Part shown: piece by piece, positions 1 through 64,000 of the stretch
Position numbering within the stretch: position 1 is the first letter of the stretch
Layout of the letters: every line of letters starts with the position of its first letter
IMG/VR virus record: IMGVR_UViG_3300045988_114759
Direction: 5' to 3' (one strand)
DNA from: a virus
DNA: 64,000 nt
Notes under the pieces: model-generated
What the model was told of the DNA's origin: nothing
The model's input: the letters and a program-made list of their open reading frames with translations, nothing else
Database searches by the model: none
Made by a program: the position numbers and the translations under genes

Positions 1-151
1 AGACACAGACACGTTATCAGTGTACGTACATAAGTTATTGGCATAAGAGATACTGGCCCTGAAAACGTCCCGTATTTGATTTCGATCGTAAACGCCTCCA
101 GTTTTCTTCATCACATCATCTATAATATGTGACTCAAATGATATAGGGAAA

Positions 152-613
152 TTATTCTTCGGCATCAGCATCAAAAGTTTTCTTTCTGTAAAATAAAGAA
201 ACCAATGCACATTGATCCCTGGAACCTTCCAATACAAAAAGACGGCGCATGTTCTCTATATCCGGACACAAACACCTGGTCCTGTAATTCCCCTCCCTGT
301 CAATCAATATACCTCTTTTCTTCATCTCCGTATCCAAAACCGATACATATTGAAGATCGGTACTGAAACAATGAGAAAACTTCTTCTTGGTATCATAAGA
401 ATACCCAAACACAAAATAATAAGCAAGAAGATTTAAATGTCTTGCGTCTATAACATTCTTCTCATTGCCTGAAGCCATAAGATACCCGTTATAAAACAGA
501 AGTATCTTCTTAGCCATATCCACCGTGTCGGAATAAGGCACTAAAAGCCTATAGGCTCTATTACTAACATCTTTATTATCACACTCTTTCATCCGATTAT
601 AGTTTTGATACAA
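152..613 (-). CDS. hypothetical protein
   Basis: 153-aa ORF at the left edge. It is the only minus-strand ORF before the plus-strand block. No recognisable motif. Confidence 0.4.
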   Translation of the reverse strand: MYQNYNRMKECDNKDVSNRAYRLLVPYSDTVDMAKKILLFYNGYLMASGNEKNVIDARHLNLLAYYFVFGYSYDTKKKFSHCFSTDLQYVSVLDTEMKKRGILIDREGNYRTRCLCPDIENMRRLFVLEGSRDQCALVSLFYRKKTFDADAEE

Positions 614-881
614 AGATAAGGATTAAGAATTTATAAATATAAAATTAACGTATTTTATGACAACAGATTCAGGATTTATCCCGATATTTGCACTGTGGCA
701 TTAAAAAAATAAGTTTTTGTTGTTTGATTCTTGAATTTTGTTTCTACATTTGTAGCGTGTCACAGATGTAGAGACAAAATAAAACAAAATACAAGATATT
801 AAGTGTTATGTTTTGTTGATTTTTGTTCTTCATCATCTGTGACGGGGTTTTGGGGATTATCTGCAAAAAGACACAAATCGG

Positions 882-2495
882 ATGGATATCCCCAAAAATC
901 CATCCGATTTTTTTTTGTTACAGATTATGAAGTTGCAATTAGGTAGAAATATTAACATAAGTCTCAGACTTTTGGAACAGTGGTCAGATGATCCGCTATT
1001 CATGGAATTGTATGCTTTATACTGTATGATAAAAATCTCCCGCCGGGATTCGAGAATAAGATTCAAAAACCAGAAAGACCTTCTTCACAAACTTGGAATC
1101 GGGTATTCGAAGTTCAAGAACATGACAGGACATCCGATGTTCGATGAGCTATTCCGTATGACGGATAGTACGTTCGTTGCAAGAAGGTATCGTGTTAATG
1201 GCGTACAACTTACTCTCGGATGTGGGAAAGTGAATCTTCCAAAGAATAGGATTTTAATTAAGATAAAGAAAAATGAAATAACAAACCATGAAAAGGTCCT
1301 TGACAGGATAAGAGAGGCGATGTTTGTTAATTTAGTCAGAAACAATGAGTCTGTACTGAACAGTGGAGAGACAAACTCTCAGGCTGATGTCGTAGACGGA
1401 AGCCACTCGTATTATGGATTAATTGATTCGACGATAAGTAATAAAACAATTGCCTTGTACTTGAATGTAGGACTAACAAAAGCGAAAGAGCTTGTCAGTA
1501 TGGCGATACAAGACAAGCTCGTAAAAAGGTTCGAAAACGTACAATTTATAACATACGTAGATAATCCTCGTGCTTACATTGAAGCAAACGAACATAACTA
1601 CCCAATAGGTAAGCTAATTCCGGTATATAGGCATGGAGCCGTTTTCTGGCAAATAGCAAATACCTGGACCTTGTATAAAAAAGGAGCAACAAACAGATGG
1701 TATTTTGGAGAAAAGGATATAGAGAAAGAGGAGAAAGAAAAAGTAAGTAAGAAAGACGATTTCAATTTCTTCTTAAAAGACAACACTCATATCCTACGTT
1801 TCCTAAACGCAGATGAAGTTGTTTCCGAAGATGGCGAAATCCTTGGCATAGATCGTAAAAAGACAAAAGAAGAAGAAGCAAGGTCATTAGCTTCTGCTAT
1901 GGCTAAAGAAGCGCACAAAGACTTCTGGGACGGATATGAGCGAAGTACACAAAACCAGATTGTAAGAAAGTACTATCGCGCTATCATAGCAGAAGATAAG
2001 AAGCGCAGAATGGACATGTTCTTAAACCGTCTTAAACAATCATACGACAAGGTTAGTGGATGGAGTAAGGAGAAGATAGCCACAGTAAAAGCAGGCCTGG
2101 CTGATGCGGAAGCCTGCTGTGCTGAGGTAGGGACGTCCGTTGCCGGGGTCTGCGGTATGGTAAGTAGGAGAATGAAATCCTATAACAATATTGCTCCTGA
2201 CAAAAAGGCAGGTTTTAATGAGGTACGGGATATGTATGCTGAGTTCGCCGGCGAGATGGCTAAAGCGGTGGGATCGGTAAGCGAAGACATCTATACGTAT
2301 GTTAAGGCAGAACAGTTTAAGGAAAAGATAGAGAATATGGATATATCTGCCCAATCATTACCTAATATTAGTATAACAGTAGACAATGATAAAGAATTAG
2401 ATGGTGAATCTGTATTCAAGGATATACCATTTGAAGAGCTATCATTCTATAATGATACCTATCTTTATCCTATATCTCAGTATTCATCATTGTAA
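882..2495 (+). CDS. hypothetical protein (537 aa, K/E-rich)
   Basis: Long uninterrupted ORF preceded by an AT-rich promoter-like region at 640-880. No catalytic motif recognised. Confidence 0.45.
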   Translation: MDIPKNPSDFFLLQIMKLQLGRNINISLRLLEQWSDDPLFMELYALYCMIKISRRDSRIRFKNQKDLLHKLGIGYSKFKNMTGHPMFDELFRMTDSTFVARRYRVNGVQLTLGCGKVNLPKNRILIKIKKNEITNHEKVLDRIREAMFVNLVRNNESVLNSGETNSQADVVDGSHSYYGLIDSTISNKTIALYLNVGLTKAKELVSMAIQDKLVKRFENVQFITYVDNPRAYIEANEHNYPIGKLIPVYRHGAVFWQIANTWTLYKKGATNRWYFGEKDIEKEEKEKVSKKDDFNFFLKDNTHILRFLNADEVVSEDGEILGIDRKKTKEEEARSLASAMAKEAHKDFWDGYERSTQNQIVRKYYRAIIAEDKKRRMDMFLNRLKQSYDKVSGWSKEKIATVKAGLADAEACCAEVGTSVAGVCGMVSRRMKSYNNIAPDKKAGFNEVRDMYAEFAGEMAKAVGSVSEDIYTYVKAEQFKEKIENMDISAQSLPNISITVDNDKELDGESVFKDIPFEELSFYNDTYLYPISQYSSL

Positions 2496-2752
2496 TGTTT
2501 GGTACTTGAGAGAGGGTCTGTTCTTAGTAGTCGCCGACAGAGCCGAAAAACGATAATCTCGTAGAATATCGACGGAAACACCCGTTAGCCACCACTATGC
2601 CATAACCATATCTATACGAAATCATATTACTGTCTGATCTAAAACTACTTATCCAACTTATTATTTCTTTTTAATCCTAATTAATTCATTTTATATTTTA
2701 GGTTTTATTTTATTTTCATACTTTTGTTTTGTAGAACAAAATCAGAAAAAAG

Positions 2753-5236
2753 ATGGCTATAAGTTACGACAAAAAAATCATGGAGTGCGTTCTTCGTTCA
2801 GTTATGTCCGAAGGTAATGTCGCACAAGGAAAGGCTATTAAGTCTATTTGTAAGTCACCAAAACCGCTGTTTATAACCGGTAAAGGAGGAAGTGGAAAAG
2901 CACAGCCTTTGTATGCTAAAATTTTAACGCCAGATGGTTTTAAGAATATGGGGGATATAAAGGTTGGTGATAAAGTTATGGGCGCAGATGGTAAACAACA
3001 GACTGTATTGGGTGTGTATCCACAGGGAATTAGACCTGTATATAAGGTAACTATGAATGATGGTTATTTTACATATTGCGATGAAGAGCATTTGTGGTCA
3101 TATAGATTATCCAGTCATTATGGTAAAACTCCATTTTCGAGATGCAGTACACTAAAAGAAATTATAAGTACAGGTATCAGGAAGAATGTTAAAATAAAAA
3201 ATGGTGAAAAACAGCCGTTAAGATATGAAATTCCAGTGTGCCGACCTATAGAATATGAAGAAAAGAAATTTTCTATACATCCGTATGTATTGGGAGTTTT
3301 TATAGGTGATGGGAGTTTAAATGGTAATATGGCTATTTTTTCTTGTTCTGATTCTGATGTAGAAATAAGAAATAGAGTAGAGTCATTTCTTGGAGAAGAT
3401 TTTCTATTGAGTAAAAAAAAGGAACATCCAGCCATCACATGTCCTCAATACAGTGTGATTCAAAAAAATCATACAAAAGGTGGTGGGTTTATAAATAGGA
3501 TAAAGGATTTAGGACTAAATGTTACGTCTGGGTATAAATTTATACCAGAAGAATATAAACTTGGCAGTATCGATCAGAGAATGCATTTGTTAAATGGTTT
3601 AATGGACACCGATGGAACATGCTCGAAAGAAAGAAATAGATTGACGTATTCTACTACAAGCAAGAGATTGGCTGAAGACATTGTTGATCTTGTACAGTCG
3701 TTAGGTGGAATAGCTAAGATAAATACGCTTTTTAGACCTGATAAGAAATACGTGTATGAATATACCGTAAGAATAAAAATGTACGATAATGCATTTACAT
3801 TAAAAAGAAAAAAAGAAAGATATGTTCCTAATCCGGCAAGAGTTTCAAGGTATATAGAAAGCGTGGAAAAGGTAGATGATTCTGAATGCGTATGTATAAA
3901 AGTATCAAATAAAGACGAGTTGTATATAACAGATAATTATATTGTAACTCATAATACTACTTTCCTTAAGCGTATTATACCGGCATTAAAAAATGCGGTT
4001 GTTGTAGCTCCTACAGGTGTTGCTGCTGTTAATGCAGGTGGTCAAACCATTCATTCATTTTTTAGAATAGGAATGCAGCCGTATATACCTGAAATACGAA
4101 AAGGCGCGTTTATGGATAATTGCGAATATAAATTCAACGGAGGTTCGGAAAAGATTTTACAGAATATAAAGTATCTTATCATAGACGAGATTTCTATGGT
4201 TCGCCCTGATCTTCTTGACAACGTAGCTGATATACTTCGTCATGCAAGAGGAGACAAGGACCCGTTTGGCGGCGTGAAACTTATTATGGTAGGTGATTTA
4301 TTTCAACTTCCGCCAGTAATTAAGGAGGATTTTTTTAGAGAAATATACGATACATCTTACTTCTTTAGCTCCAAGTCTCTAATGGCTTCTGGTATGGAAA
4401 TGGTTTCTTTTGAAAAAATATACCGTCAGAAAGATGAGAAGTTTATTAGTGTCCTTAATAAGGTGCGTGAAGGGCAGATGGATGATGATGTATTTGATAC
4501 AATAAACAGCAGATGTATTCAGTCTGATAATAATCAAGGATATGTTGAGATTGTAACTACCAACTCAAAAGCTACGGCTATTAACGAAATGAGAATATCA
4601 TCGTTACCAGGCTCTTTAAGAAAATTAGAAGCTGTTATAAACGGTGATTATCCTAAAGATGCTCCGGTTGAAAAAACTCTTTTCTTGAAAGAAGGATCAA
4701 GAGTTATGATAACAAGAAACGGAGGAGAGTACTTCAATGGCTCTCTTGGTACTGTATTGTCTATAAAAAGGGGGGAGATTGAAGTAGTCCTTGATAAACC
4801 GAAAGATGATGAGCATACTAAGGTTGTTATAACACCATGTTCGTTTGAGAAAGTAAAATACGTAAGAAACGGATATAAGATAGAATCTGAAGTAGTAGGA
4901 GCTATTATTCAGTATCCTATAAAAATAGGTTATTCTATCACGATTCATAAAGCCCAAGGCCTGACATTGGATGCGGCTATGATGGACGTATCTAATTCTT
5001 TTGAAACAGGACAGCTATATACGGCTCTTTCAAGAGTAAAGTCTCTTGATGGATTATATCTTCGTCAACCTATTCCTAAGACGGTAAAAACCAGCGATCA
5101 GGTGGTGATAAACTTCTATAAAAGGACTCTTGGTAATGGAGGTATTGTGAAACCGGTTCCAATGGAAGAGCTTGAAAAGTCAATGATTAATTTGTCAACC
5201 GGATCTGAAATAGATTTTGCAGAGTTTAATTTATAA
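2753..5236 (+). CDS. Pif1/RecD/Dda-like SF1 DNA helicase precursor, interrupted by an intein
   Basis: The Walker A motif GKGGSGK|T is split by a 352-aa insertion. After the insertion come the motifs APTGVAAVNAGGQTIHSFF, LIIDEISMV (Walker B), MVGDLFQLPPV and SITIHKAQGLTLD, which are typical of Pif1/RecD (AAA_30 + UvrD_C_2). The spliced product would be about 475 aa. Confidence 0.8.
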   Translation: MAISYDKKIMECVLRSVMSEGNVAQGKAIKSICKSPKPLFITGKGGSGKAQPLYAKILTPDGFKNMGDIKVGDKVMGADGKQQTVLGVYPQGIRPVYKVTMNDGYFTYCDEEHLWSYRLSSHYGKTPFSRCSTLKEIISTGIRKNVKIKNGEKQPLRYEIPVCRPIEYEEKKFSIHPYVLGVFIGDGSLNGNMAIFSCSDSDVEIRNRVESFLGEDFLLSKKKEHPAITCPQYSVIQKNHTKGGGFINRIKDLGLNVTSGYKFIPEEYKLGSIDQRMHLLNGLMDTDGTCSKERNRLTYSTTSKRLAEDIVDLVQSLGGIAKINTLFRPDKKYVYEYTVRIKMYDNAFTLKRKKERYVPNPARVSRYIESVEKVDDSECVCIKVSNKDELYITDNYIVTHNTTFLKRIIPALKNAVVVAPTGVAAVNAGGQTIHSFFRIGMQPYIPEIRKGAFMDNCEYKFNGGSEKILQNIKYLIIDEISMVRPDLLDNVADILRHARGDKDPFGGVKLIMVGDLFQLPPVIKEDFFREIYDTSYFFSSKSLMASGMEMVSFEKIYRQKDEKFISVLNKVREGQMDDDVFDTINSRCIQSDNNQGYVEIVTTNSKATAINEMRISSLPGSLRKLEAVINGDYPKDAPVEKTLFLKEGSRVMITRNGGEYFNGSLGTVLSIKRGEIEVVLDKPKDDEHTKVVITPCSFEKVKYVRNGYKIESEVVGAIIQYPIKIGYSITIHKAQGLTLDAAMMDVSNSFETGQLYTALSRVKSLDGLYLRQPIPKTVKTSDQVVINFYKRTLGNGGIVKPVPMEELEKSMINLSTGSEIDFAEFNL
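2900..3955 (+). mobile_element. intein carrying a LAGLIDADG homing endonuclease, inserted in the helicase P-loop
   Basis: The insertion starts with Ala right after GKGGSGK and ends with ...IVTHN, followed by Thr (+1). Removing it restores the GSGKT Walker A motif. It contains two LAGLIDADG blocks (LGVFIGDGSL and LLNGLMDTDGTC). A Hint-like N-terminal region reads KILTPDGFKNMGDIKVGDKV. Confidence 0.75.
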
Positions 5237-5247
5237 AAAATATAGTT

Positions 5248-5559
5248 ATGAAATTTGGAGAAGCTTTAGAAGAAGTAAAAAAAGGTGCGTTGATTGCACG
5301 TGCCGGATGGAATGGTAAAGGTATGTTCGTATTCCAGCGCCCGGAAGATTGGTTGTCCACTGATATGATAGTTAATAAAGTAAAGTCATTGCCGGATTCG
5401 TTAAAAAAATACGTAAACGATTATTATGACGTAACTGAAACCAACATGATTAAATTTTGCGCTTATCTGTGCATGAAAGATGCTAACGATAATATCGTAA
5501 ACGGATGGTTAGCTTCGCAATCAGATATGTTGGCTGATGATTGGATGGTTGTTGGTTAA
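5248..5559 (+). CDS. hypothetical protein
   Basis: 103-aa ORF starting 12 nt after the helicase stop. No motif. Confidence 0.4.
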   Translation: MKFGEALEEVKKGALIARAGWNGKGMFVFQRPEDWLSTDMIVNKVKSLPDSLKKYVNDYYDVTETNMIKFCAYLCMKDANDNIVNGWLASQSDMLADDWMVVG

Positions 5560-5629
5560 GATAACTTAGTTTATCACCGCTTTATTTTTTTATAAATCAA
5601 TTAATTATTCACTTTTAAAAATTACAGTT

Positions 5630-5830
5630 ATGAAAACAAAAGAAGAAAAACAAAAGAAGTTTGTGACAGAATTTGATATAAATGGAGAAAAGTATGGTGG
5701 ATATATTTATGCTACAACTTTTTCCGAAGCTGAAGATTTTGTTAGACAAAGAAAAGCAACAGAGAAAGTTGTAGGTGGTCCGTGTTTAGAACAAGAAGAA
5801 ATTAATCGTCTTTATAACCATTCCTCTTAG
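5630..5830 (+). CDS. small protein, member of a duplicated gene family (paralog at 54471-54635)
   Basis: 66-aa ORF. The first ~45 aa (MKTKEEKQKKF.TEF.ING.KY.G.I.AT...EAEDFV.Q..ATE.VVG) and ~60 nt upstream are near-identical to the copy at 54.4 kb. Confidence 0.5.
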   Translation: MKTKEEKQKKFVTEFDINGEKYGGYIYATTFSEAEDFVRQRKATEKVVGGPCLEQEEINRLYNHSS

Positions 5831-5905
5831 AATTTTCAATAATCCTTGTTTGTTGGCATAACCTTGAGATGGTGATACTATAGTATATAAGTACCTAATA
5901 AGAAT

Positions 5906-6778
5906 ATGGCAAGAGTAGATAAAATATTTCAAGACAATTTGGCTCTTATAATGAGCCAGCCGCGGGAAGAGGTAAAGCGACCGGTCTACGGTGACGGGAC
6001 AGGCGTCAAGGTGAGGCGTATCCTGCAAGTATGCAACCAGTACGATCTTCGTCGGGAATTTCCTCTTGGTTCGCTGAGACCTACTAATTTATGGAAGGCT
6101 ATAGATGAGGTGATCTGGATATGGAGAAAGAGAAGTACTGATTTAAAAGATCTTCATTCTCATATCTGGGATCAGTGGGCTGATGATAATGGAAAGATAG
6201 AAGGATGTTATGGAGATATGGTGAACAGACATGTTTATATGGATACCGGTAAAGCTCCAGAGGGTATGATAGACATCCATGATGGTCTTTACGGTTTTCT
6301 TAACCAAACAGACTTCATTCTTTGGTCACTCAAGAATGATCGTTCATCAAGAAGAATAGTAGCATCCATGTTCGATCCTGAAACCAATGGACTAAAACCT
6401 CTTCAAGAATGTGCGTTTCAGATTAATTTATCTGTTAAAGGAGATGAGCTGTATATGACGCTTTATCAGCGCAGCCAGGATGCTATTGTTGCCGGTCTAT
6501 GGAACGTAGCACAGTACGCGGCGTTGATGATGATGTTTGCTCACGACGCAGGCCTGAAGCCGGCTATTTTTACGCACTTCATTCAAGATATGCACGTATA
6601 TGACCGGCACGAAGAGCAGGCAAACGAACTCCTTTGTCGATCCCCCTTCGGCCCGGTTCCGCAGGTTACTATCTCGTCTCGTATGGAAGGGAAAGGATTT
6701 TATGATTTTGTAGCTGATGATTTTGAGGTATGGAATTATGAACCGAAGGAGCAAATCAAATTCGAAGTAGCAAAATGA
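5906..6778 (+). CDS. thymidylate synthase family protein (ThyA / dUMP hydroxymethylase-like) with divergent active-site motif
   Basis: Aligns with ThyA along its length: IWDQWADDNG matches IWDEWADENG, SRRIVASMFDPE matches SRRIIVSAWNP, LYQRSQD matches LYQRSCD, and WNVAQYAAL matches FNIASYALL. The Asn of the uracil-specificity position is retained. The catalytic Cys is present, but in an E-C-A context instead of the canonical P-C-H. Confidence 0.8.
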   Translation: MARVDKIFQDNLALIMSQPREEVKRPVYGDGTGVKVRRILQVCNQYDLRREFPLGSLRPTNLWKAIDEVIWIWRKRSTDLKDLHSHIWDQWADDNGKIEGCYGDMVNRHVYMDTGKAPEGMIDIHDGLYGFLNQTDFILWSLKNDRSSRRIVASMFDPETNGLKPLQECAFQINLSVKGDELYMTLYQRSQDAIVAGLWNVAQYAALMMMFAHDAGLKPAIFTHFIQDMHVYDRHEEQANELLCRSPFGPVPQVTISSRMEGKGFYDFVADDFEVWNYEPKEQIKFEVAK

Positions 6779-7077
6779 AAATAAGCATAGACAGAAGAGC
6801 CAAAATGATTCCTATTATGGAAATCAGTTCCGGCGATGAAGTTAATATCGGAGGTTTTGATTATGTTGTTGAAAATATACTTCCATGTAGGAAAGGATCT
6901 TATTCAGATGCGTATGGAATTAGGTTGGTCATGTCTTCTTACAAGCATGGCCAACTTGTAAGGAAAGTAGATAGTGTTTTTTCTATCGATTCTATTTTAG
7001 TATTTCTCCCTAAAGGAGATTCTGTTGTAGTAGAGTGCTCTTATAGAGAACTGGAAGAATGTTTCCCTAAAATATAA
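6775..7077 (+). CDS. hypothetical protein
   Basis: 100-aa ORF. Its start overlaps the upstream stop (ATGA). Confidence 0.4.
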   Translation: MKISIDRRAKMIPIMEISSGDEVNIGGFDYVVENILPCRKGSYSDAYGIRLVMSSYKHGQLVRKVDSVFSIDSILVFLPKGDSVVVECSYRELEECFPKI

Positions 7078-7082
7078 TTACA

Positions 7083-7331
7083 ATGACAGGCGAAGAAAAA
7101 TGCAACCGATGTGAGCAGTTTAGACCGAACGGTCTCACTGACTATCCATGTAAAAGGATTCCATCAAGGAACTGTCCTTGGTTTATAAAAATATCGGATA
7201 AGAAATACAAAAAGATTCTTGCCGATAGGGTGAAAAGAATTAAGGAGAATGAGAAACTTAAGCAGGAGATGATGAAAGATCAGGATCTTGTTGAAGAAGT
7301 AAAACAAAACACAAAAAGACTAATGCAATGA
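7083..7331 (+). CDS. hypothetical protein with a Cys cluster
   Basis: 82 aa. The N-terminus reads CNRCEQ...CKRIPSRNCPWF (4 Cys). The C-terminus is a charged helix. Confidence 0.35.
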   Translation: MTGEEKCNRCEQFRPNGLTDYPCKRIPSRNCPWFIKISDKKYKKILADRVKRIKENEKLKQEMMKDQDLVEEVKQNTKRLMQ

Positions 7332-7762
7332 AAAAGGAAAATATAAAACCAGAAGAAGTGGAAGTCGTTATTCCTAAAGAAGTAGAAGCTATTAATATAT
7401 GTGGAGATATCGATAGTTTTATAAAACACATTATATATATCAGCTTGGATAAGGTAAGTAGTGATAGGGCGTTTGTCAATAACGATATTCTGTATATGGT
7501 TACATACGCATCTATAAAAGGTAAAAATATACCCGTTGGTGTATTAGCAAAACAAAAGGAAGCTAAATCAGAAGATATCGCTATGCCGTTTGAGGATATT
7601 GGAAGGGACGTAAATGTCGTGTATCCCATTGAAATAGGAAAGATGTTTAAAGGTTTTTACATTCTTAGTAACGGCTCTGTAGCTATTGATTACAAACTTA
7701 CGGACAATGGAGGTTTTGACGATGATGACAGCATTGGCAAAATTGACATGAATTTAAATTAG
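7328..7762 (+). CDS. hypothetical protein
   Basis: 144 aa with an ATGA overlap to the upstream gene and an acidic C-terminus. Confidence 0.4.
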   Translation: MKKENIKPEEVEVVIPKEVEAINICGDIDSFIKHIIYISLDKVSSDRAFVNNDILYMVTYASIKGKNIPVGVLAKQKEAKSEDIAMPFEDIGRDVNVVYPIEIGKMFKGFYILSNGSVAIDYKLTDNGGFDDDDSIGKIDMNLN

Positions 7763-7769
7763 TGTAGGC

Positions 7770-8303
7770 ATGGTATTATATATAGCAGCAGATCCGGGAA
7801 AAGATGGAGCTATAGCTTGCATAGATCAAGACAGCAAACTAATATCTAGAATCTCAATTCCAAGAATAGCAAATTCAGGACCGGTAGACTTGACTAAAGA
7901 ATATATTTTTTGCCGGGATACGATCGTAGAAAACAATCCTGATAGGGTAGTGTTTGTCATAGAGGACGTCCACGCCCTGTACGGGGTCAGCACGTCCTCT
8001 ACAGCTTCTCTCATGGAGAACAAAGGCCAACTGCATGGGCTGTTCCTATCCCTCTGTATGGCATTTCCGGACATAAGTTGCTCCGTTAATTTCATAGCCC
8101 CTAAAACATGGCAGAAATTAGTTTGGACGCATTCTGATAAGGTTATGGAAGCCAGTAAGGTAAATACTAAGAAAACGTCATTAGCTTGCGCTAAAAGGCT
8201 TTGGCCAAACGATACGTTTGTTAAAAATGAAAGATGTAAGACCGCTCATGACGGTATAGTTGACGCAATGCTGATAGCAGAAGCAGCAAGAAGAAGTATT
8301 TAA
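7770..8303 (+). CDS. RuvC-like Holliday junction resolvase
   Basis: IAADPGKDGAIACID resembles the RuvC N-terminus (catalytic Asp). VFVIEDV supplies a Glu. The C-terminal HDGIVDAMLIAEAA matches the RuvC DAADALAIA motif. Confidence 0.7.
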   Translation: MVLYIAADPGKDGAIACIDQDSKLISRISIPRIANSGPVDLTKEYIFCRDTIVENNPDRVVFVIEDVHALYGVSTSSTASLMENKGQLHGLFLSLCMAFPDISCSVNFIAPKTWQKLVWTHSDKVMEASKVNTKKTSLACAKRLWPNDTFVKNERCKTAHDGIVDAMLIAEAARRSI

Positions 8304-8400
8304 TCTATTTTAAATCATTTTAAATCCAATTAATTCAAAATTAGATTTTAAAATAATACATTTGCAGTGTTAGATAGTCATAATCGTAAGTTTTAAAAAA

Positions 8401-9510
8401 ATGAAAGTAAGAGTTCCTGGCATACTAATGAATGAGAAACTTTCAAGCATTTCAAAGATGTTTGATAAGGTCTTAAAGGATTGTGTCACATCGAATATAA
8501 AAATTACTTTATATTTTGATCATATCCGGATACAAGCCATGAACGAACGTATAACATATACGGATGATATTTTCGATGTGAATACTGATATTTCTTGTGA
8601 CCATAAGTTTTCTCTTTTAGTAGATGCCGGGACTCTTATTTCGTTTTTTAAAAATCATAACCAGGATATAGAGATAGAGATTAAAAACGATTACAGTATC
8701 GTTTTTAAATACGATAGAGGATCTTTTTCTTCTACTTGGATTGAGGATAAGGCTTTCCCTGATTTCTTTTATCCTGTAGGTGATGGTATTCGTGTTATGA
8801 GCTCGTCTTTCATTCAGTCTATGAAAAGATCTTTTGCGTTTGTTGGATCGGATGAATTTAGACCGGCTATATGCTCGATTCTTCTTAATGTGAAGAAGGA
8901 CTATATTGACATTGTTTCTACTGATATGTTCCGTCTGTTTATAAACAGGAAAGAGTATGCTAATGCAGTAGAAGAAAGGTCGATTATGCTAAGCGAGGTC
9001 GCGGCTTCCATCTTATACCGCTTTCTATCTGATAAGGATACGGAGATCAGTATTTCCACAGATGGTGTTAGGACGTTCTTATGCTTTGATAATGTAATTA
9101 TATCGGATATGAACGTAGAACAACAGTATCCTAACTACGAATACGTATGTAATAAATTCGAAAAATCTTCGAGTGTTAAGTTCGACAGGGATTTGCTTAT
9201 ATCGGTTCTTAATTCCATGACTTTAGTGGATAATGTTGTCAATGTTAAGGTAGATAAAGAAAACGGCATAACAGTAATGTCTGAGGATTTTGGAAATAGA
9301 AAAAAGATAATGGAATCAATGCCTTTGAATGCGCTTGAAGGCCCGTGTTTTAATTTTTCTATCGGTAAGGAAAATATACTTTCATCCGTAAAATCTCTTA
9401 TAAAAGGAGATACTGTTATGGATTGGTCTGATCAGTATAAGATGATAAAGATGTTCAATCCTAAATACGAATCAACATACGTCTTAAATCAAACATTGTA
9501 TAATCTATAA
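8401..9510 (+). CDS. DNA polymerase sliding clamp (beta-clamp/DnaN-like)
   Basis: Its 369 aa is close to the 366 aa of DnaN. Three DnaN-like segments are visible: WIEDKAFPDFF vs LPAADFPNLDDW, FRPAICSILLNVKKDYIDIVSTDMFRLF vs VRYYLNGMLFE...TDGHRLA, and QYPNYEYV vs RFPDYRRVLP. A TAcaTTTG -7 box lies upstream. Confidence 0.6.
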   Translation: MKVRVPGILMNEKLSSISKMFDKVLKDCVTSNIKITLYFDHIRIQAMNERITYTDDIFDVNTDISCDHKFSLLVDAGTLISFFKNHNQDIEIEIKNDYSIVFKYDRGSFSSTWIEDKAFPDFFYPVGDGIRVMSSSFIQSMKRSFAFVGSDEFRPAICSILLNVKKDYIDIVSTDMFRLFINRKEYANAVEERSIMLSEVAASILYRFLSDKDTEISISTDGVRTFLCFDNVIISDMNVEQQYPNYEYVCNKFEKSSSVKFDRDLLISVLNSMTLVDNVVNVKVDKENGITVMSEDFGNRKKIMESMPLNALEGPCFNFSIGKENILSSVKSLIKGDTVMDWSDQYKMIKMFNPKYESTYVLNQTLYNL

Positions 9511-9522
9511 AAAAACAATAAT

Positions 9523-10470
9523 ATGGCTTTTAGAGAAAACAGAAATTTTGGTACAACTTATTATCTGTATATTAATTCAGATGGTAACTTGTATGAAAAA
9601 AGTAACGAACCAAAAGAAGGTTTTGTTCAGCACATAAATCCTAATAGCGGTCAGCCGGCGGGATATTGGAAAGAGTATTATAATGGAGTAGTTGGATACA
9701 TTAACTACATCGGGTTAAAGTTAAGCTCTTTCTCTAATGGAAATACTATTACTAATTTCCTTATCGTATTAAAAGATTACGAGCTTAATGAAAACTATTG
9801 TATTTCCATACCTCTCGTCAATCAAAAAGGAAATATCAAGGGCTTTGTTAAGAGCTTCGTAAAATACTACGAAAACATCGATTTCAGTCGTGAAATTTAT
9901 TTCAATGTCTTTAAGAAGAAGAAAGATGACGAGTTTGGACCTTCGGAGCTTATTATCGCATATGCCGGAGTAGACGGAGAAAAAGATCAGCTTGTTGAAC
10001 GTTTTTATAAAAAAGGCGTAAATGGTTGGCCTGACCCTGTTGAAGTTACAGGATTTGATGGCAAGAAAAGCCTCGATTATTCAGCTCAAAACAACTTTAC
10101 TTATCAGAAGATTACTGAATATTCAGACAGGTTCAATGCTTCTATTAAAGATATCAGAGCCGGTATAATGGCTAAATTAGGTTTAGGAGGAAATACTCAG
10201 CAAGAGCCTACAGCTCCTCAGACTTATACCCAGCAGCCAGCCGAGCCTCAACAGGTTCAACAACCTCAGTCTGTTCCGAGTGCTATTCCGTATCAAAATT
10301 ACCAACAGCCTGCTCAACAGCCAGCACAGTATCAGGCACCGGCTCAGCCTGCTGCACCTGCCCAGGCGCCTACTACAAGGAGCACCAAGCCTCAGCATCA
10401 GACGCAGCCACAGCCGCAAGCACAGATGCCGAACCTCCCTCCTATGGAAGAAGATGACCTTCCATTTTAA
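9523..10470 (+). CDS. single-stranded DNA-binding protein (SSB) with Q/P-rich linker and acidic DDLPF tail
   Basis: The C-terminus ...PPMEEDDLPF matches the conserved SSB tail (DDDIPF). It is preceded by a long Gln/Pro/Ala-rich low-complexity linker, as in bacterial SSBs. The N-terminal domain is divergent. Confidence 0.65.
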   Translation: MAFRENRNFGTTYYLYINSDGNLYEKSNEPKEGFVQHINPNSGQPAGYWKEYYNGVVGYINYIGLKLSSFSNGNTITNFLIVLKDYELNENYCISIPLVNQKGNIKGFVKSFVKYYENIDFSREIYFNVFKKKKDDEFGPSELIIAYAGVDGEKDQLVERFYKKGVNGWPDPVEVTGFDGKKSLDYSAQNNFTYQKITEYSDRFNASIKDIRAGIMAKLGLGGNTQQEPTAPQTYTQQPAEPQQVQQPQSVPSAIPYQNYQQPAQQPAQYQAPAQPAAPAQAPTTRSTKPQHQTQPQPQAQMPNLPPMEEDDLPF

Positions 10471-10480
10471 TATAAACATC

Positions 10481-10516
10481 AGCCCAGGAGAATAACATCT
10501 CTTGGGCTTTTAAAGA
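10481..10516 (+). terminator. putative intrinsic terminator after ssb
   Basis: Hairpin agcccagg...cttgggct followed by TTTT. Confidence 0.4.
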
Positions 10517-10755
10517 TTGTGTAGAATGATGGTAGAAATAGTTACAAGATTTCCCCTTATTAAACTTCGTAGGAAAGTGACAGAAGAAAGGATTATGGCG
10601 AAGCATGGGGATAAATTATGTATGATCTACTCAGAAACCAGAGAAAAATATAAGCAAGGAGATGAGTGGGTCGATGATCCTAATGATGCAGACATAAGTA
10701 CTTTTCGTGAGTGTTATGAATCAACGAAGGATATAAAAAAAGAAGGTATTGTTTA

Positions 10756-11427
10756 TTGTACTATAAAAATATAGATATGGATAAGTTAGAAGATATTGAA
10801 AGACTTCTTTCTGAAAAAGAAGATAATAAGAAGGATACTGTTTCTAAAAAGAACAACAAACGTAAAAAAGAAGATAAGGTCGTTAATAAAATACCTGAAT
10901 CGTATTTGACTCCAGGTTATCAGAAGACTGTGAAGGTAGGTATTAAGAAACTGTACCCTGATGTCGTTGCACCTGAATACAAACATGATGGTGATGCATG
11001 TTGTGATATTCGTGCATATAGAGTGGTGAAGATGGTGAATGACATGGGAGTGGAAATAGATGTTCCTTCCGATTTTGAATCAATTACCTTATATCAAGGT
11101 TATTCTGTTAGAATAGGAACAGGATTCAAGTTGAATATACCAGAAGGATGGTGCGTGAATGTAGAAGGAAGATCAGGATTCTCTTTTGACGAGGGAGTGG
11201 TAGTTACTAACGCGCCCGGTAAATGCGAATTTACTTACAAAGGAGAGTATATGGTTAATCTTACTAAAGTCAATAAAAAACCGACCGTAATCCATAAAAA
11301 CGATCGAATAGCTCAGATGGAAATCGTTCCACAATACAAAATGGTATTGGAAGAGGTGACAGATATTGAGGTAGAAGACGGAAATGAACGTGGAGAAAAA
11401 GGTCTTGGTAGTTCCGGAGTTAAGTAA
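10756..11427 (+). CDS. dUTPase (trimeric dUTP pyrophosphatase-like)
   Basis: All five dUTPase motif equivalents are present in order: GDACCDIR (M1), EGRSGFSF (M2, RSG), TYKGEYMVNL (M3-like), NDRIAQMEI (M4, R.AQ) and ERGEKGLGSSG (M5, RGxGGFGSTG-like). Confidence 0.65.
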   Translation: MYYKNIDMDKLEDIERLLSEKEDNKKDTVSKKNNKRKKEDKVVNKIPESYLTPGYQKTVKVGIKKLYPDVVAPEYKHDGDACCDIRAYRVVKMVNDMGVEIDVPSDFESITLYQGYSVRIGTGFKLNIPEGWCVNVEGRSGFSFDEGVVVTNAPGKCEFTYKGEYMVNLTKVNKKPTVIHKNDRIAQMEIVPQYKMVLEEVTDIEVEDGNERGEKGLGSSGVK

Positions 11428-11439
11428 TATTTAAATATT

Positions 11440-12162
11440 TTGAAAATGAGCATGTTAGGTTTTACATTCATCACAGACAGCAAGCTTTCAATGTACAAGG
11501 AGAAAGCTATTAAATCCGAAAATCTTGCAAAAGAAATTGAGGAAATACAGGATAAGGTAGATTTTTACAAGGAAAGGCTTTCCGAACTTAAGTCAAATAT
11601 CGCTTCAAAGGATAAAGAGATTTTATCTATTGGCAAAGATCTTTCTACGTCTAAGGAAAAAATTGACTCCTTGAAGGAAAATCAGAAAAAACTGATAAAA
11701 AGCGTCAAGAAGAAAACGGAAGAATTTGACGCTATCAATGCTGATCTTGACAAAGCCAAATCTGATCTTGATGAGGCTAATTACAAAATCAGAAACTTGG
11801 AAGAAAAGAGAAACAGTATCTCATCTGACTTAAAAAAGAAATCAAATGAATTGATTGAGGCCAGGATCAGAATCGGAGATTTGGAAAATGAGGTTTCGAT
11901 TGGAGCTAAAACAATACAGGAGTTGGAATCGAAACTGAAATTAATGCAAGTAGAATTAAGAGGATACCAAATAGGTATAATCGGTAAAGACAAAAATGAT
12001 GTCGCTGAGCCGGAATTGAATAAAGATGGGGAGACAGATAAAGATGTGGCTGAGCCGGAGAAGACTGATGAAAATAATGAATTTAAGTCTGATGTTATTC
12101 CTGAGACGGATGTAGTTCAGGAAGAGGCCGGTGATATAGTGGAGTCAGAAAAACGAAGCTGA
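11440..12162 (+). CDS. coiled-coil protein
   Basis: 240 aa with strongly heptad-like K/E/L-rich sequence (KLKLMQVELR, SELKSNIASKDKEIL). No enzymatic motif. Confidence 0.45.
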   Translation: MKMSMLGFTFITDSKLSMYKEKAIKSENLAKEIEEIQDKVDFYKERLSELKSNIASKDKEILSIGKDLSTSKEKIDSLKENQKKLIKSVKKKTEEFDAINADLDKAKSDLDEANYKIRNLEEKRNSISSDLKKKSNELIEARIRIGDLENEVSIGAKTIQELESKLKLMQVELRGYQIGIIGKDKNDVAEPELNKDGETDKDVAEPEKTDENNEFKSDVIPETDVVQEEAGDIVESEKRS

Positions 12163-12310
12163 AAAAGTAAAAGACACTAAAAAGAAGAAGAAAAAGAAGT
12201 AGGTATTTTAATCCTTTTTATATTTTAAGGTTTGCCATATTTTAGGTTAGTACTTAACTTTGCGTTGAGAGAGAGTTTTTTAATAAAGTGAGTATCTAAA
12301 ATTAAGTCCT

Positions 12311-12336
12311 ATGAGTAGGTATCTGAAAAGATACCT
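12311..12336. promoter_or_regulatory. perfect 11-bp-arm palindrome (agtaggtatct gaaa agatacctact) upstream of the HNH gene
   Basis: Seen directly in the sequence. Located 25 nt before the 12362 start codon. Could be an operator or terminator. Confidence 0.4.
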
Positions 12337-12361
12337 ACTTGTTCTATAATTAATCAATAAA

Positions 12362-12868
12362 ATGAGTAGATTAGTAGAAATTAAAGGATATGATGGAGAT
12401 TATTTTATTTCTGATTGCGGAGATGTTTTTTCTTTTAAATCAGGAAAGAGTAAGATCTTAAAGAAAAGGATAAATCAAGGAGGATACTATTATGTTAATT
12501 TATATAAAAATGGAAAGTATAAATCATTTTGTATTCATAGATTGGTCGGTATTTACTTTGTTGATAAATATGATGAAAATTTAAATGTTTTAAATCATAT
12601 AGATGGAAACAAATTAAATAATAACTATGATAATCTTGAATGGTGTACACTTTCTTATAATACTAAGGAAGCCATAAGATTGGGGCTGTTTAAAATAAGA
12701 AAGGGTGAAGAGTCAAATTTATATAGTGGAAAGATAAATAATGATGTGGCTAAAACGATAAGGGATATGAGAAATAATCGCAATATGTCTTATGGAGAAA
12801 TAGCCGATATTTTTGATTTATCACGCGCTACCATAATTAATATTTGTAAAAATAGGATTTATACATAA
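12362..12868 (+). CDS. HNH homing endonuclease (free-standing)
   Basis: The HRLV...NHIDGNKLNN.YDNLEW.TLSYN pattern (HNH with conserved His/Asn) fits. The C-terminal helix-turn-helix-like tail and the position next to the tRNA cluster are typical of phage HNH endonucleases. Confidence 0.7.
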   Translation: MSRLVEIKGYDGDYFISDCGDVFSFKSGKSKILKKRINQGGYYYVNLYKNGKYKSFCIHRLVGIYFVDKYDENLNVLNHIDGNKLNNNYDNLEWCTLSYNTKEAIRLGLFKIRKGEESNLYSGKINNDVAKTIRDMRNNRNMSYGEIADIFDLSRATIINICKNRIYT

Positions 12869-12875
12869 ATTTTAT

Positions 12876-12955
12876 CCGGTAGTATCCCCTCAAGCTTATA
12901 CCTTGTAGAAAGGGTAGTTGGTTACACGTGGGTTCAAATCCCTCCTACCGGACCA
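12876..12955 (+). tRNA. tRNA-like gene with encoded CCA; anticodon unresolved
   Basis: Acceptor stem ccggtag/ctaccgg. T-arm gtggg-TTCAAAT-ccctc. Discriminator A plus CCA. 45 nt lie between acceptor and T-arm, 4 more than a class I tRNA. The D-arm region lacks the usual GG and no clean anticodon stem was found. Confidence 0.45.
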
Positions 12956-12956
12956 C

Positions 12957-13027
12957 TGTCCAATGGTGTAGTGGTAGCACAACAGATTTTGGTTCTGTTA
13001 GCGGAGGTTCGAATCCTCCTTGGATAA
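12957..13027 (+). tRNA. tRNA-Gln (anticodon TTG)
   Basis: Acceptor tgtccaa/ttggata, with the U1-A72 pair typical of bacterial tRNA-Gln. Anticodon stem acaga/tctgt with loop ttTTGgt. T-arm ggagg-TTCGAAT-cctcc. Confidence 0.7.
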
Positions 13028-13097
13028 CAATAAGTTTTTGTGTAAAGTGTTAATTATCTCAGTGTTTGCGGTGTGCGAACATAGCAAACATGAATCT

Positions 13098-13169
13098 GGC
13101 CCATTAGTTTAACGGATAAAACCTTTGAGTCCTAATCAAAAGTTGCCTGTTCGATTCAGGCATGGGCTA
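13098..13169 (+). tRNA. tRNA-Arg (anticodon CCT)
   Basis: Acceptor ggcccat/atgggct. D-arm gttt-aacggat-aaac. Anticodon stem tttga/tcaaa with loop gtCCTaa. Variable loop agtt. T-arm gcctg-TTCGATT-caggc. Confidence 0.75.
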
Positions 13170-13172
13170 CAT

Positions 13173-13244
13173 GGCTTGTTGGATGAGTGGTTTAGTCAGG
13201 GGTCCGCAAAACCTCGTATGGCGGTTCGATTCCGCTACAAGCCT
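13173..13244 (+). tRNA. tRNA with GCA anticodon (Cys-like) and unusual C at position 33
   Basis: Acceptor ggcttgt/acaagcc. D-loop contains GG. Anticodon stem ggggt/acctc with loop ccGCAaa. Variable loop gtat. T-arm ggcgg-TTCGATT-ccgct. C33 in place of the near-universal U33 makes the identity uncertain. Confidence 0.55.
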
Positions 13245-13261
13245 CTAAAAAAAGTAAGACA

Positions 13262-13702
13262 ATGAACTACCCAGAGCAACAAATGCTTAAGATCCTTAAT
13301 AGGGATCTGTTAAGTAATCCGATGTATGTTATTAACAATCTTCATATATATGATTGGGAATCTGACTTCCTGGCCATAACAAGATCATTGTACGCTTATG
13401 AAGTAGAGGTTAAGATGTCTAAACAAGATTTCTTTAACGACTTCAAAAAGGATAAAAAACATAAGGTTCTTAAAGACGGCATTATTAAGGTAGGTGGTGT
13501 CATAAGCTATCCTCCAAACTATTTCTACTACGCCTGTCCTCCTAATATGATTGACGTAAGTGAAGTTCCGTCTTATGCCGGGCTGATTTATGTCGATGTT
13601 AGTAAAAATAGGAAGAACGTCGTTAAAGTAGCACCTTTAATTCATAGACAGAAGTTTGATGTAGTGGGTAGGAAACTGGTGGATAAGTTTTACGATCTTT
13701 AA
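13262..13702 (+). CDS. hypothetical protein
   Basis: 146-aa ORF immediately after the tRNA cluster. Confidence 0.45.
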   Translation: MNYPEQQMLKILNRDLLSNPMYVINNLHIYDWESDFLAITRSLYAYEVEVKMSKQDFFNDFKKDKKHKVLKDGIIKVGGVISYPPNYFYYACPPNMIDVSEVPSYAGLIYVDVSKNRKNVVKVAPLIHRQKFDVVGRKLVDKFYDL

Positions 13703-13782
13703 CAAAACCCCTGCTTTTAAGCAGGGGATCAATGATTCTTTTATTCATATATGTATTTTTTAATAATTGATTCTGATACCGG

Positions 13783-14115
13783 TTGCAGAAATGCAGGGGT
13801 TCCATACGTTTGTATCCAAGAATCCCATTTGCTTTAGCGATGGGAGTATGTCAATACAATATGCTCACTTGGAAGAAAAGAGCTATTTCAAACGTGTATG
13901 CTGACCCAGCCAAGGAGAGAGAGAAAGGCGTGCGTGCCGGGGCTGAGGCTGTGAGGAAGTCGGCCTGGGATGCGTTCAGGGCGCAGTGCCCGCACATTGC
14001 TTTCCCCTATGGAAATGAATTTCCGATGTGTGACGATCACGAACAAGATCATCCCATGAGAGACTGCATTCTTCAGTGTGAAAAAGGTAGAATATTTAAA
14101 AACAAATTAAAATGA
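13783..14115 (+). CDS. hypothetical Cys/His-rich protein; the 5' end lies inside a dispersed repeat
   Basis: 110 aa. The first ~25 codons fall within the ~60-bp repeat also present, inverted, at 23.8 kb. The C-terminus is Cys/His-rich (CPHIAF...CDDHEQDHPMRDCILQC). Confidence 0.35.
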   Translation: MQKCRGSIRLYPRIPFALAMGVCQYNMLTWKKRAISNVYADPAKEREKGVRAGAEAVRKSAWDAFRAQCPHIAFPYGNEFPMCDDHEQDHPMRDCILQCEKGRIFKNKLK

Positions 14116-14381
14116 GCACCCCACGTGAATTAAGCAGGATAGCTAATAGGATAGCCGGTAAGATGACTGATGATGGATGGGTCAGCCCCGGTAGGAAGAA
14201 TCTTGTCTCCGATAAGAAGGTTATGGAATTAATAGATTTGATCTTTAATGAAATATGGAGGGAATTAGATGACGGGAAAAGAGTCCATATCAGAAAACAG
14301 ATGATTTTAAAAAAGATTTTTGTCAGTAGGCAAAAAGATAAATACTACATACAATGCATAGAAAAAAGGGACGCCAAATAG
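14112..14381 (+). CDS. hypothetical protein
   Basis: 89 aa with an ATGA overlap to the upstream ORF. Confidence 0.4.
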   Translation: MSTPRELSRIANRIAGKMTDDGWVSPGRKNLVSDKKVMELIDLIFNEIWRELDDGKRVHIRKQMILKKIFVSRQKDKYYIQCIEKRDAK

Positions 14382-14398
14382 ACGCCCCTTTTCTTTTT
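14366..14398. terminator. bidirectional hairpin terminator at a convergent gene junction
   Basis: The aaaaggg...ccctttt stem sits between the + gene ending at 14381 and the - gene ending at 14412. It is followed by a T-run on the + strand and an A-run on the - strand. Confidence 0.5.
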
Positions 14399-14411
14399 CT
14401 GTAAGTAATTG

Positions 14412-15068
14412 TTATTTCATTACTTTCCTTACCAACTTAGAAACAGCTTGCGTGATAGTCCACCTTATGTTAGCACTAACATTGATAGTCTGAGAAGTAC
14501 CGTTTGCATCCAAGTTAATTACCTCCTTGTCTAATTTCAAGAACGGATCACCTGCTGTCTGGGTAATAACCGTATTAGCTGTCTGACCACCAGCGGTCGT
14601 CACCTCAAGAGTATTTACCAGATCGTTTGTATTAGTGTTCGCTGCAATACCGGAGAATACGATACTGAAAGCAAAGCCCTCTGTTGCACCAGGGTCGTTG
14701 GCAATAGCAGCGCCGTTGCTGGTATCCTTGCCTGCCGCCCGATAACTGGCAGGCATTTTCAGCGTCAGAGGATGAGTCTTGTCCGGAGTTGAGGAGAACG
14801 TTAATTTAGTTGAGTTACTTGTACCGTTGATCGTTACAGTACCACCTTCTTTTCCTACGGATACAGTAGAATCTATTTTTACAAACTCAGCTGCCGCAGC
14901 TTGGTTTATGGTAACACTTTTCTTAACTCCCCCAGATTCGGCGCCAAATTCTACTTGTTGCGTGCGTCGTGTACGACCTTCGTATTTTTCACCTGATACG
15001 GTAACCGCCTGATTACCATCACCTGATCCCGGATTGAAGGTTACAAAACCTATTTTCAATTCTGCCAT
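14412..15068 (-). CDS. structural protein with bacterial Ig-like (BIG2-type) domain
   Basis: 218 aa, Thr/Gly/Ser-rich. The C-terminal segment LKLDKEVINLDANGTSQTINVSANIRWTIT resembles BIG2 domains found in capsid-decoration and major tail proteins. Confidence 0.5.
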   Translation of the reverse strand: MAELKIGFVTFNPGSGDGNQAVTVSGEKYEGRTRRTQQVEFGAESGGVKKSVTINQAAAAEFVKIDSTVSVGKEGGTVTINGTSNSTKLTFSSTPDKTHPLTLKMPASYRAAGKDTSNGAAIANDPGATEGFAFSIVFSGIAANTNTNDLVNTLEVTTAGGQTANTVITQTAGDPFLKLDKEVINLDANGTSQTINVSANIRWTITQAVSKLVRKVMK

Positions 15069-15311
15069 AACATAAATAATTTTGTAGTTAATTAATATCT
15101 TGACAAAGATAGATTTATTATACGAAAATCATATTATTCATGTTTATAAATTAAAAGTTATCTTTATCCCAAAATAAGACAATCATGAGAAGAAGATTTT
15201 TTAACAAAATAGGGGGGCGGTCTCCCTACTGATAATTTTATAGTTTTTGATAAATCTGTATCAGATCCTGCTAATATAACAATAAGCGAAGACTTCGATT
15301 TTTTATATAGG

Positions 15312-16298
15312 TTGATTACCAGTGGCTTCTATAGAGTTCTTTGCAAGAGCGCTATGGGAGGAGGAGAGGTTTTTGTATGTAGGTTGAAGGAAGACAACAG
15401 CAATTTGTATCTTGATGGCAGTCCGGCTGTTCTTACCGGAGAAGAAGGTGATGTGATGGTCGTTTTCTTAGAATTTTGGTATAAGTGGTATAAGGTGGAT
15501 GATAATAGATTTCTTTATCATTTTGCTGATCATGATATCGACGGTACTTACATTCATGTCCCGCAATCTCTTGTTGGAGCATATAAAGGATATGTGTCTT
15601 CAAATAGACTATATAGCTGGAGTGATGTTACTCCTACGACGAACGTATCATTATCTGATTTCAGAAGTTACGCAAAAGCACGTGGTACCGGTTTCCAGGT
15701 GATAGATTTTCAACAACATTGTGTGATTGCTATGATGTTGTATGCTAAGTACAAAACACGTAACCTGCAAGGCGTATTAGGACCCGGTGGCGCAACCGGT
15801 GGTGCGGCTACAACAACGGGAAGCAGCAACGCAACCGGTGGTGCGGATACCGAAAACGAAAGTTCAAAGTATGTTTGCGGCTTAGGACTTGAAGGTGTAT
15901 TTGGCGGTATCTGTGAATGGGTTGAAGGTGTAGAAATAAACAACCGAGTTTGGAAAATCACCGACCCGGACGGTTCGACTCGCAATGTGAACGCCGAGAC
16001 TTTCAGCGGTTGGATAATAAATATAGCAGCCGAAAATGGTCCGTTTTTTGATGTGGTGCCGACACAAGTTGGCGGTAGCGATTCCACGCATTATTCAGAT
16101 TACTATAGTCGGACATCAGACAGCTCCCTTGTTTTGGCGCGCTCCGGTTACCGCTCGTGTCCGACTGGCGGCGTGGCGTATACGGATGCGGCTTACGATG
16201 CGTCGGACATGGATTCGAGCTACGGTTCTCGTCTTGCTTTCCACGGAACCATATCCGAATTGGCTCCAAGGCAATTCAAAAGATTACCCGTATTATAA
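15312..16298 (+). CDS. glycine-rich putative virion/tail-fibre-like protein
   Basis: 328 aa with a G/T/A-rich stretch (GPGGATGGAATTTGSSNATGG), then a Ser/Tyr/Asp-rich C-terminus. No enzyme motif. Confidence 0.45.
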   Translation: MITSGFYRVLCKSAMGGGEVFVCRLKEDNSNLYLDGSPAVLTGEEGDVMVVFLEFWYKWYKVDDNRFLYHFADHDIDGTYIHVPQSLVGAYKGYVSSNRLYSWSDVTPTTNVSLSDFRSYAKARGTGFQVIDFQQHCVIAMMLYAKYKTRNLQGVLGPGGATGGAATTTGSSNATGGADTENESSKYVCGLGLEGVFGGICEWVEGVEINNRVWKITDPDGSTRNVNAETFSGWIINIAAENGPFFDVVPTQVGGSDSTHYSDYYSRTSDSSLVLARSGYRSCPTGGVAYTDAAYDASDMDSSYGSRLAFHGTISELAPRQFKRLPVL

Positions 16299-16378
16299 TA
16301 TCATATTTTAATTGTTTTTTAAATTGTATTGTTAATATTATTACGTATATTTGCGATACAATTTAAAAACATTATATC

Positions 16379-16801
16379 ATGAAGATAAACTTTTTAAGCA
16401 GTAAGGTTTATGTAGGTTCTAAGACAAAAGAAGCTAAAATCAGAAAGCTTTCTATTAGCAAAGATCGGATTATGACCATATCGGTAGATAACCTGAAATG
16501 GATGGGTATCGAAGATGCGGTTCTGATTGGTATGGAAGAAGGAGCTGAGTTTAAAGGGGTGTTGGATTCTAATTTGTATATAGCTCCTTCTAAGGTAGAA
16601 GACGAGAGATCGTTTTTATTAAATAAACAAGGTGAGAAATATAGACGTATTTACCTCCGTGATGTACTGTCTTCGCTGGGTTGGGATATCGGTGATAATA
16701 AGTATGCGGTTTATGATATTGTGAAGATTAAGGACGAAGATGGTGTGTTCTGCCTGGTTCCGAGAGAGATTAAGAAAAGCAAGTTTGAAAAAGGAGAATG
16801 A
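16379..16801 (+). CDS. hypothetical protein
   Basis: 140-aa ORF. Confidence 0.45.
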   Translation: MKINFLSSKVYVGSKTKEAKIRKLSISKDRIMTISVDNLKWMGIEDAVLIGMEEGAEFKGVLDSNLYIAPSKVEDERSFLLNKQGEKYRRIYLRDVLSSLGWDIGDNKYAVYDIVKIKDEDGVFCLVPREIKKSKFEKGE

Positions 16802-16802
16802 T

Positions 16803-17360
16803 ATGGTACAAGATATTGATATAAAATCCAAACGAATATTATTGTTTGATTTTGATGGAACGCTTATAGAAACCGCTTCTGGGAATACGTTCGCTACAGA
16901 CTTGACAGATATGAGGATTAAGATGGATGTGGTGAATAAGGCTCTTGACCTCATGTAGGAGAACGGTGTTAAGGTATTTGCTATCGTAAGCAATCAAGGA
17001 GGAGTAGAAGCTGGGTTTGTTTCTGGAGCTGATATTGAAGCTAAGATAGAATACGTACTGAGGTGCGTACATGATCTGGCGGTAAAGAGAGGCATAAGAG
17101 GCGTCTTGTATGAAAAAAGGTTGTGTTATTCAAATGACGAACAAAATCCGATGAGGAAGCCTAACACGGGCATGATTGATGATATTCTTATGAAGTGTAA
17201 AGACACGGTAATGCGCGGTATGAACTTCAGTCAACTTAAGGGATGTTCGTTGATGGTCGGGGACGCCAGTGGTCTGCCAGGTCAGTTCTCTGATTCGGAT
17301 AAGGTATGTGCTTATAATGCTGGTATTGACTATATGGATAATTACTACGTTTTTGGATAA
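16803..17360 (+). pseudogene. HAD-superfamily phosphatase interrupted by a single in-frame TAG at 16956-16958
   Basis: Motif I LFDFDGTL (DxDGT). After the TAG, the same frame continues with motif II IVSNQGG, motif III RKPNTGMI and motif IV MVGDASGL. The order and spacing resemble GmhB/PNK-type 3'-phosphatases. The ORF table splits this frame into 16740-16958 and 17106-17360. Confidence 0.6.
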
Positions 17361-17682
17361 AGATCTTGATTTAGAATATGTATTGTCCAAAGAACATACA
17401 AGTGAAGGAATAGTTATTTTAAATAATGGCTATATATATATCCTTGAAAATCCATATGGTGTTGGTCTTAATATAAAAATCACTTTAAAAGATTTTTATA
17501 AGATTGAAACCGATGATGGAAAAAATGCAACCGTAGATGATGTGCTGAATATAAGGATTGATAAAGATCGGAATTTCAATTCATATAGTGATGTTGTAAA
17601 GATAGAGGTATTAGAAGACGGTAGTATCAAATATATAAGTTTGTATCATGAAAGTAAAGAAAGCAGCGATAGTTTATCATAA
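17269..17682 (+). CDS. hypothetical protein (start uncertain)
   Basis: ORF in another frame overlapping the 3' end of the HAD gene. There is no internal Met after residue 17, and a TTG start near 17353 is possible. Confidence 0.3.
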   Translation: MVCQVSSLIRIRYVLIMLVLTIWIITTFLDKDLDLEYVLSKEHTSEGIVILNNGYIYILENPYGVGLNIKITLKDFYKIETDDGKNATVDDVLNIRIDKDRNFNSYSDVVKIEVLEDGSIKYISLYHESKESSDSLS

Positions 17683-18607
17683 ATCGGATTTAGATGGCGT
17701 TGTATCGGCAGCCATCGCAACCATGTACGAAAACAGTAAAGACAGGGATGTTATTTATATCCCGTATTCGTATGAAGATGATGTTAAGAAAGTTACCAGC
17801 AAGGTGAGTGACTTAGATGTTGTTTACGTTCTTGACGTGTCTTTTGGAGCCGATTCTAAAACGGTTTTCAAGAAGTGGCTTGATGAAGGAAAGAGCCTGA
17901 TGTGGATAGATCATCATAAGGGGATTATCGAAGATAGTAAGACATGGGGGTTCGTAGTTCCAGGGTTGAGGAGAGTCGGTACCGGTGCGTGCGCACTTGC
18001 TGCCGACCTGCTGATGGGGAAGGTGCCGGCGATCGTCCGGTGTCTGTCAGACTACGATGTGTGGAATAAAGAATCCGGTTTAGGCTGGGATACGGTAGTA
18101 GCTGTCCAGTATGCCTTGAGATCAAAAATTCGATTGAATGTGTTAATAGCATTGTCGTACTTGTATGATCACTTTAAAGAAAATATGAAAGACAATGAAA
18201 TTGATCTTATTTTTTATGATCTTGCTAAAGAAGGACGTGCTATAATTAACTACATGGCTGGTAAAAACGAAGATGAGGTAAGTAGGTGTTCGTTCGAAGC
18301 GCACGTCGATGAGGTGAAGGTTGTAGCGATGAATACCGCTGAATCAGGTTCTAAGGTATTTGATTCTCTTACACCGGACTGGTTAGACGGTAGAAAAATT
18401 AAAGCTTTGATGCCATTCTGTATCATGCCAGGTGGAAAAGTTAGGTTCTCTCTTTACAAATGCGTAGAAGACGGCGTAGATTGCTGTGAGGTAAGTAAGA
18501 GATTCGGTGGTGGAGGACATGCCGGTGCTGCTGGATTCGTTATAGACGTATCAAGCGACCAATTTAAGGACTTCCTTGAAAACCACAAACTTACTTCAAT
18601 TCAATAA
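17648..18607 (+). CDS. DHH-DHHA1 phosphoesterase (NrnA-like nanoRNase / pAp phosphatase family)
   Basis: N-terminal YHKSDLDGVVSAA (DHH motif I). MWIDHHKG (DHH motif). C-terminal GGGGHAGAAGF (the GGGH signature of DHHA1). Confidence 0.8.
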   Translation: MKVKKAAIVYHKSDLDGVVSAAIATMYENSKDRDVIYIPYSYEDDVKKVTSKVSDLDVVYVLDVSFGADSKTVFKKWLDEGKSLMWIDHHKGIIEDSKTWGFVVPGLRRVGTGACALAADLLMGKVPAIVRCLSDYDVWNKESGLGWDTVVAVQYALRSKIRLNVLIALSYLYDHFKENMKDNEIDLIFYDLAKEGRAIINYMAGKNEDEVSRCSFEAHVDEVKVVAMNTAESGSKVFDSLTPDWLDGRKIKALMPFCIMPGGKVRFSLYKCVEDGVDCCEVSKRFGGGGHAGAAGFVIDVSSDQFKDFLENHKLTSIQ

Positions 18608-18617
18608 ATTAATAAGG

Positions 18618-18662
18618 TCGTGTTTTAAATAGGATTGGTTTCTATCAATCCTATTTTTTTTT
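18618..18662 (+). terminator. intrinsic terminator after the DHH gene
   Basis: The 9-bp stem aataggatt/aatcctatt is followed by T9. Confidence 0.6.
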
Positions 18663-18679
18663 GTGTTGCGTGGAGAGGC

Positions 18680-19045
18680 GGGTGTGATGATGATAAAATG
18701 AGAAATAGGTTTGTGCGATGGGAGAGAAAGACAGAAATAGGTTTGTGTGATGTGGGAGAAAGACAGAAATAGGTTTGTGTGATGTGGGAGAAAGACAGAA
18801 ATGGGTTTGTGTGATGGGAGAGAAAGACAGAAATGGGTTTGTGTGATGGGAGAGAGGGGCAGAAATAGGTTTGTGTGATGGGAGAGAGAAAGACAGAAAT
18901 AGGTTTGTGTGATGGGAGAGAGGGGGTGTGATGATGATAAAATGAGAAATAGGTTTGTGCGATGGGAGAAAGACAGAAATAGGTTTGTGTGATGGGGGAG
19001 AGGGGGGGGGGAAATAGGTTTGTGTGATGTGGGAGAGGGGGTACC
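18680..19045. repeat. tandem direct repeat array (~10 imperfect copies of a ~32-35-bp unit GAAATAGGTTTGTGTGATGGGAGAGAAAGACA); iteron-like
   Basis: Counted directly in the sequence. Copies vary by gtg/gcg and by gggagag length. The array lies in a ~900-bp non-coding region followed by AT-rich palindromes. Confidence 0.85.
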
Positions 19046-19519
19046 TATCACGAACCTCCCGCCCCCGAAACGCGTTTTCTACCCCACACCCCCCTTCGCT
19101 TGAAAACCGGAAACGCGTTTTTACCTCAAACCTACAAACTCTCTGATTATCAATCATTTATTTAAATTATTGATAATCAATGTGTTATTATAACATATTG
19201 ATTATAAGCCACTTAAATAAGCATATATCCCACATATTAATGTACGCGTGTAATACCGCTCCTGTATGTTTTTTATAACTTGCTGATAATCAGATAATAT
19301 AATCGAAATTAATACAAATTAACAAAAAAAAGATAGCATATATATTTGTAATATTGATAAATGTCGTATATTTGCGTCGTGATCGAGAGAGATCGCAAGT
19401 TAACATGATGAGCCTATATAGTGTACCCGTTGGGCTAACTATATATGTATCTGTTAATCGCCTGCGTTGTGGGCTATTGAATTGAATATCACTTGTTTAA
19501 CAAATAAATACATAATGTT

Positions 19520-20047
19520 ATGATTACGAAAAAAAACATTAACAAGCTACAGAACGCTGTTATCAAAGAAAATGCTGCAAATTTGGTTGGTGCCGTAAAG
19601 TTATACAACGCTTTATTTGCAAATGGAGCTGATCTCAAGGCTATTTGCAAGGCCTTGGAAATACCAGCCGAATATGCTGTAAAGGTTGCATCTCTCGCTA
19701 AAGATAAAAAACGTCTGGTAGCCGTGTGTAGCCAAATGTTACCAAAGGTTGGCGATACCTTCGTAAAATTTACCTTGTATTCTAAAATATACAAAGATAG
19801 TAAGGTTAACAAGGAAAAAGGTATCGAGAATAAAGAGGTGAAAAATATCGCCTACGGTGAAGAGTATAAGCCTTTTGGGTTTGCTTCTCCCGAACCTTTG
19901 GAAGGTAAGAACAGCGCAAAGTGGCTCACTCGTGAAACCGACGAGTATAGAGCTACTTATGTAGCGACACGAATCGCTTCTTACTCAATCCGTACCATCG
20001 CAAAGTGTGTAAGTGAATACCTCGCACATGAAAGCAACCAGCAGTAA
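19520..20047 (+). CDS. hypothetical protein
   Basis: 175-aa ORF after the repeat/AT-rich region. Confidence 0.45.
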   Translation: MITKKNINKLQNAVIKENAANLVGAVKLYNALFANGADLKAICKALEIPAEYAVKVASLAKDKKRLVAVCSQMLPKVGDTFVKFTLYSKIYKDSKVNKEKGIENKEVKNIAYGEEYKPFGFASPEPLEGKNSAKWLTRETDEYRATYVATRIASYSIRTIAKCVSEYLAHESNQQ

Positions 20048-20544
20048 CAAGGCACGGAGAGCGCCGTTAAGCTCTCCAAAGGTTTGACGCGTACCGTTAA
20101 ACGTGTCTGTACGCCGTTGTCAGTGGGTGCACGTCCCGCGTATGCTTTAGACTGAAGCTGACAAAATAGAGAGTTATTTTACATATTGGAGATAGATATA
20201 CCATTGCCCTTGCCGTTGGCAATTAAAGGGCCGGTATTACTGCATGGACTATCCGAATAGGTATGGTTTATGTTAGGTATGTGAGTATAGTTTAGAAAAT
20301 ATACCGTTGTACGAGGTTTGTCTCCGTTCGGGAACGTGTCTTACTTGCCTACACGTAAAATAGGACAAGGCTGTAGATTAAATTACAGGGTATGAGCATG
20401 TAACCTATCATGTAGGAGCATCTTATATCAAAACGCAAGGACACAATCGCCTTTATTTGTGGCTAAATTGTGTAGCAGACGGAAAATATAATAACAACAT
20501 AGTACGGGCCTGTACGCAAGAACTACGTACTAATTACGGGCTGT

Positions 20545-20608
20545 TGGTTGTAGCATAAAATCTCTATAGGATAGGAATGCGTGTCCGGTTCGATTCCGGA
20601 GCAACCTC
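20545..20608 (+). other. tRNA-3'-half-like element (T-arm tccgg-TTCGATT-ccgga plus acceptor-like stem tggttgt/gcaacct), too short to be a full tRNA
   Basis: Only 32 nt separate the acceptor 5' strand and the T-stem, where about 41 are needed. The element lies immediately upstream of the small ORF at 20632. Confidence 0.4.
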
Positions 20609-20631
20609 TAAATTATAAACAATATAATAAC

Positions 20632-20838
20632 ATGGAAAGGAAATTTAAATCTTATATGGTAGACGTCCGCGGTCTGTCCAGGAAAGAAGCTAAAGAAAAG
20701 CGGAAAAGAGCGTATCGTGAATTTATGTTGTATCGTGATCTTAAAGAAGCGTATCATGCCGATACCGGAAAAGAAAAGTGCAAGCGTAAAGTTCATACGT
20801 CAAGAACGTACGTTAAGGAAAATATAAACAGTATTTAA
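20632..20838 (+). CDS. small basic protein (68 aa)
   Basis: The ATG at 20632 is preferred over the GTG-initiated extension listed from 20581, because that extension reads through the tRNA-like element. Confidence 0.4.
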   Translation: MERKFKSYMVDVRGLSRKEAKEKRKRAYREFMLYRDLKEAYHADTGKEKCKRKVHTSRTYVKENINSI

Positions 20839-20842
20839 ATAG

Positions 20843-20885
20843 GAATAGGGTTGTTTCGAATATCGGAGCAGCCCTATTTTTGTAT
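20843..20885 (+). terminator. putative intrinsic terminator
   Basis: Stem atagggttg/cagccctat followed by TTTTTG. Confidence 0.4.
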
Positions 20886-21204
20886 CCTACTCTTTCTATT
20901 TACGGGTAGGATATTCTGAGAGTGAACACGACGACAAACAAGGTAGGAATGCGTATATTGGTTCAAATCGAAACAAAAATAAGGCTGTTTGGATATAATT
21001 CCGGTATTTTGTCTATATCATGTCGTTAAAATTGGTCTAAAACGAAACTTTAGGCGGTTTTCTGACCCAAAATAGGGCGTCAGATGCCGCCTTTTTCGTC
21101 TCTATGGATTGAAAATTAGGCTTATTGTATTTTTCTTAAAAATGAGGTATGCTTGATTATCAATTAGTTAGATTTTATAATCCCCGTATTTTCGGGCATA
21201 CTTA

Positions 21205-21390
21205 TTGTATTTTTTTTATTTTATGTGGTGGTTTTTATTAGTGGCTGACTTGTATTTTCTGTCGGTTGGTATTCGTTCTATGTTAGAGTACGGGCCGGAT
21301 CAGTATAATATCGTAATGGTCTTTTGCTTTTCTTTATTGGCTTTGATTATAGGCTTAAATATCTATCTTGATAGGAGGAGCAGACGGTAG
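21205..21390 (+). CDS. small membrane protein (2 predicted TM helices)
   Basis: 61 aa with two hydrophobic stretches (FMWWFLLVADLYFLSVGI and VMVFCFSLLALIIGLNIYL). Confidence 0.3.
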   Translation: MYFFYFMWWFLLVADLYFLSVGIRSMLEYGPDQYNIVMVFCFSLLALIIGLNIYLDRRSRR

Positions 21391-21576
21391 GGCGTGTGCT
21401 GAAGACTCTCTATTCTCTCTATGGAATGATATTATCTCCAAACACCCCACACTTCATGCCAGAGTATAAGCTTGTAGCGCTCTTCGTATGCCGGTAGTGA
21501 GGCGGTAGGGCGCAGGTTCTATGCGGAAAGATAGAGGATTAGACGGGGTGGGATTGGGGGAGAGGGAGGGCACTCT

Positions 21577-21850
21577 CCTCCAACAAAATTCAATAGATCA
21601 GAGCTTTAAAACAGCCAACAAAACTCAATAGATCAGAGCTTTAAAACAGCATTTTGTGGTTTCTTCCAACAAAATTCAATAGATCAGAGCTTTAAAACAG
21701 CCAACAAAATTCAATAGATCAACGTTTTAAAACAGCATTTTGTAGTTTCTTCCAACAAAATTCAACAGATCAACGTTTTAAAACAGCATAATGTAGGATT
21801 TTCCAACAAAATTAAGACTTACAGCGTTTTTAAAACAGTATTCTGTAGGT
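21577..21850. repeat. second tandem repeat array (~7 copies of ~35-bp unit CCAACAAAATTCAATAGATCAGAGCTTTAAAACAG, alternating with CATTTTGTGGTTTCTT spacers)
   Basis: Counted directly in the sequence. Preceded by the G-rich tract gggtgggattgggggagagggaggg at 21545-21570. Confidence 0.85.
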
Positions 21851-21920
21851 AAGAGTTAAGGACTGCATTATGTGAGTATTTTTTTTAATCGGAATGTATA
21901 ACAATTAAAACATAAACAAC

Positions 21921-22181
21921 ATGAACGTATATGACTTTGCGCCTGACTTAGATTTGAGTAAGGAGGGAGAAGGTTCTATTTTTGGAGTGAAAGGAATAGA
22001 AGGTAGTGATGGTATAGTATATGCTAAGGTAGTTAGCTGTGCAGAAGTTAAGGATTACAGTTGTGATAGGTGTATTTTTTATGATTGTTATAAGGATAAA
22101 TGTTTGTTATCGCGTAGTAATAGTTGTATAGATGGAGACTGGTGTTGTAGGTACGAACAGGCTGCCATAGAGGGGGAGTAG
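21921..22181 (+). CDS. small cysteine-rich protein (10 Cys in 86 aa)
   Basis: C...C..C....C....C......C....CC pattern. Possibly metal-binding. Confidence 0.4.
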   Translation: MNVYDFAPDLDLSKEGEGSIFGVKGIEGSDGIVYAKVVSCAEVKDYSCDRCIFYDCYKDKCLLSRSNSCIDGDWCCRYEQAAIEGE

Positions 22182-22213
22182 GCGGCGCCTTGGGCTAAGG
22201 CCTGCGGTTGTAG

Positions 22214-22537
22214 GTGGAACGTAGGTCGGAGCAGAGCCAGGACAGTTTATTGTGGAACGTAAAAAGAAAAAAGATGGAAAGGACAATACATTATATTTGG
22301 ATAAATTGGGTATCTTCTACAGGTTCGGAAAGTAGTAGGCTAATAAGCAACAGGTCTATGCCGGTATCAGATGCCAAAGAGATGATATTAAGAACGAGTG
22401 CTAAAGAATTGCTTAAATACAGACCGAGTTGGTTAAAGGACTGTGTTCGTATTAGTGTAAGTGCACAGGATATTACGACCGGAGAGATCCTGTATAGAAG
22501 AACTATAAACATAAAGAAGAAGGAGATAGCGATATGA
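22214..22537 (+). CDS. hypothetical protein
   Basis: 107-aa ORF. Confidence 0.4.
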   Translation: MERRSEQSQDSLLWNVKRKKMERTIHYIWINWVSSTGSESSRLISNRSMPVSDAKEMILRTSAKELLKYRPSWLKDCVRISVSAQDITTGEILYRRTINIKKKEIAI

Positions 22538-22656
22538 AAAAGGCATTTAAGATATTTTCTATTATGTTTGTCATAGAAATAGTGCTGATAGCTATTTTAG
22601 ATGCTATGGCGTAAGTGAGAAAAATTTCTTCATTAATTTTCTTATGCTTTAAACAG

Positions 22657-22684
22657 AGTGCTCCCGTCTGCGAAGATCGGAGCA
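22657..22684 (+). other. hairpin with conserved loop GTCTGCGAAGAT (copy 1)
   Basis: The gtgctcc...ggagcac stem shares its loop sequence with the terminator hairpin at 27145. Confidence 0.4.
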
Positions 22685-22693
22685 CTTGCTTTA

Positions 22694-22738
22694 TGGGATT
22701 CATGGTGCGGTAGGTCGGTTCGATTCCGGCGATCTCAC
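22694..22738 (+). other. tRNA-3'-half-like element (gtcgg-TTCGATT-ccggc T-arm, tgggatt/gatctca acceptor-like stem)
   Basis: Only 13 nt separate the 5' acceptor-like strand and the T-stem. The element sits immediately upstream of the ORF at 22768. Confidence 0.4.
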
Positions 22739-22767
22739 ACAACATTAAAAACAAAGGAGGAAAGAAA

Positions 22768-23109
22768 ATGAAAGATGGCATTAAATTGCATCCAGAACAC
22801 GGATTGAATCCGTCTATAGAAGTCTGCATGATATGTGGCGAAGAGATGGGGATTGCTTTATTAGGGAATAACATCAAGGGGCAGGCGCCGCATCATATAT
22901 GCACGGGCGAAGTATGTGACAATTGCAAAAAGATAATAGATGATGGAGGTTGTTTTATTATCGAAGTCGAGGATGGATCAGATCAAAAGAATCCGTATCG
23001 TACAGGAAGATATTGTGCGATAAAGAAAGAGGCGGCAAAGAAAATGTTTGGACAGGAGCATAATATTGTGTACATGGAAAAGTCTGCGTACAATCTAATA
23101 ATACCATAA
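22768..23109 (+). CDS. zinc-binding protein (CxxC...HH.C...C..C)
   Basis: 113 aa with the motif CMICGEE...HHICTGEVCDNCKK. Preceded by an AAAGGAGG ribosome-binding site. Confidence 0.45.
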   Translation: MKDGIKLHPEHGLNPSIEVCMICGEEMGIALLGNNIKGQAPHHICTGEVCDNCKKIIDDGGCFIIEVEDGSDQKNPYRTGRYCAIKKEAAKKMFGQEHNIVYMEKSAYNLIIP

Positions 23110-23210
23110 AAATGAAGAGAGATATGTTTACAAAAGAAGAGCGATTATTCATATGGAAAAAGGTATATGCTGTATCATAGAGGGGATGACGCGGCGTGCC
23201 GGTATGTATG

Positions 23211-23245
23211 TGTCGGTTCTGGTTCGATTCTGGGCATCTCACAAA
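23211..23245 (+). other. degenerate third copy of the TTCGATTC..GG/ATCTCACAAACA motif
   Basis: Shares TTCGATTC and ATCTCACA(A/C)AACA with the 22694 copy. Sits upstream of the ORF at 23264. Confidence 0.35.
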
Positions 23246-23263
23246 CAATAAAACAAAAGAGTT

Positions 23264-23494
23264 ATGAGAATATACAAGAATGATATTATAAAGGCGTCAG
23301 CGATAAACACCGGCGCAGACAGAGGTGTGTTACTGTGTTCAATAACAGATTCAGGATTCACGTCTATAGCGGGCGTAATATCGGCTGTTAAGGATAAGTT
23401 ACCAGGCAAAGATCATAAGAAGATGATTTTTGAAATACGGAATGATGGAAGAAACGAATATGGTAGATATAATAATTGTGGAGGAAAAATATGA
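23264..23494 (+). CDS. hypothetical protein
   Basis: 76-aa ORF. Confidence 0.35.
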   Translation: MRIYKNDIIKASAINTGADRGVLLCSITDSGFTSIAGVISAVKDKLPGKDHKKMIFEIRNDGRNEYGRYNNCGGKI

Positions 23495-23766
23495 AATACA
23501 GAGGTCTGTTGCTCCCTATGATATTAGCTGCAATGTGCGGAGATGATGCCTTTGTGCTAAATACTAAAAGGGGAAAAGGAATGCAATCTACATATAGAAG
23601 AGAAAAGATTGTCAGAACAGAAAAAGAATTTGATATTAATGGTACTAAAGTAATGGCATACTCAAGAAAGGATGCCATTAAGAGATTAAAACATAAGAAG
23701 TGGAAAACGTATTTTTATGTTAATGTTAGTTTTTTCATTTTTATTGAAAGGAGCGCCGGCCCGTGA
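23476..23766 (+). CDS. hypothetical protein
   Basis: 96-aa ORF overlapping the previous stop. Confidence 0.35.
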   Translation: MWRKNMKYRGLLLPMILAAMCGDDAFVLNTKRGKGMQSTYRREKIVRTEKEFDINGTKVMAYSRKDAIKRLKHKKWKTYFYVNVSFFIFIERSAGP

Positions 23767-24003
23767 AGGTATGCGCTCTTTGTATTTGTATAATGCTTGA
23801 CATACTCCCATCGCTAAAGCAAACGGGATTCTTGGATACAAACGTACGGAACCCCCGGTTTTACAATCGTTGGAATCACCCGCACTTTCCAACTCGGAAA
23901 TGCCCTTCCGAGGTCGCAAGACAGGGCAAATATAATGTTTAATTATCATCTGACACATAAATGGGATCAGTATTACCATTAAATAACATAAAACAATAAT
24001 AAT

Positions 24004-24258
24004 ATGACAGATAATAACATAGATGTGAATATCGTACCTGTAAGGAATGGCGCGAAACGTGTTGTGGTATCATATTACCATTATTCACGCAAGGGCAAAA
24101 ATCATATGAGTTCCCAAACGGATTACGTTTGGGAAACAAAGAATGAAGAAATGTTTAAATACTTTGAGGCCAGGAGGACAAAAGTATTTTATAGTCAGAT
24201 TCGTGCCATGTGTAGATTCTATGGCAAGAAAAATGTACGTAAATACAAAAAGCTATGA
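24004..24258 (+). CDS. hypothetical protein
   Basis: 84-aa ORF. Confidence 0.35.
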   Translation: MTDNNIDVNIVPVRNGAKRVVVSYYHYSRKGKNHMSSQTDYVWETKNEEMFKYFEARRTKVFYSQIRAMCRFYGKKNVRKYKKL

Positions 24259-25064
24259 TATTAAAAACGACAACCAATGAGTTTTGTTTCATTAACGTAA
24301 GTTTCTATGAAACAATAGCAGATCCTCGCTATTTCTTTGAACAGGATTATGAAGAGATGCCGGAATATGAGGAAGAATCGGATTTTGATTTTGATTCTTA
24401 TTGCAATAAGTTTATTCCTTTTGTACAGGAATGGGCGAATAAGGTGGGCGAACGCCTTTATGAATATGGTGTGAATAACATAAAGGTAATATCGGTCGGA
24501 CATCCAAATGAATACAATTATGGTACCGATTGGATAAACGTAGAGGTAGAGTTTTGTGATGAATGGAGGCAAAAGATGTTATCTAACATTGGTAAGATTG
24601 TTAATGATGATAAATGCGAGAAGTATGCGGAGGCTAATTATCGGTCGGTATCAGGATGCATCTTTTTAGGACCTGAAGATTTAAAGGAATTTGAAAAGAA
24701 AATAATAGAAAGAAAGTCAGATTCGGGATATGATGCAACAATATTATTAAATATGTATCTAACTTTGGCTTTTGTAAAAGAATTTGGATTTAAAGCCGGA
24801 GAAGCGTGGAGTGAAATAACAGAATATGCTTACGGATGTTTATCGTATTCCGATTTTGCAACAACAGAGATGCTTATACCGGAAGGTTCGGAGCATTTAT
24901 TCAAAGACATTTACACGGCAAAGGCCGACGAATTATATCATCATGTCCTGGATAAATTCGGATGGGCGTGGCGTGATCCGAAATATAAATCAGAAACAGA
25001 ATTATGCTCGATGTTAAAATGGGCAAAAGAAAAAGGCTTGACCATTGAAGAGTTAAGTATTTAA
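24255..25064 (+). CDS. hypothetical protein (269 aa)
   Basis: ATGA overlap with the upstream ORF. No motif. Confidence 0.45.
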   Translation: MILKTTTNEFCFINVSFYETIADPRYFFEQDYEEMPEYEEESDFDFDSYCNKFIPFVQEWANKVGERLYEYGVNNIKVISVGHPNEYNYGTDWINVEVEFCDEWRQKMLSNIGKIVNDDKCEKYAEANYRSVSGCIFLGPEDLKEFEKKIIERKSDSGYDATILLNMYLTLAFVKEFGFKAGEAWSEITEYAYGCLSYSDFATTEMLIPEGSEHLFKDIYTAKADELYHHVLDKFGWAWRDPKYKSETELCSMLKWAKEKGLTIEELSI

Positions 25065-25091
25065 TTGTTAAACATAAGGCAGTAGTGGTGC

Positions 25092-25376
25092 GTGAGTATA
25101 GGTGCTGCCGTTAAAATATTTTATAAGATGAAAAAAGAAGAGATTCAAACTATTTTATACACAATCAAAGAAGGAGACAGTATTAAAATCAAAGTACAAG
25201 ACAAAAGTGAAGAGATAAGATTGCGGGATCATGTAAGAAGAACGCAGAAATACGGATACAGGTTTTGTTTGTCTCATTTGCATGATGGAATTTTCTATTT
25301 GGAGAAGTTGGAAGAGGGAGATAAAGATAAATACTATAGAGTAATAAACAGAGGAAATGGAAAGACCGGAGTATAA
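25092..25376 (+). CDS. hypothetical protein
   Basis: 94-aa ORF. Confidence 0.35.
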   Translation: MSIGAAVKIFYKMKKEEIQTILYTIKEGDSIKIKVQDKSEEIRLRDHVRRTQKYGYRFCLSHLHDGIFYLEKLEEGDKDKYYRVINRGNGKTGV

Positions 25377-25600
25377 TAAGCTACGCAAAATGGCTAAGAC
25401 TACCCCAGGTCTGATAGTGGACGAGGCGCAAAACATGATGCGTGTATCGCTATACGATAATGGGGAACTTAAGAAGGTGGCAGTAGTAATGAAATGCGAT
25501 TCTTTTTTACAGTCAAAAAGTAACATAGAAAAGATAATGTTATTATCATCTTCCATAGAAGATAGAAAAAACAAAGAAAAAAATAAAACAAAATCAGAAA

Positions 25601-25984
25601 ATGAACAGAATAACAAAAATAAGAGAAGAAATAGGAGGAAAACAGGTTGATTTGACCTTTTACGGGCGCTTTTGCAGCCTTATCGAAGATGATAGAAAGA
25701 TAATACTAAGGGCGATAAAAAACGGTCGTAAGAAGGGCGTAATTGGAGCCATTCAGCCTGGGAGACATGATAGAATTTGGACCACATGGTCTATTGCTTT
25801 TGATGATTTGAAGGTAGGGGATACGGTAGAGTTCAGTACATCTGGAAAATACAATCCCGGATTTCATGCTACGGAAAAGTATGTAGGGTGTGTAGAATGG
25901 ATAAAAGGATCGGAATGTGCGATAAAAACCGGCAATGGAATGGCGGTAGTATTAATTAAACACATAGAAAGGGTAGTAAAATGA
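25601..25984 (+). CDS. hypothetical protein
   Basis: 127-aa ORF. Confidence 0.4.
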   Translation: MNRITKIREEIGGKQVDLTFYGRFCSLIEDDRKIILRAIKNGRKKGVIGAIQPGRHDRIWTTWSIAFDDLKVGDTVEFSTSGKYNPGFHATEKYVGCVEWIKGSECAIKTGNGMAVVLIKHIERVVK

Positions 25985-26265
25985 TGGGGTTGAGAGAATT
26001 TGTAGAACTTTTTGACAAGAATGAAGTAAAGAATTTGTTTAATGCATTGTCTTCATGTATAGAATACGTAAGGATAGATTTGCATGTATTTAATATAGGT
26101 GCTCATGTTGCGTGTCTGTACAGTAATGATCCTGAATTGCTTTCACAGGCAGAAGGTTGTAATGTGAATATGATAATAGAGGTACCCTACTTGTTTGAAG
26201 CATTTATGGAATACGCTTCACCGGAACTGAAAGCTTATTATGATGAACTAACAAAAGAAGTATGA
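25981..26265 (+). CDS. hypothetical protein
   Basis: 94 aa with an ATGA overlap. Confidence 0.4.
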   Translation: MMGLREFVELFDKNEVKNLFNALSSCIEYVRIDLHVFNIGAHVACLYSNDPELLSQAEGCNVNMIIEVPYLFEAFMEYASPELKAYYDELTKEV

Positions 26266-26744
26266 AAGAGGAAGTAGAACGGATAAAGAAGTTGGTTGGC
26301 ATAGATCATAACAGATGGGAGCAACCTTGTACATGTGATAAATGCAAGAATATGTGTAAGGTTCCTTGTATTGGTACGCCAAAAGACATAGAAGCTATCA
26401 TAGATGCAGGATATGCTGACAGGCTAAAAGAGACAATGTGGATGGTGGGGTATCTTGCAGTGAAAGAAAAACCAATAACGATGATCCAGCCAACAAAAAA
26501 AGACGGGTGGTGCGCATTCCGCCAGCCGGACGGTCTCTGCGAGCTGCATGACCGCGGACTAAAGCCGACTGAAGGAGTTCTGGCTTCTTGCAAGGTGGTT
26601 GAAGAAGACGATATTCCAACATACGAGACATCCGTACTTAGAGCGGTAGCCCACGAGTGGGTTAAGATAGAGAACTTCGCAACTATAATGAGGGTCGTTT
26701 TTAAATACTTGCATTACAATGAACGTAGAGAACAAGATAAATAA
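26262..26744 (+). CDS. Cys-rich protein (CTCDKCKNMCKVPC N-terminal cluster)
   Basis: 160 aa. The N-terminal cluster of 5 Cys plus later Cys/His suggests metal or Fe-S binding. Confidence 0.4.
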   Translation: MKEEVERIKKLVGIDHNRWEQPCTCDKCKNMCKVPCIGTPKDIEAIIDAGYADRLKETMWMVGYLAVKEKPITMIQPTKKDGWCAFRQPDGLCELHDRGLKPTEGVLASCKVVEEDDIPTYETSVLRAVAHEWVKIENFATIMRVVFKYLHYNERREQDK

Positions 26745-27123
26745 GATAGCTAAGATCTTAAAAGAAAAAGGATTTATTGTGTATAAGAAAGGCGGAAAGG
26801 AACCAGGTGTGTTTTACGCCAAAGAAGGTGACAGCCGGATAGGATTCGTTTATCCCAACAACGGATATATATACGACAGGATAAAGATGTGGTCTTTTTC
26901 AAGGATATATAAACCACATAAGAAAACCGGATCTTCGTGTTTAATGTGTGTCAGCGACGAATTTACTATAGAAAATGCGATTAAGAACATAGGGGATAGA
27001 CTGTGGGTAAATTATATAAAAGATGGTAACGGAAAACGACCAGAAGAATATAAAAATATAAGAGAATTTGTTGGTAGCTTCACTAAATTCTACAACTCTG
27101 TAGAATTAGTTGAGGTTAAGTAG
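26719..27123 (+). CDS. hypothetical protein
   Basis: 134 aa. Confidence 0.4.
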   Translation: MNVENKINKIAKILKEKGFIVYKKGGKEPGVFYAKEGDSRIGFVYPNNGYIYDRIKMWSFSRIYKPHKKTGSSCLMCVSDEFTIENAIKNIGDRLWVNYIKDGNGKRPEEYKNIREFVGSFTKFYNSVELVEVK

Positions 27124-27144
27124 TTTTCCATGTAAGTTAGTTAC

Positions 27145-27181
27145 CGGCACTGGTCTGCGAAGATAGGTGCCGTTTTTTTTA
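27145..27181 (+). terminator. intrinsic terminator; hairpin loop GTCTGCGAAGAT, then T8
   Basis: The cggcac...gtgccg stem is followed by TTTTTTTT. Downstream comes an AAAGGAGG ribosome-binding site and the ATG of the next gene. Confidence 0.65.
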
Positions 27182-27201
27182 TTCAAGAAAGGAGGACAAA
27201 G

Positions 27202-27453
27202 ATGGAGAAAAGAGACAAGAAGATACCTTATGAGGTAGTCATACAGGAAAGAAAAAGGGTGGATTTATACGGTAACATAGTGTATTATATCCATTGGTTT
27301 GATAAATATGGGTACAATATCACAAAAGAATGGAAATTTTGGAGCAAGGGCCCGAAAAAGAAATACGATAGAGTTAATCGTTATCTAACGGATAGTTGGC
27401 TGAAGGAATACTGTGGGAATAACAATTTAAAGATAAGTAGAATAAAGGAATGA
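27202..27453 (+). CDS. hypothetical protein
   Basis: 83 aa with a strong AAGGAGG ribosome-binding site. Confidence 0.45.
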   Translation: MEKRDKKIPYEVVIQERKRVDLYGNIVYYIHWFDKYGYNITKEWKFWSKGPKKKYDRVNRYLTDSWLKEYCGNNNLKISRIKE

Positions 27454-27782
27454 AAACGATAAAAGTAGACAAAGTGATATTATATTACATGGATCGGGTA
27501 GACCCTGACGGGAACTTATACCGGTTCTATGTGTATAAAGGAATGGCATCTGAAATAGAATACTTTTGCACTGAAGAGGCAGGTAATATGACCATACCAA
27601 TCGGAGAAGGAGAGTATGTCAAGATCGTACCAAAAGAAATAGAGAAAATACCGGTAAGGGGATATAGGAAGCTTGCTGGAATATGGAATTGTGAAACATG
27701 TAACGGGAAGGGATGGCATAGGCTTTTTAATTATTTCAAATACAAGCCAGACATATGTTATATTAAAAAACATAGGGCGTGA
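27450..27782 (+). CDS. hypothetical protein
   Basis: 110 aa with an ATGA overlap. Confidence 0.4.
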   Translation: MKTIKVDKVILYYMDRVDPDGNLYRFYVYKGMASEIEYFCTEEAGNMTIPIGEGEYVKIVPKEIEKIPVRGYRKLAGIWNCETCNGKGWHRLFNYFKYKPDICYIKKHRA

Positions 27783-27962
27783 TAAAAATGGAAACACAAG
27801 ATATGAAGTATCATTATTTAATGCCACTATGAATGTGACAAGGTATTTTAATCTGTGGAGAATGAAGCCAGGGATGCATGCTATGATAACAAACGAGTAC
27901 GGAGTCTTGGATATTATAAAAGAAAAATTCGATAACATAAATATAGTGGAATATAGTGGAAT

Positions 27963-28160
27963 ATGGATATAAATAAAAAGAGTAGAAAAGATTATGAGAA
28001 GTTTCTTAACTCAATATCTCCAGATAGAGACGATGAGGCATGGATCATTGGAGGAAAGAACAGGTATTGCGGTAGAGAGAATTATGGCACTATGATCAAA
28101 AGGTATGATCCTATTGGTTTTAATGTAGGATACAGGGAGTGGGTAGAACAGCCAGAGTAA
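27963..28160 (+). CDS. hypothetical protein
   Basis: 65 aa. Confidence 0.3.
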   Translation: MDINKKSRKDYEKFLNSISPDRDDEAWIIGGKNRYCGRENYGTMIKRYDPIGFNVGYREWVEQPE

Positions 28161-28405
28161 GGCGGCGCCCGTCCTGCCATGAGGCCAGCCTAGCTGTTCG
28201 TGGCCAGGGCCATACATTAATCAGATAGTGAACGGCGAAAACAATACATAAAATGGGAAACGAATTAAAACTTAACAGCGCAGAAGAAGCAGAAGTAATT
28301 TTAAGAAATGGTGGCTGATTATAAAGGTCGCATATATGAATATTACGAGTTCAAGAGAGAGGTCATTGATAAGATAAGATAATTATATACCTAAAATAAT
28401 AGTTT

Positions 28406-28720
28406 ATGACATTCAAAGAATTTATGAAAGAAGTGGGCTATAACCTACTGACTACCTTTTGGGAAGATTTTAGTATAGCCGACAAGTATGGTATAGTAGG
28501 TGTCAAAGATACCTACAGACGTGCGTTTAGCGAATGGAAAGACGATTATAAGTTCTTCACGGAATTAACGCTCGTATTGAATCATAAAATCTGGCAGCAT
28601 TATGAAAGCAATCGTGAACTGGCTGCATTGTATGACCGGTTGTGGCGAGAAGCTGACGAGTATGCCATGAGCAACTTTAAGGGAGAAGAACTTGATTATT
28701 ATTACAGAATAACTGATTAG
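28406..28720 (+). CDS. hypothetical protein
   Basis: 104 aa. Confidence 0.4.
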   Translation: MTFKEFMKEVGYNLLTTFWEDFSIADKYGIVGVKDTYRRAFSEWKDDYKFFTELTLVLNHKIWQHYESNRELAALYDRLWREADEYAMSNFKGEELDYYYRITD

Positions 28721-28911
28721 CTATGTTATACCCGTTTTCATTGACGCTTGACTTATATATACAAGCCGAATCGTTTGAAGAAGCCAAGAAATTAGCAGAA
28801 GCATACGTACAAGATGCTTCGTTAGATACAACTGACTATCCGGAAATAGTACAGGATGTGTTGGAAGTGGCAGAGTATGGAATAATTGATGTAGAATAAT
28901 AAATTAATATT

Positions 28912-29187
28912 ATGACAGCAGCAGAAAAATTGCGTATGGAAATAGCGCAAGAAGCACCATTTAGTAAGGACGAATTTATTAGTAAAATCTCTCGTCTAAT
29001 TAAGGCGTATGGATATGCAAGTTTTATTTGCGACAAGCATATTCGAGAAACCGATGTATCGCCTAACGGTAACACGATTCGTATGGTACATGAACAGATA
29101 GCAATTGATTTTGCTCGTTATGAGGGTTTCTTAGTATCATACAAACATAACAGTTATGGTGTTAGATATATAGTATTCACTCTTTGA
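28912..29187 (+). CDS. hypothetical protein
   Basis: 91 aa. The 3' end abuts the third copy of the dispersed repeat. Confidence 0.4.
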   Translation: MTAAEKLRMEIAQEAPFSKDEFISKISRLIKAYGYASFICDKHIRETDVSPNGNTIRMVHEQIAIDFARYEGFLVSYKHNSYGVRYIVFTL

Positions 29188-29373
29188 CATACTCCCATAG
29201 CTAAAGCAAACGGGATTAAAAGAATGTAGCAGGGAAGAGGCATTTGACATCATTCAAGGGTGGGCTAAAGAGTTTGCAGAGGAATATGGGAATTGTGATT
29301 TTGATGGATCATACTATGATGAAATAGATGCATTTATCGAAGAAAAATTAAGAACTATTTAAAATATAAAGAC

Positions 29374-30183
29374 ATGGAAGACGATCTTATTACAACAAAA
29401 GAAGTAGGCGATTATCGAATTAAAGTGTATTATTGCCGTGATTCAGAATGTCCTATAACTAATTGGGGTTTGTTTGGGTCATTCTTTTTTGAATACTCAG
29501 ATACACATCGATTACATGATGAATGCAATTGGAAAACTTTCTTCTACGATAACAAGCATGATCTTAGAGATGTTATTGATGCTATTGTAATGAAGCATAT
29601 AGAACAGAAAGACATTGTAAAATATTTAAAGAAAGGGGAAGCGAATGGGATCTCATTCACATACAACAGAGGTGGCAATGTATGGGAGTTGAAACATAAG
29701 ACAAGTCTATATATAGGTCAAGAGTTTTCACCAGGTGATTTGAAGGACTTTGATTGCAGAGGAGAATTAATAGAGGATCTGGATGATGAAGACCTGTTAG
29801 ATATCATATCCAAATATGGAAAAGATGTGGTAGCTATAGAGTGGTCGACAAGGGGTTATAATCAAGGTGATTATATAAAAGGGATAGCATACGTTACAAA
29901 AGAAAAATATGATAATGAAGTCTGCAACAAAGAAGGAGACTGGAAAGAAGATTGTGCCAAGATTATAGATAATGAGGTAAAGTCCATAGGTATGTGGATG
30001 TGGGGAGATGTAAAAGGGTACGTTCTTGAAAAGAAGGTAGCATTTACCAAGAAATACAAAGACGAATCAAGAGAGGATGAAGATTGCGAAGAATGGGAAG
30101 AGGTTGATTCTTGCTGGGGATGTTACGAGGAGACAGATGAATTGATAAAGGAAGTCATGATAGAGAATGGCTTAGAAGAATAG
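29374..30183 (+). CDS. acidic hypothetical protein (269 aa)
   Basis: Asp/Glu-rich, with Cys pairs (CRDSECP...CEEWEEVDSCWGCYE). Confidence 0.45.
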   Translation: MEDDLITTKEVGDYRIKVYYCRDSECPITNWGLFGSFFFEYSDTHRLHDECNWKTFFYDNKHDLRDVIDAIVMKHIEQKDIVKYLKKGEANGISFTYNRGGNVWELKHKTSLYIGQEFSPGDLKDFDCRGELIEDLDDEDLLDIISKYGKDVVAIEWSTRGYNQGDYIKGIAYVTKEKYDNEVCNKEGDWKEDCAKIIDNEVKSIGMWMWGDVKGYVLEKKVAFTKKYKDESREDEDCEEWEEVDSCWGCYEETDELIKEVMIENGLEE

Positions 30184-30251
30184 GTTGTGTATGCTGATGC
30201 CATGAGTGATTTTATCCAGAAATTATATAACTACATTTAATAACATATCTT

Positions 30252-30644
30252 ATGAAAACACAAGAAGAATATGCACTTGAAATTGACGAAATAGTTCGCC
30301 GGGATGTGGAGAGTCGCCAGAGCGACTGGTTTAAAATCGACAAGGAGATATTTATGCAGCCAGAGAATAAGAACAAGGCATTTATTTTGGGAACCCGGAA
30401 GACCGGATGTGATTTAATAATACTGGGTGGCACTAATTGTGATGAAGGTAGTATGGATTGGCTTTTTGGGAGTCTTGGCAATGAAAATTTCTATGTATGT
30501 AAGCCGCTATCTTTCTATAAATCACAACAAGAAATCCAGAAAGTAAATCCGCTTTATGCTTTCAAGGTGGCCACTGCTTATTTTAGAGAACAAGGGAAGG
30601 TTCCGGTATTTGAAGATAGTAACTGTAGATTAATAAAACTATGA
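30252..30644 (+). CDS. hypothetical protein
   Basis: 130 aa. Confidence 0.4.
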   Translation: MKTQEEYALEIDEIVRRDVESRQSDWFKIDKEIFMQPENKNKAFILGTRKTGCDLIILGGTNCDEGSMDWLFGSLGNENFYVCKPLSFYKSQQEIQKVNPLYAFKVATAYFREQGKVPVFEDSNCRLIKL

Positions 30645-30877
30645 GCATAAAAGTAATAAGATACAGGTTGCCCTCTTATTGGGCTTGCCCGTTAATCAAT
30701 GATGATTACACTGGATTAACGGATGAAGAATGTGAGGAAATCCAACGCTTCTTGGAAGCAGCAGAAGGTTATCCGGTAGATGTAGATTTGGAAACACAAG
30801 GGTTTTACCGTTGTAATGACGCAGGAACACTTCCCGGAGAGTGTGCAGATTTTATTTTTCATAAGTGTAATGATTAA
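30641..30877 (+). CDS. hypothetical protein
   Basis: 78 aa with an ATGA overlap. Confidence 0.35.
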   Translation: MSIKVIRYRLPSYWACPLINDDYTGLTDEECEEIQRFLEAAEGYPVDVDLETQGFYRCNDAGTLPGECADFIFHKCND

Positions 30878-30888
30878 ACTAAAATAAT

Positions 30889-31722
30889 ATGGAAACTACA
30901 AACAAACTGTTTTATTCAGGTACAAAATTCTTTACAGAAAATGAAGAAGATTATAGAATAACAGTTAGAATCTCTTTGGATGATGACTGCAAAAATAACA
31001 TATGCGACTGGAGCATAACAGCCGACGTTGACTGGAAAAACAAGCATGGAAAATATGAGGATTACTTAGGAAGCTGCTGCCACGATGAAGTCGTAAAACA
31101 TTTTCCGGAATTGGCGAAATTCATATCGTTGCATCTTTGTAACCATTATGGTGCTCCTATGCATCCGGTAGAAAATGGCATATATCACGTTAGAAGAAGT
31201 GGTATGTCTGTGGCAATGGAGTATTTGCGTATATCAGAACAAGAATGCGTAGAATTATATAAAGCCTCTGAGGATAAGATGTATTTCAAGTATCTGCTTT
31301 TCAGTCTTGGAATCGTAGATAGATGGAAAAGAGAATCAGAAGAACTTATTGCGGAACTTGAAAAATTGTGTGGCAAGAAATGGGTAAATCCGTATATGCC
31401 GGAAAAGGAAAGGTTTACTTTGACATTAACGGACGAGGAACGTTTGCTTATTGAAGAGCGCATTAAAGCTGGGTATTATTCCGCAGAAAGTATCGAAAAA
31501 CGTAGGGAAGAGACTCATAAGGCAAAGATGTTGAAAAAGCGTGCTGAAATTTGTGAGCGATACGATAAGAAAATCAGACAAGCAGAAGCAGAAAAGAAGA
31601 TAATGCTCTGTGTGTTTGATTATGGATTGCCAATTAATAATGTTATATATTATCCTCACACGAACACTTTGTCTTTCAACTGGAACGGTTATGGAGAAAA
31701 AAATCACACAGGAAGAGTTTGA
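30889..31722 (+). CDS. hypothetical protein (277 aa)
   Basis: Contains Cys/His pairs (CKNNICDW...CCHDE...HLCNH). No confident family assignment. Confidence 0.45.
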   Translation: METTNKLFYSGTKFFTENEEDYRITVRISLDDDCKNNICDWSITADVDWKNKHGKYEDYLGSCCHDEVVKHFPELAKFISLHLCNHYGAPMHPVENGIYHVRRSGMSVAMEYLRISEQECVELYKASEDKMYFKYLLFSLGIVDRWKRESEELIAELEKLCGKKWVNPYMPEKERFTLTLTDEERLLIEERIKAGYYSAESIEKRREETHKAKMLKKRAEICERYDKKIRQAEAEKKIMLCVFDYGLPINNVIYYPHTNTLSFNWNGYGEKNHTGRV

Positions 31723-31772
31723 TGATTTTGTGAATAAGGTAGACCGCTCTCAATTGCCAGAAGATATTAGGT

Positions 31773-32087
31773 TTGAGCTTAAATAAAATACAGGATATGG
31801 AAAGATTGAATTTTGAAACATTGTTTCGTATCGTAAGATGGGATTACAACCGTTGTTTTAAGGATGAGTCGTTAGACAAGGATTTGTTCGTGGAAAAATA
31901 TGGGAAAGTTATGGGTGAACATTATTATAACAAGTTCGTTCATGAGTTTGACGGGAACATCCTGAAGATGATTGGTTACTTCAGAGGTTCCGAAAAAGAG
32001 GGGCAAGTCTTCTGCGATATGATAACCGAACGTATTGAAAAATACGAAAAGAGAATGTCATATGATAAAGGTAAGTTAAACAATTAA
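31773..32087 (+). CDS. hypothetical protein
   Basis: 104 aa. Confidence 0.4.
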   Translation: MSLNKIQDMERLNFETLFRIVRWDYNRCFKDESLDKDLFVEKYGKVMGEHYYNKFVHEFDGNILKMIGYFRGSEKEGQVFCDMITERIEKYEKRMSYDKGKLNN

Positions 32088-32099
32088 AAAGATATTTAT

Positions 32100-33161
32100 A
32101 TGAACAATTCAATGGTCGCTCACTTGTGGGCTCATGAACAAGAAGAATCAGCATTAGGGAGCAATTTCTTCTTTGAAGGTACAAGTATTTATTCTTATGG
32201 GCATCACTTTGAAGTCGGAAGAATAGTAAAAAACAAACAAGGGAAGAAAGCATACCTGATAAATGAAGATTATTATTCTGCTACCACGAGCAAACATCAA
32301 TGCTATGTTCGTAATGCGATACCAACTTGGGCAATGGTTTTCAGTGTAGGGGATAATATATCGGATACTGGTAATATGAGGTTCGTTGCCAGCAAACTGG
32401 AATCAATTAAGAAGTCTATTGAAAAATACAAAAGAGCTAAAACAGAATTATCTTATACAGATATTTGGGGCGCTTTTGGGAATATGATGGATTACATTCA
32501 GTTCTTTAACATGGGAACTGCTAAGAGTATCCTTAAAAAGAGTGCTAATGATTGGCTTGGAACCAATCATGAATTATCCAAGAGCGAAGATAGTATCAAG
32601 CGTAAGCACGTACATGAATTAAAACGCATCTTTCAAATTTTATTGGATCATCAAGGATTAAAAGTGTTAGGGACCGTAAATGTGATTGTTGATGAAGTTT
32701 GCGGGGAAGGTACATGGATTAAGTATTCAGAAAGATCTGAAAGATGGAGAAAGGGTGAGGAAGAAAGAGAAAGAATAAAATTAGAGAGATTAAGAAAGGA
32801 AGAAGAAGCCCGTTACAAGGATTTTGATGAAAAACTGGAAGAGTGGAAGTCAGGAGAAATCAATTTCTTGAATACACCTTTCTATATTCCTGGTGAAAAA
32901 CCTAACGCCTGGATTCGTATAAAAGGAAATATTATTGAGACAAGTAAACAGATAAAGATTGGAATAGCAGAAGCCAGAAAACTGTGGCGGGCTGTGTCGG
33001 CAATGCACCGGGGCGCAGAGTTTCAGCACGGTCTGGTGGAGGACGTCACCGGTCACCAGTGGAGTCTAAATCGGTACGAAAACGATTTGCTAACCGCTGG
33101 ATGTCATAGGATAGCATATAACGAAATGGAGAGAATAGCAAAACAACTGGGATGGGTGTAA
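32100..33161 (+). CDS. hypothetical protein (353 aa)
   Basis: Long ORF with a charged coiled segment (RWRKGEEERERIKLERLRKEEEARYK). Confidence 0.45.
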   Translation: MNNSMVAHLWAHEQEESALGSNFFFEGTSIYSYGHHFEVGRIVKNKQGKKAYLINEDYYSATTSKHQCYVRNAIPTWAMVFSVGDNISDTGNMRFVASKLESIKKSIEKYKRAKTELSYTDIWGAFGNMMDYIQFFNMGTAKSILKKSANDWLGTNHELSKSEDSIKRKHVHELKRIFQILLDHQGLKVLGTVNVIVDEVCGEGTWIKYSERSERWRKGEEERERIKLERLRKEEEARYKDFDEKLEEWKSGEINFLNTPFYIPGEKPNAWIRIKGNIIETSKQIKIGIAEARKLWRAVSAMHRGAEFQHGLVEDVTGHQWSLNRYENDLLTAGCHRIAYNEMERIAKQLGWV

Positions 33162-33437
33162 GTAGCCCATCTTATTTTATTAATCACATAATTAAAAACA
33201 AGAAAAATATGGAAAATTCAATTGTTGTTCCGTTTGATTTAAATACGGCGAGAAAAATTAAAAGCGGAGAAATAGAAGGTTCGGTATTAATTGATAATAT
33301 TGAAATAGAATTTGTATATGAGTCGAAAGACTGTGCAGGTCCTTATAATTTGCTTTTTGTAAAAAAAAGATGGATATGGGATAAGTGCTATATATGCCAA
33401 CACGGAAGGTTGTATTATTGGCGGCACCACTCTGGAA

Positions 33438-33950
33438 TTGAGGGTAGAGGCTGGAGCGTATTTCAAGAAAGGAGATGTATTAACAAGCACTAAAGGATGT
33501 CAATTTATATATGATGGACTTATTGCCAAAGGGGTAATGGGAAGTATATGTGGAATGACAATATCTGGAGATATTGAATTTGATCATAACAAATTATGGA
33601 CTGATGTGTATGGAGAAGATAAAAATCGGCATGTAAGAAAGGCTATAGAAGAAGAGAAGAAATTTTTAGCAGAAAAGATTATAAAAGCCGAAGACAGTAG
33701 AAAAATAGATATAATAAAACGATATTTAAGTGAATATGAGTATCTATTAGATGAGATGCCGAAACATGACTTCAAACCATTTGAACGAGTGCTGGTGAGA
33801 AGAACTAACCAAGAGAGGTGGAAATTGCATTTATTCTCCAGAGGATCAGGAATATATGAAGAATTTGAATGTTTGGGAGGCGTAACATTCAGTCAGTGTA
33901 TCCCATACGAAGGGAACGAACATCTTTTAGGAACCAATAAAAACAAATAA
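33438..33950 (+). CDS. hypothetical protein
   Basis: 170 aa. Confidence 0.4.
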   Translation: MRVEAGAYFKKGDVLTSTKGCQFIYDGLIAKGVMGSICGMTISGDIEFDHNKLWTDVYGEDKNRHVRKAIEEEKKFLAEKIIKAEDSRKIDIIKRYLSEYEYLLDEMPKHDFKPFERVLVRRTNQERWKLHLFSRGSGIYEEFECLGGVTFSQCIPYEGNEHLLGTNKNK

Positions 33951-34036
33951 GATTATGGAATATAAAATGGTAACAATCCCGTTTGATTTAGAAACGGCGA
34001 AAAAAAATAAACATAGGGGAAAGAGTAGGTCAGATT

Positions 34037-34489
34037 GTGACAGAGAAAGGACGAAATAGAGCAGAAATCGTATATGAAGACAATTCATCAATTTATCCGT
34101 TATTGGTTGTAATTCATTCGATTTCTGTATCAGCAGATTGGTTTTCTGCTACAGGAAAAGCAATTAGCAGCGAAAATAGCCTCCTTCTTGAAGTCCCGGA
34201 ATATACTACATTTAAAGATGGAGATGTGTTAAGCAACAAAGATGGAAGTTATATTTTTATTTTAAATATACATGGGAAATATTTAACATCTTTGTATGCG
34301 AGTCTTGCAGCGGGAACAAGTCTTAATATATCGGATAATTTGGCTGCACACGAAAACCACATAGAATGTTATAGACTTGCAACAGATTCGGAAAAACAGA
34401 AGATGATTAAAGCGTTAAAGAAAAGCGAAAATCCTAAAGCAAAAGAATATCTGAAACGCTTCTTCGGGATTAAAGAAGAGCCGAAATAA
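34037..34489 (+). CDS. hypothetical protein
   Basis: 150 aa. Confidence 0.4.
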   Translation: MTEKGRNRAEIVYEDNSSIYPLLVVIHSISVSADWFSATGKAISSENSLLLEVPEYTTFKDGDVLSNKDGSYIFILNIHGKYLTSLYASLAAGTSLNISDNLAAHENHIECYRLATDSEKQKMIKALKKSENPKAKEYLKRFFGIKEEPK

Positions 34490-34572
34490 GTCTGTATATA
34501 GACAAAGGGCTTGTTGGTAAGGGTATTCCAATTGAAGCTAAAAATTGGAATATAAAGAACGAAAAAGAAGTC

Positions 34573-35094
34573 GTGTATCCAAGAACGGGAGTTCCAGTAT
34601 TTATGTTAAAAGATGTCGGCATCGGTTTTAGAACCATAGAAGGTGCAACTGAGGTGGCTAATTTGCTTGTTAAATATAATGCATTTAAAATAGAATCAAG
34701 GTTTCTGACAGGATCGTATGAACAGTTTTGGATCATAAAAGAAAGTGTTTGCCCGGCTATTAAAGGGGAAGCGGGGTATAGCAAAGAAGAGTTTGATAAG
34801 GTAAACAAGGAAAACCAAGATCCAGAATTGGAAAGTATAAATTCCTTCAATAACACTTTGAAAAATGCCAATGAAATTAAAGACAGGGTGTTGAAATACG
34901 TGTACAACATAAAACAAGAGCGTTCATATAACAATGACCTGGTTGGTATCTTTGAAAGGTATAAAGATATAGCAGACGGTGATATGGAGGTAGCTATGAA
35001 TTTTATTAAGGAGGCCTATCCATTCAATGAAGAAACAGAATCGTTTATCAGGAAAAAGTTTGACATGCCTATGCCGGACGAATCAAAAGAGTAG
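34573..35094 (+). CDS. hypothetical protein
   Basis: 173 aa. Confidence 0.4.
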   Translation: MYPRTGVPVFMLKDVGIGFRTIEGATEVANLLVKYNAFKIESRFLTGSYEQFWIIKESVCPAIKGEAGYSKEEFDKVNKENQDPELESINSFNNTLKNANEIKDRVLKYVYNIKQERSYNNDLVGIFERYKDIADGDMEVAMNFIKEAYPFNEETESFIRKKFDMPMPDESKE

Positions 35095-35117
35095 TAATTA
35101 AGCTAAATTAAATCATT

Positions 35118-35426
35118 TTGAATCTTTTTTATTATCAAAAGACATATCTTTGTCCAAAAAAAACAAACAAAATGGAAGAAAAAGAGATAAAAGAAGCTAT
35201 GATTGAAGCCCTGACGCACTTAGAGGGGTGTAAGTATTTCGTAGCCACGATAGTAAATGAAGAGGAAAGAAGATTTGATATGAGCCTAAGAATGTCACAG
35301 CATCAATTGGCGTTAATTATAAAAGGCATCTTATCTAATAATGAGATGATGATGATGGATGTTTTGCAGTGGTGTTCTGAAAGATTTAAAAACAGTATAG
35401 AAAAAGGAAAGAAATCAACTAATTGA
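35118..35426 (+). CDS. hypothetical protein
   Basis: 102 aa. Confidence 0.35.
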   Translation: MNLFYYQKTYLCPKKTNKMEEKEIKEAMIEALTHLEGCKYFVATIVNEEERRFDMSLRMSQHQLALIIKGILSNNEMMMMDVLQWCSERFKNSIEKGKKSTN

Positions 35427-35908
35427 ATATTAATACAATGAATCGCTGGTTTGAAATTACGGTAAAAGCCGAGATTGATAATATCGAGAACGGCAAAAAA
35501 AAGAAAGTAACTGAAAAGTATTTGGTGGATGCCTTGTCTTATACAGAGGTAGAATCAAGATCGTTGGAGATCTTTAAGGATTTGTACAATTCTTTCGAGG
35601 TTGTAAAAATTAACCCTATTAAAGTGTCAGAAATCTTTTTCAACGGAGAAGCTGAGTACTGGTATAAGTGCAAGGTGAATTACATTACACTGGATGAAAA
35701 GAAAGGTAAAGAAAAGAAAACGCCATGCTATATGTATGTCCAAGCCGGCAATCCTAAAGACGCCGAAGCTGTGTTGACTAAAGGTATGCAGGGTACGTTG
35801 GGAGACTGGAATTGCGAGTCTATTGCTGAAACAAAGATCATTGAAGTGTTTAAATACGATCTGCAAAAAGGTGTAGAAAAATTGGGAGAAAAGAAAACTG
35901 ATGAGTGA
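35423..35908 (+). CDS. hypothetical protein
   Basis: 161 aa with an ATGA overlap. Confidence 0.4.
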   Translation: MNINTMNRWFEITVKAEIDNIENGKKKKVTEKYLVDALSYTEVESRSLEIFKDLYNSFEVVKINPIKVSEIFFNGEAEYWYKCKVNYITLDEKKGKEKKTPCYMYVQAGNPKDAEAVLTKGMQGTLGDWNCESIAETKIIEVFKYDLQKGVEKLGEKKTDE

Positions 35909-36131
35909 TGTTGTTTCCCGTGTAGCACTTGCGACGGCAATTGTATTATTGGTAGTAGCGGGTGCTACTTTGTTGATAGTGATTAAGACCGAAGAAGTAC
36001 CGAGATGGTTAATGAACTTACCATATACGTTGTCTTTAACGGCGGTATCTTTTTCAATTATATCACTTGTATCGAAATATAAAGAGTGGAAAAGAAATTG
36101 TACGTCTGCGAAAGATGCGGACGAAAAGTGA
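35901..36131 (+). CDS. small membrane protein (2 TM helices)
   Basis: 76 aa with hydrophobic stretches VALATAIVLLVVAGATLLIVI and LSLTAVSFSIISLV. Confidence 0.35.
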   Translation: MSDVVSRVALATAIVLLVVAGATLLIVIKTEEVPRWLMNLPYTLSLTAVSFSIISLVSKYKEWKRNCTSAKDADEK

Positions 36132-36598
36132 TGATAAGAAGTCATGGCTTATGCCAGGCTTGCAGGAGCAAAGAGTTGACTCCGAAGAAAAAAGACAGAA
36201 TTACATCCATTAAAAACAACAGCAAGAAGAAAAAGTTAGAGAGCCCGGATTTATCCGGGTTTTTTCGTCTTATGCTGGAGGAGTTGAATAGTATTCGAAT
36301 GTCTATGACCGGTAAGGCTATTCATTTTCCTACAGTATGTAACGTATGTCACATACTTCCAAAAAGGATATATAAGTCGGTTGCCACTTGCAGAGATAAT
36401 ATAGTTTTTCTACATGAATCGGAGCATACGGTATTCGACATGTATCTTGACAGGATGGAATTTGATAAACTTGAAACAGAATTTCCTTTTGTGTGGAAGT
36501 ATGCGGTAAAGAAGGTACTGGATATGGAAAACAGGGGAATGATTAAAGAAAGAGGTAGGTTGATTATTGAAATAATTGACAGGTATAACCCCAAATAG
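36086..36598 (+). CDS. zinc-ribbon protein
   Basis: 170 aa. The N-terminus reads CERCGRK...HGLCQACRS (CxxC...CxxC). Later Cys/His residues follow. Confidence 0.4.
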   Translation: MEKKLYVCERCGRKVMIRSHGLCQACRSKELTPKKKDRITSIKNNSKKKKLESPDLSGFFRLMLEELNSIRMSMTGKAIHFPTVCNVCHILPKRIYKSVATCRDNIVFLHESEHTVFDMYLDRMEFDKLETEFPFVWKYAVKKVLDMENRGMIKERGRLIIEIIDRYNPK

Positions 36599-36945
36599 TA
36601 TTAAACCAATATAATTCTATTATAAAAGTTTAATACATCTCTTTCAGAGATCGGGTTATTAGCCTAAGTGTTGAAACAAACACTACGTTATTTGAGAATA
36701 TATAGTTACCTACGGATGTTTGCCCAAGTCTGTAGCTCTAAGGATGGTGATTAAACAGGAGTAGTGTATTTGACGAAACAGTGTTGCCATTATATAAAAC
36801 CTCTTATAACATTGGCGATGGGTACTAACAGGATGAAATATTCCTGACTTATCCCTAACGGGATTTACATCTACCAAGGAGACCGAAAGGTCTCCGAGGG
36901 GATGTATTAAAACAGATGAGTAGTTTTAAATATATTTAATAGAAT

Positions 36946-37131
36946 ATGGGATATGAGAAAAAAAAATATAAGGTTACGATAGAAGCTGACGATGAAGTTA
37001 TTTTCATTGCCAACATAAAAAGAGGAGATAGTGAGAGATTGATTGATTTTGAGAGAGCGGCCGCAGATATTGATGAGGCTGTAACTGTGTTGTATTATGT
37101 TAAAGAGGAATTAATTGAGAAATTGAGATGA
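36946..37131 (+). CDS. hypothetical small protein
   Basis: 61 aa. Confidence 0.3.
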   Translation: MGYEKKKYKVTIEADDEVIFIANIKRGDSERLIDFERAAADIDEAVTVLYYVKEELIEKLR

Positions 37132-38447
37132 TAGAAGAAAAGATTAAAATATTAACAGATTTAGGGTTTGTCCCTATGGTGGAAGGAGTAGAAAATACGT
37201 TGTTTAGAATGAACGATGTTGTGATGTCGGTGTCAGATCCTAACCAAACACCAGAGCAGTTGAAGAAGGAGGTTATGTCTTTAATAAAGAACAGAGACAT
37301 AGCGGAAAGAGGTGGACAGGTTCCAGTAGTTGAAGAGCCGTCGCCTGAGCCAGAGCAGGCCCAGAAGGAGGAACCGGTAGCTCCGGCAGAGGAAGCTGCT
37401 CCTAATCCTGGAGAAGAAGATTCGAATCCGTTTACAGAAAATCAGGAAACGTTAGAGCCGTTTTATATCTGCGATGAGTTAAAGAAGATCGAGACTCCCA
37501 AATTCGTAAGATTGACATTAGACGGTAATCGTTTTTATGTAAGAAAGATGGACGATGGGACAGCCAAGATATACGCCTCGGTAACAACCATGATTAGAGA
37601 CGGATTCGTAGATGACAAGACGGCTCTTCAAGAATGGAGACAGGAGATGAGGATGATTGGTCGCAATCCGGAAGAAGTATCAGAATATGATGCAGATAAA
37701 GGAACGATCATGCACTACTTATACGGATTGTACCTAACAGGTAGAGATATGGTCTTAAATCGAAGTTTTATAGTTAAGACCGTACAAGAAGGTAAGCTGA
37801 AGATATCGAAAAAGAATCTTGACAAATTCTTTGGTAGCATAGATGATCTTGACGATATGATTGTCAGAGTTATGAAGTTTGCTAAGTTTTGTTCGGAGTA
37901 TAAGGTTAAGCCGATGATGATTGAAAGGATATTATCATTAGAAGATTATTTGGTAGCTACGCCGATAGATGCGATGGTTAAAATGACATTCAAATACAAA
38001 GAAGAAGGTTATTTTGGAGCCGTGTATCAAAGGGCTACGGGGCAGTTCAAAAAAGGAGATCCGAAGAAGGAAGTGAGAGAAGTGGAGAAAGAAGAGATTG
38101 TTATCTTAGATTTTAAATCAGGTGACATACGAAATGAACATGCTTTTCAATTGGAGGCTGAAAGGAGAATGGTTAAAAACTGGTACGGAATTGATGCACG
38201 TATTATGAATTTTTCTCCAAAAAGCACGAACAGTAAAGGTTATACGCTAAAAGAATGGTCTGATAAAAATGCTGCTATGGAGAAAGCGGACTGTGTGTTC
38301 CAACAAGGGATGTTGAATCATATCAGAAAAGATAAGAGGTTCAAAGTGAGAAAAGGAGTGCTGAATATCAATAAGCCATACAATGAAGAGGATCATATTG
38401 TTGTATATGATATTGCTGAGGAAATGTCTAAAAGATTCGTAATCTAA
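37128..38447 (+). CDS. putative PD-(D/E)XK-family nuclease with N-terminal P/E-rich linker
   Basis: 439 aa. Residues ~60-110 form a Pro/Glu/Ala low-complexity linker. The C-terminal segment EIVILDFKSGD shows a D...(D/E)xK-like arrangement. Family assignment is tentative. Confidence 0.35.
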   Translation: MIEEKIKILTDLGFVPMVEGVENTLFRMNDVVMSVSDPNQTPEQLKKEVMSLIKNRDIAERGGQVPVVEEPSPEPEQAQKEEPVAPAEEAAPNPGEEDSNPFTENQETLEPFYICDELKKIETPKFVRLTLDGNRFYVRKMDDGTAKIYASVTTMIRDGFVDDKTALQEWRQEMRMIGRNPEEVSEYDADKGTIMHYLYGLYLTGRDMVLNRSFIVKTVQEGKLKISKKNLDKFFGSIDDLDDMIVRVMKFAKFCSEYKVKPMMIERILSLEDYLVATPIDAMVKMTFKYKEEGYFGAVYQRATGQFKKGDPKKEVREVEKEEIVILDFKSGDIRNEHAFQLEAERRMVKNWYGIDARIMNFSPKSTNSKGYTLKEWSDKNAAMEKADCVFQQGMLNHIRKDKRFKVRKGVLNINKPYNEEDHIVVYDIAEEMSKRFVI

Positions 38448-38453
38448 AGAATT

Positions 38454-38804
38454 ATGAAAAGAAAAATTAGAAGAACCGGGGAGATAATAGACGTAATCAC
38501 CTTCAGTGGTTCAACTATAAGGAGTGATCATGATAAAATACAGTTCTACGACAGTAACGGAAGTGTGATAAATGAGAGTTTAAATTATTATCTCGATACC
38601 CTTCCTGTGGATGATGAAAACAAAGATGTAGACTGGGAACAACGTAGATTCGATCTTGTTAAGGCTTATTCTATTGAGTTTGTTAAAGCACAAAATAGAA
38701 AAGGTGAAATAGATTGCGGAGTATATGTACCAGATGTGGTGTCATGGTCTATAACTATAGCAGATAGAATCATAGAAGCAATGAGAGGAGTTAAAAATGC
38801 TTGA
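38454..38804 (+). CDS. hypothetical protein
   Basis: 116 aa. Confidence 0.4.
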   Translation: MKRKIRRTGEIIDVITFSGSTIRSDHDKIQFYDSNGSVINESLNYYLDTLPVDDENKDVDWEQRRFDLVKAYSIEFVKAQNRKGEIDCGVYVPDVVSWSITIADRIIEAMRGVKNA

Positions 38805-39810
38805 TTTTAGAAAATATGAAAACGTACCTAGGTTTCAACTTGACCGCAGACCCGGCAGGAGCCGACTGAAGCTAACCTGCCCGGCCTGCGGGAAAGGCCG
38901 GTGCCTTACTCCTTATATTGATGTGGCAACAGGTCAGATTGTTGGAAACGAGTTCGGAAGATGCGATCATGAACGGACTTGCGGTTACGATAAACGACCT
39001 ACCGGTAAGGATGTAGGTGACAAAGATCTTTGGATTTCTGGGAATAAGTGTATAAGAGCTTATCGTCCTCCTGTAAACCCTGATGTTGTAAATTACATAC
39101 CTTTTAGCGAGTTTGAGAGGACTGTGGTTCCAGATGATAGAAATACTGTATTTAGATTTTTATCGTCTCTATGGGGAAAAGAAAGGGTATCTGACGTATT
39201 TAGAAGATATCATGTCGGAACAATGGACTTATGGGGATGGAAAGGGTGTTGTATATTCTGGCAGATAGATAAGGACTTTGTATGTAGAACCGGCAAGATC
39301 ATGGACTTTTATATAAAGACCGACAGCCAGGGGAATGAGATTGATGTAAAAAGAGTGAAGGAAAAAGACGGTGACAATGAGCGACCCCATGTCATGTTTT
39401 ATCACTCATTGCATGCAAGAGACTTCTTGTTTAGACAATGCCTGTTCGGAGAACATCTTCTGAGCCAGTATCCGGATAAGGTGGTTAATCTGGTGGAATC
39501 AGAAAAGACGGCTATTATATGCGCTGTGAATAAACCAGATGAATTATTTGTGGCCACCGGAGGGTTGCAGAATCTAAGGCCGGAAGTGATAGATGTTTTA
39601 AAAGATAGAAAGACTGTAGCTTTTCCGGACAAAGGACAAGCATTTGATACATGGAGTAAAAAGATAGATGGAATGATGATGAAGTCAAGGATAAAAGTAT
39701 CGGACTATCTTCAAAATGTTGAAAATGTAGGAGATGGAGATGATGTGGCAGATTTGATAATTAGTAACAAGGTAAAGGAAAAATATCATGAGCCTGGATG
39801 TTTATATTAA
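38797..39810 (+). CDS. DNA primase (zinc-binding domain + TOPRIM)
   Basis: N-terminal CPACGKGRC...CDHERTC zinc ribbon. TOPRIM-like block VVNLVESEKTAIICAV...VATGGLQNL...VAFPDKGQAFD, with an acidic Glu in ESEKT and the DxD-equivalent PDKG. Confidence 0.6.
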   Translation: MLDFRKYENVPRFQLDRRPGRSRLKLTCPACGKGRCLTPYIDVATGQIVGNEFGRCDHERTCGYDKRPTGKDVGDKDLWISGNKCIRAYRPPVNPDVVNYIPFSEFERTVVPDDRNTVFRFLSSLWGKERVSDVFRRYHVGTMDLWGWKGCCIFWQIDKDFVCRTGKIMDFYIKTDSQGNEIDVKRVKEKDGDNERPHVMFYHSLHARDFLFRQCLFGEHLLSQYPDKVVNLVESEKTAIICAVNKPDELFVATGGLQNLRPEVIDVLKDRKTVAFPDKGQAFDTWSKKIDGMMMKSRIKVSDYLQNVENVGDGDDVADLIISNKVKEKYHEPGCLY

Positions 39811-40138
39811 GAACAAGAAGAAAGAAGATCGTGAATGGGTTGCAAACATTACCCACAACATGAACAAGATGGCACAAAGAATATTCGTATCAGAAAATAA
39901 AGAAACGCTATACGATTATGTTTGGAGACCAGAAGAATTGGGTAGGGAAATAGATACCGATGAGATGAAGAATGTACTTACAAAAGGTATATGTATTATG
40001 ATCTCTAAGAGAAAAAGTCTTTTGAGATACGAGCCGAAAAACGGATGGGGGTCTTATGATTCATTTCTTAAGTTTCTTATCGAATATAAAAAGGCGTGTG
40101 AAGATAATTCAGGTTATATAATTGAAGCAAGTAGATAA
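39788..40138 (+). CDS. hypothetical protein
   Basis: 116 aa. Confidence 0.4.
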   Translation: MSLDVYIKNKKKEDREWVANITHNMNKMAQRIFVSENKETLYDYVWRPEELGREIDTDEMKNVLTKGICIMISKRKSLLRYEPKNGWGSYDSFLKFLIEYKKACEDNSGYIIEASR

Positions 40139-40397
40139 CATGGAAAATTACAAAAACACTTTAAACGAGGTAGTGGTGATCGAATCGTCACCAGAAACGT
40201 ATTTTGTTTACGCTATTCGTAATGCTATTCGTATCTCTAAATGCGCGTATCCGACAGCCAAGAAAGTAATTTTCAAAAGAGAGGACGTAGAGGTAGAGAT
40301 CTCAGAAATGGAAACTGAAAGCAGTTTGTATGAAAAGTTTAAAGAAAAACAAAAGAATAGGGTATGGAACTTAATGAGCGCCAACAACGGATTTTAA
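40122..40397 (+). CDS. hypothetical protein
   Basis: 91 aa. Confidence 0.35.
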   Translation: MKQVDNMENYKNTLNEVVVIESSPETYFVYAIRNAIRISKCAYPTAKKVIFKREDVEVEISEMETESSLYEKFKEKQKNRVWNLMSANNGF

Positions 40398-40930
40398 GAG
40401 GCGAAATTTGTCCTTATTGCGGAAGAGAAACCGAGTTGGTCAATGCCGATAAAATATATAGCAGAAAAGGCTTAGGGATGGTTATGATGTGTAAACCATG
40501 CAACGCTTATGTCGGTGTTCATGAATCAGGGCCGAATAAGGGAAAAGCTAAAGGCCGGCTTGCGGGCCCATCACTAAGGTCTCTTAAAATAAGAGTCCAT
40601 GCCGAACTTGACAGACTGTGGTCTACGCCGGAAGAACAGGAAAGGATGTATAAAGATTTATCAGAATTTCTCTCTATACCGGAAGAATATACGCATATAG
40701 GCATGTTCGGTGAGAAGACGATGGGGAAAGTCTTTCAGTTCTGTCATATAAATAAAGAACGATCAGGTTCGAGGATAGAATGGCATAAACCTGGAGATAA
40801 GTGTCCTAATAAGAATAATCAAATAGTGTCAGGGAGTAGTGCATGCAGGGGATGTCCTGAGTATCTTCATGATGAGAAAGACGGATATGTTTGGTGTGAT
40901 CCTGATATGAGCTACGGCAGGTTGAAATAG
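40364..40930 (+). CDS. zinc-finger protein
   Basis: 188 aa. The N-terminus reads CPYCGRE...CKPCNAY. The C-terminus reads CRGCPEYLHDE...C. Confidence 0.4.
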   Translation: MELNERQQRILRGEICPYCGRETELVNADKIYSRKGLGMVMMCKPCNAYVGVHESGPNKGKAKGRLAGPSLRSLKIRVHAELDRLWSTPEEQERMYKDLSEFLSIPEEYTHIGMFGEKTMGKVFQFCHINKERSGSRIEWHKPGDKCPNKNNQIVSGSSACRGCPEYLHDEKDGYVWCDPDMSYGRLK

Positions 40931-40982
40931 GGCGCGAATTGCCTATCTTTGTGCTATTATTAATCAAAAAAAATATAAGCAC

Positions 40983-41261
40983 ATGGGTAGATCGACAGAG
41001 TACTACAGGACTCATCCCGAAGCCAGGAAGAAAAAGGCTAAAAAAGACAAGGAGATAAATGCCAGACCGGAACAGAAAGCCAAACGCCGGGAACTTGGTC
41101 GTAAAAACTACGAAACGGACAAGAAGAAGGGCAAGGGCTGGAGGAAAGGCAAGGATTGTTCTCATACCAAGAACGGTCTTAGGTATAAATCAGTAAAAGC
41201 TAATAGGGGATCCAAGTCGGATACGAAAGGTGACAAAAATGCAAGAGGAGATAGCAAATAG
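40983..41261 (+). CDS. highly basic small protein (about 45% K/R)
   Basis: 92 aa. Overlaps the start of the DnaB-like gene by 30 nt. Confidence 0.3.
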   Translation: MGRSTEYYRTHPEARKKKAKKDKEINARPEQKAKRRELGRKNYETDKKKGKGWRKGKDCSHTKNGLRYKSVKANRGSKSDTKGDKNARGDSK

Positions 41262-42363
41262 GATAGATATAAGAAGGATATTCAAGACCTCTAAACAGGT
41301 TATGGAAGAGGCGTATGAGAATATCTTAAAATACAGGCGGGGAGAACTTATCCCCGCTAAAACCGGATACGATTATATTGACGAGGCTTTGCTTGGAGGC
41401 ATTTTCCCTCAGCATGCTATTGCCATAGGAGCCCGGCCATCTGTAGGTAAATCGTATGTGGCTCAAAAGATATTGAAAAATGTGATGAATCCGATGATTA
41501 ACCCGCAAGCAGAAGATTATTTTCTTGTCAATTGCGAGTTCGAAATGAATCCTCAAGATCTTCTTCTTCGCAGAATGAGCCAGGATATGAAAAAGCGGGC
41601 TCCTGAAATATTAAGAAGGCAAGATTCTAATACGATAGAAGAGACGAGAATGTTTGAAATCCTTCAAGGTGAAATCAGAAATAATATAATATACATTGAT
41701 GCTCCATGTACGGTAAAAGAGTTTGAGGCGGCTGTGTATCATATAGCTACTAAACATAAAGACAAACGTCTTATAATATTTAAAGTCGATCATATTGCTT
41801 TGATAAAAAGAATGGGATTGGATCCTAAGTCGGCTATAGATGATTTGGTGGCGGTAATAAATGAAGCCAAATTAGTGTATAAAAACATATTTTTTCTCAT
41901 TATATCCCAATTCAACAGAGAAATAGAAGGACGGATAAAAAGTCCCCAAGAGCAGCCTCCGCGTCTTTCTGATTTTTACCAATCTGATACGTTGGGACAA
42001 CTATGTACGTTAATGATAGGCTTGCATAATCCTCGCAGATACGGGCTGGATAAGTATATGATATTTGGAAAAGATTGGTATCAGACTCTTGACCGGTTTA
42101 AAACTGAAAACAAAACATCATTCAGGACAGCCGGACTGGTGTTTCATCATATACTGAAGGTAAGGCAAGTTAGTATGGAAGAGCTTACTAATACAATCCA
42201 CCCAGAGATCCTGCCGGGGCATGGATGGATGTACGGGGAGGGAGGGACGAAGTTCGTGAACCCCAACCAGCCGCCGACGCCGCCCAAGCTCTATACTGTG
42301 GAAAACGTTACGAACAATCAAGATCAAGAACAAGAGGTAAAGGAAGAACAGTCAGTATATTAA
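41230..42363 (+). CDS. DnaB-like replicative helicase (RecA-fold C-terminal domain)
   Basis: Walker A AIGARPSVGKS matches DnaB (AARPSMGKT). Walker B-like IIFKVDHIALIK is present. The N-terminal DnaB domain is reduced. Confidence 0.6.
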   Translation: MTKMQEEIANRIDIRRIFKTSKQVMEEAYENILKYRRGELIPAKTGYDYIDEALLGGIFPQHAIAIGARPSVGKSYVAQKILKNVMNPMINPQAEDYFLVNCEFEMNPQDLLLRRMSQDMKKRAPEILRRQDSNTIEETRMFEILQGEIRNNIIYIDAPCTVKEFEAAVYHIATKHKDKRLIIFKVDHIALIKRMGLDPKSAIDDLVAVINEAKLVYKNIFFLIISQFNREIEGRIKSPQEQPPRLSDFYQSDTLGQLCTLMIGLHNPRRYGLDKYMIFGKDWYQTLDRFKTENKTSFRTAGLVFHHILKVRQVSMEELTNTIHPEILPGHGWMYGEGGTKFVNPNQPPTPPKLYTVENVTNNQDQEQEVKEEQSVY

Positions 42364-42376
42364 AAAAAAGAAACGT

Positions 42377-42979
42377 ATGAGACTTACCGTAGAAGAAAAC
42401 GAATACCTGATAAGTAAGTTCCTTTTGGTTCTTACTGAGTTCGCAGGGGATGAAAGAGAGATGTTTTTAATCAACTCCATACACGACAAGGCGGTGGCGG
42501 ATATGAATTATCGTCTTCCGTCTTTAATAAGCAGAGAACGCAAAAGACGAGTTATTGAGCTCCTTAAAGAAGGAACCAAAATAATCAAGGACTTTTCCGG
42601 CTATGCAGGTGATATGGGTATGATTAACGAATACGATCGTTTAAAGAAAGAAATAGGAACCGTCCAAGATCAGCTTGGTGACGTAGAAGGTCAACTTCGG
42701 GCAGCCGGCGAAGTAATCAAAAAAGAGCTTGATATGATTGCTGACCGAATCAAAGAAGATCTTCTCGACCGAGAGCTGGCTAAAAGTAATGCCGAGGCTG
42801 AAAGAAAAGCCAAAGTAGATCCGAGATATGAAGTAGCTTTAGGTGATTATAAGGAGATGCTGGAAGTGATTTTTACAACCAGAAACAAGTATTCTACGGT
42901 AGATTCTGTACATGATGATCTTCGTCAGTCGGTGTCTACCGGTAGAAATTCGATTATCAAAGAAGGGTACAACAGTTAA
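42377..42979 (+). CDS. coiled-coil protein
   Basis: 200 aa with charged heptad-like segments. Confidence 0.4.
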   Translation: MRLTVEENEYLISKFLLVLTEFAGDEREMFLINSIHDKAVADMNYRLPSLISRERKRRVIELLKEGTKIIKDFSGYAGDMGMINEYDRLKKEIGTVQDQLGDVEGQLRAAGEVIKKELDMIADRIKEDLLDRELAKSNAEAERKAKVDPRYEVALGDYKEMLEVIFTTRNKYSTVDSVHDDLRQSVSTGRNSIIKEGYNS

Positions 42980-43207
42980 AAAACAAGGAGGAAATATGGA
43001 AAAGAAGGAATTTAAAGTAGGAGAAGTGTTTGATGCCGGACTTGTGAGATTAAAATGTGTGGATGCTCCAGAGCCAGACTTAGGATGTGAAGGATGTATA
43101 TTTAATGACCACATTACATGCGGGTCGGTAGATGTAGTCGCAGGCCCGTGTAATCACGTAGAGAGGGAGGATGGTAAGGATGTTATTTTTATTAAAGCTG
43201 ATTAGGC

Positions 43208-43921
43208 ATGTACATCAATTTCAGACAACTTGCAGCATCAGACATGACTCCTAATGATCTGGCTAATCTTCTTGCTATAAGACAGAAGGATACGGTTATG
43301 ATCGAAGCCATGCCGGAAGAAGATGCTGGGAGGTATATAGAGCTTGGCCTGGTTGAGAAATTAAAATCAGGCGTGATGAGATTGACCAACAAAGGAACGT
43401 CTTTTGTGAATTATATAGAGACGCCGGAGATGACAGACGAGGTTCTGGAAACGTTGAAGATTATGATAGGAATGTACGAATCATATTCAAAAGACATAGG
43501 TGCCAGCAGAAAAGAAGCAGAATCCAGATTGTGTTGGTTTATGGGTAACACCTCATTCAAGAAAGAGGTCATACTTCAGGTAACGGAATCTTATATAGCA
43601 GAGTCAGGAGATTATACAATGAGCTTATGTAACTTCATATGGAAACCGCCTTCTCAGGCTTTTTCAGTCCATATGAACCTTAAAAATTCAAAGCTCTTTG
43701 ACTTAATAGCTGAAAAATTTAAGATCGCTACCGAACCTTATTTGGAGTCTAAGAAGAATAAGGAAATGGATTGGTTGTTTGCCGTATCTAAATTGCCTAC
43801 GCCGCCAGCTAAAGGCAATCCGGATTATTTGTTTACCGGAAGTTCTGAAACAGACAAAGAGCGATTGAAAAACATAAAAACGTATTTATTTAACAAAATT
43901 AGAAAGCAATGGAAAAAGTAA
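43208..43921 (+). CDS. hypothetical protein
   Basis: 237 aa. Confidence 0.45.
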   Translation: MYINFRQLAASDMTPNDLANLLAIRQKDTVMIEAMPEEDAGRYIELGLVEKLKSGVMRLTNKGTSFVNYIETPEMTDEVLETLKIMIGMYESYSKDIGASRKEAESRLCWFMGNTSFKKEVILQVTESYIAESGDYTMSLCNFIWKPPSQAFSVHMNLKNSKLFDLIAEKFKIATEPYLESKKNKEMDWLFAVSKLPTPPAKGNPDYLFTGSSETDKERLKNIKTYLFNKIRKQWKK

Positions 43922-44150
43922 GAATCAGAAAGATAATAGAGGATATAATTATTACTCAGTTTCTTAATTCGGAAATAGATATAGTTCATGAAGAAGATGT
44001 GACGTTTAAAGAACTTGGATTAGATTCTATTGATCAAATTGAACTGGAAATGATGGTGGAACAAAAAATTCAATATTGTTATTATTGATTATGATATGGA
44101 GACCATCAAAGATATGACTGATCTTGTTTACAAAATAATAACAGAAGGAT

Positions 44151-44645
44151 ATGGGAAGTGACATAATTTTATGCATGGCTTTAATAGCGTCATTTGCTTT
44201 CGTTATACAGTTTTTGTTGTCGATATTAGGATCTGATCTGGATACGGATATTGATATTGATGATGCTTCTGATTTAAGTATGTCTTTGTCGGACATCATA
44301 TCATTCAAGGGCATAACACATTTTATTCTTGGATATAGCTGGACTACCTACTTTTCGGGTTCCCATTTAGTAGGGGTTGTGATAGGGTCGTTTTTCTTTA
44401 TCGTTTTGTTTTACGTATATAAGTTACTTTTTAAGTTAAAGCAAGAAATGGTGTACGAATGTCCGGAAGATTTAAATGGCAGAGAGGTGGAGATAGTGTT
44501 TAGATCAGGGAAGAATCATTATATGGTAAATATTTCGAAAAATGGAAGACAGGAGCAAATGAGAGTAAGATGCTTGTCTGGAAAAACTTACAAAAACGGT
44601 GACAAGGTGAATATAAAATACGAAGAAGGAGAATTAATTATCTAA
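44151..44645 (+). CDS. NfeD-like membrane protein (YqiJ/YuaF family)
   Basis: 164 aa. The N-terminal half has hydrophobic helices (ILCMALIASFAFVIQFLLSIL and VVIGSFFFIVLFYV). The C-terminal ~70 aa has a short beta-rich OB-like tail (EVEIVFRSGKNHYMVNI...GDKVNIKYEEGELII), as in NfeD. Sits directly upstream of the flotillin gene. Confidence 0.6.
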   Translation: MGSDIILCMALIASFAFVIQFLLSILGSDLDTDIDIDDASDLSMSLSDIISFKGITHFILGYSWTTYFSGSHLVGVVIGSFFFIVLFYVYKLLFKLKQEMVYECPEDLNGREVEIVFRSGKNHYMVNISKNGRQEQMRVRCLSGKTYKNGDKVNIKYEEGELII

Positions 44646-44676
44646 TTTTTTTATCAACAATTAAATTTTAAAAGTT

Positions 44677-46470
44677 ATGACAACAATTATGTACGTGTCA
44701 CCCATCTTAGCTGTAGTGATTATTTTGACAATCATCGGAGTCTTATCAAGGTATCGTAGATGTAAGCCTAATCAGGTCTTGGTCGTTTATGGTAAGACAG
44801 GTGGAGAGAAGAAATCGGCGAAATTATATCATGGTGGAGCAGCATTCGTGTTGCCTATTATCCAAAGCTATGATATTTTATCTATGGAGCCTATGCAAAT
44901 AGATTGTAGGCTTACCGGTGCTTTGTCATCTCAGAATATTAGAGTAGATGTGCCTACAACTATTACAGTAGCTATCAGTACAAATCCTGAAATCATGCAA
45001 AATGCAGCAGAAAGACTTTTGGGGATGGATACCGAATCTACTGAAAATCTTATTACAGACATCGTTTACGGTCAGATGCGTTTGATTATTGCCGAAATGA
45101 CAATCGAAAAACTTAATTCTGATAGGGATGAGTTTTTGGATAAGGCAAGAAAAAACATTGATAACGAACTTAATAAATTGGGTCTTTATCTTTTGAACAT
45201 TAACATCAGTGACATCAGAGATGAAGCCGGCTACATCATGAATCTTGGTAAAGAGGCTGAAAGCAAGGCTCTGAACGAAGCACAGGCTAATATCGAAGAA
45301 CAGGAAAAGCTGGGTGCTATTAAGATTGCTGTACAACAGAAGGAAAAAGAAACGGCTGTAGCTAATACCCAAAAAGAGCAAGAGATTCAAATTGCCTATA
45401 CTGAAAAAGAAAAAGAAACGGTAGTAGCTGAAACAAAGAAAGAAAAAGAAGTAGCTTTGGCTTTAACCGATAAAGAAAAACAGATCGGTGTAGCTCAAGC
45501 CGATAGAGATAGGGCTGCGGCTATAGCAAAGACTTTGGCTGACAAGGAATCAGCGATTGCAAGATCTAAGGCGGAACTTGAAGTAAACAAAGCTGAAGCC
45601 GAAAGAATGGAAGAAGTTGGAAAGAATAAAGCTGAAGCTGACAAACAAGCAGCTATAGCAATACAAGACTCTGAAGCTCAGATTAAGAAAGCTGAGGCTG
45701 AGAAAAATGCTTCTGTAGGCTACAACAATGCCCAGAAAGAGGTTGCTGTATCAGAATCAGAATTGCAGGTTATCAAAGCTCAATCAGAAAAGAAAGCCGG
45801 AGAAGAGAAAGTTAAATCGGAAGCGGCTGTGAAAACGGCAAAAGAGCTTGCTGATAAAGAAGTGGAAGAAGCTAAAGCTAAGAAGGTTCAAGCTGCGCTT
45901 AAAGCTGAAAAGATTGTGCCGGCTGAAATTCAGAAGCAGGAGGCTATGTTGCAAGCTGATGCCGAGGCCGAGAAGATCAAACGCCGGGCCGATGCTGAAG
46001 CAGCAGCACATTTGGCAAAAGCAGAGGCGGAAGCAAAAGCTATTCAGATGAAGCTGGAAGCGGAAGCCGAAGGTAAGAAAAAGTCGTTGATGGCAGAGGC
46101 CGACGGATTTAAGGCTATGGTGGAAGCAGCAGAATCCAATCCTCAGATCGCCATCCAGTACAAGATGGTTAATCAGTGGAAAGAAATTGCTGGAGAACAG
46201 GTTAAGGCGTTCGAGCACATCAATCTCGGAAATATCACGGTATTTGACGGCGGTCAGAACAGCACCGGTAATTTCCTTAACAATGTTGTTAAGGCCGTTG
46301 CTCCGGCATTGGGAGTCATTGATCAGCTTCCGATTGCAGATACTTTAAAGAAGTTAAAAGGAGATGACAAAAAAAATAAATACAATGGCCCAAGGTTACA
46401 CTTGGGCCTAATTGAAGAAGCAAAAGCAGCATTTATAGATTTCCTGCCGGCAGGGACAGTGCTTTACTAA
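44677..46470 (+). CDS. flotillin-like SPFH/band-7 protein (FloT/YqiK-like)
   Basis: The N-terminal TM helix plus SPFH core (VLVVYGKTGG...AFVLPIIQSYDILSMEPMQIDC...IRVDVPTTITVAI) fits. It is followed by a long EA-rich coiled-coil (AEAERMEEVGKNKAEADKQAAIAIQDSEAQIKKAEAEKNA) characteristic of flotillins. 597 aa. Confidence 0.8.
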   Translation: MTTIMYVSPILAVVIILTIIGVLSRYRRCKPNQVLVVYGKTGGEKKSAKLYHGGAAFVLPIIQSYDILSMEPMQIDCRLTGALSSQNIRVDVPTTITVAISTNPEIMQNAAERLLGMDTESTENLITDIVYGQMRLIIAEMTIEKLNSDRDEFLDKARKNIDNELNKLGLYLLNINISDIRDEAGYIMNLGKEAESKALNEAQANIEEQEKLGAIKIAVQQKEKETAVANTQKEQEIQIAYTEKEKETVVAETKKEKEVALALTDKEKQIGVAQADRDRAAAIAKTLADKESAIARSKAELEVNKAEAERMEEVGKNKAEADKQAAIAIQDSEAQIKKAEAEKNASVGYNNAQKEVAVSESELQVIKAQSEKKAGEEKVKSEAAVKTAKELADKEVEEAKAKKVQAALKAEKIVPAEIQKQEAMLQADAEAEKIKRRADAEAAAHLAKAEAEAKAIQMKLEAEAEGKKKSLMAEADGFKAMVEAAESNPQIAIQYKMVNQWKEIAGEQVKAFEHINLGNITVFDGGQNSTGNFLNNVVKAVAPALGVIDQLPIADTLKKLKGDDKKNKYNGPRLHLGLIEEAKAAFIDFLPAGTVLY

Positions 46471-46532
46471 TTACAATATTTTTAATATGGATTTTGGACA
46501 AGATTTAGAACCAGAAGAACTGACCAAGCATT

Positions 46533-46892
46533 ATGATCAGTGTTATGGAATTGATTTTGAAACAGAAGAAGAGGAGGATGAAGAGTATGACTGATGAGGA
46601 ATTTGCATTAGATAATAAGAAAAAGGTTGTTGTAAGAAAAAGAATATCCTATTTAAACAAAGGGGATAAAGTGTGGATCGTGTCTTCCGACGGGTATCTG
46701 CTGCACACGGACGTAGTTAGAGCCGACCGAGGCCGATCTTATGTGGATATAGACGGGATACTGTATTGGAAACGTGGATTGGATGGCAAACATCGTAATC
46801 GTAACAACTACATGCAGTTCGCCATGACACCAGAAGATGGTAAGAAGTATGTCGTATATTACCCGGAAGGATTTAAAGACGATAGCTTATGA
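46533..46892 (+). CDS. hypothetical protein
   Basis: 119 aa. Confidence 0.4.
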   Translation: MISVMELILKQKKRRMKSMTDEEFALDNKKKVVVRKRISYLNKGDKVWIVSSDGYLLHTDVVRADRGRSYVDIDGILYWKRGLDGKHRNRNNYMQFAMTPEDGKKYVVYYPEGFKDDSL

Positions 46893-47908
46893 TGGTCCCG
46901 GAAACGCATTTGCTATATAAGGAGTTTAATGGTGTGAAACGTCTTGCCATATCTTATTCCCAGATAGATACGTTTCTTACTTGTCCAATGAAATGGTATA
47001 AGACTTACGTAGAGGGCAAAAGGTCTACAGAAAAACAAGAAGCTACGTCTTATGGTACGGTTATTCATAAGACACTGGAATACTTCTTCAAGAACGGAAG
47101 GCAGCCTTCTGGCAAAGACCTTGGAGAAGCAATAAGTTACTATGCTTACCAAGAAGACATACCTTGGCAATCACCGGAAAATATGATGATAGCCATGAAA
47201 CAATCTGGGGAGCTTCTTGCTTGGATTGTGGATCTGTTTAAAAAAGACGGCAATAGGTTTATGATAGCTGATAGTGATCTTAATCCTTGTGAGAAACTTA
47301 TCAGACACGGCGCTATAGCTGGAGTCGAAGAAGATTTTGTGCTGCCGTACCGCCTTCCTAAGCCAGTTGACATAAATGGGGTAATTCATACCCATGTGTA
47401 CATAGTAGGATCAGTAGACCTTCATCTGGCTATAAAGAGCAAGAACGTAATTCACCATTATGTCATAGATTGGAAATCAGGGAATAAGGTTTTTGATTCT
47501 AAGAAGTTGGAAACGAATTTACAGCATCCTATATATTCGTTTTACATCTATAGAAAATATGGTGGGGTTCTACCAGATATGAACATCTATTTCTTTACCA
47601 GAACCAGGCAGTACCAAAAGGTTAAGGTGGATGAAGAACGTAAAACAAAATCTATAGAGATGCTAAATGACACTTTATCTAAAATGTATGATTTTGAAGA
47701 TAATAGTGTAAAAACATTTCAGGCATACATCCAGGGGGCAGAAGGAGCCAGATATAGCAAGCGGCGTGCCACCCTAAGTCAGCCTGTTTCGCAAAACAAG
47801 CTACCCTGCCCGTCGGCACTGTGTTATTATTGTGACTTTGGATTACATAACAAAAACGAATGCCCTTTCTCTTCGGATTGGGATCCGTCTAAAAAGATAA
47901 AGCGATGA
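46889..47908 (+). CDS. Cas4/RecB-like PD-(D/E)XK exonuclease with Fe-S Cys cluster
   Basis: N-terminal Cys (FLTCPMKWY). Motif II Asp (GSVDLHLA). Motif III IDWKSG. C-terminal C-x4-C-x2-C ... C cluster (CPSALCYYCDFGL...NECPF), typical of the 4Fe-4S site of Cas4/AddB nucleases. Confidence 0.65.
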   Translation: MMVPETHLLYKEFNGVKRLAISYSQIDTFLTCPMKWYKTYVEGKRSTEKQEATSYGTVIHKTLEYFFKNGRQPSGKDLGEAISYYAYQEDIPWQSPENMMIAMKQSGELLAWIVDLFKKDGNRFMIADSDLNPCEKLIRHGAIAGVEEDFVLPYRLPKPVDINGVIHTHVYIVGSVDLHLAIKSKNVIHHYVIDWKSGNKVFDSKKLETNLQHPIYSFYIYRKYGGVLPDMNIYFFTRTRQYQKVKVDEERKTKSIEMLNDTLSKMYDFEDNSVKTFQAYIQGAEGARYSKRRATLSQPVSQNKLPCPSALCYYCDFGLHNKNECPFSSDWDPSKKIKR

Positions 47909-48074
47909 AATACGAGGATGTTCAAAAGTTAAGAACAAAATACCGGCAAGATCCGGAAGTCATATATCTTGAAGAGATGAGGAACGTGGCGGTACGGTGC
48001 GGAAATTTTAAAAAGGCGTTTGAGTTCCAGGAGAAACTTGAGGCTATTTGGTTTAACTACTTAAAGGGAGTGCA

Positions 48075-48398
48075 ATGAAAGAAGATCTAATATGTGGAGT
48101 AGCGATCCTTTTGTATTTAGTTTTATTATGCTTGCTCACGACAATTTTCATAAAAATAGGTGAAGCAGTAGATCGTTATAAGATGAAGAAGAAAACTGAC
48201 AAAATCAAAGTAGGTCAAAGATACGAACATAAGGGCTACTTTGAGGATCCATTTGAAAGAGGCAAGCATGTGATTAAGATATTAGACATAAAAGAAGGGT
48301 ACGCTCTATATGAGTACGAAGAAAAACTATATATACGTTCTTCTGAGAGTCTTGAAGATATTGTTAAAAAATATATTTTAATTACTGATATAAAATAA
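48075..48398 (+). CDS. small membrane-anchored protein
   Basis: 107 aa with an N-terminal TM helix ICGVAILLYLVLLCLLTTIFI. Confidence 0.4.
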   Translation: MKEDLICGVAILLYLVLLCLLTTIFIKIGEAVDRYKMKKKTDKIKVGQRYEHKGYFEDPFERGKHVIKILDIKEGYALYEYEEKLYIRSSESLEDIVKKYILITDIK

Positions 48399-48404
48399 GG
48401 GGTT

Positions 48405-48791
48405 ATGGAAAAGAAAGTCACAATCAAAGAAGGGATGGATATTTTTTACAAAAATGCAGGGAAAGATATATGGGTCTATATTGGACTTTTTGGAAATAAA
48501 GTGCTATCCATTTTAAAAAACAAAGGTGTTATTGCATGCGAAAACGATGCTGAATATTGCGTGTTGATGGATGGAGAAGATCATTTTATAAGTATAGCAA
48601 AAGACATGAGTCACGACTATTGTTGTGAGTACGTTGTAGAAAGAGCAGAAGCCTACAGAGACTACCCCTCCAAAGGTACTACATGCAGTGTATGCCTGTT
48701 TGAAGATAATGAGAATAAGGCAAGGGAGATGTTGAAAGAGGCGATAATAGAACTTTCAAAAAATAATATAATAGATTGTGATGGGCTTTGA
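48405..48791 (+). CDS. hypothetical protein
   Basis: 128 aa. Confidence 0.4.
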   Translation: MEKKVTIKEGMDIFYKNAGKDIWVYIGLFGNKVLSILKNKGVIACENDAEYCVLMDGEDHFISIAKDMSHDYCCEYVVERAEAYRDYPSKGTTCSVCLFEDNENKAREMLKEAIIELSKNNIIDCDGL

Positions 48792-50202
48792 ACTTAGACC
48801 TTACCAGAAAGAGGCAGTAGATGCCGGGCTTAAGTTTCTTACAGGAAGATCTAAGAAGCCTGGCATAATCGTAGCCCCATGCGGATGTGGAAAGAGCCTT
48901 CTGATATCCAAGATAGCACATGAAATAAATAGACCGACATTAGTATTACAGCCCTCAAAAGAGATTCTGGAGCAGAATTATGCAAAGGCCGTATCATTCG
49001 GTTCTAAACCTACTATATATTCTGCTTCATGTGGTATAAAGGAGCTGTCGGCTATGACTTATGCAACATTAAAGAGCATAAAGAAAGATGTGGTGAGGTT
49101 GAAGGATATAGGGATAGATACCTTATTGATAGACGAATGTCATTCAGGATATTCTCCTGAAGAAGGTTCTGAATTTATGGAGTTTATGAACAGGTTCCCA
49201 GAGGCGAAGGTACTGGGCTTCACCGCCACTCCCTGCCGCCTCCGAACCTACAGTTCCATGCTGGAAGGAAACTATAGCAAGCTCAATATGCTGACGAAAG
49301 ACGAGCATAACTTCTTCAAGAAAATAGTTCATGTAACTCAAATACAAGAACTAACCTCTCAAGGGTTTTGGTGTCCACTTAAGTACGAACGATGGTCGTT
49401 TGATGAATCGGCTCTGATGTTAAACAGTACCGGGGCTGAATACACCAACGAATCTATTAAAGAAAGTATTGTAAGAAATGGCTTAAACAACTCTATCTAC
49501 AAGCGCCTTCTTCAACTTATGAACGAACGTAAAGCCATTTTGGTCTGTATGGATTCTATCGAATCATGTAATAGAATATCAGAGTTCATGAATGCCAGGA
49601 TGGGAGCCATAACCGGTGTCGTAACATCGCTAACAACCAAAAAGAAAAGAGAGCAAATCATATCAGATTTCAAAGAAGGTAAGTTGAAGGTGGTTTTTAA
49701 TTATTCAACGCTTGCTACCGGATTTGATTTTCCTGAACTTGATTGTGTGATGTTTGGTCGACCAACTTTCTCATATTCAACTTATTACCAAATATTAGGC
49801 CGCGCCGTCCGCATCCATCCTGACAAGAAAGAGGCGCTGATAGTTGATTGCTGCGACAACATGAGGCGTTTCGGTCGGATAGAAGACTTGACAATCGAAC
49901 AATTCCCTTCTAAGGGCTGGTGTATGTTTGCCGGCGATCAACTTCTGTCCAATATAAGGATGGGTGATATTATTACCAAAGACGAGATCCTTCGCCGGGC
50001 AGCCTCGCTTAAATCTGTGAATGGAGATGGTAGGAGAGAGGACGATCTTGACAGTATAATAATGTGGTTTGGAAAATATGAAGGAATTAGATTCAAGGAC
50101 ATACCGGTGTCGTATTTTAGGTTCTTGGCTGAGAATATGGAAGTAAAACCAGGAGATAGAAAAGAAAAGATTATCGAATATTATAATAGGATAAAGGCAT
50201 GA
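48778..50202 (+). CDS. SF2 DEAH-box helicase (type III restriction res-subunit-like / phage DNA helicase)
   Basis: Q-motif LRPYQKEAV. Motif I APCGCGKS. Motif II LLIDECHSG (DECH). Motif III GFTATPCR. Motif VI YQILGRAVR. Confidence 0.75.
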   Translation: MMGFELRPYQKEAVDAGLKFLTGRSKKPGIIVAPCGCGKSLLISKIAHEINRPTLVLQPSKEILEQNYAKAVSFGSKPTIYSASCGIKELSAMTYATLKSIKKDVVRLKDIGIDTLLIDECHSGYSPEEGSEFMEFMNRFPEAKVLGFTATPCRLRTYSSMLEGNYSKLNMLTKDEHNFFKKIVHVTQIQELTSQGFWCPLKYERWSFDESALMLNSTGAEYTNESIKESIVRNGLNNSIYKRLLQLMNERKAILVCMDSIESCNRISEFMNARMGAITGVVTSLTTKKKREQIISDFKEGKLKVVFNYSTLATGFDFPELDCVMFGRPTFSYSTYYQILGRAVRIHPDKKEALIVDCCDNMRRFGRIEDLTIEQFPSKGWCMFAGDQLLSNIRMGDIITKDEILRRAASLKSVNGDGRREDDLDSIIMWFGKYEGIRFKDIPVSYFRFLAENMEVKPGDRKEKIIEYYNRIKA

Positions 50203-50555
50203 ACAACAAGAGAAGAAAAAAAATATCGGATGTTATTAACAATGTAAATAAGTATAAAACGGATTTTGAATACATCAAATCAAAGTTGTCAGAGTTGAAG
50301 CACAACATAAATTCAGCCAAAGATGATGTTGATATGATTTTAGACGAAGAGACTGAGGCGAGAGATAATATACCGGAATCGTTACAAGACTCAGAAAAAT
50401 ACTGGGAATCAGATCGGGCTGTAGATGATATGGAGGAGGTGGTTGATGACATGGAAGGTATTATAAATGATTTAGATGATGTGATTTCAACCATAGATGG
50501 AAGCATTAAAACTATAAATAGTTCTATTAAAGTAAATTTGGAAGGAATAATATAA
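50199..50555 (+). CDS. acidic coiled-coil protein
   Basis: 118 aa, Asp/Glu-rich, with an ATGA overlap. Confidence 0.4.
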   Translation: MNNKRRKKISDVINNVNKYKTDFEYIKSKLSELKHNINSAKDDVDMILDEETEARDNIPESLQDSEKYWESDRAVDDMEEVVDDMEGIINDLDDVISTIDGSIKTINSSIKVNLEGII

Positions 50556-50861
50556 ATGGAAACAAATGAATTAAGGGAAATACTTAAATTGTATGGTCTT
50601 CAACATGATGTTGTTATCAACAAGAGTTCAAGAAGGTATTCTATTATCTTAGATAATAACATAATAGGAACCAATCACGACAAAGAGAGGGTGGTTGTGT
50701 TCCGTCCTATACCGGAAGGGAAAAACACATTCTGCATGGAGCGAGATAGGTTCTACACGGAGTTTGAAGAAGCTTTTGATGACGATAAAGCCATAGAAGC
50801 CGTAAGACAATATTTTGAAAACAATAAAACAGAAAGTCATGAACGAAAACGAAGTATTTAG
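50556..50861 (+). CDS. hypothetical protein
   Basis: 101 aa. Confidence 0.4.
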   Translation: METNELREILKLYGLQHDVVINKSSRRYSIILDNNIIGTNHDKERVVVFRPIPEGKNTFCMERDRFYTEFEEAFDDDKAIEAVRQYFENNKTESHERKRSI

Positions 50862-51180
50862 ATTAAAGGGCAGAATAGCTATATCCAACCTATCACGTGA
50901 GGACAAAGATATGATAAATAGCATCCTTGATGGTGTCAACAAAAAGGATGAAGAGGAAAAAGGGTATATCTATACCGTGAGAGTAAAACTAAACAACGGA
51001 AAGGTTGTACATGCTACTTTATTTTTTAAAGACAAGAAAGGTCCCACATTTGAAGACTTAGAGAAGGAGCTTGATGATATGGGAGTTAAAAGTGATGATT
51101 ATAGCAATAACGGCATAATTATCATTAACCGCATTGTTATGAGCGGAGAAGAATTTGATCGCTTTGCAAAAGAAAAATGA
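50815..51180 (+). CDS. hypothetical protein
   Basis: 121 aa. Confidence 0.4.
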   Translation: MKTIKQKVMNENEVFRLKGRIAISNLSREDKDMINSILDGVNKKDEEEKGYIYTVRVKLNNGKVVHATLFFKDKKGPTFEDLEKELDDMGVKSDDYSNNGIIIINRIVMSGEEFDRFAKEK

Positions 51181-51224
51181 TGGACTATATTATTATATCA
51201 AATAATTAAAAAGACGATAAAACA

Positions 51225-51968
51225 ATGGAAAAGATGGATGATATTATTATCCCAAAGGGGGAAAGCGTGGTTATTAACAAAGATGTTCATGCTTATAAAA
51301 CATTAGTAGCCAAAAAAGGGCTTAAGGTTGTGTGTGAAAAAGATATCAAAAAAGGAGATAAGGAGGTCACGCTGTCGTATGAAGGTCGTATGGAGATCGA
51401 TATACCAGTTGATTATATACTAAAGAATGATGATGTCCTTTTCAAAGAAGGAGAATTGCTTTTTGTTAAAAAGGATTATTCTTTTAAAGATGACATTGTT
51501 CCTGGAGGAGCTATAGTTGAGTTGGCGGAAGATGTCTACAATGTAGATGTTATGGCTGTCATATATTATGAAGGGGGAAAGATTTGTATGCCCTTAGAAT
51601 TATTAGAACCTGTTAGTTCAGAAAAAAGAAATAATAAAAAAGAAGGAAAATCGGTGAAAAATGACATCATTGATGATAAACTACGATGGGATTTGCTTCC
51701 GATGGAAGAAATTGAGGATATTGTAAGAGTTTATCATGCCGGAGCCAAGAAATATGGTCCTAATAATTGGCAGAATCTTGACAACGGCTTTGAACGGTAC
51801 CGCGCTGCAATGTTTAGACACCTGATAGAATACATGAAAGGAGAAAGAGTGGATTCTGATACAGGATGTTTTCATCTTGCACAATGCGCATGGAACTGTA
51901 TAGCTATGCTGTGGTATGATAAGCACGGAAAAGGGTTAATGCCTTTAAACAAGGAGGAAAAGAAATGA
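51225..51968 (+). CDS. protein with C-terminal dATP/dGTP pyrophosphohydrolase-like (DUF550/MazG-like all-alpha NTP-PPase) domain
   Basis: The C-terminal half RWDLLPMEEIEDIVRVYHAGAKKYGPNNWQN...FRHLIEYMKGERVDSDTGCFHLAQCAWNCIAMLWY matches the phage dATP/dGTP-PPase domain pattern as recalled (R.DL.P...GA.KYG..NW...RHL...E.D.ESG..HLAH.A.N). The N-terminal half is unknown. Confidence 0.5.
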   Translation: MEKMDDIIIPKGESVVINKDVHAYKTLVAKKGLKVVCEKDIKKGDKEVTLSYEGRMEIDIPVDYILKNDDVLFKEGELLFVKKDYSFKDDIVPGGAIVELAEDVYNVDVMAVIYYEGGKICMPLELLEPVSSEKRNNKKEGKSVKNDIIDDKLRWDLLPMEEIEDIVRVYHAGAKKYGPNNWQNLDNGFERYRAAMFRHLIEYMKGERVDSDTGCFHLAQCAWNCIAMLWYDKHGKGLMPLNKEEKK

Positions 51969-52273
51969 CAAAAGAACAGCTAAATTATTTATGGGAAAAA
52001 GAGCTTCGTGCTATAAGAAATCATAAAGACAATATTGATAGAATCAAAAAAGAGTATTTCGATTCTGTTTATGGGTTAAAGAAGGGAGATAAAGTGAGCG
52101 TTTTTTACAAACGTCCGAAAGAGCCTCTTGTTGGTTTCTTTAAGAGCGTGCAAATCATGAGTCCTGGAACAGTTATATTTACAATCCAGGAAGTTAATAA
52201 AGAAGGAAGACCGGGGAGAGGATCTTATTTGGTGCATGAAGACGATTTAAGCGAAATCAAAAAAGTAGAATAA
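51965..52273 (+). CDS. hypothetical protein
   Basis: 102 aa with an ATGA overlap. Confidence 0.4.
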   Translation: MTKEQLNYLWEKELRAIRNHKDNIDRIKKEYFDSVYGLKKGDKVSVFYKRPKEPLVGFFKSVQIMSPGTVIFTIQEVNKEGRPGRGSYLVHEDDLSEIKKVE

Positions 52274-52274
52274 C

Positions 52275-52796
52275 ATGATTAAAGCAAGATTTTACATTAG
52301 AAAGGATGACTGTAACAATGATTACTGTCCAGTCAAATGGCCTATAAAATATCCATATTGGTGTAGTGCAGAATCCAGTAATTCATTTGTATTGGTGGCG
52401 TATGCTGAAGATGAAGACAGCATAAAAGAACTGTGGCCGGAGGCGTATGATATTAATGTCTTAGAGAAAGATACCGAAATTAGATTCACATTAAGATTTC
52501 CTAAGCCGGAATGGTATGAATTATATGAAGAAATGTATGATACATTTGTGTGGATTACAGACACATGTATGCAAGATGGTAAGATAAGAAAAGTAAAAGC
52601 TAAAATAGAAGATTATGATGGTACTTTATTAGCCGACACCCCTAACCGGTTCACTCCTTATACGATGGGGTATCAAGCTTTTAAAAGTAAAGAAGAAGCT
52701 TTAAAATATGCAGAGGAACAGAGAACGGACTTAATTAAGTCTCTTAAGTTACAAATACACGAACTTGAAAATCTAAAATTTGAATACGATGATTAA
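52275..52796 (+). CDS. hypothetical protein
   Basis: 173 aa. Confidence 0.4.
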   Translation: MIKARFYIRKDDCNNDYCPVKWPIKYPYWCSAESSNSFVLVAYAEDEDSIKELWPEAYDINVLEKDTEIRFTLRFPKPEWYELYEEMYDTFVWITDTCMQDGKIRKVKAKIEDYDGTLLADTPNRFTPYTMGYQAFKSKEEALKYAEEQRTDLIKSLKLQIHELENLKFEYDD

Positions 52797-53502
52797 CTAT
52801 GCAGCAAAAGCCAGAAAAGCTTATTTGATAAACAATTTCGATAAGATTCTTAACAGTCTTAACACGCTTCATTCAACGGTTGAGACCATGACGTTGTTCG
52901 TAAACGACCAGGCTTATAATTACATTCTTAAGCTAAAGGAAGTAATTAAAACCAGTCCTATGTATAAGCACAATATCAAGCGTCTTTTAAATGATATGGA
53001 CAAAGAGATAAAGAGGTACAATGCTTCTATCTACTACATAAATAAAGAGCGTAGTGAGGTTATAGCTGATATAACACAAGTTATGGAAGACTGCCTCATG
53101 CCATACATAGACAACCTGGCTGGCGCTATAAGGGCAGCCGTGTGGTCGAAGGGTGTGTCTGGGGAGCGGACGGAAGCGGCGGTCCTGGCCCTTATCGTAT
53201 CCTCCTTGGCCACGACATCAGGCAGACTTATCTCAGGTGGATATCAGATCATGAAAGAAATGGGTGGAGGTCAAGGTGGTAATCCATTTACGTTTATGAA
53301 CATTGATAAGATAAGACACTTATCTACATCATTATCTGATGCTATTACCGGTGGAAAAATAGCTCTTGAAGAAAAAGAAGCCAATGACATAACTAAGGCG
53401 ATGGATGTTTTTATTGAGAAAATGTCCGATTCAGATATTGTTGACAAAGTAATTAGCATACTCGAAGAAGCAGAATCTAAAAATAAGGAGGAACGATCAT
53501 GA
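52780..53502 (+). CDS. hypothetical protein
   Basis: 240 aa. Confidence 0.4.
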   Translation: MNTMINYAAKARKAYLINNFDKILNSLNTLHSTVETMTLFVNDQAYNYILKLKEVIKTSPMYKHNIKRLLNDMDKEIKRYNASIYYINKERSEVIADITQVMEDCLMPYIDNLAGAIRAAVWSKGVSGERTEAAVLALIVSSLATTSGRLISGGYQIMKEMGGGQGGNPFTFMNIDKIRHLSTSLSDAITGGKIALEEKEANDITKAMDVFIEKMSDSDIVDKVISILEEAESKNKEERS

Positions 53503-53690
53503 ATTACTTAGATGGGTACGTAGAAGAGGTTCTTTCCGAGCCGTATTATGATGATTACGGATCGGGAATTTTCAGGTGGTGGGTGAAAGTGTCTTACGAT
53601 TGTTATGGCATGGGAGCCGTTACTACCTTAATGTTTGATACAAAAGAAGAAGCGGAAGCGGTAAAACCAGGTTATAAATTTTTATGTTGA
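53499..53690 (+). CDS. hypothetical small protein
   Basis: 63 aa with an ATGA overlap. Confidence 0.35.
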   Translation: MNYLDGYVEEVLSEPYYDDYGSGIFRWWVKVSYDCYGMGAVTTLMFDTKEEAEAVKPGYKFLC

Positions 53691-53697
53691 AAATAAT

Positions 53698-53931
53698 ATG
53701 AAATATTTTGTTTTATTGATGACACTTGTATTATCATCATGCAAATATGATAATCAAGTTAATGACGGATGGGTTATATACGATTTAAAACCTTTACGTG
53801 GTGGATATATAATGTATTATGGTGAAGACGAAAGAGTTTCAATAGCTCACAGTAATAGGTTAATAAAATTCGTTGGGCACCAAGGGGAATACAATATAGG
53901 AGATTCCATTAAGATCGTAAAAATTAAATAA
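53698..53931 (+). CDS. putative lipoprotein
   Basis: N-terminus MKYFVLLMTLVLSSC has a signal peptide plus an LSSC lipobox-like motif. Confidence 0.45.
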   Translation: MKYFVLLMTLVLSSCKYDNQVNDGWVIYDLKPLRGGYIMYYGEDERVSIAHSNRLIKFVGHQGEYNIGDSIKIVKIK

Positions 53932-53932
53932 T

Positions 53933-54133
53933 ATGGAAAAGAATTTAAAACTCGTATGTCCGAAATGTGGCACCCCTCACCAGCCTCATTCTCCGCACAC
54001 GATGGATGCAGATGGATTTGAAAGGTGTGAGATAAGAACTATCATGGAAGACAAGGGATGGTGCTACGAATGCTCTTTTTTTGGCAAAATATGTACGACA
54101 AACACAAAGACGATCCGGGATGGGTTAGGATAG
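53933..54133 (+). CDS. zinc-ribbon small protein
   Basis: 66 aa with CPKCG...C...CYEC. Confidence 0.35.
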   Translation: MEKNLKLVCPKCGTPHQPHSPHTMDADGFERCEIRTIMEDKGWCYECSFFGKICTTNTKTIRDGLG

Positions 54134-54414
54134 ACGGTGAAAGCTGGGTGCTTAAGCCTATGGTGGAAAACGTGCCAAGAGGATGGAATGGCCTTGGATG
54201 TGGTGGAAGAAAAATGTATGTCAATATCGAAGGGAAAGGCGTTGTTGTATCAAATAACTGCTGGTGCCAAGGTGATGTTTCGGACGCATTTAAGGAACTG
54301 ATGCCTGATAATGCTACTTGGGCTACGAAGGAGGAATTTGACAAAGCTCCTGTAGTAGGATATATTATAGAAGGTATTGGTTTAGTTTTCACAGATAGGG
54401 TACATTTTTTATAA
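54058..54414 (+). CDS. hypothetical protein
   Basis: 118 aa, overlapping the previous ORF in another frame. One of the two may be spurious. Confidence 0.3.
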   Translation: MVLRMLFFWQNMYDKHKDDPGWVRIDGESWVLKPMVENVPRGWNGLGCGGRKMYVNIEGKGVVVSNNCWCQGDVSDAFKELMPDNATWATKEEFDKAPVVGYIIEGIGLVFTDRVHFL

Positions 54415-54470
54415 ATCAATTAAGATAATTATATATCTCAATTAATTATTCACTTTTAAAAATTATAGTT

Positions 54471-54635
54471 ATGAAAACAAAAGAAGAAAAACAAAAGAAA
54501 TTTTTGACAGAATTTGAAATCAACGGGCGAAAATACGCTGGTGAAATATGGGCTACTTCTTGGGATGAGGCAGAAGATTTTGTTAAACAAAAAGCTGCAA
54601 CAGAAGAAGTAGTGGGAGTTATTCCAAATGATTAA
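54471..54635 (+). CDS. small protein, paralog of 5630-5830 (54 aa; below the ORF-track size cutoff)
   Basis: Translation MKTKEEKQKKFLTEFEINGRKYAGEIWATSWDEAEDFVKQKAATEEVVGVIPND. Residues 1-10 are identical to the 5.6-kb copy and the following ~35 are conserved, with the same upstream sequence. Confidence 0.5.
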   Translation: MKTKEEKQKKFLTEFEINGRKYAGEIWATSWDEAEDFVKQKAATEEVVGVIPND

Positions 54636-54696
54636 GGCAGTTATATATACAATTCTGCATATAGATGATAGTATAGATTCTATATACAGAATTGTT

Positions 54697-55140
54697 TTAA
54701 TTGTCGAACGTAACTGTCTCCGATGTTACCACATATTCACCTATACTTCCATACGCTTTAGAATATAATTCAAGTTTTATATGAGCGGAATAGGTGGCAT
54801 ATAAAGTGCCTTGACCCAACCTGGTTATAATAGGTCTGACTATTGATGTTAGGGTCAAATTTTGAAAAGATGTAGGAGAAGGCTCTGGTTCAATATTAGT
54901 TTCAACAAGTTCGCAACTCCATGATGTATCTGAGCCGGTTTCGTAGATCTTATCTACAGGATCTCCTATTATCGTATCTGGGTACTCATGTTGCTCACTG
55001 GTGTAATTCATTACAATAGGATTATCATTGTTTACATTGTATTTTTTACCAGGAGCAGTATATAGTATTTCACGATATGTTACATATTTCTTTTCTTGTT
55101 CTCTCACTGTAAACTGGTCAGGCAAATAAAGACGTATCAA
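54697..55140 (-). CDS. hypothetical (putative virion/tail) protein
   Basis: 147 aa. Last gene of the minus-strand block, downstream of the giant protein. Confidence 0.4.
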   Translation of the reverse strand: MIRLYLPDQFTVREQEKKYVTYREILYTAPGKKYNVNNDNPIVMNYTSEQHEYPDTIIGDPVDKIYETGSDTSWSCELVETNIEPEPSPTSFQNLTLTSIVRPIITRLGQGTLYATYSAHIKLELYSKAYGSIGEYVVTSETVTFDN

Positions 55141-55426
55141 AAAACCTAAAGAAGGAGATTCTACTCTACCTATAATAAGTTTAATGTCATCCTTCTCTAC
55201 AAGCTCTTTCGTAGATTCTGTTTGTTCGCTGATAGTCTCTTTTGTATTAGATGGGACTCCTCCTTGGATACTTATAGAACCCAGACGTTGTTTTATAGAA
55301 AGAAAGGTAAATACACCACTTTGTGGAACGGTACCGACTATTTCATCATCAATGATTACCCCCCCCCTATACAGTTGCTAACTATTTGATATTCATATAT
55401 TTTTAATGATGTTTCAAATCTTCTTC

Positions 55427-55888
55427 TCATATTCCTTTTAAGTAAGTATCAGGTGCAACAAAATCACTTATTGTCTTTATTATATGTATAGTATCTATAA
55501 AATATTTATCAACATCCATAGAAAGTTGAGGACGAAGATCTGAATCGTTTGTCTTATCTGTTATATAGAAATAGTACAGAACATCCTCCAGATAAAATGT
55601 AAGATAAATATCCTCTGTGACATTTCCATTATTGAAATAGCAATTGATGCCAGACCCAGATGGAGTCATATGGCAATCTATACTTTGGGTATCTCCCATA
55701 GTACACACGTAATTGGAACTGGCAATATCAACCGCATATTTTCCAACATTTATACCACCACTTTCCCTCGATCTCGTGGTAAGTATATGAACGGCATTTT
55801 TCCAAGTGGAAAGAGGTGCAGATATACTAACGGCGAAAACGGGAATTATCGTCTGAAATAAATCATATGACAAAAACCTTCTTCTCAT
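55427..55888 (-). CDS. hypothetical (putative virion/tail) protein
   Basis: 153 aa, immediately downstream of the giant ORF on the - strand. Confidence 0.4.
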   Translation of the reverse strand: MRRRFLSYDLFQTIIPVFAVSISAPLSTWKNAVHILTTRSRESGGINVGKYAVDIASSNYVCTMGDTQSIDCHMTPSGSGINCYFNNGNVTEDIYLTFYLEDVLYYFYITDKTNDSDLRPQLSMDVDKYFIDTIHIIKTISDFVAPDTYLKGI

Positions 55889-56105
55889 TATTTTATTTTT
55901 TTTTGCAAGATAGCATTTTTTTCATAACAAAAGAAACCAGTTCTCTATCATCGCTGACTGAGAACTGATAAGAAAACAATTTCAGAAAAAATTAAACCTA
56001 CATAGCCTTTAAAGTAAGAACAAAAAACGTATAGTCTACTCTTTGACAATGCTAAGATAGCATATTAGGGCCATATTGTAGTAATATAAGCCCAATATTC
56101 TTCGT

Positions 56106-59100
56106 CTACTTGTAGCTCACATCATCGTCTCCTTCCGAATCAGGAGTGGCGCCGATGAAGAACATCATTGACTTATTGTTCGTCTGCTGCCACCAGTTAT
56201 AGGCGCGTGCTACGTCTTCCGGCGTCTTAATGTTATACCATTGTTTGATAAACGTCTGTTTAGCGAGTTGTCTAAATAACTTAGACTCACCTTTGTATGT
56301 ACCAGATGTTACTTTATCAAGTGAGTAGTTCCTGAGATCGGTGAGATCCTTCAGTTTCCGTCCCATGACAAATGGGTCATTAATGATATCCACCACATTA
56401 AGCTCCATAATAAACGGCATCTGTGAAGCTATTTCATTTATGGTTCTAAATCCTACATAAGATCCGAATTGAGTAAGCCAGCTTTCCTCGTTTTCATCAT
56501 CATCACGCCATCCGGCAAGAAGCATAGACACGGCCTGCATGATGAGGAACGTGCCGGCATAAACACTGAGGCGTTTAAGATTAGTCTTTTCCACCTCACC
56601 CATCTTATCTTTATTTTCGTTCCAGGCATCTATGATATTTTTCATACCAGGCTCGGAAGCTAAGCTAAATGTTTTAGCTATCATATTCTTTAACGTAATT
56701 GACAGCCCTTCCTCTTCTTGCATTGTCTGGAAATTGAATCCCCTTCTTTTCCACAGACGTTGAGCCGCCAGCACCAGCCATCCTCGGTGGGCAGTCATGA
56801 ACCTGGCTATCCAGTTACGTGATGCGGCGGTTCGGTTTTCTTCATTCAAAGATCCGTTACATATCTGTGACAAGCTACGAACCTGATTACGGGTTATAGC
56901 CATCTGGGTTTCAACTTCCTCAACAGTAACACCCGATCCTGGTTTCACAACCACCTTGCCGTCTACAACATCTACCATACTCCATAAAGTACGATCTCTT
57001 AATGCATCCCATTCTCTTTTTATAGTGCTCTGTTCTTTATTGCGTTCTTTTTCCATCTTGAAATCCTGGAACGTGTAGAACCGACCTTTGTAATAACGAA
57101 CGTTATCCATCGTAGCGATCATAACCTGCGGATCAAGAGGGTAGTTCATGATTTCCATAAAAGCATACATCGGTGAACGCATTAAGGTCCTGGCCGCCCT
57201 ATTATATCCGGCACCATACATACGATTTCGGATATTGAATATCCCCATTCTCTCACCTATGACATATAATTTGCTTTTTCTATCTATGTCTCCGGTTTCT
57301 GCTATACAAGATGGCGCAAGACGTGAAAACTCAGCCGATGCGTATTTAAGGGAATCTTTGCTTATATATTGTCCTACGGCAGATTCCATGATGAGGTTAA
57401 TATGACCTGTCAGAGCGCCGGTAGCTGCCACAAACGGGGACAGCGCTAAGTTCATGACCGACATAAATCTTTCAACGGCCATCATAATTCTTGTAAGGTC
57501 TACCGTATATCCTCCGATGTTCACTGTAAGTTTTTTGGTGTTCATCCTAATGCCATAATAATGATCGTTGAAGAAGTCCCTGAACATCTGATATGCTTGG
57601 GTTGCTTCAGCCTTCTTACCGCCTTCAAATTGTTTGTTCAGCAACATCTGCTCCAGTCCTTGAGCGAGCTCTATAGACTTCTGCTTTTCGTTGTATAACG
57701 ATGACTGCATCATAAGCATCGAATAAGAGTAGCCAAAATCGTGAGATACATCATCTTGGTTCTCCAATTCATATATGTAGTATTTAGGTATAGACCTAAG
57801 TCTGTCTTCCGGATCATACACTTCCCCTTGTCTGGTTTTACCGTATAGAGAATCGTCTACTCTGTCCAGGCACAGATCTGATACAAAATTACGAACCGTA
57901 TTTTTGAAGTTAATACCCAATCCTTCTATACGTTCTATATCTTGTTTTGATATCTGTGGAATAGCATACAGGTTCGGGCTCTGCTCTTTGTATAGATCAA
58001 GGGATTGTCTTTTTATTTCCTTGAGTTTTTGAATCATATTCCACTGCTCTACGTTTTTAGTAGCAACTTCATTACCGTCAGCATCATACTTGATACCAAA
58101 GTCATTGAAATACGATTCATCACGATACAGGCTTTTCTTAGGCATGCGATGACCATACCCATGATCTTTTACATAATCAGGATTACGGCCGCTATTTTCG
58201 GCTTCAGATTCAGCCACCCATGCCCTTGCAGGATCGAAAGACAGGTATGATATGTCCATGCCATAATCTTGGGTGGATGTACCGTTTTGTACGTCCTTAA
58301 CCATCTGCGCTACATCTATCTCACCTCGACCGATTTTGTCGATCATAGCCGCATATCCGGTAGGCGCCATGCGTTTATAGTACGAAAAGACCTGGCTCCT
58401 GGCAAATTCATTAACAATAGCATTAGCTTCTTCTATGCCCGCTTTTATGTCAGCTTCTATACCCTCTTCCCTTGTATTATTTAAAAATAAGCTGGCCATC
58501 TTAGCATTAACAGCATTCCTAAAATCTCTACCGTCTAATTCTTTGCTTATACCAAGCTTTTCTGACAGGTAGTTGGTTTCAGATACGGTAAACAGATATC
58601 GGTTATCAGCAGCCTTAAACAGCTTATCCCTTAAAGCCTGAATCCTTTTTGCTTTCTTCGCCGTAGTATGACGTTGTACGAACTTCCATTCTACTTCCTT
58701 GGAGTCAGCAAGAGCATTTAAATAAGACTGATTTACTTCGTTTTCGGCCTTACTGCTTTTAGTAAGGTACTTATCAATATCTTCAAGACCCACCATCTTA
58801 GCATAATCTATTAAGATAGCGTAATCGGCTTCAATAGCTTCAGATGCAGCCCTAAAAGCATCTCTTTCAGATGAGGTAAATGTCGCTTCGTTAATCTCTC
58901 CGATATCAGCCACATCTCGGTTGTTTCCGATTATTTCCTTGATAATGGCCTTATTTTTTTCTATATCTTTTACAATCGAATCCACGTCAGTCGCATCTCT
59001 ATCACTTGTCGTAGAACTAATGATATCATGCGCCATTTTAAGATACGAAGCCTTGTTATTTGATTCGGTACGTGCCGACTGCTCCGATTCTATGTCATTC

Positions 59101-62100
59101 CAAAACCGATCGTTAAATGACAGGTGCCCTCCTAGCATAAGTGTCTTCAGCGCAGCTTCTCCTCCCGACTTGCTTTGAATCGTTCTCAATTTTTGCAAAA
59201 ACGATTCTGATACGGCATTGGAAACCTTATCTGATTCTTTTCTCCAAACTTCATTTATGGCTTGTATTTCTTTAGCCATCTTAAGTTGGTCGCCGGTTTT
59301 TTCCACTCTCCTGGTTCCTACATATATGTATTCTGAAGCTGCTTCCTTACGTTGTTTACGAAGCAGTCCTTCTTCTTCGTAATTGCTGCTTTTAAAATAG
59401 GCAACTTCATCAAAATTACCACCGCTATCAATAAAAGGCTGCCTCAATATCCGTTTTTGCCTGGATAGAGCATTAAGGTATTCTTTGGTTGTTTGAGAAA
59501 CTGGATGCCCTAATTCTTCTTCAGCCTTTTTGTATATGGATTCCATTCTTGTGGCATAACTTTCACTAAATTCCAATTCTGAATTTTCAGCATCCCACTT
59601 TTCCATCTGTTCTGTATAGATCTTTTCCTGCTCGATGGTGAAAATATCAGTATTAACCCTATCGGACGATGGTTTAAATTTAGCGTTTTCAGTAACCGTA
59701 TTTCCGTCCTTGTCAACTACTTCTCTTTTAAATACGTAATTACGATTATTGTCAACCACATCACCAATTTCTTCTTCTGATATCTCTATGTTCATGGCAG
59801 TCGCAAACGCTCGCATCTGCGCCAGCTTCTTATTACGATCGTATTTAGCCATATCAAGAGCACTACGAAGGTAATTAGAAGTTTTGCCGTCTACTTTCTG
59901 AAGCAGTTTTTCAAATTCAGATTTGTTAAAACCATGCTTTTTAGCATATGCCAGGAAGTCGGATATAGCGGGCTGAGCATTCACCATCGCATTGTAATTG
60001 TCTTTGGCAATCATAGCTCCAAGAGCGTTATTGAACGGGCTGGAAGAATGCTCTAATATACCAAACCACCTACTTATCCAAGAGACATCATGTTGAACTT
60101 TGTCAAAAAATTCTTTTACTCTCTTTACCTTATCTGCCGGCACATGAAGTTCGTTCATTAACTTATCAAGCAACGTACTTTCATCAAGGTCTTGTACTGA
60201 TTTAATATCAGACTGAATACCATTGATGTCGGCAATGACGGTGTTGATCCTATTTGTATAATCCTGCTTTTCACGTTCATCAAATTCGGTACTTCTGTTA
60301 CGGATATATCCTCGAAGATCGTTCATGATCGGAAGAACCTGATTGTTGATAATATCTACGTTCTTTCGATCATTGGTATTGAAGTGAAGCTTACCGTCTT
60401 TGGTATCACCATGAAGGATGGTGTTCACCACATTGCTTAAGTATCTGACCTGAGCTTCGGCTGTGGAGATCATGCTGTTCATGGCAGCCGCCATCTCATT
60501 CTTGTCTATTTCGGTCTCTACTTTATTTATCTTATCTTCTATGGTCTTAAGCTGAGCAAGGGTCATAGACGTAGTTACAGCCCTATCAGAGCTTATCTGA
60601 CGCAAGTCTCTTAAGGTTTTTCTTAGTGATCTGATCTTAGACTCAAGAAACTTGTTCTTGTTCATAGAAGAAAGGGAGTATAATGTAAAGTCATTATCCT
60701 TTAACAGAGAAGTGTCAAATCCTTTATCTATGTCAGTAATGGCAAGATCACGAATGTTTTTAATAACGTTATTCAAATCTTGTCTTTGGGTTGATAAAGC
60801 TGATTTAAGCCAGCTTACGATTCCAGAGAAAAGCTGCCGGACGCGCCCCAGGAAGGAGGTGGGCTCTACCGGCGCCTGTGCTGTTCCGGTCTGCATCTCC
60901 CTGGCAAGGATCTTTCCAAGAATTTCTCTCCTAACAGCATTATCAAGCTCAGCTCCTTCATATACCTTACCGTATGTATTATAATACTGACCTGCATACT
61001 GGTTCCACTCTTCCGTACCTTCTACATCTTGCAGAACAGCCTCAACGGCATTCTGATCTCTGTATGCCTCTACAAGGAAGTGGGCTGTTTCTTCTACTAA
61101 ATCAGATAAAGTAGCATCTTCACCAACTGCTATTACATTATTGGCAATATCCGCCAATGCCTTAGCAGAAGGTTCGTGCCCGTATTTGGTTTGGTACTTC
61201 TCTATATAGTCGGTCATACCTATGACACTAACGCCAAGAGTTTTCAGTATCTCGACAATAGAATTTCGTTGGTCACGTTCCTGCCTGCTATAATCTGATA
61301 CGATCTTAGCTTTAGTATCAGCATAAAGATCGTTGTCTTCTAATATGAATGAAACTACAAGCGCATCAAAATGATCGTACTTGGTGTCCAATTCATTGTA
61401 TCTTCCTGACTTGAGTTCGTTCTTTATCTGCTCCCTGCTAACCCTTTCCGTTCCCCCGGTGGCGAGCCTCATAGTTACCTTACTATTATCCAACGAGCTT
61501 ATGGTTATCATACCTTGGTCGTTCATGGAAACATCGGAACCAAAATGATTACGGAGCTCGGTGTAGGATAAGGCTGAATTGAAAAGTCTAATTTGTCCTG
61601 CATGACCTTCTCCTGTAAGATAATAGCTTCTTGTTTCCGGATCGAATATCTTAGATCCTGACAAAAGACCTTTCTTTATAAGGTAGTTAATTATTCCGCC
61701 TTTTGTTGATAAAGAAGTAGAAGCAGAAGCGGTCATGACCGGTATAAAAGACTTGGGATTATTAAGAACATACTTTCCAGCCTTGTAAGTAATGTCTGCC
61801 ACGCCATCCACGGTAGATTCTTGAACGGTGCCTGATAAGAATCCTATTCTAATATCATTTCCGCCAGAGCGAAGAGCTTCTCCGTAATCTTCAAATAATT
61901 GACTACGATCGTTCATGAAAAACAAACGAGGCTCTCCGGTCTGATACGTTACACCCACAGGATTAGAATCTGTCTGTGGTAACTCTTCTGGGCTAAATAT
62001 CTTAAGACCGTCTTTTATAACCATATAATTAACACCCTTATCCTGTACCATAGATACGGGAGTGAAGTCCGAAGATATAGCATCTTGTAAATACTGCCCG

Positions 62101-62552
62101 GCGTCTATTCCAGATCCTTCCGGTACGGAAATACTTGACGGAACCATAACATCCACCAACATAATATTATCACCCAGATCTTGGCTATAGAATCCGAAGC
62201 CTGATTCTTGAATCCCATAAGTTGCATCTGATTTTGATACAAGAACAGGATTACTCATCTTAGAAGCCTTATCCAGCACCCTTTCTCTATAAGCTTCCGG
62301 AATAAGATCGATGTTGGATTTCACCTTATTGTAGGCCTGTTTATTAACAGGTACTTTCTTTCTCCAGTCGCCAAAAGCCTTTAAGAACTTATTAGAAAAT
62401 ACGGTTTTAAAAACAGTAGTAGCCCGTTCCCTGTTCTCCATAAGAGGAATAGATGCTATTTTATCAAATAACATAGACCTGTCCCCTGATCTGGTAGAGA
62501 CAGAAACAACTTTCTTTTTATTATCTCTTTTAATAATACACGTTGATACCAT
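56106..62552 (-). CDS. giant 2148-aa virion protein, putatively tail tape-measure-like
   Basis: Uninterrupted 6.4-kb ORF. It is largely alpha-helical and charged, with hydrophobic segments in the C-terminal third (LALSPFVAATGALTGHINLI and VYAGTFLIMQAVSMLLAGW). It follows three small co-directional ORFs, two of them overlapping by ATGA (chaperone-like arrangement). No polymerase or enzyme motif found. Confidence 0.4.
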   Translation of the reverse strand: MVSTCIIKRDNKKKVVSVSTRSGDRSMLFDKIASIPLMENRERATTVFKTVFSNKFLKAFGDWRKKVPVNKQAYNKVKSNIDLIPEAYRERVLDKASKMSNPVLVSKSDATYGIQESGFGFYSQDLGDNIMLVDVMVPSSISVPEGSGIDAGQYLQDAISSDFTPVSMVQDKGVNYMVIKDGLKIFSPEELPQTDSNPVGVTYQTGEPRLFFMNDRSQLFEDYGEALRSGGNDIRIGFLSGTVQESTVDGVADITYKAGKYVLNNPKSFIPVMTASASTSLSTKGGIINYLIKKGLLSGSKIFDPETRSYYLTGEGHAGQIRLFNSALSYTELRNHFGSDVSMNDQGMITISSLDNSKVTMRLATGGTERVSREQIKNELKSGRYNELDTKYDHFDALVVSFILEDNDLYADTKAKIVSDYSRQERDQRNSIVEILKTLGVSVIGMTDYIEKYQTKYGHEPSAKALADIANNVIAVGEDATLSDLVEETAHFLVEAYRDQNAVEAVLQDVEGTEEWNQYAGQYYNTYGKVYEGAELDNAVRREILGKILAREMQTGTAQAPVEPTSFLGRVRQLFSGIVSWLKSALSTQRQDLNNVIKNIRDLAITDIDKGFDTSLLKDNDFTLYSLSSMNKNKFLESKIRSLRKTLRDLRQISSDRAVTTSMTLAQLKTIEDKINKVETEIDKNEMAAAMNSMISTAEAQVRYLSNVVNTILHGDTKDGKLHFNTNDRKNVDIINNQVLPIMNDLRGYIRNRSTEFDEREKQDYTNRINTVIADINGIQSDIKSVQDLDESTLLDKLMNELHVPADKVKRVKEFFDKVQHDVSWISRWFGILEHSSSPFNNALGAMIAKDNYNAMVNAQPAISDFLAYAKKHGFNKSEFEKLLQKVDGKTSNYLRSALDMAKYDRNKKLAQMRAFATAMNIEISEEEIGDVVDNNRNYVFKREVVDKDGNTVTENAKFKPSSDRVNTDIFTIEQEKIYTEQMEKWDAENSELEFSESYATRMESIYKKAEEELGHPVSQTTKEYLNALSRQKRILRQPFIDSGGNFDEVAYFKSSNYEEEGLLRKQRKEAASEYIYVGTRRVEKTGDQLKMAKEIQAINEVWRKESDKVSNAVSESFLQKLRTIQSKSGGEAALKTLMLGGHLSFNDRFWNDIESEQSARTESNNKASYLKMAHDIISSTTSDRDATDVDSIVKDIEKNKAIIKEIIGNNRDVADIGEINEATFTSSERDAFRAASEAIEADYAILIDYAKMVGLEDIDKYLTKSSKAENEVNQSYLNALADSKEVEWKFVQRHTTAKKAKRIQALRDKLFKAADNRYLFTVSETNYLSEKLGISKELDGRDFRNAVNAKMASLFLNNTREEGIEADIKAGIEEANAIVNEFARSQVFSYYKRMAPTGYAAMIDKIGRGEIDVAQMVKDVQNGTSTQDYGMDISYLSFDPARAWVAESEAENSGRNPDYVKDHGYGHRMPKKSLYRDESYFNDFGIKYDADGNEVATKNVEQWNMIQKLKEIKRQSLDLYKEQSPNLYAIPQISKQDIERIEGLGINFKNTVRNFVSDLCLDRVDDSLYGKTRQGEVYDPEDRLRSIPKYYIYELENQDDVSHDFGYSYSMLMMQSSLYNEKQKSIELAQGLEQMLLNKQFEGGKKAEATQAYQMFRDFFNDHYYGIRMNTKKLTVNIGGYTVDLTRIMMAVERFMSVMNLALSPFVAATGALTGHINLIMESAVGQYISKDSLKYASAEFSRLAPSCIAETGDIDRKSKLYVIGERMGIFNIRNRMYGAGYNRAARTLMRSPMYAFMEIMNYPLDPQVMIATMDNVRYYKGRFYTFQDFKMEKERNKEQSTIKREWDALRDRTLWSMVDVVDGKVVVKPGSGVTVEEVETQMAITRNQVRSLSQICNGSLNEENRTAASRNWIARFMTAHRGWLVLAAQRLWKRRGFNFQTMQEEEGLSITLKNMIAKTFSLASEPGMKNIIDAWNENKDKMGEVEKTNLKRLSVYAGTFLIMQAVSMLLAGWRDDDENEESWLTQFGSYVGFRTINEIASQMPFIMELNVVDIINDPFVMGRKLKDLTDLRNYSLDKVTSGTYKGESKLFRQLAKQTFIKQWYNIKTPEDVARAYNWWQQTNNKSMMFFIGATPDSEGDDDVSYK

Positions 62553-62693
62553 GATAAAACATTTTTGTTATGAGACAAAGGTAGTTAAAAATCAAGCATA
62601 TGATAAAACAAAGCCATCTAACTTCTCAGTCTGATGGCTTAAAAATAATATGAAAAAAAAATTATAATCTGACGAAAAATCGTCAAGTTCAGC

Positions 62694-63047
62694 TTATATG
62701 TAATGCATGTACCCATCTCGGTGTATAAACCTTCCCGATTCAAAGCGCTCAATATCTTCAGGGCAAATAGAGCCCGAATCCTCTCTCCTGGCTTCAAACC
62801 AAAGCCCCGGCTTACGAATTAGGCAAGTTATGATATAATTGAAGCAATTGTGCGTAAAATGGAAAACAGATCCTACAGGGAAATACCTATCAGCTTGAAA
62901 TACGATTCTTTTTCGTTTAGTATCAAACGTGATATCTCCTACTATCTTAGCCACGTAATAGCTTCTGCCATTTAACGTTTCATCTGTTTGTGGTATCCAA
63001 TAATAACCTCTTGCCATGCCACAAATATATAAAAAAAAATCGGACAA
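62694..63047 (-). CDS. hypothetical protein
   Basis: 117 aa upstream of the giant ORF. Confidence 0.4.
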   Translation of the reverse strand: MSDFFLYICGMARGYYWIPQTDETLNGRSYYVAKIVGDITFDTKRKRIVFQADRYFPVGSVFHFTHNCFNYIITCLIRKPGLWFEARREDSGSICPEDIERFESGRFIHRDGYMHYI

Positions 63048-63227
63048 GATATATGTCCGACTTTATATTACTTTGATTCGTTTTCAAACCGCTTTATAAT
63101 AGAAGCAATATCATCACCACAAATAAACATCATTCGACGTTCTTCTTTTGGTTTATGAGACACTGGAATGGTTTTGTTTATCTTAATCTGATTCGCCAGA
63201 CCTCTACCTAAACGAATATCAACTTTT

Positions 63228-63545
63228 TTACCTTTCATGAATTATTTGTTTAAACAGACCAATTCCATCTATTATAATATGACCGCTTTGCATACGACCA
63301 TTATTAGGATTGTGTAGAAAATTGAAACCACTTTCTTTTTCCTGTCTTTCAAAAGAACTGATATCCTTTCCTCTACGGGCTCTTTCAAAAGCTTTCTTGA
63401 ACAACTTGCCTCTAAAGGTCTTGACGAGGATCTTGGTAGCGTTATTGCCGACTCTTACTATTGCTTTCCTTGCCTGGTCCTCCGAGACAAAACTGCTTCG
63501 GAAAATATACGATGCTGCTGCTTGTATGTCCTGCTTGGTAATCAT
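63228..63545 (-). CDS. hypothetical protein (possible tail assembly chaperone)
   Basis: 105 aa. Its start overlaps the stop of 63542-63892 (ATGA). Confidence 0.35.
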   Translation of the reverse strand: MITKQDIQAAASYIFRSSFVSEDQARKAIVRVGNNATKILVKTFRGKLFKKAFERARRGKDISSFERQEKESGFNFLHNPNNGRMQSGHIIIDGIGLFKQIIHER

Positions 63546-63892
63546 ATGATAAACATTTCTTTCAGAATACTGATCTTTATTCCGTATATCAATTTCATCT
63601 CATCTCTATCATATACGTCAAAAAAGGATTCACTGGGGTCCTTTGGATTTACGTTCAATTGAATTATGCAATTACCAGTATAAACCTTAAGCCTATAATT
63701 ATCGGAGTATATATTCTGCATGGTTTCAAATGTCTCAATTAAATTTTCAACAAGTGCTCTGTTAAATGAAAAAGATTCTTTACCATCACCTTTAAATGTG
63801 ATATGATCTAAATCCCTGTTGTCAAATTCATACTTTAATTGATTGCCGTCCATCATATCATAAAATATTGACTTTCTGATTATAAATCCCAT
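63542..63892 (-). CDS. hypothetical protein (possible tail assembly chaperone)
   Basis: 116 aa. First gene of the minus-strand block in this window. Confidence 0.35.
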   Translation of the reverse strand: MGFIIRKSIFYDMMDGNQLKYEFDNRDLDHITFKGDGKESFSFNRALVENLIETFETMQNIYSDNYRLKVYTGNCIIQLNVNPKDPSESFFDVYDRDEMKLIYGIKISILKEMFII

Positions 63893-64000
63893 ATTGTTTT
63901 ATTTTTTAGTTAATACAAATCTTCTGAATACAACTGTTCTCTAATGGCATTCCTATCTACCACCATCTCCTGATTATTGTTTCTAACAAGTTCAGACGCT

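Follow-up and report, generated by a model that had tools for sequence, protein, structure and literature searches.

A probable mobile intein of class 3, with an embedded LAGLIDADG endonuclease, splits the P-loop of a PIF1/RecD-like phage helicase

The window—the whole 64,000-nucleotide stretch of viral DNA that was analysed—comes from a human-gut phage that is a close relative of csAssE-Sib. Its gene for a PIF1/RecD-like SF1B helicase is interrupted by an insert that is, with a probability of about 0.9, a mobile intein of class 3 with an embedded LAGLIDADG endonuclease, located in the Walker A motif and predicted both to splice and to home. This is one more clean case of an already known type of mobile element rather than a new mechanism, and it leaves the understanding of protein splicing unchanged. 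What it adds is a class 3 intein, probably still mobile, to the PIF1/RecD-like SF1B host family; neither such hosts nor the large human-gut phages related to csAssE-Sib are covered in the intein literature found. Searching the literature gave nothing relevant on inteins in PIF1 helicases and no paper on phage csAssE-Sib. As regards annotation, the 827-aa ORF should be entered as the intein-containing precursor of a helicase and not as a fusion of helicase and endonuclease.

The interrupted helicase gene and its empty allele

The precursor ORF covers positions 2753..5236 of the window on the + strand (as do all features given below) and codes for 827 aa. The insert consists of 352 codons (nt 2900-3955, residues 50-401) placed between Lys49 and Thr402, and it splits the Walker A motif as GKGGSGK|T; the preliminary description had located this split correctly to the base. 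The N-extein (2753..2899, aa 1-49) ends with ...FITGKGGSGK, Lys49 being residue -1, and agrees in 145 of its 147 nt with the intein-free gene of csAssE-Sib. The intein itself (2900..3955, 352 aa) extends from Ala1, encoded by GCA at nt 2900-2902, to Thr350-His351-Asn352—its first residues being AQPLYAKILTPDG and its last ...YIVTHN—and corresponds exactly to the 1056 nt absent from csAssE-Sib. The C-extein (3956..5236, aa 402-827 plus the stop codon) starts with TTFLKRII and contains the helicase core; its first residue, Thr402 (nt 3956-3958), is the Walker A threonine and also the predicted +1 splice nucleophile. The GC content of the intein is 0.328 versus 0.365-0.395 for the exteins.

The related human-gut phage csAssE-Sib, available in GenBank, is collinear with the window over the helicase-bearing regions compared and encodes this helicase in uninterrupted form (475 aa). 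In-silico removal of the insert yields a 475-aa protein with a contiguous GKGGSGKT, identical to the csAssE-Sib helicase in 474 of 475 residues; close homologues without the insert and restoration of the split motif upon its removal, both expected for an intein, are thus directly observed. At the DNA level, the empty site of csAssE-Sib reads ...GGAAAA|ACAACG..., with the flanks ...GGAAGTGGAAAA|ACAACGTTCCTT... (also written as ...GGTAAAGGAGGAAGTGGAAAA|ACAACGTTCCTTAAGCGT...), the L012-type site being ...GGAACAGGAAAA|AGTTTTTTC.... Without the insert, the match to Pfam PIF1 is also stronger (1.3e-30, compared with 1.5e-25 for the full ORF) and runs unbroken through the P-loop; the spliced sequence scores 107 bits against PF05970 (cut-off 25.9) and additionally matches AAA_30, AAA_19 and, weakly, RecD2. 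By these profile matches, and with both the Walker A motif and the helicase motifs downstream of it present, the host protein is a PIF1/RecD-like SF1B helicase, in agreement with its earlier description.

The 827-codon frame is fully open in the window allele and the same architecture is found in the metagenome cluster P0122, comprising 923 member sequences. A profile of 112 homologues matches the insert at E 4.5e-120, well outside what chance would give, and, when run against the six-frame translation of the whole window, it gave this one match only, i.e. no second copy of the intein family. The remaining stretches that the window has and csAssE-Sib lacks were inspected by eye for homing-endonuclease-like ORFs, and nothing intein-like was seen in them.

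Splicing domain, class assignment and endonuclease

The N-terminal half of the HINT domain, with blocks A and B, covers intein residues 1-104 (2900..3211, the boundaries being approximate and taken from the model); it aligns to the gp41-1, MchDnaB1 and MsmDnaB1 inteins and is β-strand-rich in the AF2 model. Block B (TYCDEEHLWSYRLS, 3071..3112) contains His64 (B:10, nt 3089-3091) and Trp66 (B:12, the ‘W’ of the WCT triplet, nt 3095-3097), the former being conserved in 113/113 and the latter in 112/113 homologues. Position B:7 is occupied by Asp61, found there in only 8 of the 113 relatives; N-terminal cleavage of the Bethlehem intein does not depend on the residue at B:7 (PMC2807308). The C-terminal part, with blocks F and G (3845..3955), carries Cys332 (F:4, nt 3893-3895), the predicted initiating nucleophile, and Thr350-His351-Asn352 (nt 3947-3955), the conservation among the 113 homologues being 113 for Cys, 112 for Thr, 113 for His and 112 for Asn. 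Intein residue 1 is Ala in 93/113 homologues, and residue +1 is Thr in 103/113 and Ser in 9/113. The class 3 signature—A1, H64, W66, C332, T350, H351, N352 and T+1—is complete in the window and near-invariant in the 112 full-length homologues.

Concerning the class, the WCT triplet of class 3 consists of Trp at B:12, Cys at F:4 and Thr at G:5, class 2 inteins having no such triplet and Cys at +1, and Ala1 being common to both classes (PMC2807308). The window intein has no Cys, Ser or Thr at position 1, it possesses the triplet (W66, C332, T350) and its +1 residue is Thr402; it is placed in class 3 and not in class 2 because the triplet is present and the +1 residue is Thr. The ‘class-2/3-type’ of the preliminary description can thus be narrowed to class 3. 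A KlbA-like class 2 intein, the +1 residue of which would attack the N-terminal junction directly with no block F nucleophile, could have been considered from the shared Ala1 and from that earlier wording, but it is very improbable given W66, C332 and T350, near-invariant in a family that is itself homologous to the class 3 prototype, and given Thr at +1.

The structure predicted for the insert by AF2 (pLDDT 95.2) has the HINT fold. Its top Foldseek match is PI-SceI (E 2e-19, TMq 0.72), class 3 mini-inteins come next, and further matches include TliVMA, MchDnaB1, MsmDnaB1 and the Prp8, RecA and DnaE inteins. Among sequences in the PDB, the splicing domain matches the class 3 inteins MchDnaB1 and MsmDnaB1, as well as the gp41-1 intein and its WCT-engineered variant, the endonuclease domain matches PI-SceI, and the WCT residues align with those of MchDnaB1. 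Blocks A, B, F and G, with H64, H351, N352 and T+1, are thus all recognizable by alignment to solved inteins. According to the preliminary description, a Hint-less domain insertion shared by homologous helicases would speak against an intein; the blocks are there, and the closest homologues have no insert. That an ordinary inserted domain is retained in the mature helicase, without any protein splicing, has a next to negligible probability, as the insert breaks Walker A between Lys and Thr, is entirely missing from the nearest homologues, and combines all Hint blocks with a PI-SceI-like modelled fold. The WCT triplet alone is no proof of activity, because its graft onto a class 1 intein gave no productive splicing (PMC7664689). 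It should be pointed out that the triplet of the window, unlike that graft, sits in a natural homologue of an active class 3 family.

The LAGLIDADG homing endonuclease domain occupies intein residues ~105-315 (3212..3844), matches Pfam LAGLIDADG_3 (2.7e-11) and Hom_end (6.7e-06) and aligns to residues 208-365 of PI-SceI. Motif 1, YVLGVFIGDGSL (3284..3319), contains Asp137 (nt 3308-3310), aligned to the catalytic Asp218 of PI-SceI, and motif 2, HLLNGLMDTDGT (3584..3619), contains Asp238 (nt 3611-3613), aligned to the catalytic Asp326; a putative catalytic acidic residue is therefore found in each of the two motifs. Both Asp137 and Asp238 are conserved in at least 90% of the intein family, and the family-conserved Gly/Lys/Ser positions of the endonuclease are also intact in the window. 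The two LAGLIDADG blocks, Ala1 and the terminal His-Asn, all noted in the preliminary description, are borne out by the sequence.

Translation of the gene would yield an 827-aa precursor that presumably lacks ATPase activity, since the insert separates Lys49 from Thr402 in the ATP-binding loop. The thiol of Cys332, helped by His64 and Trp66, would attack the Lys49-Ala50 bond to form a thioester-branched intermediate, from which the N-extein would be transferred to the hydroxyl of Thr402; cyclisation of Asn352 would then free the intein, and an O-to-N acyl shift would link Lys49 to Thr402 by a peptide bond, so that a 475-aa helicase with GKGGSGKT results. Once excised, the intein, estimated at ~40 kDa and predicted to be a homing endonuclease, would cut the P-loop-coding DNA of intein-free alleles during co-infection, the repair copying the intein in.

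Alleles with intact, decayed and absent inteins

In the metagenome clusters, the intein-free form (P0121) accounts for 3864 member sequences and the intein-containing one (P0122) for 923, the presence/absence polymorphism being observed among alleles that are 98-99% identical. The intein-positive alleles form one tight clade in which the intein differs at 2/1056 nt only—too few differences to test selection—and the intein-free alleles are more diverse. Two synonymous changes directly after the site track the intein, the codons being ACT ACT with it and ACA ACG without it. Like the polymorphism, these changes lend indirect support to cleavage of the intein-free allele and homing. The ACT ACT linkage may stem from common descent and not from co-conversion, because the sampled intein-positive alleles belong to one clade. 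In an 88%-identical intein-free clade (L012-L015), the strongly diverged P-loop-coding DNA could have been a local trace of resistance to the endonuclease or of a lost intein, but it gives no special signal, the divergence of this clade being gene-wide, with similar counts per 60-nt bin.

A more distant ortholog, P0135 (69% identical), has a related intein of class 3 in the identical position. The splicing residues of that intein are preserved and both of its LAGLIDADG Asp residues are lost, so that its endonuclease looks degenerate. Splicing residues kept next to decayed endonuclease motifs are the pattern expected with selection on splicing. In the comparison of the window with this ortholog by dN/dS, the synonymous sites are saturated, and only the amino-acid identity per domain is informative. 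The decay seen in P0135 indicates that endonuclease loss happens in this lineage and, together with the single tight clade of sampled intein-positive alleles that vertical descent predicts, it makes a splicing-competent intein with an inactive endonuclease, inherited vertically without homing, a real possibility, albeit clearly not the favoured one. Both catalytic Asp and the conserved Gly/Lys/Ser positions are, however, intact in the window, and 2/1056 nt of variation set against the diversity of the intein-free alleles is just as compatible with a recent spread.

Two independent assembled contigs of ~155 kb (L003 and L004) contain this allele in frameshifted form, with apparent -1/+4 indels. 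The frameshift wrecks the endonuclease domain and leaves both HINT halves intact on separate ORFs of 234 aa (N-extein plus the N-terminal half of the intein) and 542 aa (C-terminal half of the intein plus C-extein). Because such copies occur, the argument that the helicase, and hence its splicing, is essential is weakened. If helicase loss is tolerated, as these contigs would allow, and other helicases stand in—csAssE-Sib is annotated with a DnaB-like one, a second ATP-dependent helicase and a primase/helicase—the window intein could be decayed and splicing-dead and its host gene an effective pseudogene. This is quite unlikely in view of the open 827-codon frame with all splicing and endonuclease catalytic residues intact, of the 69%-identical ortholog that keeps its splicing residues despite the decayed endonuclease motifs, and of the intact 827-aa form being the commonest by far (923 cluster members versus 1-2 for broken forms). 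There is also a small chance that the halves in L003 and L004 reassociate and trans-splice, representing a class 3 intein on its way to becoming naturally split; the intact window allele would then be the immediate cis-splicing ancestor of a split intein. Another candidate variant, P0128 (629 aa), was rejected, being apparently a chimera produced by the assembly, with its joint at the P-loop. A second intein site was found in related contigs.

Near-identical intein-free, intein-containing, endonuclease-broken and endonuclease-degenerate alleles thus coexist in public gut metagenomes, so that the homing cycle in phages, from invasion and fixation to decay of the endonuclease and loss, can conveniently be followed at this locus in nature. 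A compact full-length class 3 intein with a natural GK|T junction may also be of some minor use in protein engineering.

Relatives and comparison with known inteins

Most homologues of the intein occur in other P-loop ATPases, likewise at GK|T/S; an insertion that separates the Walker A Lys, which is invariant, from the next Thr is known as the ‘classic’ P-loop intein site (PMC5050341). By tblastn, the family was found in 863 phage records, many of them annotated as helicases. The claim that inteins are uncommon in Pif1-type helicases holds insofar as PIF1 hosts are rare among the relatives of this intein, and a P-loop intein is present in only two clusters among the 120 best extein homologues; it has to be tempered by the classic nature of the GK|T site and the many phage records. 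The host protein is for these reasons a minor novelty.

The closest relatives by sequence, with 51-55% identity over the whole intein, are the intein in gp36 of the Bacteroides phage BS-TP3 and those of the metagenomic P0001 and P0003. Their junctions match (G-x-G-K|AQPLY...YIVTHN|TT), but their host is an AAA_24-like P-loop ATPase annotated as terminase or DnaB-like; because this is a different P-loop ATPase, the same intein lineage occupies P-loops of unrelated genes.

The mycobacteriophage Bethlehem intein (MP-Be DnaB) is the experimentally defined prototype of class 3 (Tori et al. 2010, PMC2807308). Despite its name, it was not found in gp62, the gene annotated as DnaB-like, but in gp11 (residues 141-481), a 903-aa protein encoded directly upstream of the portal gene that appears to be the large terminase, and Kelley et al. 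place the Tori paper under TerL1 inteins (PMC5050341). The family profile matches it over its full length (E 2e-56), and BLASTP aligns it with the window intein at 24% identity (E 5e-26), all catalytic residues being aligned. Both inteins are full-size (341 aa versus 352 aa here) with a nested LAGLIDADG endonuclease, and both have a non-nucleophilic residue 1, a block F Cys, a C-terminal Thr-His-Asn and Thr at +1. Block B His-x-Trp lies at nearly the same positions, His65/Trp67 aligning with His64/Trp66 here, and Cys320/Thr339/His340/Asn341 align with Cys332/Thr350/His351/Asn352. The Bethlehem intein differs in having Pro1 and Gln-1 instead of Ala1 and Lys-1, in an insertion point that follows ...VSQDQ instead of the Walker A Lys, and in its phage infecting Actinobacteria, whereas the window represents a human-gut phage.

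The DnaB intein 1 of Mycobacterium smegmatis and M. chimaera (DnaBi1, MchDnaB1; PDB 6bs8, 6rix) is likewise of class 3 with the WCT triplet. MsmDnaBi1 lies in the DnaB P-loop, the P-loop Ser serving as the +1 splice nucleophile, and both splicing and redox control of DnaBi1 have been demonstrated experimentally (PMC6195587); the N-extein of MchDnaB1 was modelled as SVGK (PMC7664689). In contrast to the window intein, these are mini-inteins without an endonuclease, with Ser instead of Thr at +1, and their host is the bacterial hexameric replicative helicase DnaB and not an SF1B PIF1-like phage helicase. TerL1-a and other phage P-loop inteins (PMC5050341) share the Lys|Thr Walker A site, the phage-borne nature and the homing endonucleases, but they reside in terminases, not in a PIF1-like helicase, and in other phage/host groups. 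Finally, PI-SceI, the yeast VMA1 intein and the best structural match, exhibits the same two-domain architecture of HINT and LAGLIDADG, although it is a larger (454 aa), eukaryotic intein of class 1, with Cys1 and Cys+1.

Position and architecture of the insert

The helicase precursor is encoded on the plus strand (2753..5236) as an ORF of 827 aa, residues 50-401 of which correspond exactly to nucleotides 2900-3955. The N-terminal flank ends with ...PLFITGKGGSGK, the insert starts with AQPLYAKILTPDG and finishes with ...LYITDNYIVTHN, and the C-terminal flank begins with TTFLKRIIPALK. In silico removal of the insert yields a protein of 475 aa with the canonical Walker A motif GKGGSGKT, matched by the Pfam PIF1 model (PF05970; 107 bits, E-value 1.3e-30) in a single unbroken stretch across the P-loop; in the unspliced ORF the PIF1 match begins only downstream of the insert. 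Two LAGLIDADG blocks, both on the plus strand, are found at positions 3284-3319 (YVLGVFIGDGSL) and 3584-3619 (HLLNGLMDTDGT). The ORF translation, the in silico deletion and the Pfam results are in agreement with all details of the preliminary description, i.e. the insert coordinates, the restored P-loop and the two LAGLIDADG blocks; its reading as a LAGLIDADG intein in the Walker A motif of a PIF1-like helicase was right and can be narrowed to class 3. Among the NCBIfam models, the exteins exhibit weak matches of the RecD2/RecD/TraA type, and the insert matches the intein-containing parts of the RFC, GyrA, DnaB and RNA polymerase A'' models.

Concerning the PDB chains, the best match (phmmer) is the gp41-1 intein with an engineered WCT (Trp/Cys/Thr) motif (6riz, 2e-13), the other top ones being the wild-type gp41-1 and the class 3 inteins MchDnaB1 (6rix, 6riy) and MsmDnaB1 (6bs8), with the middle part of the insert matching PI-SceI. 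Pfam identifies LAGLIDADG_3 (2.7e-11) and also Hom_end, Hom_end_hint remaining under its cut-off. The AlphaFold2 model of the insert, built with 49 homologues, has a mean pLDDT of 95.2 and a pTM of 0.93; its top match among PDB structures (Foldseek) is PI-SceI (E-value 2e-19, TMq 0.72), followed by the Tli/Pho VMA inteins, class 3 mini-inteins, I-DmoI and many further inteins. The sequence, Pfam and structure matches together point to a predicted HINT splicing domain (approximately residues 1-104 and 316-352) enclosing a nested LAGLIDADG endonuclease domain.

A megablast search of GenBank phages with the ORF retrieved a single record, the 151-kb human-gut phage csAssE-Sib (OR575929.1), in two pieces with 97.9% identity and 57% query coverage. 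At the matching place, csAssE-Sib is annotated with a 475-aa "ATP dependent DNA helicase", identical in 474 of 475 residues to the in silico spliced product; the window contains exactly 1056 extra bases, located between ...GGAAGTGGAAAA and ACTACTTTCC.... This empty allele by itself rules out the refutation named in the preliminary description, an insertion common to homologous helicases, and, given the Hint blocks as well, a domain insertion that does not splice is hardly conceivable. With regard to the intein DNA itself, megablast revealed no close match in annotated GenBank phages.

The two phages share the neighbourhood of the helicase (DUF2829 protein, thymidylate synthase, RuvC-like resolvase, sliding clamp, SSB and dUTPase), and csAssE-Sib is collinear with the entire window, the identity being mostly 85-96%, with a few stretches nearer 77-82%. 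The intein is one among several stretches present in the window and absent from csAssE-Sib; the others are 12280-12927, 15115-16299 (with a 328-aa ORF at 15312-16298), 27637-30236 (with several small ORFs at 27.6-30.2 kb) and 54400-55874, as well as a junction near 34488, at which about 8 kb of csAssE-Sib are absent. These differences look like ordinary accessory-gene mosaicism, and inspection by eye revealed no intein-like ORFs in the window-specific stretches. Three tRNA genes (Gln-TTG, Arg-CCT and Cys-GCA) are located at 12957-13245; a fourth one, the tRNA-Met annotated beside them in csAssE-Sib, was not found in the window by ARAGORN. Directly downstream of the helicase, a 103-aa ORF (5248-5559), the counterpart of the DUF2829 protein of csAssE-Sib, has a match to Pfam PF11195 (Tad2-like) in the precomputed annotation of related contigs. 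Should PF11195 cover the anti-Thoeris sponge Tad2, the ORF could be an anti-defence gene.

Splicing class and proposed route

Class 3 inteins are defined by a first residue other than Ser, Thr or Cys, by a triplet of co-varying residues, Trp (B:12), Cys (F:4) and Thr (G:5), and by Thr or Ser at +1, class 2 (KlbA-like) inteins having Cys+1 and no triplet (Tori et al., PMC2807308). The window intein possesses Ala1, His64 (B:10), Trp66 (B:12), Cys332 (F:4), Thr350-His351-Asn352 (G:5-7) and Thr+1. A search of a collection of 5.8 billion proteins gave 259 matches at E<=1e-10, of which the 112 spanning the entire intein were aligned together with the query (n=113). Position 1 is Ala in 93/113 sequences; His at B:10, Cys at F:4 and His at G:6 are invariant (113/113), and Trp at B:12, Thr at G:5 and Asn at G:7 are each present in 112/113, the +1 residue being Thr in 103/113 and Ser in 9/113. 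The Asp at B:7 is a minor deviation, shared with 8/113 relatives; in the intein of mycobacteriophage Bethlehem, B:7 is dispensable for N-terminal cleavage (PMC2807308).

That prototype, "MP-Be DnaB", was found in the Bethlehem genome as residues 141-481 of gp11, with the junction Gln-1/Pro1 agreeing with its description (PMC2807308). It matches the profile of the window family across positions 4-350 (E-value 2e-56), despite a pairwise identity of 24% (BLASTP, E-value 5e-26), and its His65/Trp67, Cys320 and Thr339-His340-Asn341 align with the corresponding window residues. The earlier assignment to a "class-2/3-type" can thus be narrowed: by each of the sequence criteria, i.e. Ala1, the WCT triplet and Thr+1, the intein is classified as class 3, whereas class 2 is, owing to the triplet and the Thr at +1, very improbable. 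The triplet by itself is insufficient, since a class 1 intein that received it by grafting failed to splice productively (PMC7664689); this caveat is offset by the window triplet belonging to a natural family member.

Following the established class 3 route (PMC2807308), Cys332 would attack the Lys49-Ala50 bond to give a thioester branch at block F, after which the N-extein would be moved onto the hydroxyl of Thr402, Asn352 would cyclise, and an O-to-N shift would regain GKGGSGK-T. Before splicing, the precursor would presumably be ATPase-dead, as has been argued for the P-loop inteins of RadA and DnaB (PMC6195587), and the released intein might cut the empty alleles of co-infecting phages. 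Splicing of MsmDnaBi1 is redox-sensitive (PMC6195587), and that of the window intein may be conditional too, for instance through Cys332; it has a C330-x-C332 pair, and its Cys60 is near-invariant in the family.

Insertion sites and hosts of the intein family

Of the 113 sequences in the alignment, 95-98 have Gly-Lys directly before the intein, which places it within the Walker A motif between GK and T/S. The host proteins cover PhoH, AAA_24, AAA, IstB-like, DnaA-like, RecA, Zot, large terminase and PIF1, with a few non-P-loop exceptions. Among these are two metagenomic proteins, P0054 and P0010: one is a family A DNA polymerase whose intein has Ser at both position 1 and +1 (...IVYGT/SQPL...THN/SEYG), and in the other, a PhoH-like protein, the intein is inserted after ...FMRGC. 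They show that the family occasionally jumps beyond Walker A motifs, with a possible borderline case between classes 1 and 3. By tblastn, the family is present in 863 GenBank phage records, including phages of Mycobacterium, Salmonella, Vibrio and Klebsiella; among the host genes listed, annotations as helicase, terminase or primase-helicase are frequent. The nearest annotated relative, 52.7% identical to the window intein, lies in gp36 of Bacteroides phage BS-TP3. This host protein is another P-loop ATPase, and its junction reads GQPGMGK/AQPLY...YIVTHN/TT.

The Lys/Thr position has been termed the "classic" P-loop intein insertion (Kelley et al., PMC5050341), and the class 3 inteins MsmDnaB1 and MchDnaB1 occupy the equivalent position in DnaB (PMC6195587, PMC7664689), which makes the site an ordinary one. 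The rarity proposed previously is supported in part, PIF1-like helicases being uncommon hosts among the relatives retrieved: PIF1 was the host in 1 of 50 of them, and of the 120 best extein homologues two clusters contain the P-loop intein. The PIF1-like helicase as a host represents a modest novelty.

Alleles and mobility

The catalytic LAGLIDADG Asp residues of PI-SceI, D218 and D326, align with Asp137 and Asp238 of the window intein, both at least 90% conserved in the intein family; this makes it plausible that the endonuclease is active, an intein competent in splicing but not in homing being the less likely option, albeit a serious one. The predicted homing-capable class 3 intein is common in metagenomes: at 90% identity, the cluster of its 827-aa form has 923 member sequences vs 3864 for the intein-free helicase. 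The four intein-positive alleles, each from another source (the window, L007, L008 and L003), differ by 1-9 nt in their exteins, the intein-free alleles being more diverse, and the intact intein copies (window, L007, L008) by at most 2 per 1056 nt. The codons just after the intein are ACT ACT in all four intein-positive alleles and ACA ACG in four close intein-free ones, a linkage fitting co-conversion or target-site immunity and, equally, common descent. The GC content of the intein (0.328 vs 0.365-0.395 in the exteins) differs slightly, in line with a foreign origin, and the population data fit a mobile element.

Two independent metagenome contigs of ~155 kb from ENA (L003, 3143-5629; L004, 1-1763) carry the intein-positive allele of the window in a frameshifted form: an A-run has lost one nucleotide (-1, at window position 3413) and GAAA is duplicated (+4, after window position 3624); apart from these indels, the L003 intein has two substitutions relative to the window. 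As a result, a 211-nt part of the endonuclease domain that contains LAGLIDADG motif 2 is out of frame with stops, and the gene is called as ORFs of 234 aa and 542 aa with one intact HINT half each. It may be a dead gene or, speculatively, a nascent, de facto split intein. In an ortholog with 69% extein identity (P0135; L009, 134-2605), the GK/T site is likewise occupied by a related class 3 intein, whose identity to the window intein is 54% in HINT-N, 41% in the endonuclease and 78% in HINT-C; all splicing residues are intact, but neither LAGLIDADG motif retains its Asp (replaced in GSG of IGSGD and SLG of DSLGG), suggesting a degenerate endonuclease, in keeping with a decay phase in the homing cycle. 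That the window intein is itself dead is improbable, as its frame is open, every catalytic residue is intact and even this ortholog keeps the splicing residues despite its decayed endonuclease.

In two further homologues, P0134 (97% extein identity) and P0137 (76%), the P-loop intein is absent, and a different one with Cys1 and LAGLIDADG motifs (CIDGDSPIF...LIGYIIGDG...) follows SITIHK in a C-terminal helicase motif, both sequences ending at contig ends before the C-terminal junction. The equivalent window site (~4951, codons 733/734, ...SITIHK/AQGLTLD) is empty; across the population, inteins thus occupy at least two sites of this helicase. The 629-aa metagenomic protein P0128, in which the N-terminus of a type II/IV secretion ATPase is fused to the helicase exactly at the P-loop (GGGTGSGK/TTFLK), is probably an assembly chimera via the common P-loop-coding sequence.

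The value of the locus lies mainly in offering a natural system in which the population dynamics of gut-phage inteins can be followed. The element as such is of an already known kind, a predicted class 3 intein with a probably active LAGLIDADG endonuclease at the classic GK/T site of the P-loop, here in the PIF1-like helicase of a csAssE-Sib-like human-gut phage.

What the first reader, a model, noticed from the sequence alone, without database searches (positions are those of the whole stretch)
13796..29217. Dispersed ~60-bp repeat present as an inverted pair 10 kb apart plus a third partial copy
The same sequence occurs at three sites: 13796-13854 (reverse orientation), 23797-23855, and partially at 29184-29217. 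Its core is TTGACATACTCCCAT(C/A)GCTAAAGCAAA(C/T)GGGATT, and the longer copies add CTTGGATACAAACGTA(C/T)GGAACCCC. Copies 1 and 2 are inverted relative to each other and bracket the structural/tRNA-like/iteron region. Each carries a 6-bp-stem hairpin (TCCCAT...ATGGGA). Both ORFs overlapping copies 1 and 2 (13783-14115 and 23686-23979) read through it as RLYPRIPFALAMGVCQ. But conservation extends beyond the shared peptide, so the signal looks DNA- or RNA-level. Candidate roles are inversion crossover sites, homing-endonuclease targets, promoters for a phage-specific transcription factor, or MITE-like element ends.
Basis: seen in the sequence. Interest (0 to 1): 0.55.

Follow-up and report, generated by a model that had tools for sequence, protein, structure and literature searches.

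The report
Gutted TnpB transposon remnants in phage
The three repeat copies are the right-hand ends of small IS605-family (TnpB) transposons that have lost their gene, one of which still carries a complete guide-RNA scaffold; this is a known kind of selfish element, seen here in an epsilon crAss-like gut phage.

Summary
The repeat is real: three copies, none expected by chance. It is neither a promoter nor an inversion site. It is the right end (RE) of an IS200/IS605-family element, the segment that in full-length copies overlaps the 3' end of tnpB and encodes the 3' part of the omega (guide) RNA.

- **Link to TnpB:** in public viral contigs the same motif lies 20 nt downstream of a full-length TnpB homologue in 72 of 96 occurrences that have enough flank to judge.
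- **Boundaries:** similarity always stops at ...GAGTATGTCAA. Left ends always abut TTAC or TTAT. This matches IS608 (TTAC target, TCAA right cleavage site).
- **RNA structure:** a 120-nt structure shows strong covariation (19 of 28 pairs have compensatory changes).
- **Copy 1 (13694-13854):** a 161-bp internal-deletion derivative that splits an MmcB-like gene. Relatives carry the empty site or a 1,289-bp full-length element at the same position.
- **Copy 2 (23797-23987):** a 191-bp protein-less element made of a left end, a promoter-like site and an intact omegaRNA scaffold. It is present in 7 related contigs and absent from 3 relatives.
- **Copy 3 (29184-29217):** a 34-nt RE stub at a rearrangement junction.

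No cognate TnpB lies in the window. This is a new member of a known kind (PATE-like elements) and is of modest interest.

The parts
13694..13854 (+). Mini-element 1 (161 bp): an internal-deletion derivative of a TnpB element. It joins a type-B left end (13694-~13776) to the last ~78 nt of the right end. It has no promoter, no tnpB and only the 3' half of the omegaRNA scaffold.
   Evidence: It is a clean insertion between csAssE-Sib record positions 6218 and 6217. Contig L014 has a 1,289-bp full-length element at the identical site with identical flanks, and 1289 - 1128 = 161. The covariance-model hit scores 57 bits, with helix 1 and the 5' strands of helices 2 and 4 missing.
13690..13693 (+). 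TTAC target/TAM tetranucleotide abutting the left end of mini-element 1.
   Evidence: All 26 distinct left flanks in the family end in TTAC or TTAT. The empty site in csAssE-Sib reads ...GTTTTAC|TACAATATGC....
13708..13727 (+). Left-end subterminal hairpin CCCCTGC-TTTTAA-GCAGGGG (type-B LE).
   Evidence: It is conserved in type-B left ends of the full-length elements L014, L068, L077, L046 and L110. The terminator scan also calls it on the opposite strand.
13823..13845 (+). Right-end subterminal hairpin (TCCCATTTGC-TTTA-GCGATGGGA). It is followed by GTATG and the terminal TCAA at 13851-13854.
   Evidence: It corresponds to helix 5 of the consensus structure, in which 6 of 9 pairs show compensatory changes. 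Similarity among all copies stops exactly after TCAA.
13262..14115 (+). MmcB-like gene split by mini-element 1 into 13262-13693 and 13855-14115.
   Evidence: Removing 13694-13854 in silico restores a 230-aa ORF. Its two parts are 99.3% (aa 1-144) and 98.8% (aa 145-230) identical to csAssE-Sib WOZ57227. With the element in place, the frame hits a stop 3 codons into the insert.
23797..23987 (-). Mini-element 2 (191 bp, protein-less, PATE-like): left end, promoter-like site and complete omegaRNA scaffold, ending in TGTCAA at 23797.
   Evidence: It is a clean insertion at csAssE-Sib L001 position 3453. The same element lies at the same locus in L010, L013, L038, L060, L075, L082 and L116. The site is empty in csAssE-Sib, L032 and L057.
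23797..23917 (-). Complete 121-nt omegaRNA (reRNA) scaffold.
   Evidence: The covariance-model match scores 123.9 bits, E=1e-33, over the whole model. The MFE fold reproduces the consensus helices. It aligns with the 3' ends of tnpB genes from csAssE-Sib, PF672P2 and IMG/VR contigs.
23929..23956 (-). Promoter-like site GTGTCA-16-TATATT inside mini-element 2, which also contains TATATTTG. It points into the scaffold, whose start lies about 12 nt downstream.
   Evidence: Found by the promoter scan. TATATTTG fits the Bacteroidetes -7 motif TAnnTTTG (my own knowledge). The same motif sits ~23 nt upstream of the tnpB ATG in full-length left ends.
23988..23991 (-). TTAT target/TAM tetranucleotide abutting the left end of mini-element 2.
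   Evidence: The empty site reads ...TTGTTTTAT|GCATTATACAAATAC...
23777..23796 (-). Flank immediately 3' of the right end (GCATTATACAAATACAAAGA). It would form the guide portion if the omegaRNA is transcribed through the boundary.
   Evidence: Inferred from the architecture of TnpB omegaRNAs (Karvelis 2021; Meers 2023). This sequence follows TTAT in the empty allele.
29184..29217 (-). Right-end stub: the terminal hairpin plus the TGTCAA terminus only. There is no left end and no scaffold.
   Evidence: The covariance-model hit scores 32.5 bits and covers only helix 5. The inner side of the stub joins at ~29215 to the 3' part of a gene that is uninterrupted in L032 and L033. Similar stubs occur in L029, L069/L113/L115 and L073.

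Best explanation
**What the copies are.** They are the right ends of IS200/IS605-family insertion sequences of the tnpB-bearing kind. In a full-length element (~1.29 kb) the layout is:
- a left end with a subterminal hairpin and a promoter;
- tnpB (379 aa);
- a ~120-nt structured segment that overlaps the last ~34 codons of tnpB and runs to the terminus ...GAGTATGTCAA.

This last segment has two roles. As single-stranded DNA, it is the right-end hairpin and TCAA cleavage site used by a Y1 transposase (TnpA). As RNA, it is the scaffold of the omega/reRNA that guides TnpB. Elements insert 3' of TTAC or TTAT without duplicating the target.

**State of each copy in the window.** All three copies have lost tnpB.
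- *Copy 1* is an in-place 1,128-bp internal deletion. It is probably inert and leaves an MmcB-like gene split.
- *Copy 2* is a 191-bp protein-less element that keeps the left end, a promoter-like site and an intact scaffold.
- *Copy 3* is a 34-nt scar.

**Shown:** identity, boundaries, target motif, RNA covariation, presence/absence polymorphism, and the full-length allele at the copy 1 site.

**Inferred:** copy 2 is transcribed from its own promoter. With a TnpB supplied in trans (for example from the tnpB copy that relatives carry in the structural-gene region), it would direct cleavage of TTAT-GCATTATACAAATAC... in phage genomes lacking the insertion. Recombinational repair during co-infection would then copy the element in (homing). 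Movement to new sites would need a host-encoded TnpA.
For: **Association with tnpB.**
- BLASTN of the repeat hits the 3' end of the annotated TnpB gene of csAssE-Sib. It also hits the equivalent position downstream of a 360-aa ORF in Parabacteroides phage PF672P2.
- Both proteins match the Pfam families OrfB_IS605 and Cas12f1-like_TNB.
- Of 120 motif occurrences in IMG/VR, 72 follow a full-length TnpB homologue that ends 20 nt before the terminus.

**Boundaries and target.**
- Similarity ends abruptly at TGTCAA in every copy.
- All 26 distinct left flanks end in TTAT or TTAC.
- IS608 inserts 3' of TTAC and has TCAA as its right cleavage site ~10 nt from the hairpin foot (PMC3201880). Here the distance is 9 nt.

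**RNA structure.** 95.8% of cells are paired, against 37-50% in slid controls. 19 of 28 pairs show compensatory changes, and 0 of 500 shuffles reach the observed values.

**Insertion polymorphism.**
- Both insertions are clean relative to csAssE-Sib, with no target duplication.
- The copy 1 site occurs in three states: empty (6 contigs), full-length (L014, and probably L057, where only the right junction lies within the fetched DNA) and mini (the window).

**Transposase and precedent.**
- Y1 TnpA genes (Pfam Y1_Tnp, 3e-40) sit next to tnpB in bacterial elements with the same right-end motif, including a Prevotella MAG.
- At least six independent protein-less derivatives keep the whole scaffold, with 5' breakpoints within ~25 nt of helix 1.
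- Meers et al. describe PATE-like elements that encode omegaRNAs needing TnpB in trans.
Against: - No TnpB of this family is encoded in the 64-kb window, and the rest of this phage genome is unseen. A trans-acting partner for copy 2 is therefore assumed.
- No expression data are available.
- The thermodynamic stability of the copy 2 fold is unremarkable (z = -0.74).
- The left end of copy 2 resembles type-A left ends only in its first ~9 nt. It lacks an obvious TnpA-type hairpin, so it may no longer be mobilisable by TnpA.
- Covariation in the terminal hairpin could reflect the ssDNA hairpin needed by TnpA rather than RNA function.
- No Rfam family matches, so the label 'omegaRNA' rests on position, structure and analogy.
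Confidence: 0.92

Rival explanations
1. The repeat is a phage promoter or binding site for a phage-specific transcription factor. Its TTGACA would act as a -35 box that starts transcripts at each copy.
For: Each copy begins with a perfect TTGACA. Copies 2 and 3 point in the direction of the downstream + strand genes.
Against: - No -10 partner exists, and the sigma-70 scan does not call these sites.
- TTGACA is the reverse complement of the invariant transposon terminus TGTCAA. That terminus occurs in Cyanobacteria, Poribacteria and Bacteroidales next to tnpB.
- Close relatives lack copies 1 and 2 yet have the same downstream genes.
- Copy 1 lies inside a coding sequence.
Confidence: 0.02
2. 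Copies 1 and 2 are crossover sites for a programmed or recombinational inversion of the 10-kb segment between them.
For: They form a 66-nt, 92% identical inverted pair 9.9 kb apart.
Against: - No invertase context is present.
- csAssE-Sib lacks both copies and is colinear with the window across the segment.
- All 7 contigs carrying copy 2 have the same flanks on both sides.
- Each copy is explained independently as a transposon insertion with its own empty-site allele.
- Rare homologous recombination between 66-nt repeats cannot be excluded, but it would be incidental.
Confidence: 0.03
3. The copies are domesticated. The phage has exapted the structured RNA (or the hairpin) as a regulatory small RNA, a terminator or an anti-defence decoy, independent of any TnpB.
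For: - Copy 2 is conserved at one locus in 7 related contigs, with an intact structure and a promoter-like site.
- No TnpB is found in the window.
Against: - Close relatives do without it (empty sites in csAssE-Sib, L032 and L057).
- The three copies are in three different states of decay, as expected for junk rather than a conserved function.
- The same architecture (left end plus scaffold) arises repeatedly at unrelated loci next to genomes that carry full-length tnpB copies.
Confidence: 0.04

Closest known systems
IS608 (Helicobacter pylori) and the IS605 group of the IS200/IS605 family
   Same: - Insertion occurs 3' of TTAC (here TTAC or TTAT) with no target duplication.
- The right end terminates in TCAA about 10 nt from the foot of a subterminal hairpin.
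- Hairpins are present at both ends and there are no terminal inverted repeats.
- tnpB (OrfB_IS605) lies at the right side.
- A Y1 TnpA is present in bacterial members that share the same right-end motif.
   Different: - The phage copies carry tnpB only (IS1341-like organisation), and the window copies carry no gene at all.
- Left-end subtypes correlate with TTAT versus TTAC targets.
- The host replicon is a crAss-like phage.
TnpB omegaRNA / reRNA (ISDra2, Karvelis et al. 2021; ISGst, Meers et al. 2023)
   Same: The structured RNA overlaps the 3' end of tnpB and ends exactly at the transposon boundary, so the flank supplies the guide. The TAM equals the transposon's target motif.
   Different: - The scaffold sequence and structure match no Rfam family.
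- The TAM is inferred as TTAY rather than TTGAT.
- Nothing here has been tested biochemically.
PATEs (palindrome-associated transposable elements) and the PATE-like omegaRNA-bearing minimal elements of Geobacillus stearothermophilus
   Same: Copies 1 and 2 are protein-less derivatives that keep the left and right ends. Copy 2 keeps a whole omegaRNA, which would need TnpB in trans.
   Different: - They are found in a virulent-type phage genome.
- Copy 1 can be traced to a specific full-length allele by a 1,128-bp deletion.
- Copy 3 is not a PATE, because it has no left end.
IStrons (IS605/IS607 elements fused to group I introns)
   Same: A tnpB-family element sits inside a protein-coding gene (copy 1 in the MmcB-like gene).
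   Different: No intron is present. The 161-bp insert has no ribozyme, no Rfam hit, and shifts the reading frame, so the gene is simply split.

Membership tests
IS200/IS605 family (IS605 group) transposon ends | Full-length members encode TnpB (OrfB_IS605 / RuvC-like with zinc ribbon) adjacent to the right end | tested here: met
   72 of 96 adequately flanked viral occurrences have a 379-aa TnpB homologue ending 20 nt before the terminus. Pfam matches are OrfB_IS605, Cas12f1-like_TNB and HTH_OrfB_IS605. This is not met within the window itself: no tnpB is found there.
IS200/IS605 family (IS605 group) transposon ends | Site-specific insertion 3' of a conserved tetra/pentanucleotide, without target-site duplication | tested here: met
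   All 26 distinct left flanks end in TTAT or TTAC. Comparison of empty and filled sites shows no duplication.
IS200/IS605 family (IS605 group) transposon ends | Subterminal imperfect-palindrome hairpins at both ends, a conserved right cleavage motif, and no terminal inverted repeats | tested here: met
   - Left-end hairpins are CCCCTGC/GCAGGGG (type B) and CCACC.../...GGTGG (type A).
- The right-end hairpin is followed 9 nt later by the end of TCAA.
- The left-end start GATCTTTAAC is not an inverted copy of the right-end terminus.
- The IS608 values were taken from PMC3201880.
IS200/IS605 family (IS605 group) transposon ends | Mobilised by a Y1 (HUH) transposase TnpA acting on single-stranded DNA | tested here: inconclusive
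   A Y1_Tnp gene (3e-40) lies upstream of tnpB in a Prevotella MAG, and similar ORFs occur in Poribacteria and cyanobacteria with the same right-end motif. No tnpA was seen in the phage elements, and transposition itself is not testable here.
TnpB omegaRNA (reRNA) | Structured RNA that overlaps the tnpB 3' end, terminates at the right-end boundary, and is conserved by covariation | tested here: met
   28-pair consensus, with 19 pairs showing compensatory changes. 95.8% of cells are paired against at most 50% in slid controls. Copy 2 matches the full model at 123.9 bits.
TnpB omegaRNA (reRNA) | Is transcribed, binds TnpB and guides TAM-dependent DNA cleavage | not testable with these tools
   The only support is a promoter-like site upstream of the copy 2 scaffold.
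PATE-like non-autonomous element | Has both left and right ends of the parent IS, has no ORF, and shows clean insertion polymorphism | tested here: met
   Met for copy 1 (161 bp) and copy 2 (191 bp). Not met for copy 3, which has only 34 nt of the right end.
Known Rfam RNA family | Match to a curated covariance model | tested here: not met
   There is no hit over the element in the window or in the csAssE-Sib tnpB locus, even at E<=1-10.

The most novel reading that the evidence does not exclude
Protein-less 'promoter + omegaRNA' mini-elements such as copy 2 may be selected hyperparasites of phage-borne TnpB. Supplying extra guides in trans would turn a resident TnpB into a multi-target homing/exclusion nuclease. 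That nuclease would cut co-infecting crAss-like phages lacking the insertions, acting as a gene drive and a competition weapon within phage populations.

Two observations are consistent with this reading: independent deletions repeatedly stop just upstream of the scaffold, and a second orphan guide RNA (IscB-type, HEARO) lies at 36587-36949.
Probability: 0.2. Interest if true: 0.55.

Novelty: new member of a known kind. Interest (0 to 1): 0.3.

Why it matters
- **Annotation.** The finding explains a puzzling dispersed repeat as ordinary transposon debris and corrects the local annotation. The ORFs that read through the repeat are spurious, and the MmcB-like gene is split by an insertion.
- **Activity in crAss-like phages.** IS605-family TnpB elements are actively polymorphic in epsilon crAss-like phages. 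Empty, full-length and gutted alleles occur at one site, and one contig carries up to three full copies.
- **Resources for experiments.** The analysis gives a covariance-supported omegaRNA scaffold and an inferred TTAY TAM for a compact 379-aa TnpB clade. The right-end motif of this clade is shared from Bacteroidales to cyanobacteria, which is useful for anyone testing these nucleases.
- **Limits.** It does not reveal a new mechanism.

Tried and rejected
- **Rfam.** Gathering thresholds on the whole window, and permissive E-values on the copy 2 region and on the csAssE-Sib tnpB locus, gave nothing over the element. The only hits were chance-level GibS and snoRNA matches.
- **tRNA-like origin.** ARAGORN finds only the three tRNAs at 12957-13245.
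- **TnpB in the window.** tblastn found only the short C-terminal remnants inside copies 1 and 2.
- **Further diverged copies.** An unfiltered covariance-model search of the window found none.
- **Sigma-70 promoter reading of TTGACA.** Not called by the promoter scan.
- **Paralogous-protein reading.** The shared peptide is out of frame with the real TnpB C-terminus. Pfam finds nothing in the flanking ORFs.
- **Inversion.** No chimeric junctions appear in any related contig.
- **Thermodynamic stability as evidence of structure.** It was uninformative (z = -0.74 to -1.84). Covariation was used instead.
- **Left end of copy 2.** I could not find a full-length element carrying this left-end variant among the loci fetched.

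Full report
**Observation.**
The repeat exists as described. The 34-nt core TTGACATACTCCCATCGCTAAAGCAAACGGGATT occurs at 13821-13854 (-), 23797-23830 (+) and 29184-29217 (+) with at most one mismatch. None of 100 dinucleotide-preserving shuffles gave a match. The first two copies extend to 66 nt at 92% identity as an inverted pair (13789-13854 / 23797-23862).

**Genome context.**
The window is an epsilon crAss-like phage.
- Window 20950-31000 matches phage csAssE-Sib (OR575929.1, 151 kb, human gut) at about 93%.
- Window 1-20920 matches the start of that record at 77-96%.

**What the repeat belongs to.**
A sensitive BLASTN of the repeat against GenBank phages hit five records. The informative hits were:
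- the 3' end of the annotated TnpB ('IS605 OrfB') gene of csAssE-Sib;
- the region just downstream of a 360-aa ORF in Parabacteroides phage PF672P2.

Both proteins match the Pfam families OrfB_IS605 and Cas12f1-like_TNB, and the first also matches HTH_OrfB_IS605.

In the tnpB sense, the repeat reads GGGGTTCC...AAGAATC-N7-CTTTAG-N6-GAGTATGTCAA. An alignment of the window copies with these loci shows similarity stopping abruptly after TGTCAA in every sequence. It also shows obvious compensatory changes in two hairpins.

I scanned IMG/VR with AAGAATC-N7-CTTTAG-N6-GAGTATGTCAA. The scan returned 120 occurrences before it was capped.
- 72 are preceded by a full-length TnpB homologue whose alignment ends 20 nt before the terminus.
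- 7 have partial genes.
- 17 have none, among the 96 occurrences with at least 1.3 kb of flank.

BLASTN against a reference element confirms that the right limit of similarity is the TGTCAA terminus in almost all copies.

**Family features.**
- *Left ends.* Upstream of tnpB, full-length elements have one of two left-end types. Each has a subterminal hairpin and a TAnnTTTG motif ~23 nt before the ATG.
- *Target.* Across 26 distinct insertion sites, the flank ends invariably in TTAT (left-end types A and C) or TTAC (type B).
- *No duplication.* Comparison of filled and empty sites shows no target duplication.
[quoted passage not shown] Here TCAA ends 9 nt from the foot.
- *Distribution.* The same right-end motif occurs in Cyanobacteria, Poribacteria, Methylococcales, Prevotella, Paludibacteraceae and Porphyromonadaceae genomes. 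There, 39 occurrences have a full tnpB (25-56% identity).
- *Transposase.* Several of these have an adjacent Y1 transposase. The Prevotella one scores 3e-40 against Pfam Y1_Tnp.

The family is therefore a widespread IS605-group lineage. The phage copies are the tnpB-only form.

**The RNA.**
The last ~120 nt of 24 diverse elements (including window copy 2) fold into a common structure of 28 pairs, and 19 of these pairs show compensatory double changes. In total, 95.8% of cells form standard pairs, against 37-50% when the 3' partners are slid by 1-3 columns. None of 500 column shuffles reaches any of the observed measures.

The segment overlaps the last ~34 codons of tnpB. The TAG stop lies in the invariant CTTTAG loop, and the segment ends at the transposon boundary. 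This is the defining layout of a TnpB omegaRNA (reRNA) scaffold, in which the flank supplies the guide. No Rfam family matches it. The terminal hairpin is probably also the ssDNA hairpin recognised by TnpA, so its covariation serves two masters.

**Copy 1 (13694-13854, + sense).**
- It is a clean 161-bp insertion between csAssE-Sib positions 6218 and 6217, inside the gene annotated 'MmcB-like DNA repair protein'.
- Removing it in silico restores a 230-aa ORF about 99% identical to the csAssE-Sib protein. With it, the frame stops three codons into the insert.
- Contig L014 carries a 1,289-bp full-length element at exactly this site, with the same flanks (GTTTTAC| ... |TACAATATGCTCAC). The window element equals that element minus an internal 1,128 bp.
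- Six contigs (csAssE-Sib, L047, L091, L053, L085, L103) have the empty site.
- The deletion removed the promoter, tnpB and the 5' half of the scaffold. The covariance model scores it 57 bits, with helix 1 and the 5' strands of helices 2 and 4 missing. It is most likely inert.

**Copy 2 (23797-23987, - sense).**
- It is a clean 191-bp intergenic insertion after TTAT, relative to csAssE-Sib.
- It is present at the same locus in seven related contigs and absent from csAssE-Sib, L032 and L057.
- It contains a short left end, a promoter-like site (GTGTCA-16-TATATT, including TATATTTG) and a complete scaffold. The scaffold scores 123.9 bits over the whole model, and its MFE fold reproduces the consensus.

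**Copy 3 (29184-29217, - sense).**
It keeps only the terminal hairpin and terminus. Its inner edge is fused at ~29215 to the 3' part of a gene that is uninterrupted in L032 and L033. Upstream sequence is unrelated to those contigs. It is a deletion scar. Comparable stubs occur elsewhere (L029, L069/L113/L115, L073).

**Inference on function.**
Among the protein-less derivatives seen, at least six independent ones keep the entire scaffold. These are the copy 2 group, L016/21/27, L040/47/91/94/103, PF672P1, L117 and L054. They have three different left-end types, and their 5' breakpoints lie within ~25 nt upstream of helix 1. Only two derivatives (L017, L102) are broken within the tnpB ORF. This clustering suggests retention of a usable guide RNA, or a deletion hot spot.

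Meers et al. noted PATE-like elements that encode omegaRNAs requiring TnpB in trans. I therefore propose, as inference, that copy 2 is such an element. Transcribed from its own promoter and loaded onto a TnpB encoded elsewhere, it would target TTAT-GCATTATACAAATAC..., which is the empty allele, and be copied in by recombination during co-infection.

The weak points are:
- no tnpB of this clade lies in the window;
- the rest of the genome is unseen;
- there are no expression data.

Some related phage contigs carry several full copies: three in IMGVR_UViG_3300045988_105165 and two in _111202. Trans supply is therefore plausible in this phage group. The csAssE-Sib paper reports two TnpB genes in some Epsilonunovirus genomes but does not describe the ends, the RNA or the mini-elements.

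**Rivals.**
- *Promoter.* The reading fails. TTGACA is just the complement of the transposon terminus, lacks a -10 partner and is not called by the scan.
- *Inversion.* There is no evidence for it. Genomes lacking both copies are colinear, and no chimeric junction was found.
- *Paralogous ORFs.* The shared peptide is out of frame with the true TnpB C-terminus and is a trivial consequence of DNA identity.

**Verdict.**
The feature is a new member of a known kind (IS200/IS605 PATE-like derivatives carrying omegaRNA sequence), notable mainly for its setting in crAss-like phages. Interest 0.3.

Noticed in passing
window 36587-36949 (HEARO hit 36585-36829, + strand): A ~363-bp segment is absent from csAssE-Sib and sits right after the NinG-like ORF (36086-36598). 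It contains a full-length Rfam HEARO (IscB omegaRNA) match at 94.8 bits, but no IscB-sized ORF follows. This looks like a second protein-less guide-RNA mini-element, of the IscB type. A 74% similar segment is in MT838317.1.
   Followed up: partly
window 12281-12926 (ORF 12362-12868, +): This is a free-standing NUMOD4 + HNH_3 homing-endonuclease gene. It lies in a segment with no counterpart in csAssE-Sib, at the place where that phage has an extra tRNA-Met next to the Gln/Arg/Cys tRNA cluster.
   Followed up: partly
window 18660-19031 and 21576-21834: There is a 32-bp tandem array (about 8-11 units, GAGAAAGACAGAAATAGGTTTGTGTGATGGGA) and 86/51-bp direct repeats. Both lie in a poorly coding stretch near the point where the linear csAssE-Sib record begins and ends (window ~20934). 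They may be origin or terminus-related iterons.
   Followed up: no
window 2903-3952, 15116-16298 and 27638-30235: These are further blocks with no counterpart in csAssE-Sib, so they are indels or replacements between close relatives. The last one contains copy 3.
   Followed up: no
L100 ~9050-9152 (IMGVR_UViG_3300045988_095946): Two right-end hairpins of this family sit head-to-head, forming a ~100-bp palindromic RE-RE structure with a TGTCAA terminus on each strand. This is an unusual derivative that ordinary internal deletion does not explain.
   Followed up: no
L029 vs L117 (IMG/VR contigs _107493 and _103465): Both have the same right-end flank (ACTGGTAATTGCATAATTTAATTGA) but keep different amounts of the element (46 nt versus a complete scaffold). 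This suggests stepwise decay at one locus.
   Followed up: no
L005 3003-3113 and 5412-5522 (Parabacteroides phage PF672P1): This cultured Parabacteroides phage carries two identical protein-less scaffold copies, while its relative PF672P2 has the full tnpB. The pair could serve as an experimental system for trans-acting omegaRNAs.
   Followed up: no

Follow-up and report, generated by a model that had tools for sequence, protein, structure and literature searches.

Amber null alleles that pass into pseudogene decay are a known and ordinary kind of feature in phage populations. Their marks are a stop created by a single base change, a predominance of intact orthologues, secondary lesions, and intact neighbouring genes. 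In-frame TAG codons are also described in Crassvirales and other gut phages that use genetic code 15, in which TAG encodes Gln; such phages carry tens to hundreds of TAGs, in late genes (Yutin 2021, PMC7886860; Peters 2022, PMC9523058; Borges 2021, bioRxiv 10.1101/2021.08.26.457843). Stop-codon reassignment occurs mostly in the late genes of the beta, delta, and zeta crAss-like groups (PMC7886860). In programmed read-through, exemplified by the Q-beta A1 protein and MuLV gag-pol, coding continues after an in-frame stop, the stop is conserved, and both products are functional. Here, we analyzed a 64,000-nt stretch of virus DNA (IMG/VR record IMGVR_UViG_3300045988_114759), further referred to as the window, in which a gene of the PNKP-type HAD 3′-phosphatases is interrupted by TAG. 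We conclude, with a probability of about 0.88, that an accessory gene of a standard-code epsilon crAss-like gut phage carries a segregating nonsense allele here and has since been decaying as a pseudogene. The locus has all the marks of the amber null alleles listed above and shows no essential difference from them; what is notable is that several recombinant backgrounds carry the same nonsense site and that many human gut metagenomes contain it.

The frame that starts with ATG at 16803 (+ strand) was translated up to the TAA at 17358-17360. It reads MVQDIDIKSKRILLFDFDGTL…ALDLM, TAG, ENGVKVFAIVSNQ…MRKPNTGM…MVGDASG…YYVFG, TAA, and the TAG at 16956-16958 (codon 52) is its sole internal stop. The 51 codons located 5′ of the TAG (16803-16955) encode the N-terminal part of the PNK3P/HAD phosphatase with HAD motif I (D16-T20, FDFDGT, of the DxDGT type, 16848-16862). 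The remaining HAD domain (16959-17360) continues in the unchanged frame and contains motif II (S63 in IVSNQ), motif III (K119 in RKP, 17157-17159), and motif IV (GD, G153-D154, with D154 at 17262-17264); only its tail, NYYVFG, is out of frame. The motifs DxDGT, S/T, K, and GD are therefore present in this order and in one frame. With the stop read as Gln, residues 12-178 matched Pfam PF08645 (PNK3P) with an E-value of 2.9e-21 (76.3 bits, cut-off 22). The initial annotation had reported a HAD phosphatase gene in which a single in-frame TAG separates motif I from motifs II-IV, all four being in one frame, and the translation and the Pfam search confirm this. It had also taken the gene to be otherwise intact and to end at 17360, which has to be corrected on both points. 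The proteins of relatives have 290-292 aa, which places the true 3′ end at 17682, and the gene is damaged a second time by the insertion of one A at 17340/17341 (codon 180), 385 nt 3′ of the TAG. The insertion was found by alignment with the relatives L002, L013, and L015 (A in relatives, AA in the window). The window reads GGATAATTACT where the relatives have GGAT-ATTACT, and the last ~105 codons (17341-17682) are moved to the +1 frame. These codons specify a C-terminal domain of ~105 aa (ITTFLDKDLDLEYVLSKEH...SDSLS), which is fused in frame to the phosphatase in intact homologues and has no family match in Pfam or PHROG. The full gene, 16803-17682, is not an uninterrupted ORF, as it is broken by the TAG at codon 52 and by the +1 frameshift at codon 180. 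Programmed +1 frameshifting at GGA-TAA-A was also considered and was rejected, since the A insertion is missing from the 99.5%-identical intact relatives L013 and L015 and from all other aligned relatives. Upstream lies an ORF for a 140-aa protein (16379-16801, +), which served as an allele-neutral anchor for fetching relatives. The downstream gene (17648-18607, +) overlaps the end of the phosphatase gene; it encodes an intact NrnA-like DHH/DHHA1 phosphoesterase (Pfam; PHROG 4771) that is 93% identical to its crAssE-Sib orthologue.

The nearest phage record is crAssE-Sib (OR575929; spelled csAssE-Sib in GenBank), a 151-kb genome from the human gut that belongs to an epsilon crAss-like phage (PMC11054128). 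Its orthologue of the phosphatase gene is a single 290-aa CDS with GAG (Glu) at the position of the TAG. A protein search revealed 576 homologues, the closest of which are 292-aa single proteins that are 95% identical and have Gln at this site; hundreds of homologues are uninterrupted proteins of 290-292 aa with the same residue. At the nucleotide level, L002, which was the closest intact relative first fetched, has CAG at the site. Since CAG is found in the closest intact relatives, the TAG corresponds to a single C-to-T transition at 16956. In a comparison with PDB, the intact relative P0001 matched the phosphatase domain of mammalian PNKP (1yj5, 3zvl) with an E-value of 2.4e-6. The similarity to the PNKP-type enzymes (PF08645) is significant, and the motifs DxDGT, SNQ, RKP, and GD are shared in order, whereas the window gene lacks the kinase domain, possesses the ~105-aa C-terminal domain without a family match, and is disrupted. 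Judging from the sequence, the intact protein is predicted to be a PNKP-type 3′-phosphatase without a kinase domain, fused to an uncharacterised domain and encoded beside an NrnA-like DHH phosphoesterase. The protein may plausibly act in the processing of nucleic-acid ends or in nucleotide salvage, and the phosphatase half of T4 Pnk/PseT may be regarded as a functional analogue of the intact form. The window copy is a member of the PNK3P family by descent and a pseudogene in its present state.

The use of TAG in the phage was analyzed by tblastn of the 132 annotated crAssE-Sib CDS against the window, where about 100 of them have orthologues. The initial annotation had proposed counting in-frame TAGs in conserved genes, and this count gave the phosphatase TAG as the only one within a strong alignment. 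Other stop-bearing alignments involved short, weakly similar, or mixed-stop hypothetical ORFs. On the coding strand, just two TAGs part open stretches of at least 45 codons, namely those at 16956 and 54131. The latter is out of frame and lies just 3′ of a homopolymer frameshift, which leaves the TAG at 16956 as the sole unexplained candidate. For 77 conserved genes the alignment extends as far as the C-terminus, and 12 of them have TAG as their terminator at the stop position of the crAssE-Sib orthologue, including a 2148-aa structural gene that has no in-frame TAG inside. At orthologous gene ends we counted nine TAG/TAG pairs and five positions at which TAG is exchanged with TAA or TGA. Treating TAG, TGA, or TAA as a sense codon in stop-to-stop ORF statistics did not merge long ORFs and brought no gain. 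The 132 CDS of crAssE-Sib are terminated by TAA (75), TGA (39), and TAG (18) and have no internal stops, and the large late genes of this phage are uninterrupted under the standard code; TAG serves as a terminator among its late genes as well. The phage in the window uses the standard genetic code, and TAG is a genuine terminator there.

A tRNA cluster was located with ARAGORN and Rfam at 12876-13245 (+). It consists of a tRNA-Met relic, followed by tRNA-Gln (TTG), tRNA-Arg (CCT), and tRNA-Cys (GCA), the last three with good scores of 45.7-65.8 bits. The tRNA-Gln, with the UUG anticodon, occupies 12957-13028, about 4 kb 5′ of the phosphatase gene. A tRNA with the CUA anticodon was found neither in the 64-kb window (ARAGORN, Rfam) nor in the full 151-kb genome of crAssE-Sib (ARAGORN), which encodes six tRNAs (Met, Gln, Arg, Cys, Tyr, and Lys). 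The absence of a CTA anticodon from the cluster at 12.9-13.2 kb was thus noted correctly in the initial annotation, and the wider search that it had suggested gave none in the window or in crAssE-Sib. A suppressor tRNA in the ~87 kb outside the window is unlikely, as both the terminator usage of TAG and the crAssE-Sib genome speak against it. Two of the four tRNAs had been called atypical; this applies to one of them, the relic at 12876-12952 (+), and not to the other three. The relic scores 28.3 bits (Rfam gathering score 29), has UAU in the anticodon loop, and folds no better than shuffled sequences (z = −1.09). A normal tRNA-Met (CAT) is found at the same place in crAssE-Sib and L002. Only the T-arm and the 3′ acceptor strand are shared with it, the 5′ two-thirds being replaced, and the new 7-bp acceptor stem is perfect. 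The relic may be a functional, odd tRNA, possibly Ile-UAU.

The exact 51-aa product was found on at least 21 contigs (39 index blocks) that come from at least 10 samples and various assemblers. Such a product requires a stop at codon 52, so its recurrence counts against sequencing error. Four contigs carry the haplotype with both the TAG and the A insertion, among them ENA ERZ919572 k127_22793 and NCBI ULXC01038391.1 (GCA_900524485.1), the latter being 99.975% identical to the window (one base in 4013 differs). The 69-aa product specific for the frameshift was detected on four contigs; the exact 121-aa product of the downstream ORF of the window is not on record. The contigs that share the lesions are not identical to the window and have 1-2 SNPs within the gene. 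Both lesions thus recur in independent assemblies, although the A insertion is less independently supported than the TAG, as ERZ919572 and GCA_900524485.1 may share one source sample. The TAG is certainly real, and the A insertion is very probably real.

To determine the frequency of the allele, IMG/VR was scanned in an allele-neutral way, with a 37-mer containing Y at the site. Seventy-six contigs were found, of which 74 have CAG and two have TAG. TAG is a minority allele with a frequency of ~3%. For 67 of the CAG copies the gene was read at full length: 37 encode the 292-aa protein, 27 have HAD-only products of 186-210 aa, their C-terminal domain being replaced or deleted, and three are truncated early. 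The 186-aa HAD-only form, with a 323-aa DHH variant after it, accounts for 16 of the 74 CAG copies. Downstream of 16956, 48 sites show all four gametes with this position, and for every TAG haplotype there is a CAG haplotype that is almost identical. The TAG is found on several haplotype backgrounds, through either recombination or repeated C-to-T changes; in phages as mosaic as these, we infer that recombination is the more probable of the two. A methylation hotspot behind such recurrent mutation was considered and set aside; the orthologue of the crAssE-Sib C5-methyltransferase is absent from the window.

The TAG copies differ from one another in their further lesions. In window-type copies, the lesion is the additional A at codon 180. 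L020 (ENA ERZ27246705 k141_4705) has a deletion by which PNK3P codon ~73 is fused to the final ~20 codons of the DHH gene, at a GFV motif that both genes contain. In L024, the frame is shifted near codon 57 and 11 nt are deleted, and in L026, L066, and L067 an A-run near codon 105 carries a −1 shift. The gene therefore shows both a premature stop relative to intact orthologues and independent further lesions. ORF-breaking extra lesions were present in 6 of 12 TAG contigs and in 3 of 67 CAG copies (Fisher p = 2e-4), or in 4 of 9 versus 3 of 67 when haplotypes were collapsed (p = 3e-3); this comparison mixes the exact-product look-up with the 37-mer scan, the contigs are phylogenetically non-independent, and the enrichment is supportive of decay but not rigorous. 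The copies L019, L021, L022, L023, and L027/28 have no additional frameshift. L021 ends at 190 aa with its C-terminal domain replaced, L027/28 are 186-aa HAD-only forms, and L019, L022, L023, and L027/28 represent four TAG haplotypes in which the frame is otherwise intact. The presence of such haplotypes on several backgrounds could mean that the allele is tolerated or mildly useful and not simply dead.

These observations fit the following course of events for the nonsense allele. A C-to-T transition would have turned Gln52 (CAG) into an amber stop, and translation would end after 51 residues. Given the catalytic mechanism of HAD enzymes, a fragment with motif I (the nucleophile) alone would not form an active enzyme, so the activity would be lost. 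The dead gene would then evolve neutrally and decay. In the lineage of the window, the 1-nt insertion at codon 180 would have uncoupled the C-terminal domain, and other TAG lineages would have acquired different frameshifts or deletions. Recombination, or possibly recurrent mutation, would have put the minority allele on several haplotype backgrounds.

The initial annotation had left the choice among sequencing error, pseudogene, and recoding; the pseudogene stands, while the other two are not supported. If the sequence were in error, the true one would have CAG and no extra A. The combination of a substitution and a 1-nt indel has the typical shape of consensus errors, and two other genes of the window differ from crAssE-Sib in homopolymer length. 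Even so, we consider an error very improbable. The identical stop recurs across the contigs, samples, and assemblers described above and on two IMG/VR contigs in addition, both lesions were seen again in non-identical ENA and NCBI contigs, and the homopolymer frameshift in the acyl carrier protein gene is likewise reproduced by other assemblies. Reassignment of TAG to Gln under code 15, by means of a suppressor tRNA gene located beyond the window, has in its favour that the TAG stands in place of a codon for Gln, the residue that code 15 gives to TAG, that the phage belongs to Crassvirales, in which recoding is common (PMC7886860, PMC9523058), and that the window represents 64 kb of about 150 kb. 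The locus resembles code 15 phages in just these respects, a TAG at a Gln position in a crAss-like phage. Unlike them, it has one TAG, and the accessory gene that holds it is part of the early/replication block, while late genes are the main targets of recoding (PMC7886860). The features expected of code 15, many in-frame TAGs, avoidance of TAG as a terminator, and a CUA suppressor tRNA, were all missing from the window, where about 100 conserved genes hold this lone in-frame TAG and 12 of 77, with the 2148-aa structural gene among them, end in TAG. The complete crAssE-Sib genome, with no suppressor tRNA and with late genes in the standard code, points the same way, as does CAG in 74 of the 76 related IMG/VR contigs. 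Conserved genes without an internal TAG and full-length homologues with a sense codon are what the initial annotation had named as evidence against recoding. We regard code 15 in this phage as extremely improbable.

Leaky read-through would make the allele a strong attenuator and not a null, with a near-cognate Gln-tRNA restoring the wild-type Gln52. The wild-type residue at the site is indeed Gln, the phage encodes the tRNA-Gln (UUG) at 12957-13028, and some TAG haplotypes, on several backgrounds, are otherwise intact. The window copy would in this case yield a 185-aa HAD-only protein, which resembles the natural 186-aa form. In bacteria, read-through by near-cognate decoding usually stays far below 1%. 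The TAG copies are enriched in additional frameshifts within the HAD domain, which argues against selection on the sequence 3′ of the TAG; moreover, the stop is rare (2 of 76) and not conserved, and 12 normal genes depend on TAG to terminate. Leaky read-through seems to us very unlikely. A related idea, that the amber codon is tolerated as a leaky attenuator and represents incipient recoding, in which tRNA-Gln (UUG) or a host Gln-tRNA occasionally reads UAG as Gln, is highly unlikely; if it were true, the occurrence of one CAG-to-TAG change on several backgrounds in many human gut samples would be due to selection or to a mutational hotspot. The locus shares with programmed read-through an in-frame stop after which coding continues, but the stop is not conserved among homologues (74 CAG and two TAG in IMG/VR, GAG in crAssE-Sib); 97% of homologous loci lack it, and it leaves as the short product a fragment of 51 aa. 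A functional split gene, in which the 51-aa peptide, the remaining HAD part, and the C-terminal domain would be made separately through re-initiation and assemble into an active enzyme, is suggested by the downstream ORFs given by gene callers (one of 69 aa starting at M117, another of 121 aa starting at 17317). Between the TAG and the TTG at 17106 there is no start codon, so that residues 53-101, including motif II, would be lost. Motif I would also be on one chain and motifs III-IV on another, and the pattern of breaks differs among the TAG lineages and is not conserved. This possibility is barely credible. The preferred reading remains the nonsense allele with subsequent pseudogene decay.

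As this case shows, a lone in-frame TAG in a crAss-like phage is not to be read as evidence for code 15. In comparison with code 15 phages, the TAG of the window is a normal terminator without a suppressor tRNA and, within the phosphatase gene, a 3% minority allele. Terminator usage at orthologous gene ends, the count of in-frame stops across orthologues, and the allele frequency in relatives together make a recipe by which such cases can be told from code 15. For this genome, the standard code and a phosphatase pseudogene at 16803-17682 should be annotated. In epsilon crAss-like phages, truncation, deletion, or fusion has repeatedly affected the PNK3P gene, its C-terminal domain, and the DHH neighbour, so at least in some hosts the phage can dispense with the module. 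The structure of the PNK3P/DHH module varies among relatives, as exemplified by L020, L007-L011, L016, and P0062, the last of which is a 486-aa in-frame PNK3P-DHH fusion.

Several other features of the window were recorded. The acyl carrier protein gene (43909-44158, +) has A6 at about 44060-44067, where crAssE-Sib has A5, and this shifts the frame of the 83-aa gene. The truncated 59-aa form was also found in ENA ERZ28596253 scaffold_37 and in five similar places, and other relatives have the intact 83-aa form; the frameshift is another natural null allele. In the ORF region 53933-54399 (+), a run of T7 at about 54075-54085, T5 in crAssE-Sib, shifts the frame of a 162-aa Cys-rich ORF. The region 20250-20560 (+) is the counterpart of a 95-aa hypothetical CDS of crAssE-Sib. 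It contains three stops (TAG and TGA) and a frameshift, and it is either a decayed gene or a sign that the crAssE-Sib annotation is spurious.

An MmcB-like gene, which in crAssE-Sib forms a single 230-aa CDS, is divided in the window into two parts (13262-13702 and 13783-14115) by a structured insertion of 161 nt at 13694-13854 (+; fold z = −2.5). L013 lacks the insertion as well, and L014 has an identical one. The last 59 nt of the insertion are found again in the inverted orientation at 23797-23855 and, in part, at 29184-29217, which suggests a small element of a repeated or mobile kind. An Rfam HEARO RNA (RF02033), a member of the omega-RNA family associated with IscB/HNH endonucleases, was found at 36585-36829 (+) with 94.8 bits (gathering score 83). 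It begins at the 3′ end of a NinG/HNH-like 170-aa ORF (36086-36598), and no IscB-sized ORF is adjacent to it. The ~350 nt that carry HEARO are absent from the matching region of crAssE-Sib, where no HEARO hit was obtained. The RNA may be a solo or remnant omega-RNA element.

The PIF1/RecD-like helicase ORF (2753-5236, +) encodes 827 aa, compared with 475 aa in crAssE-Sib. An insert of ~290 extra aa at about 3082-3956 matches Hint and LAGLIDADG homing-endonuclease domains, indicating a probable intein. The N-terminal part of the insert resembles a segment of the large terminase of crAssE-Sib, which may carry a related intein. Just 3′ of the DHH gene, a tandem array at 18701-18921 consists of 6.8 copies of a 32-nt unit with 91% matches, and weaker repeats extend past it to about 19200. 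The contigs L014 and L018 end inside the array, so it breaks short-read assemblies. Its repeats may be iterons.
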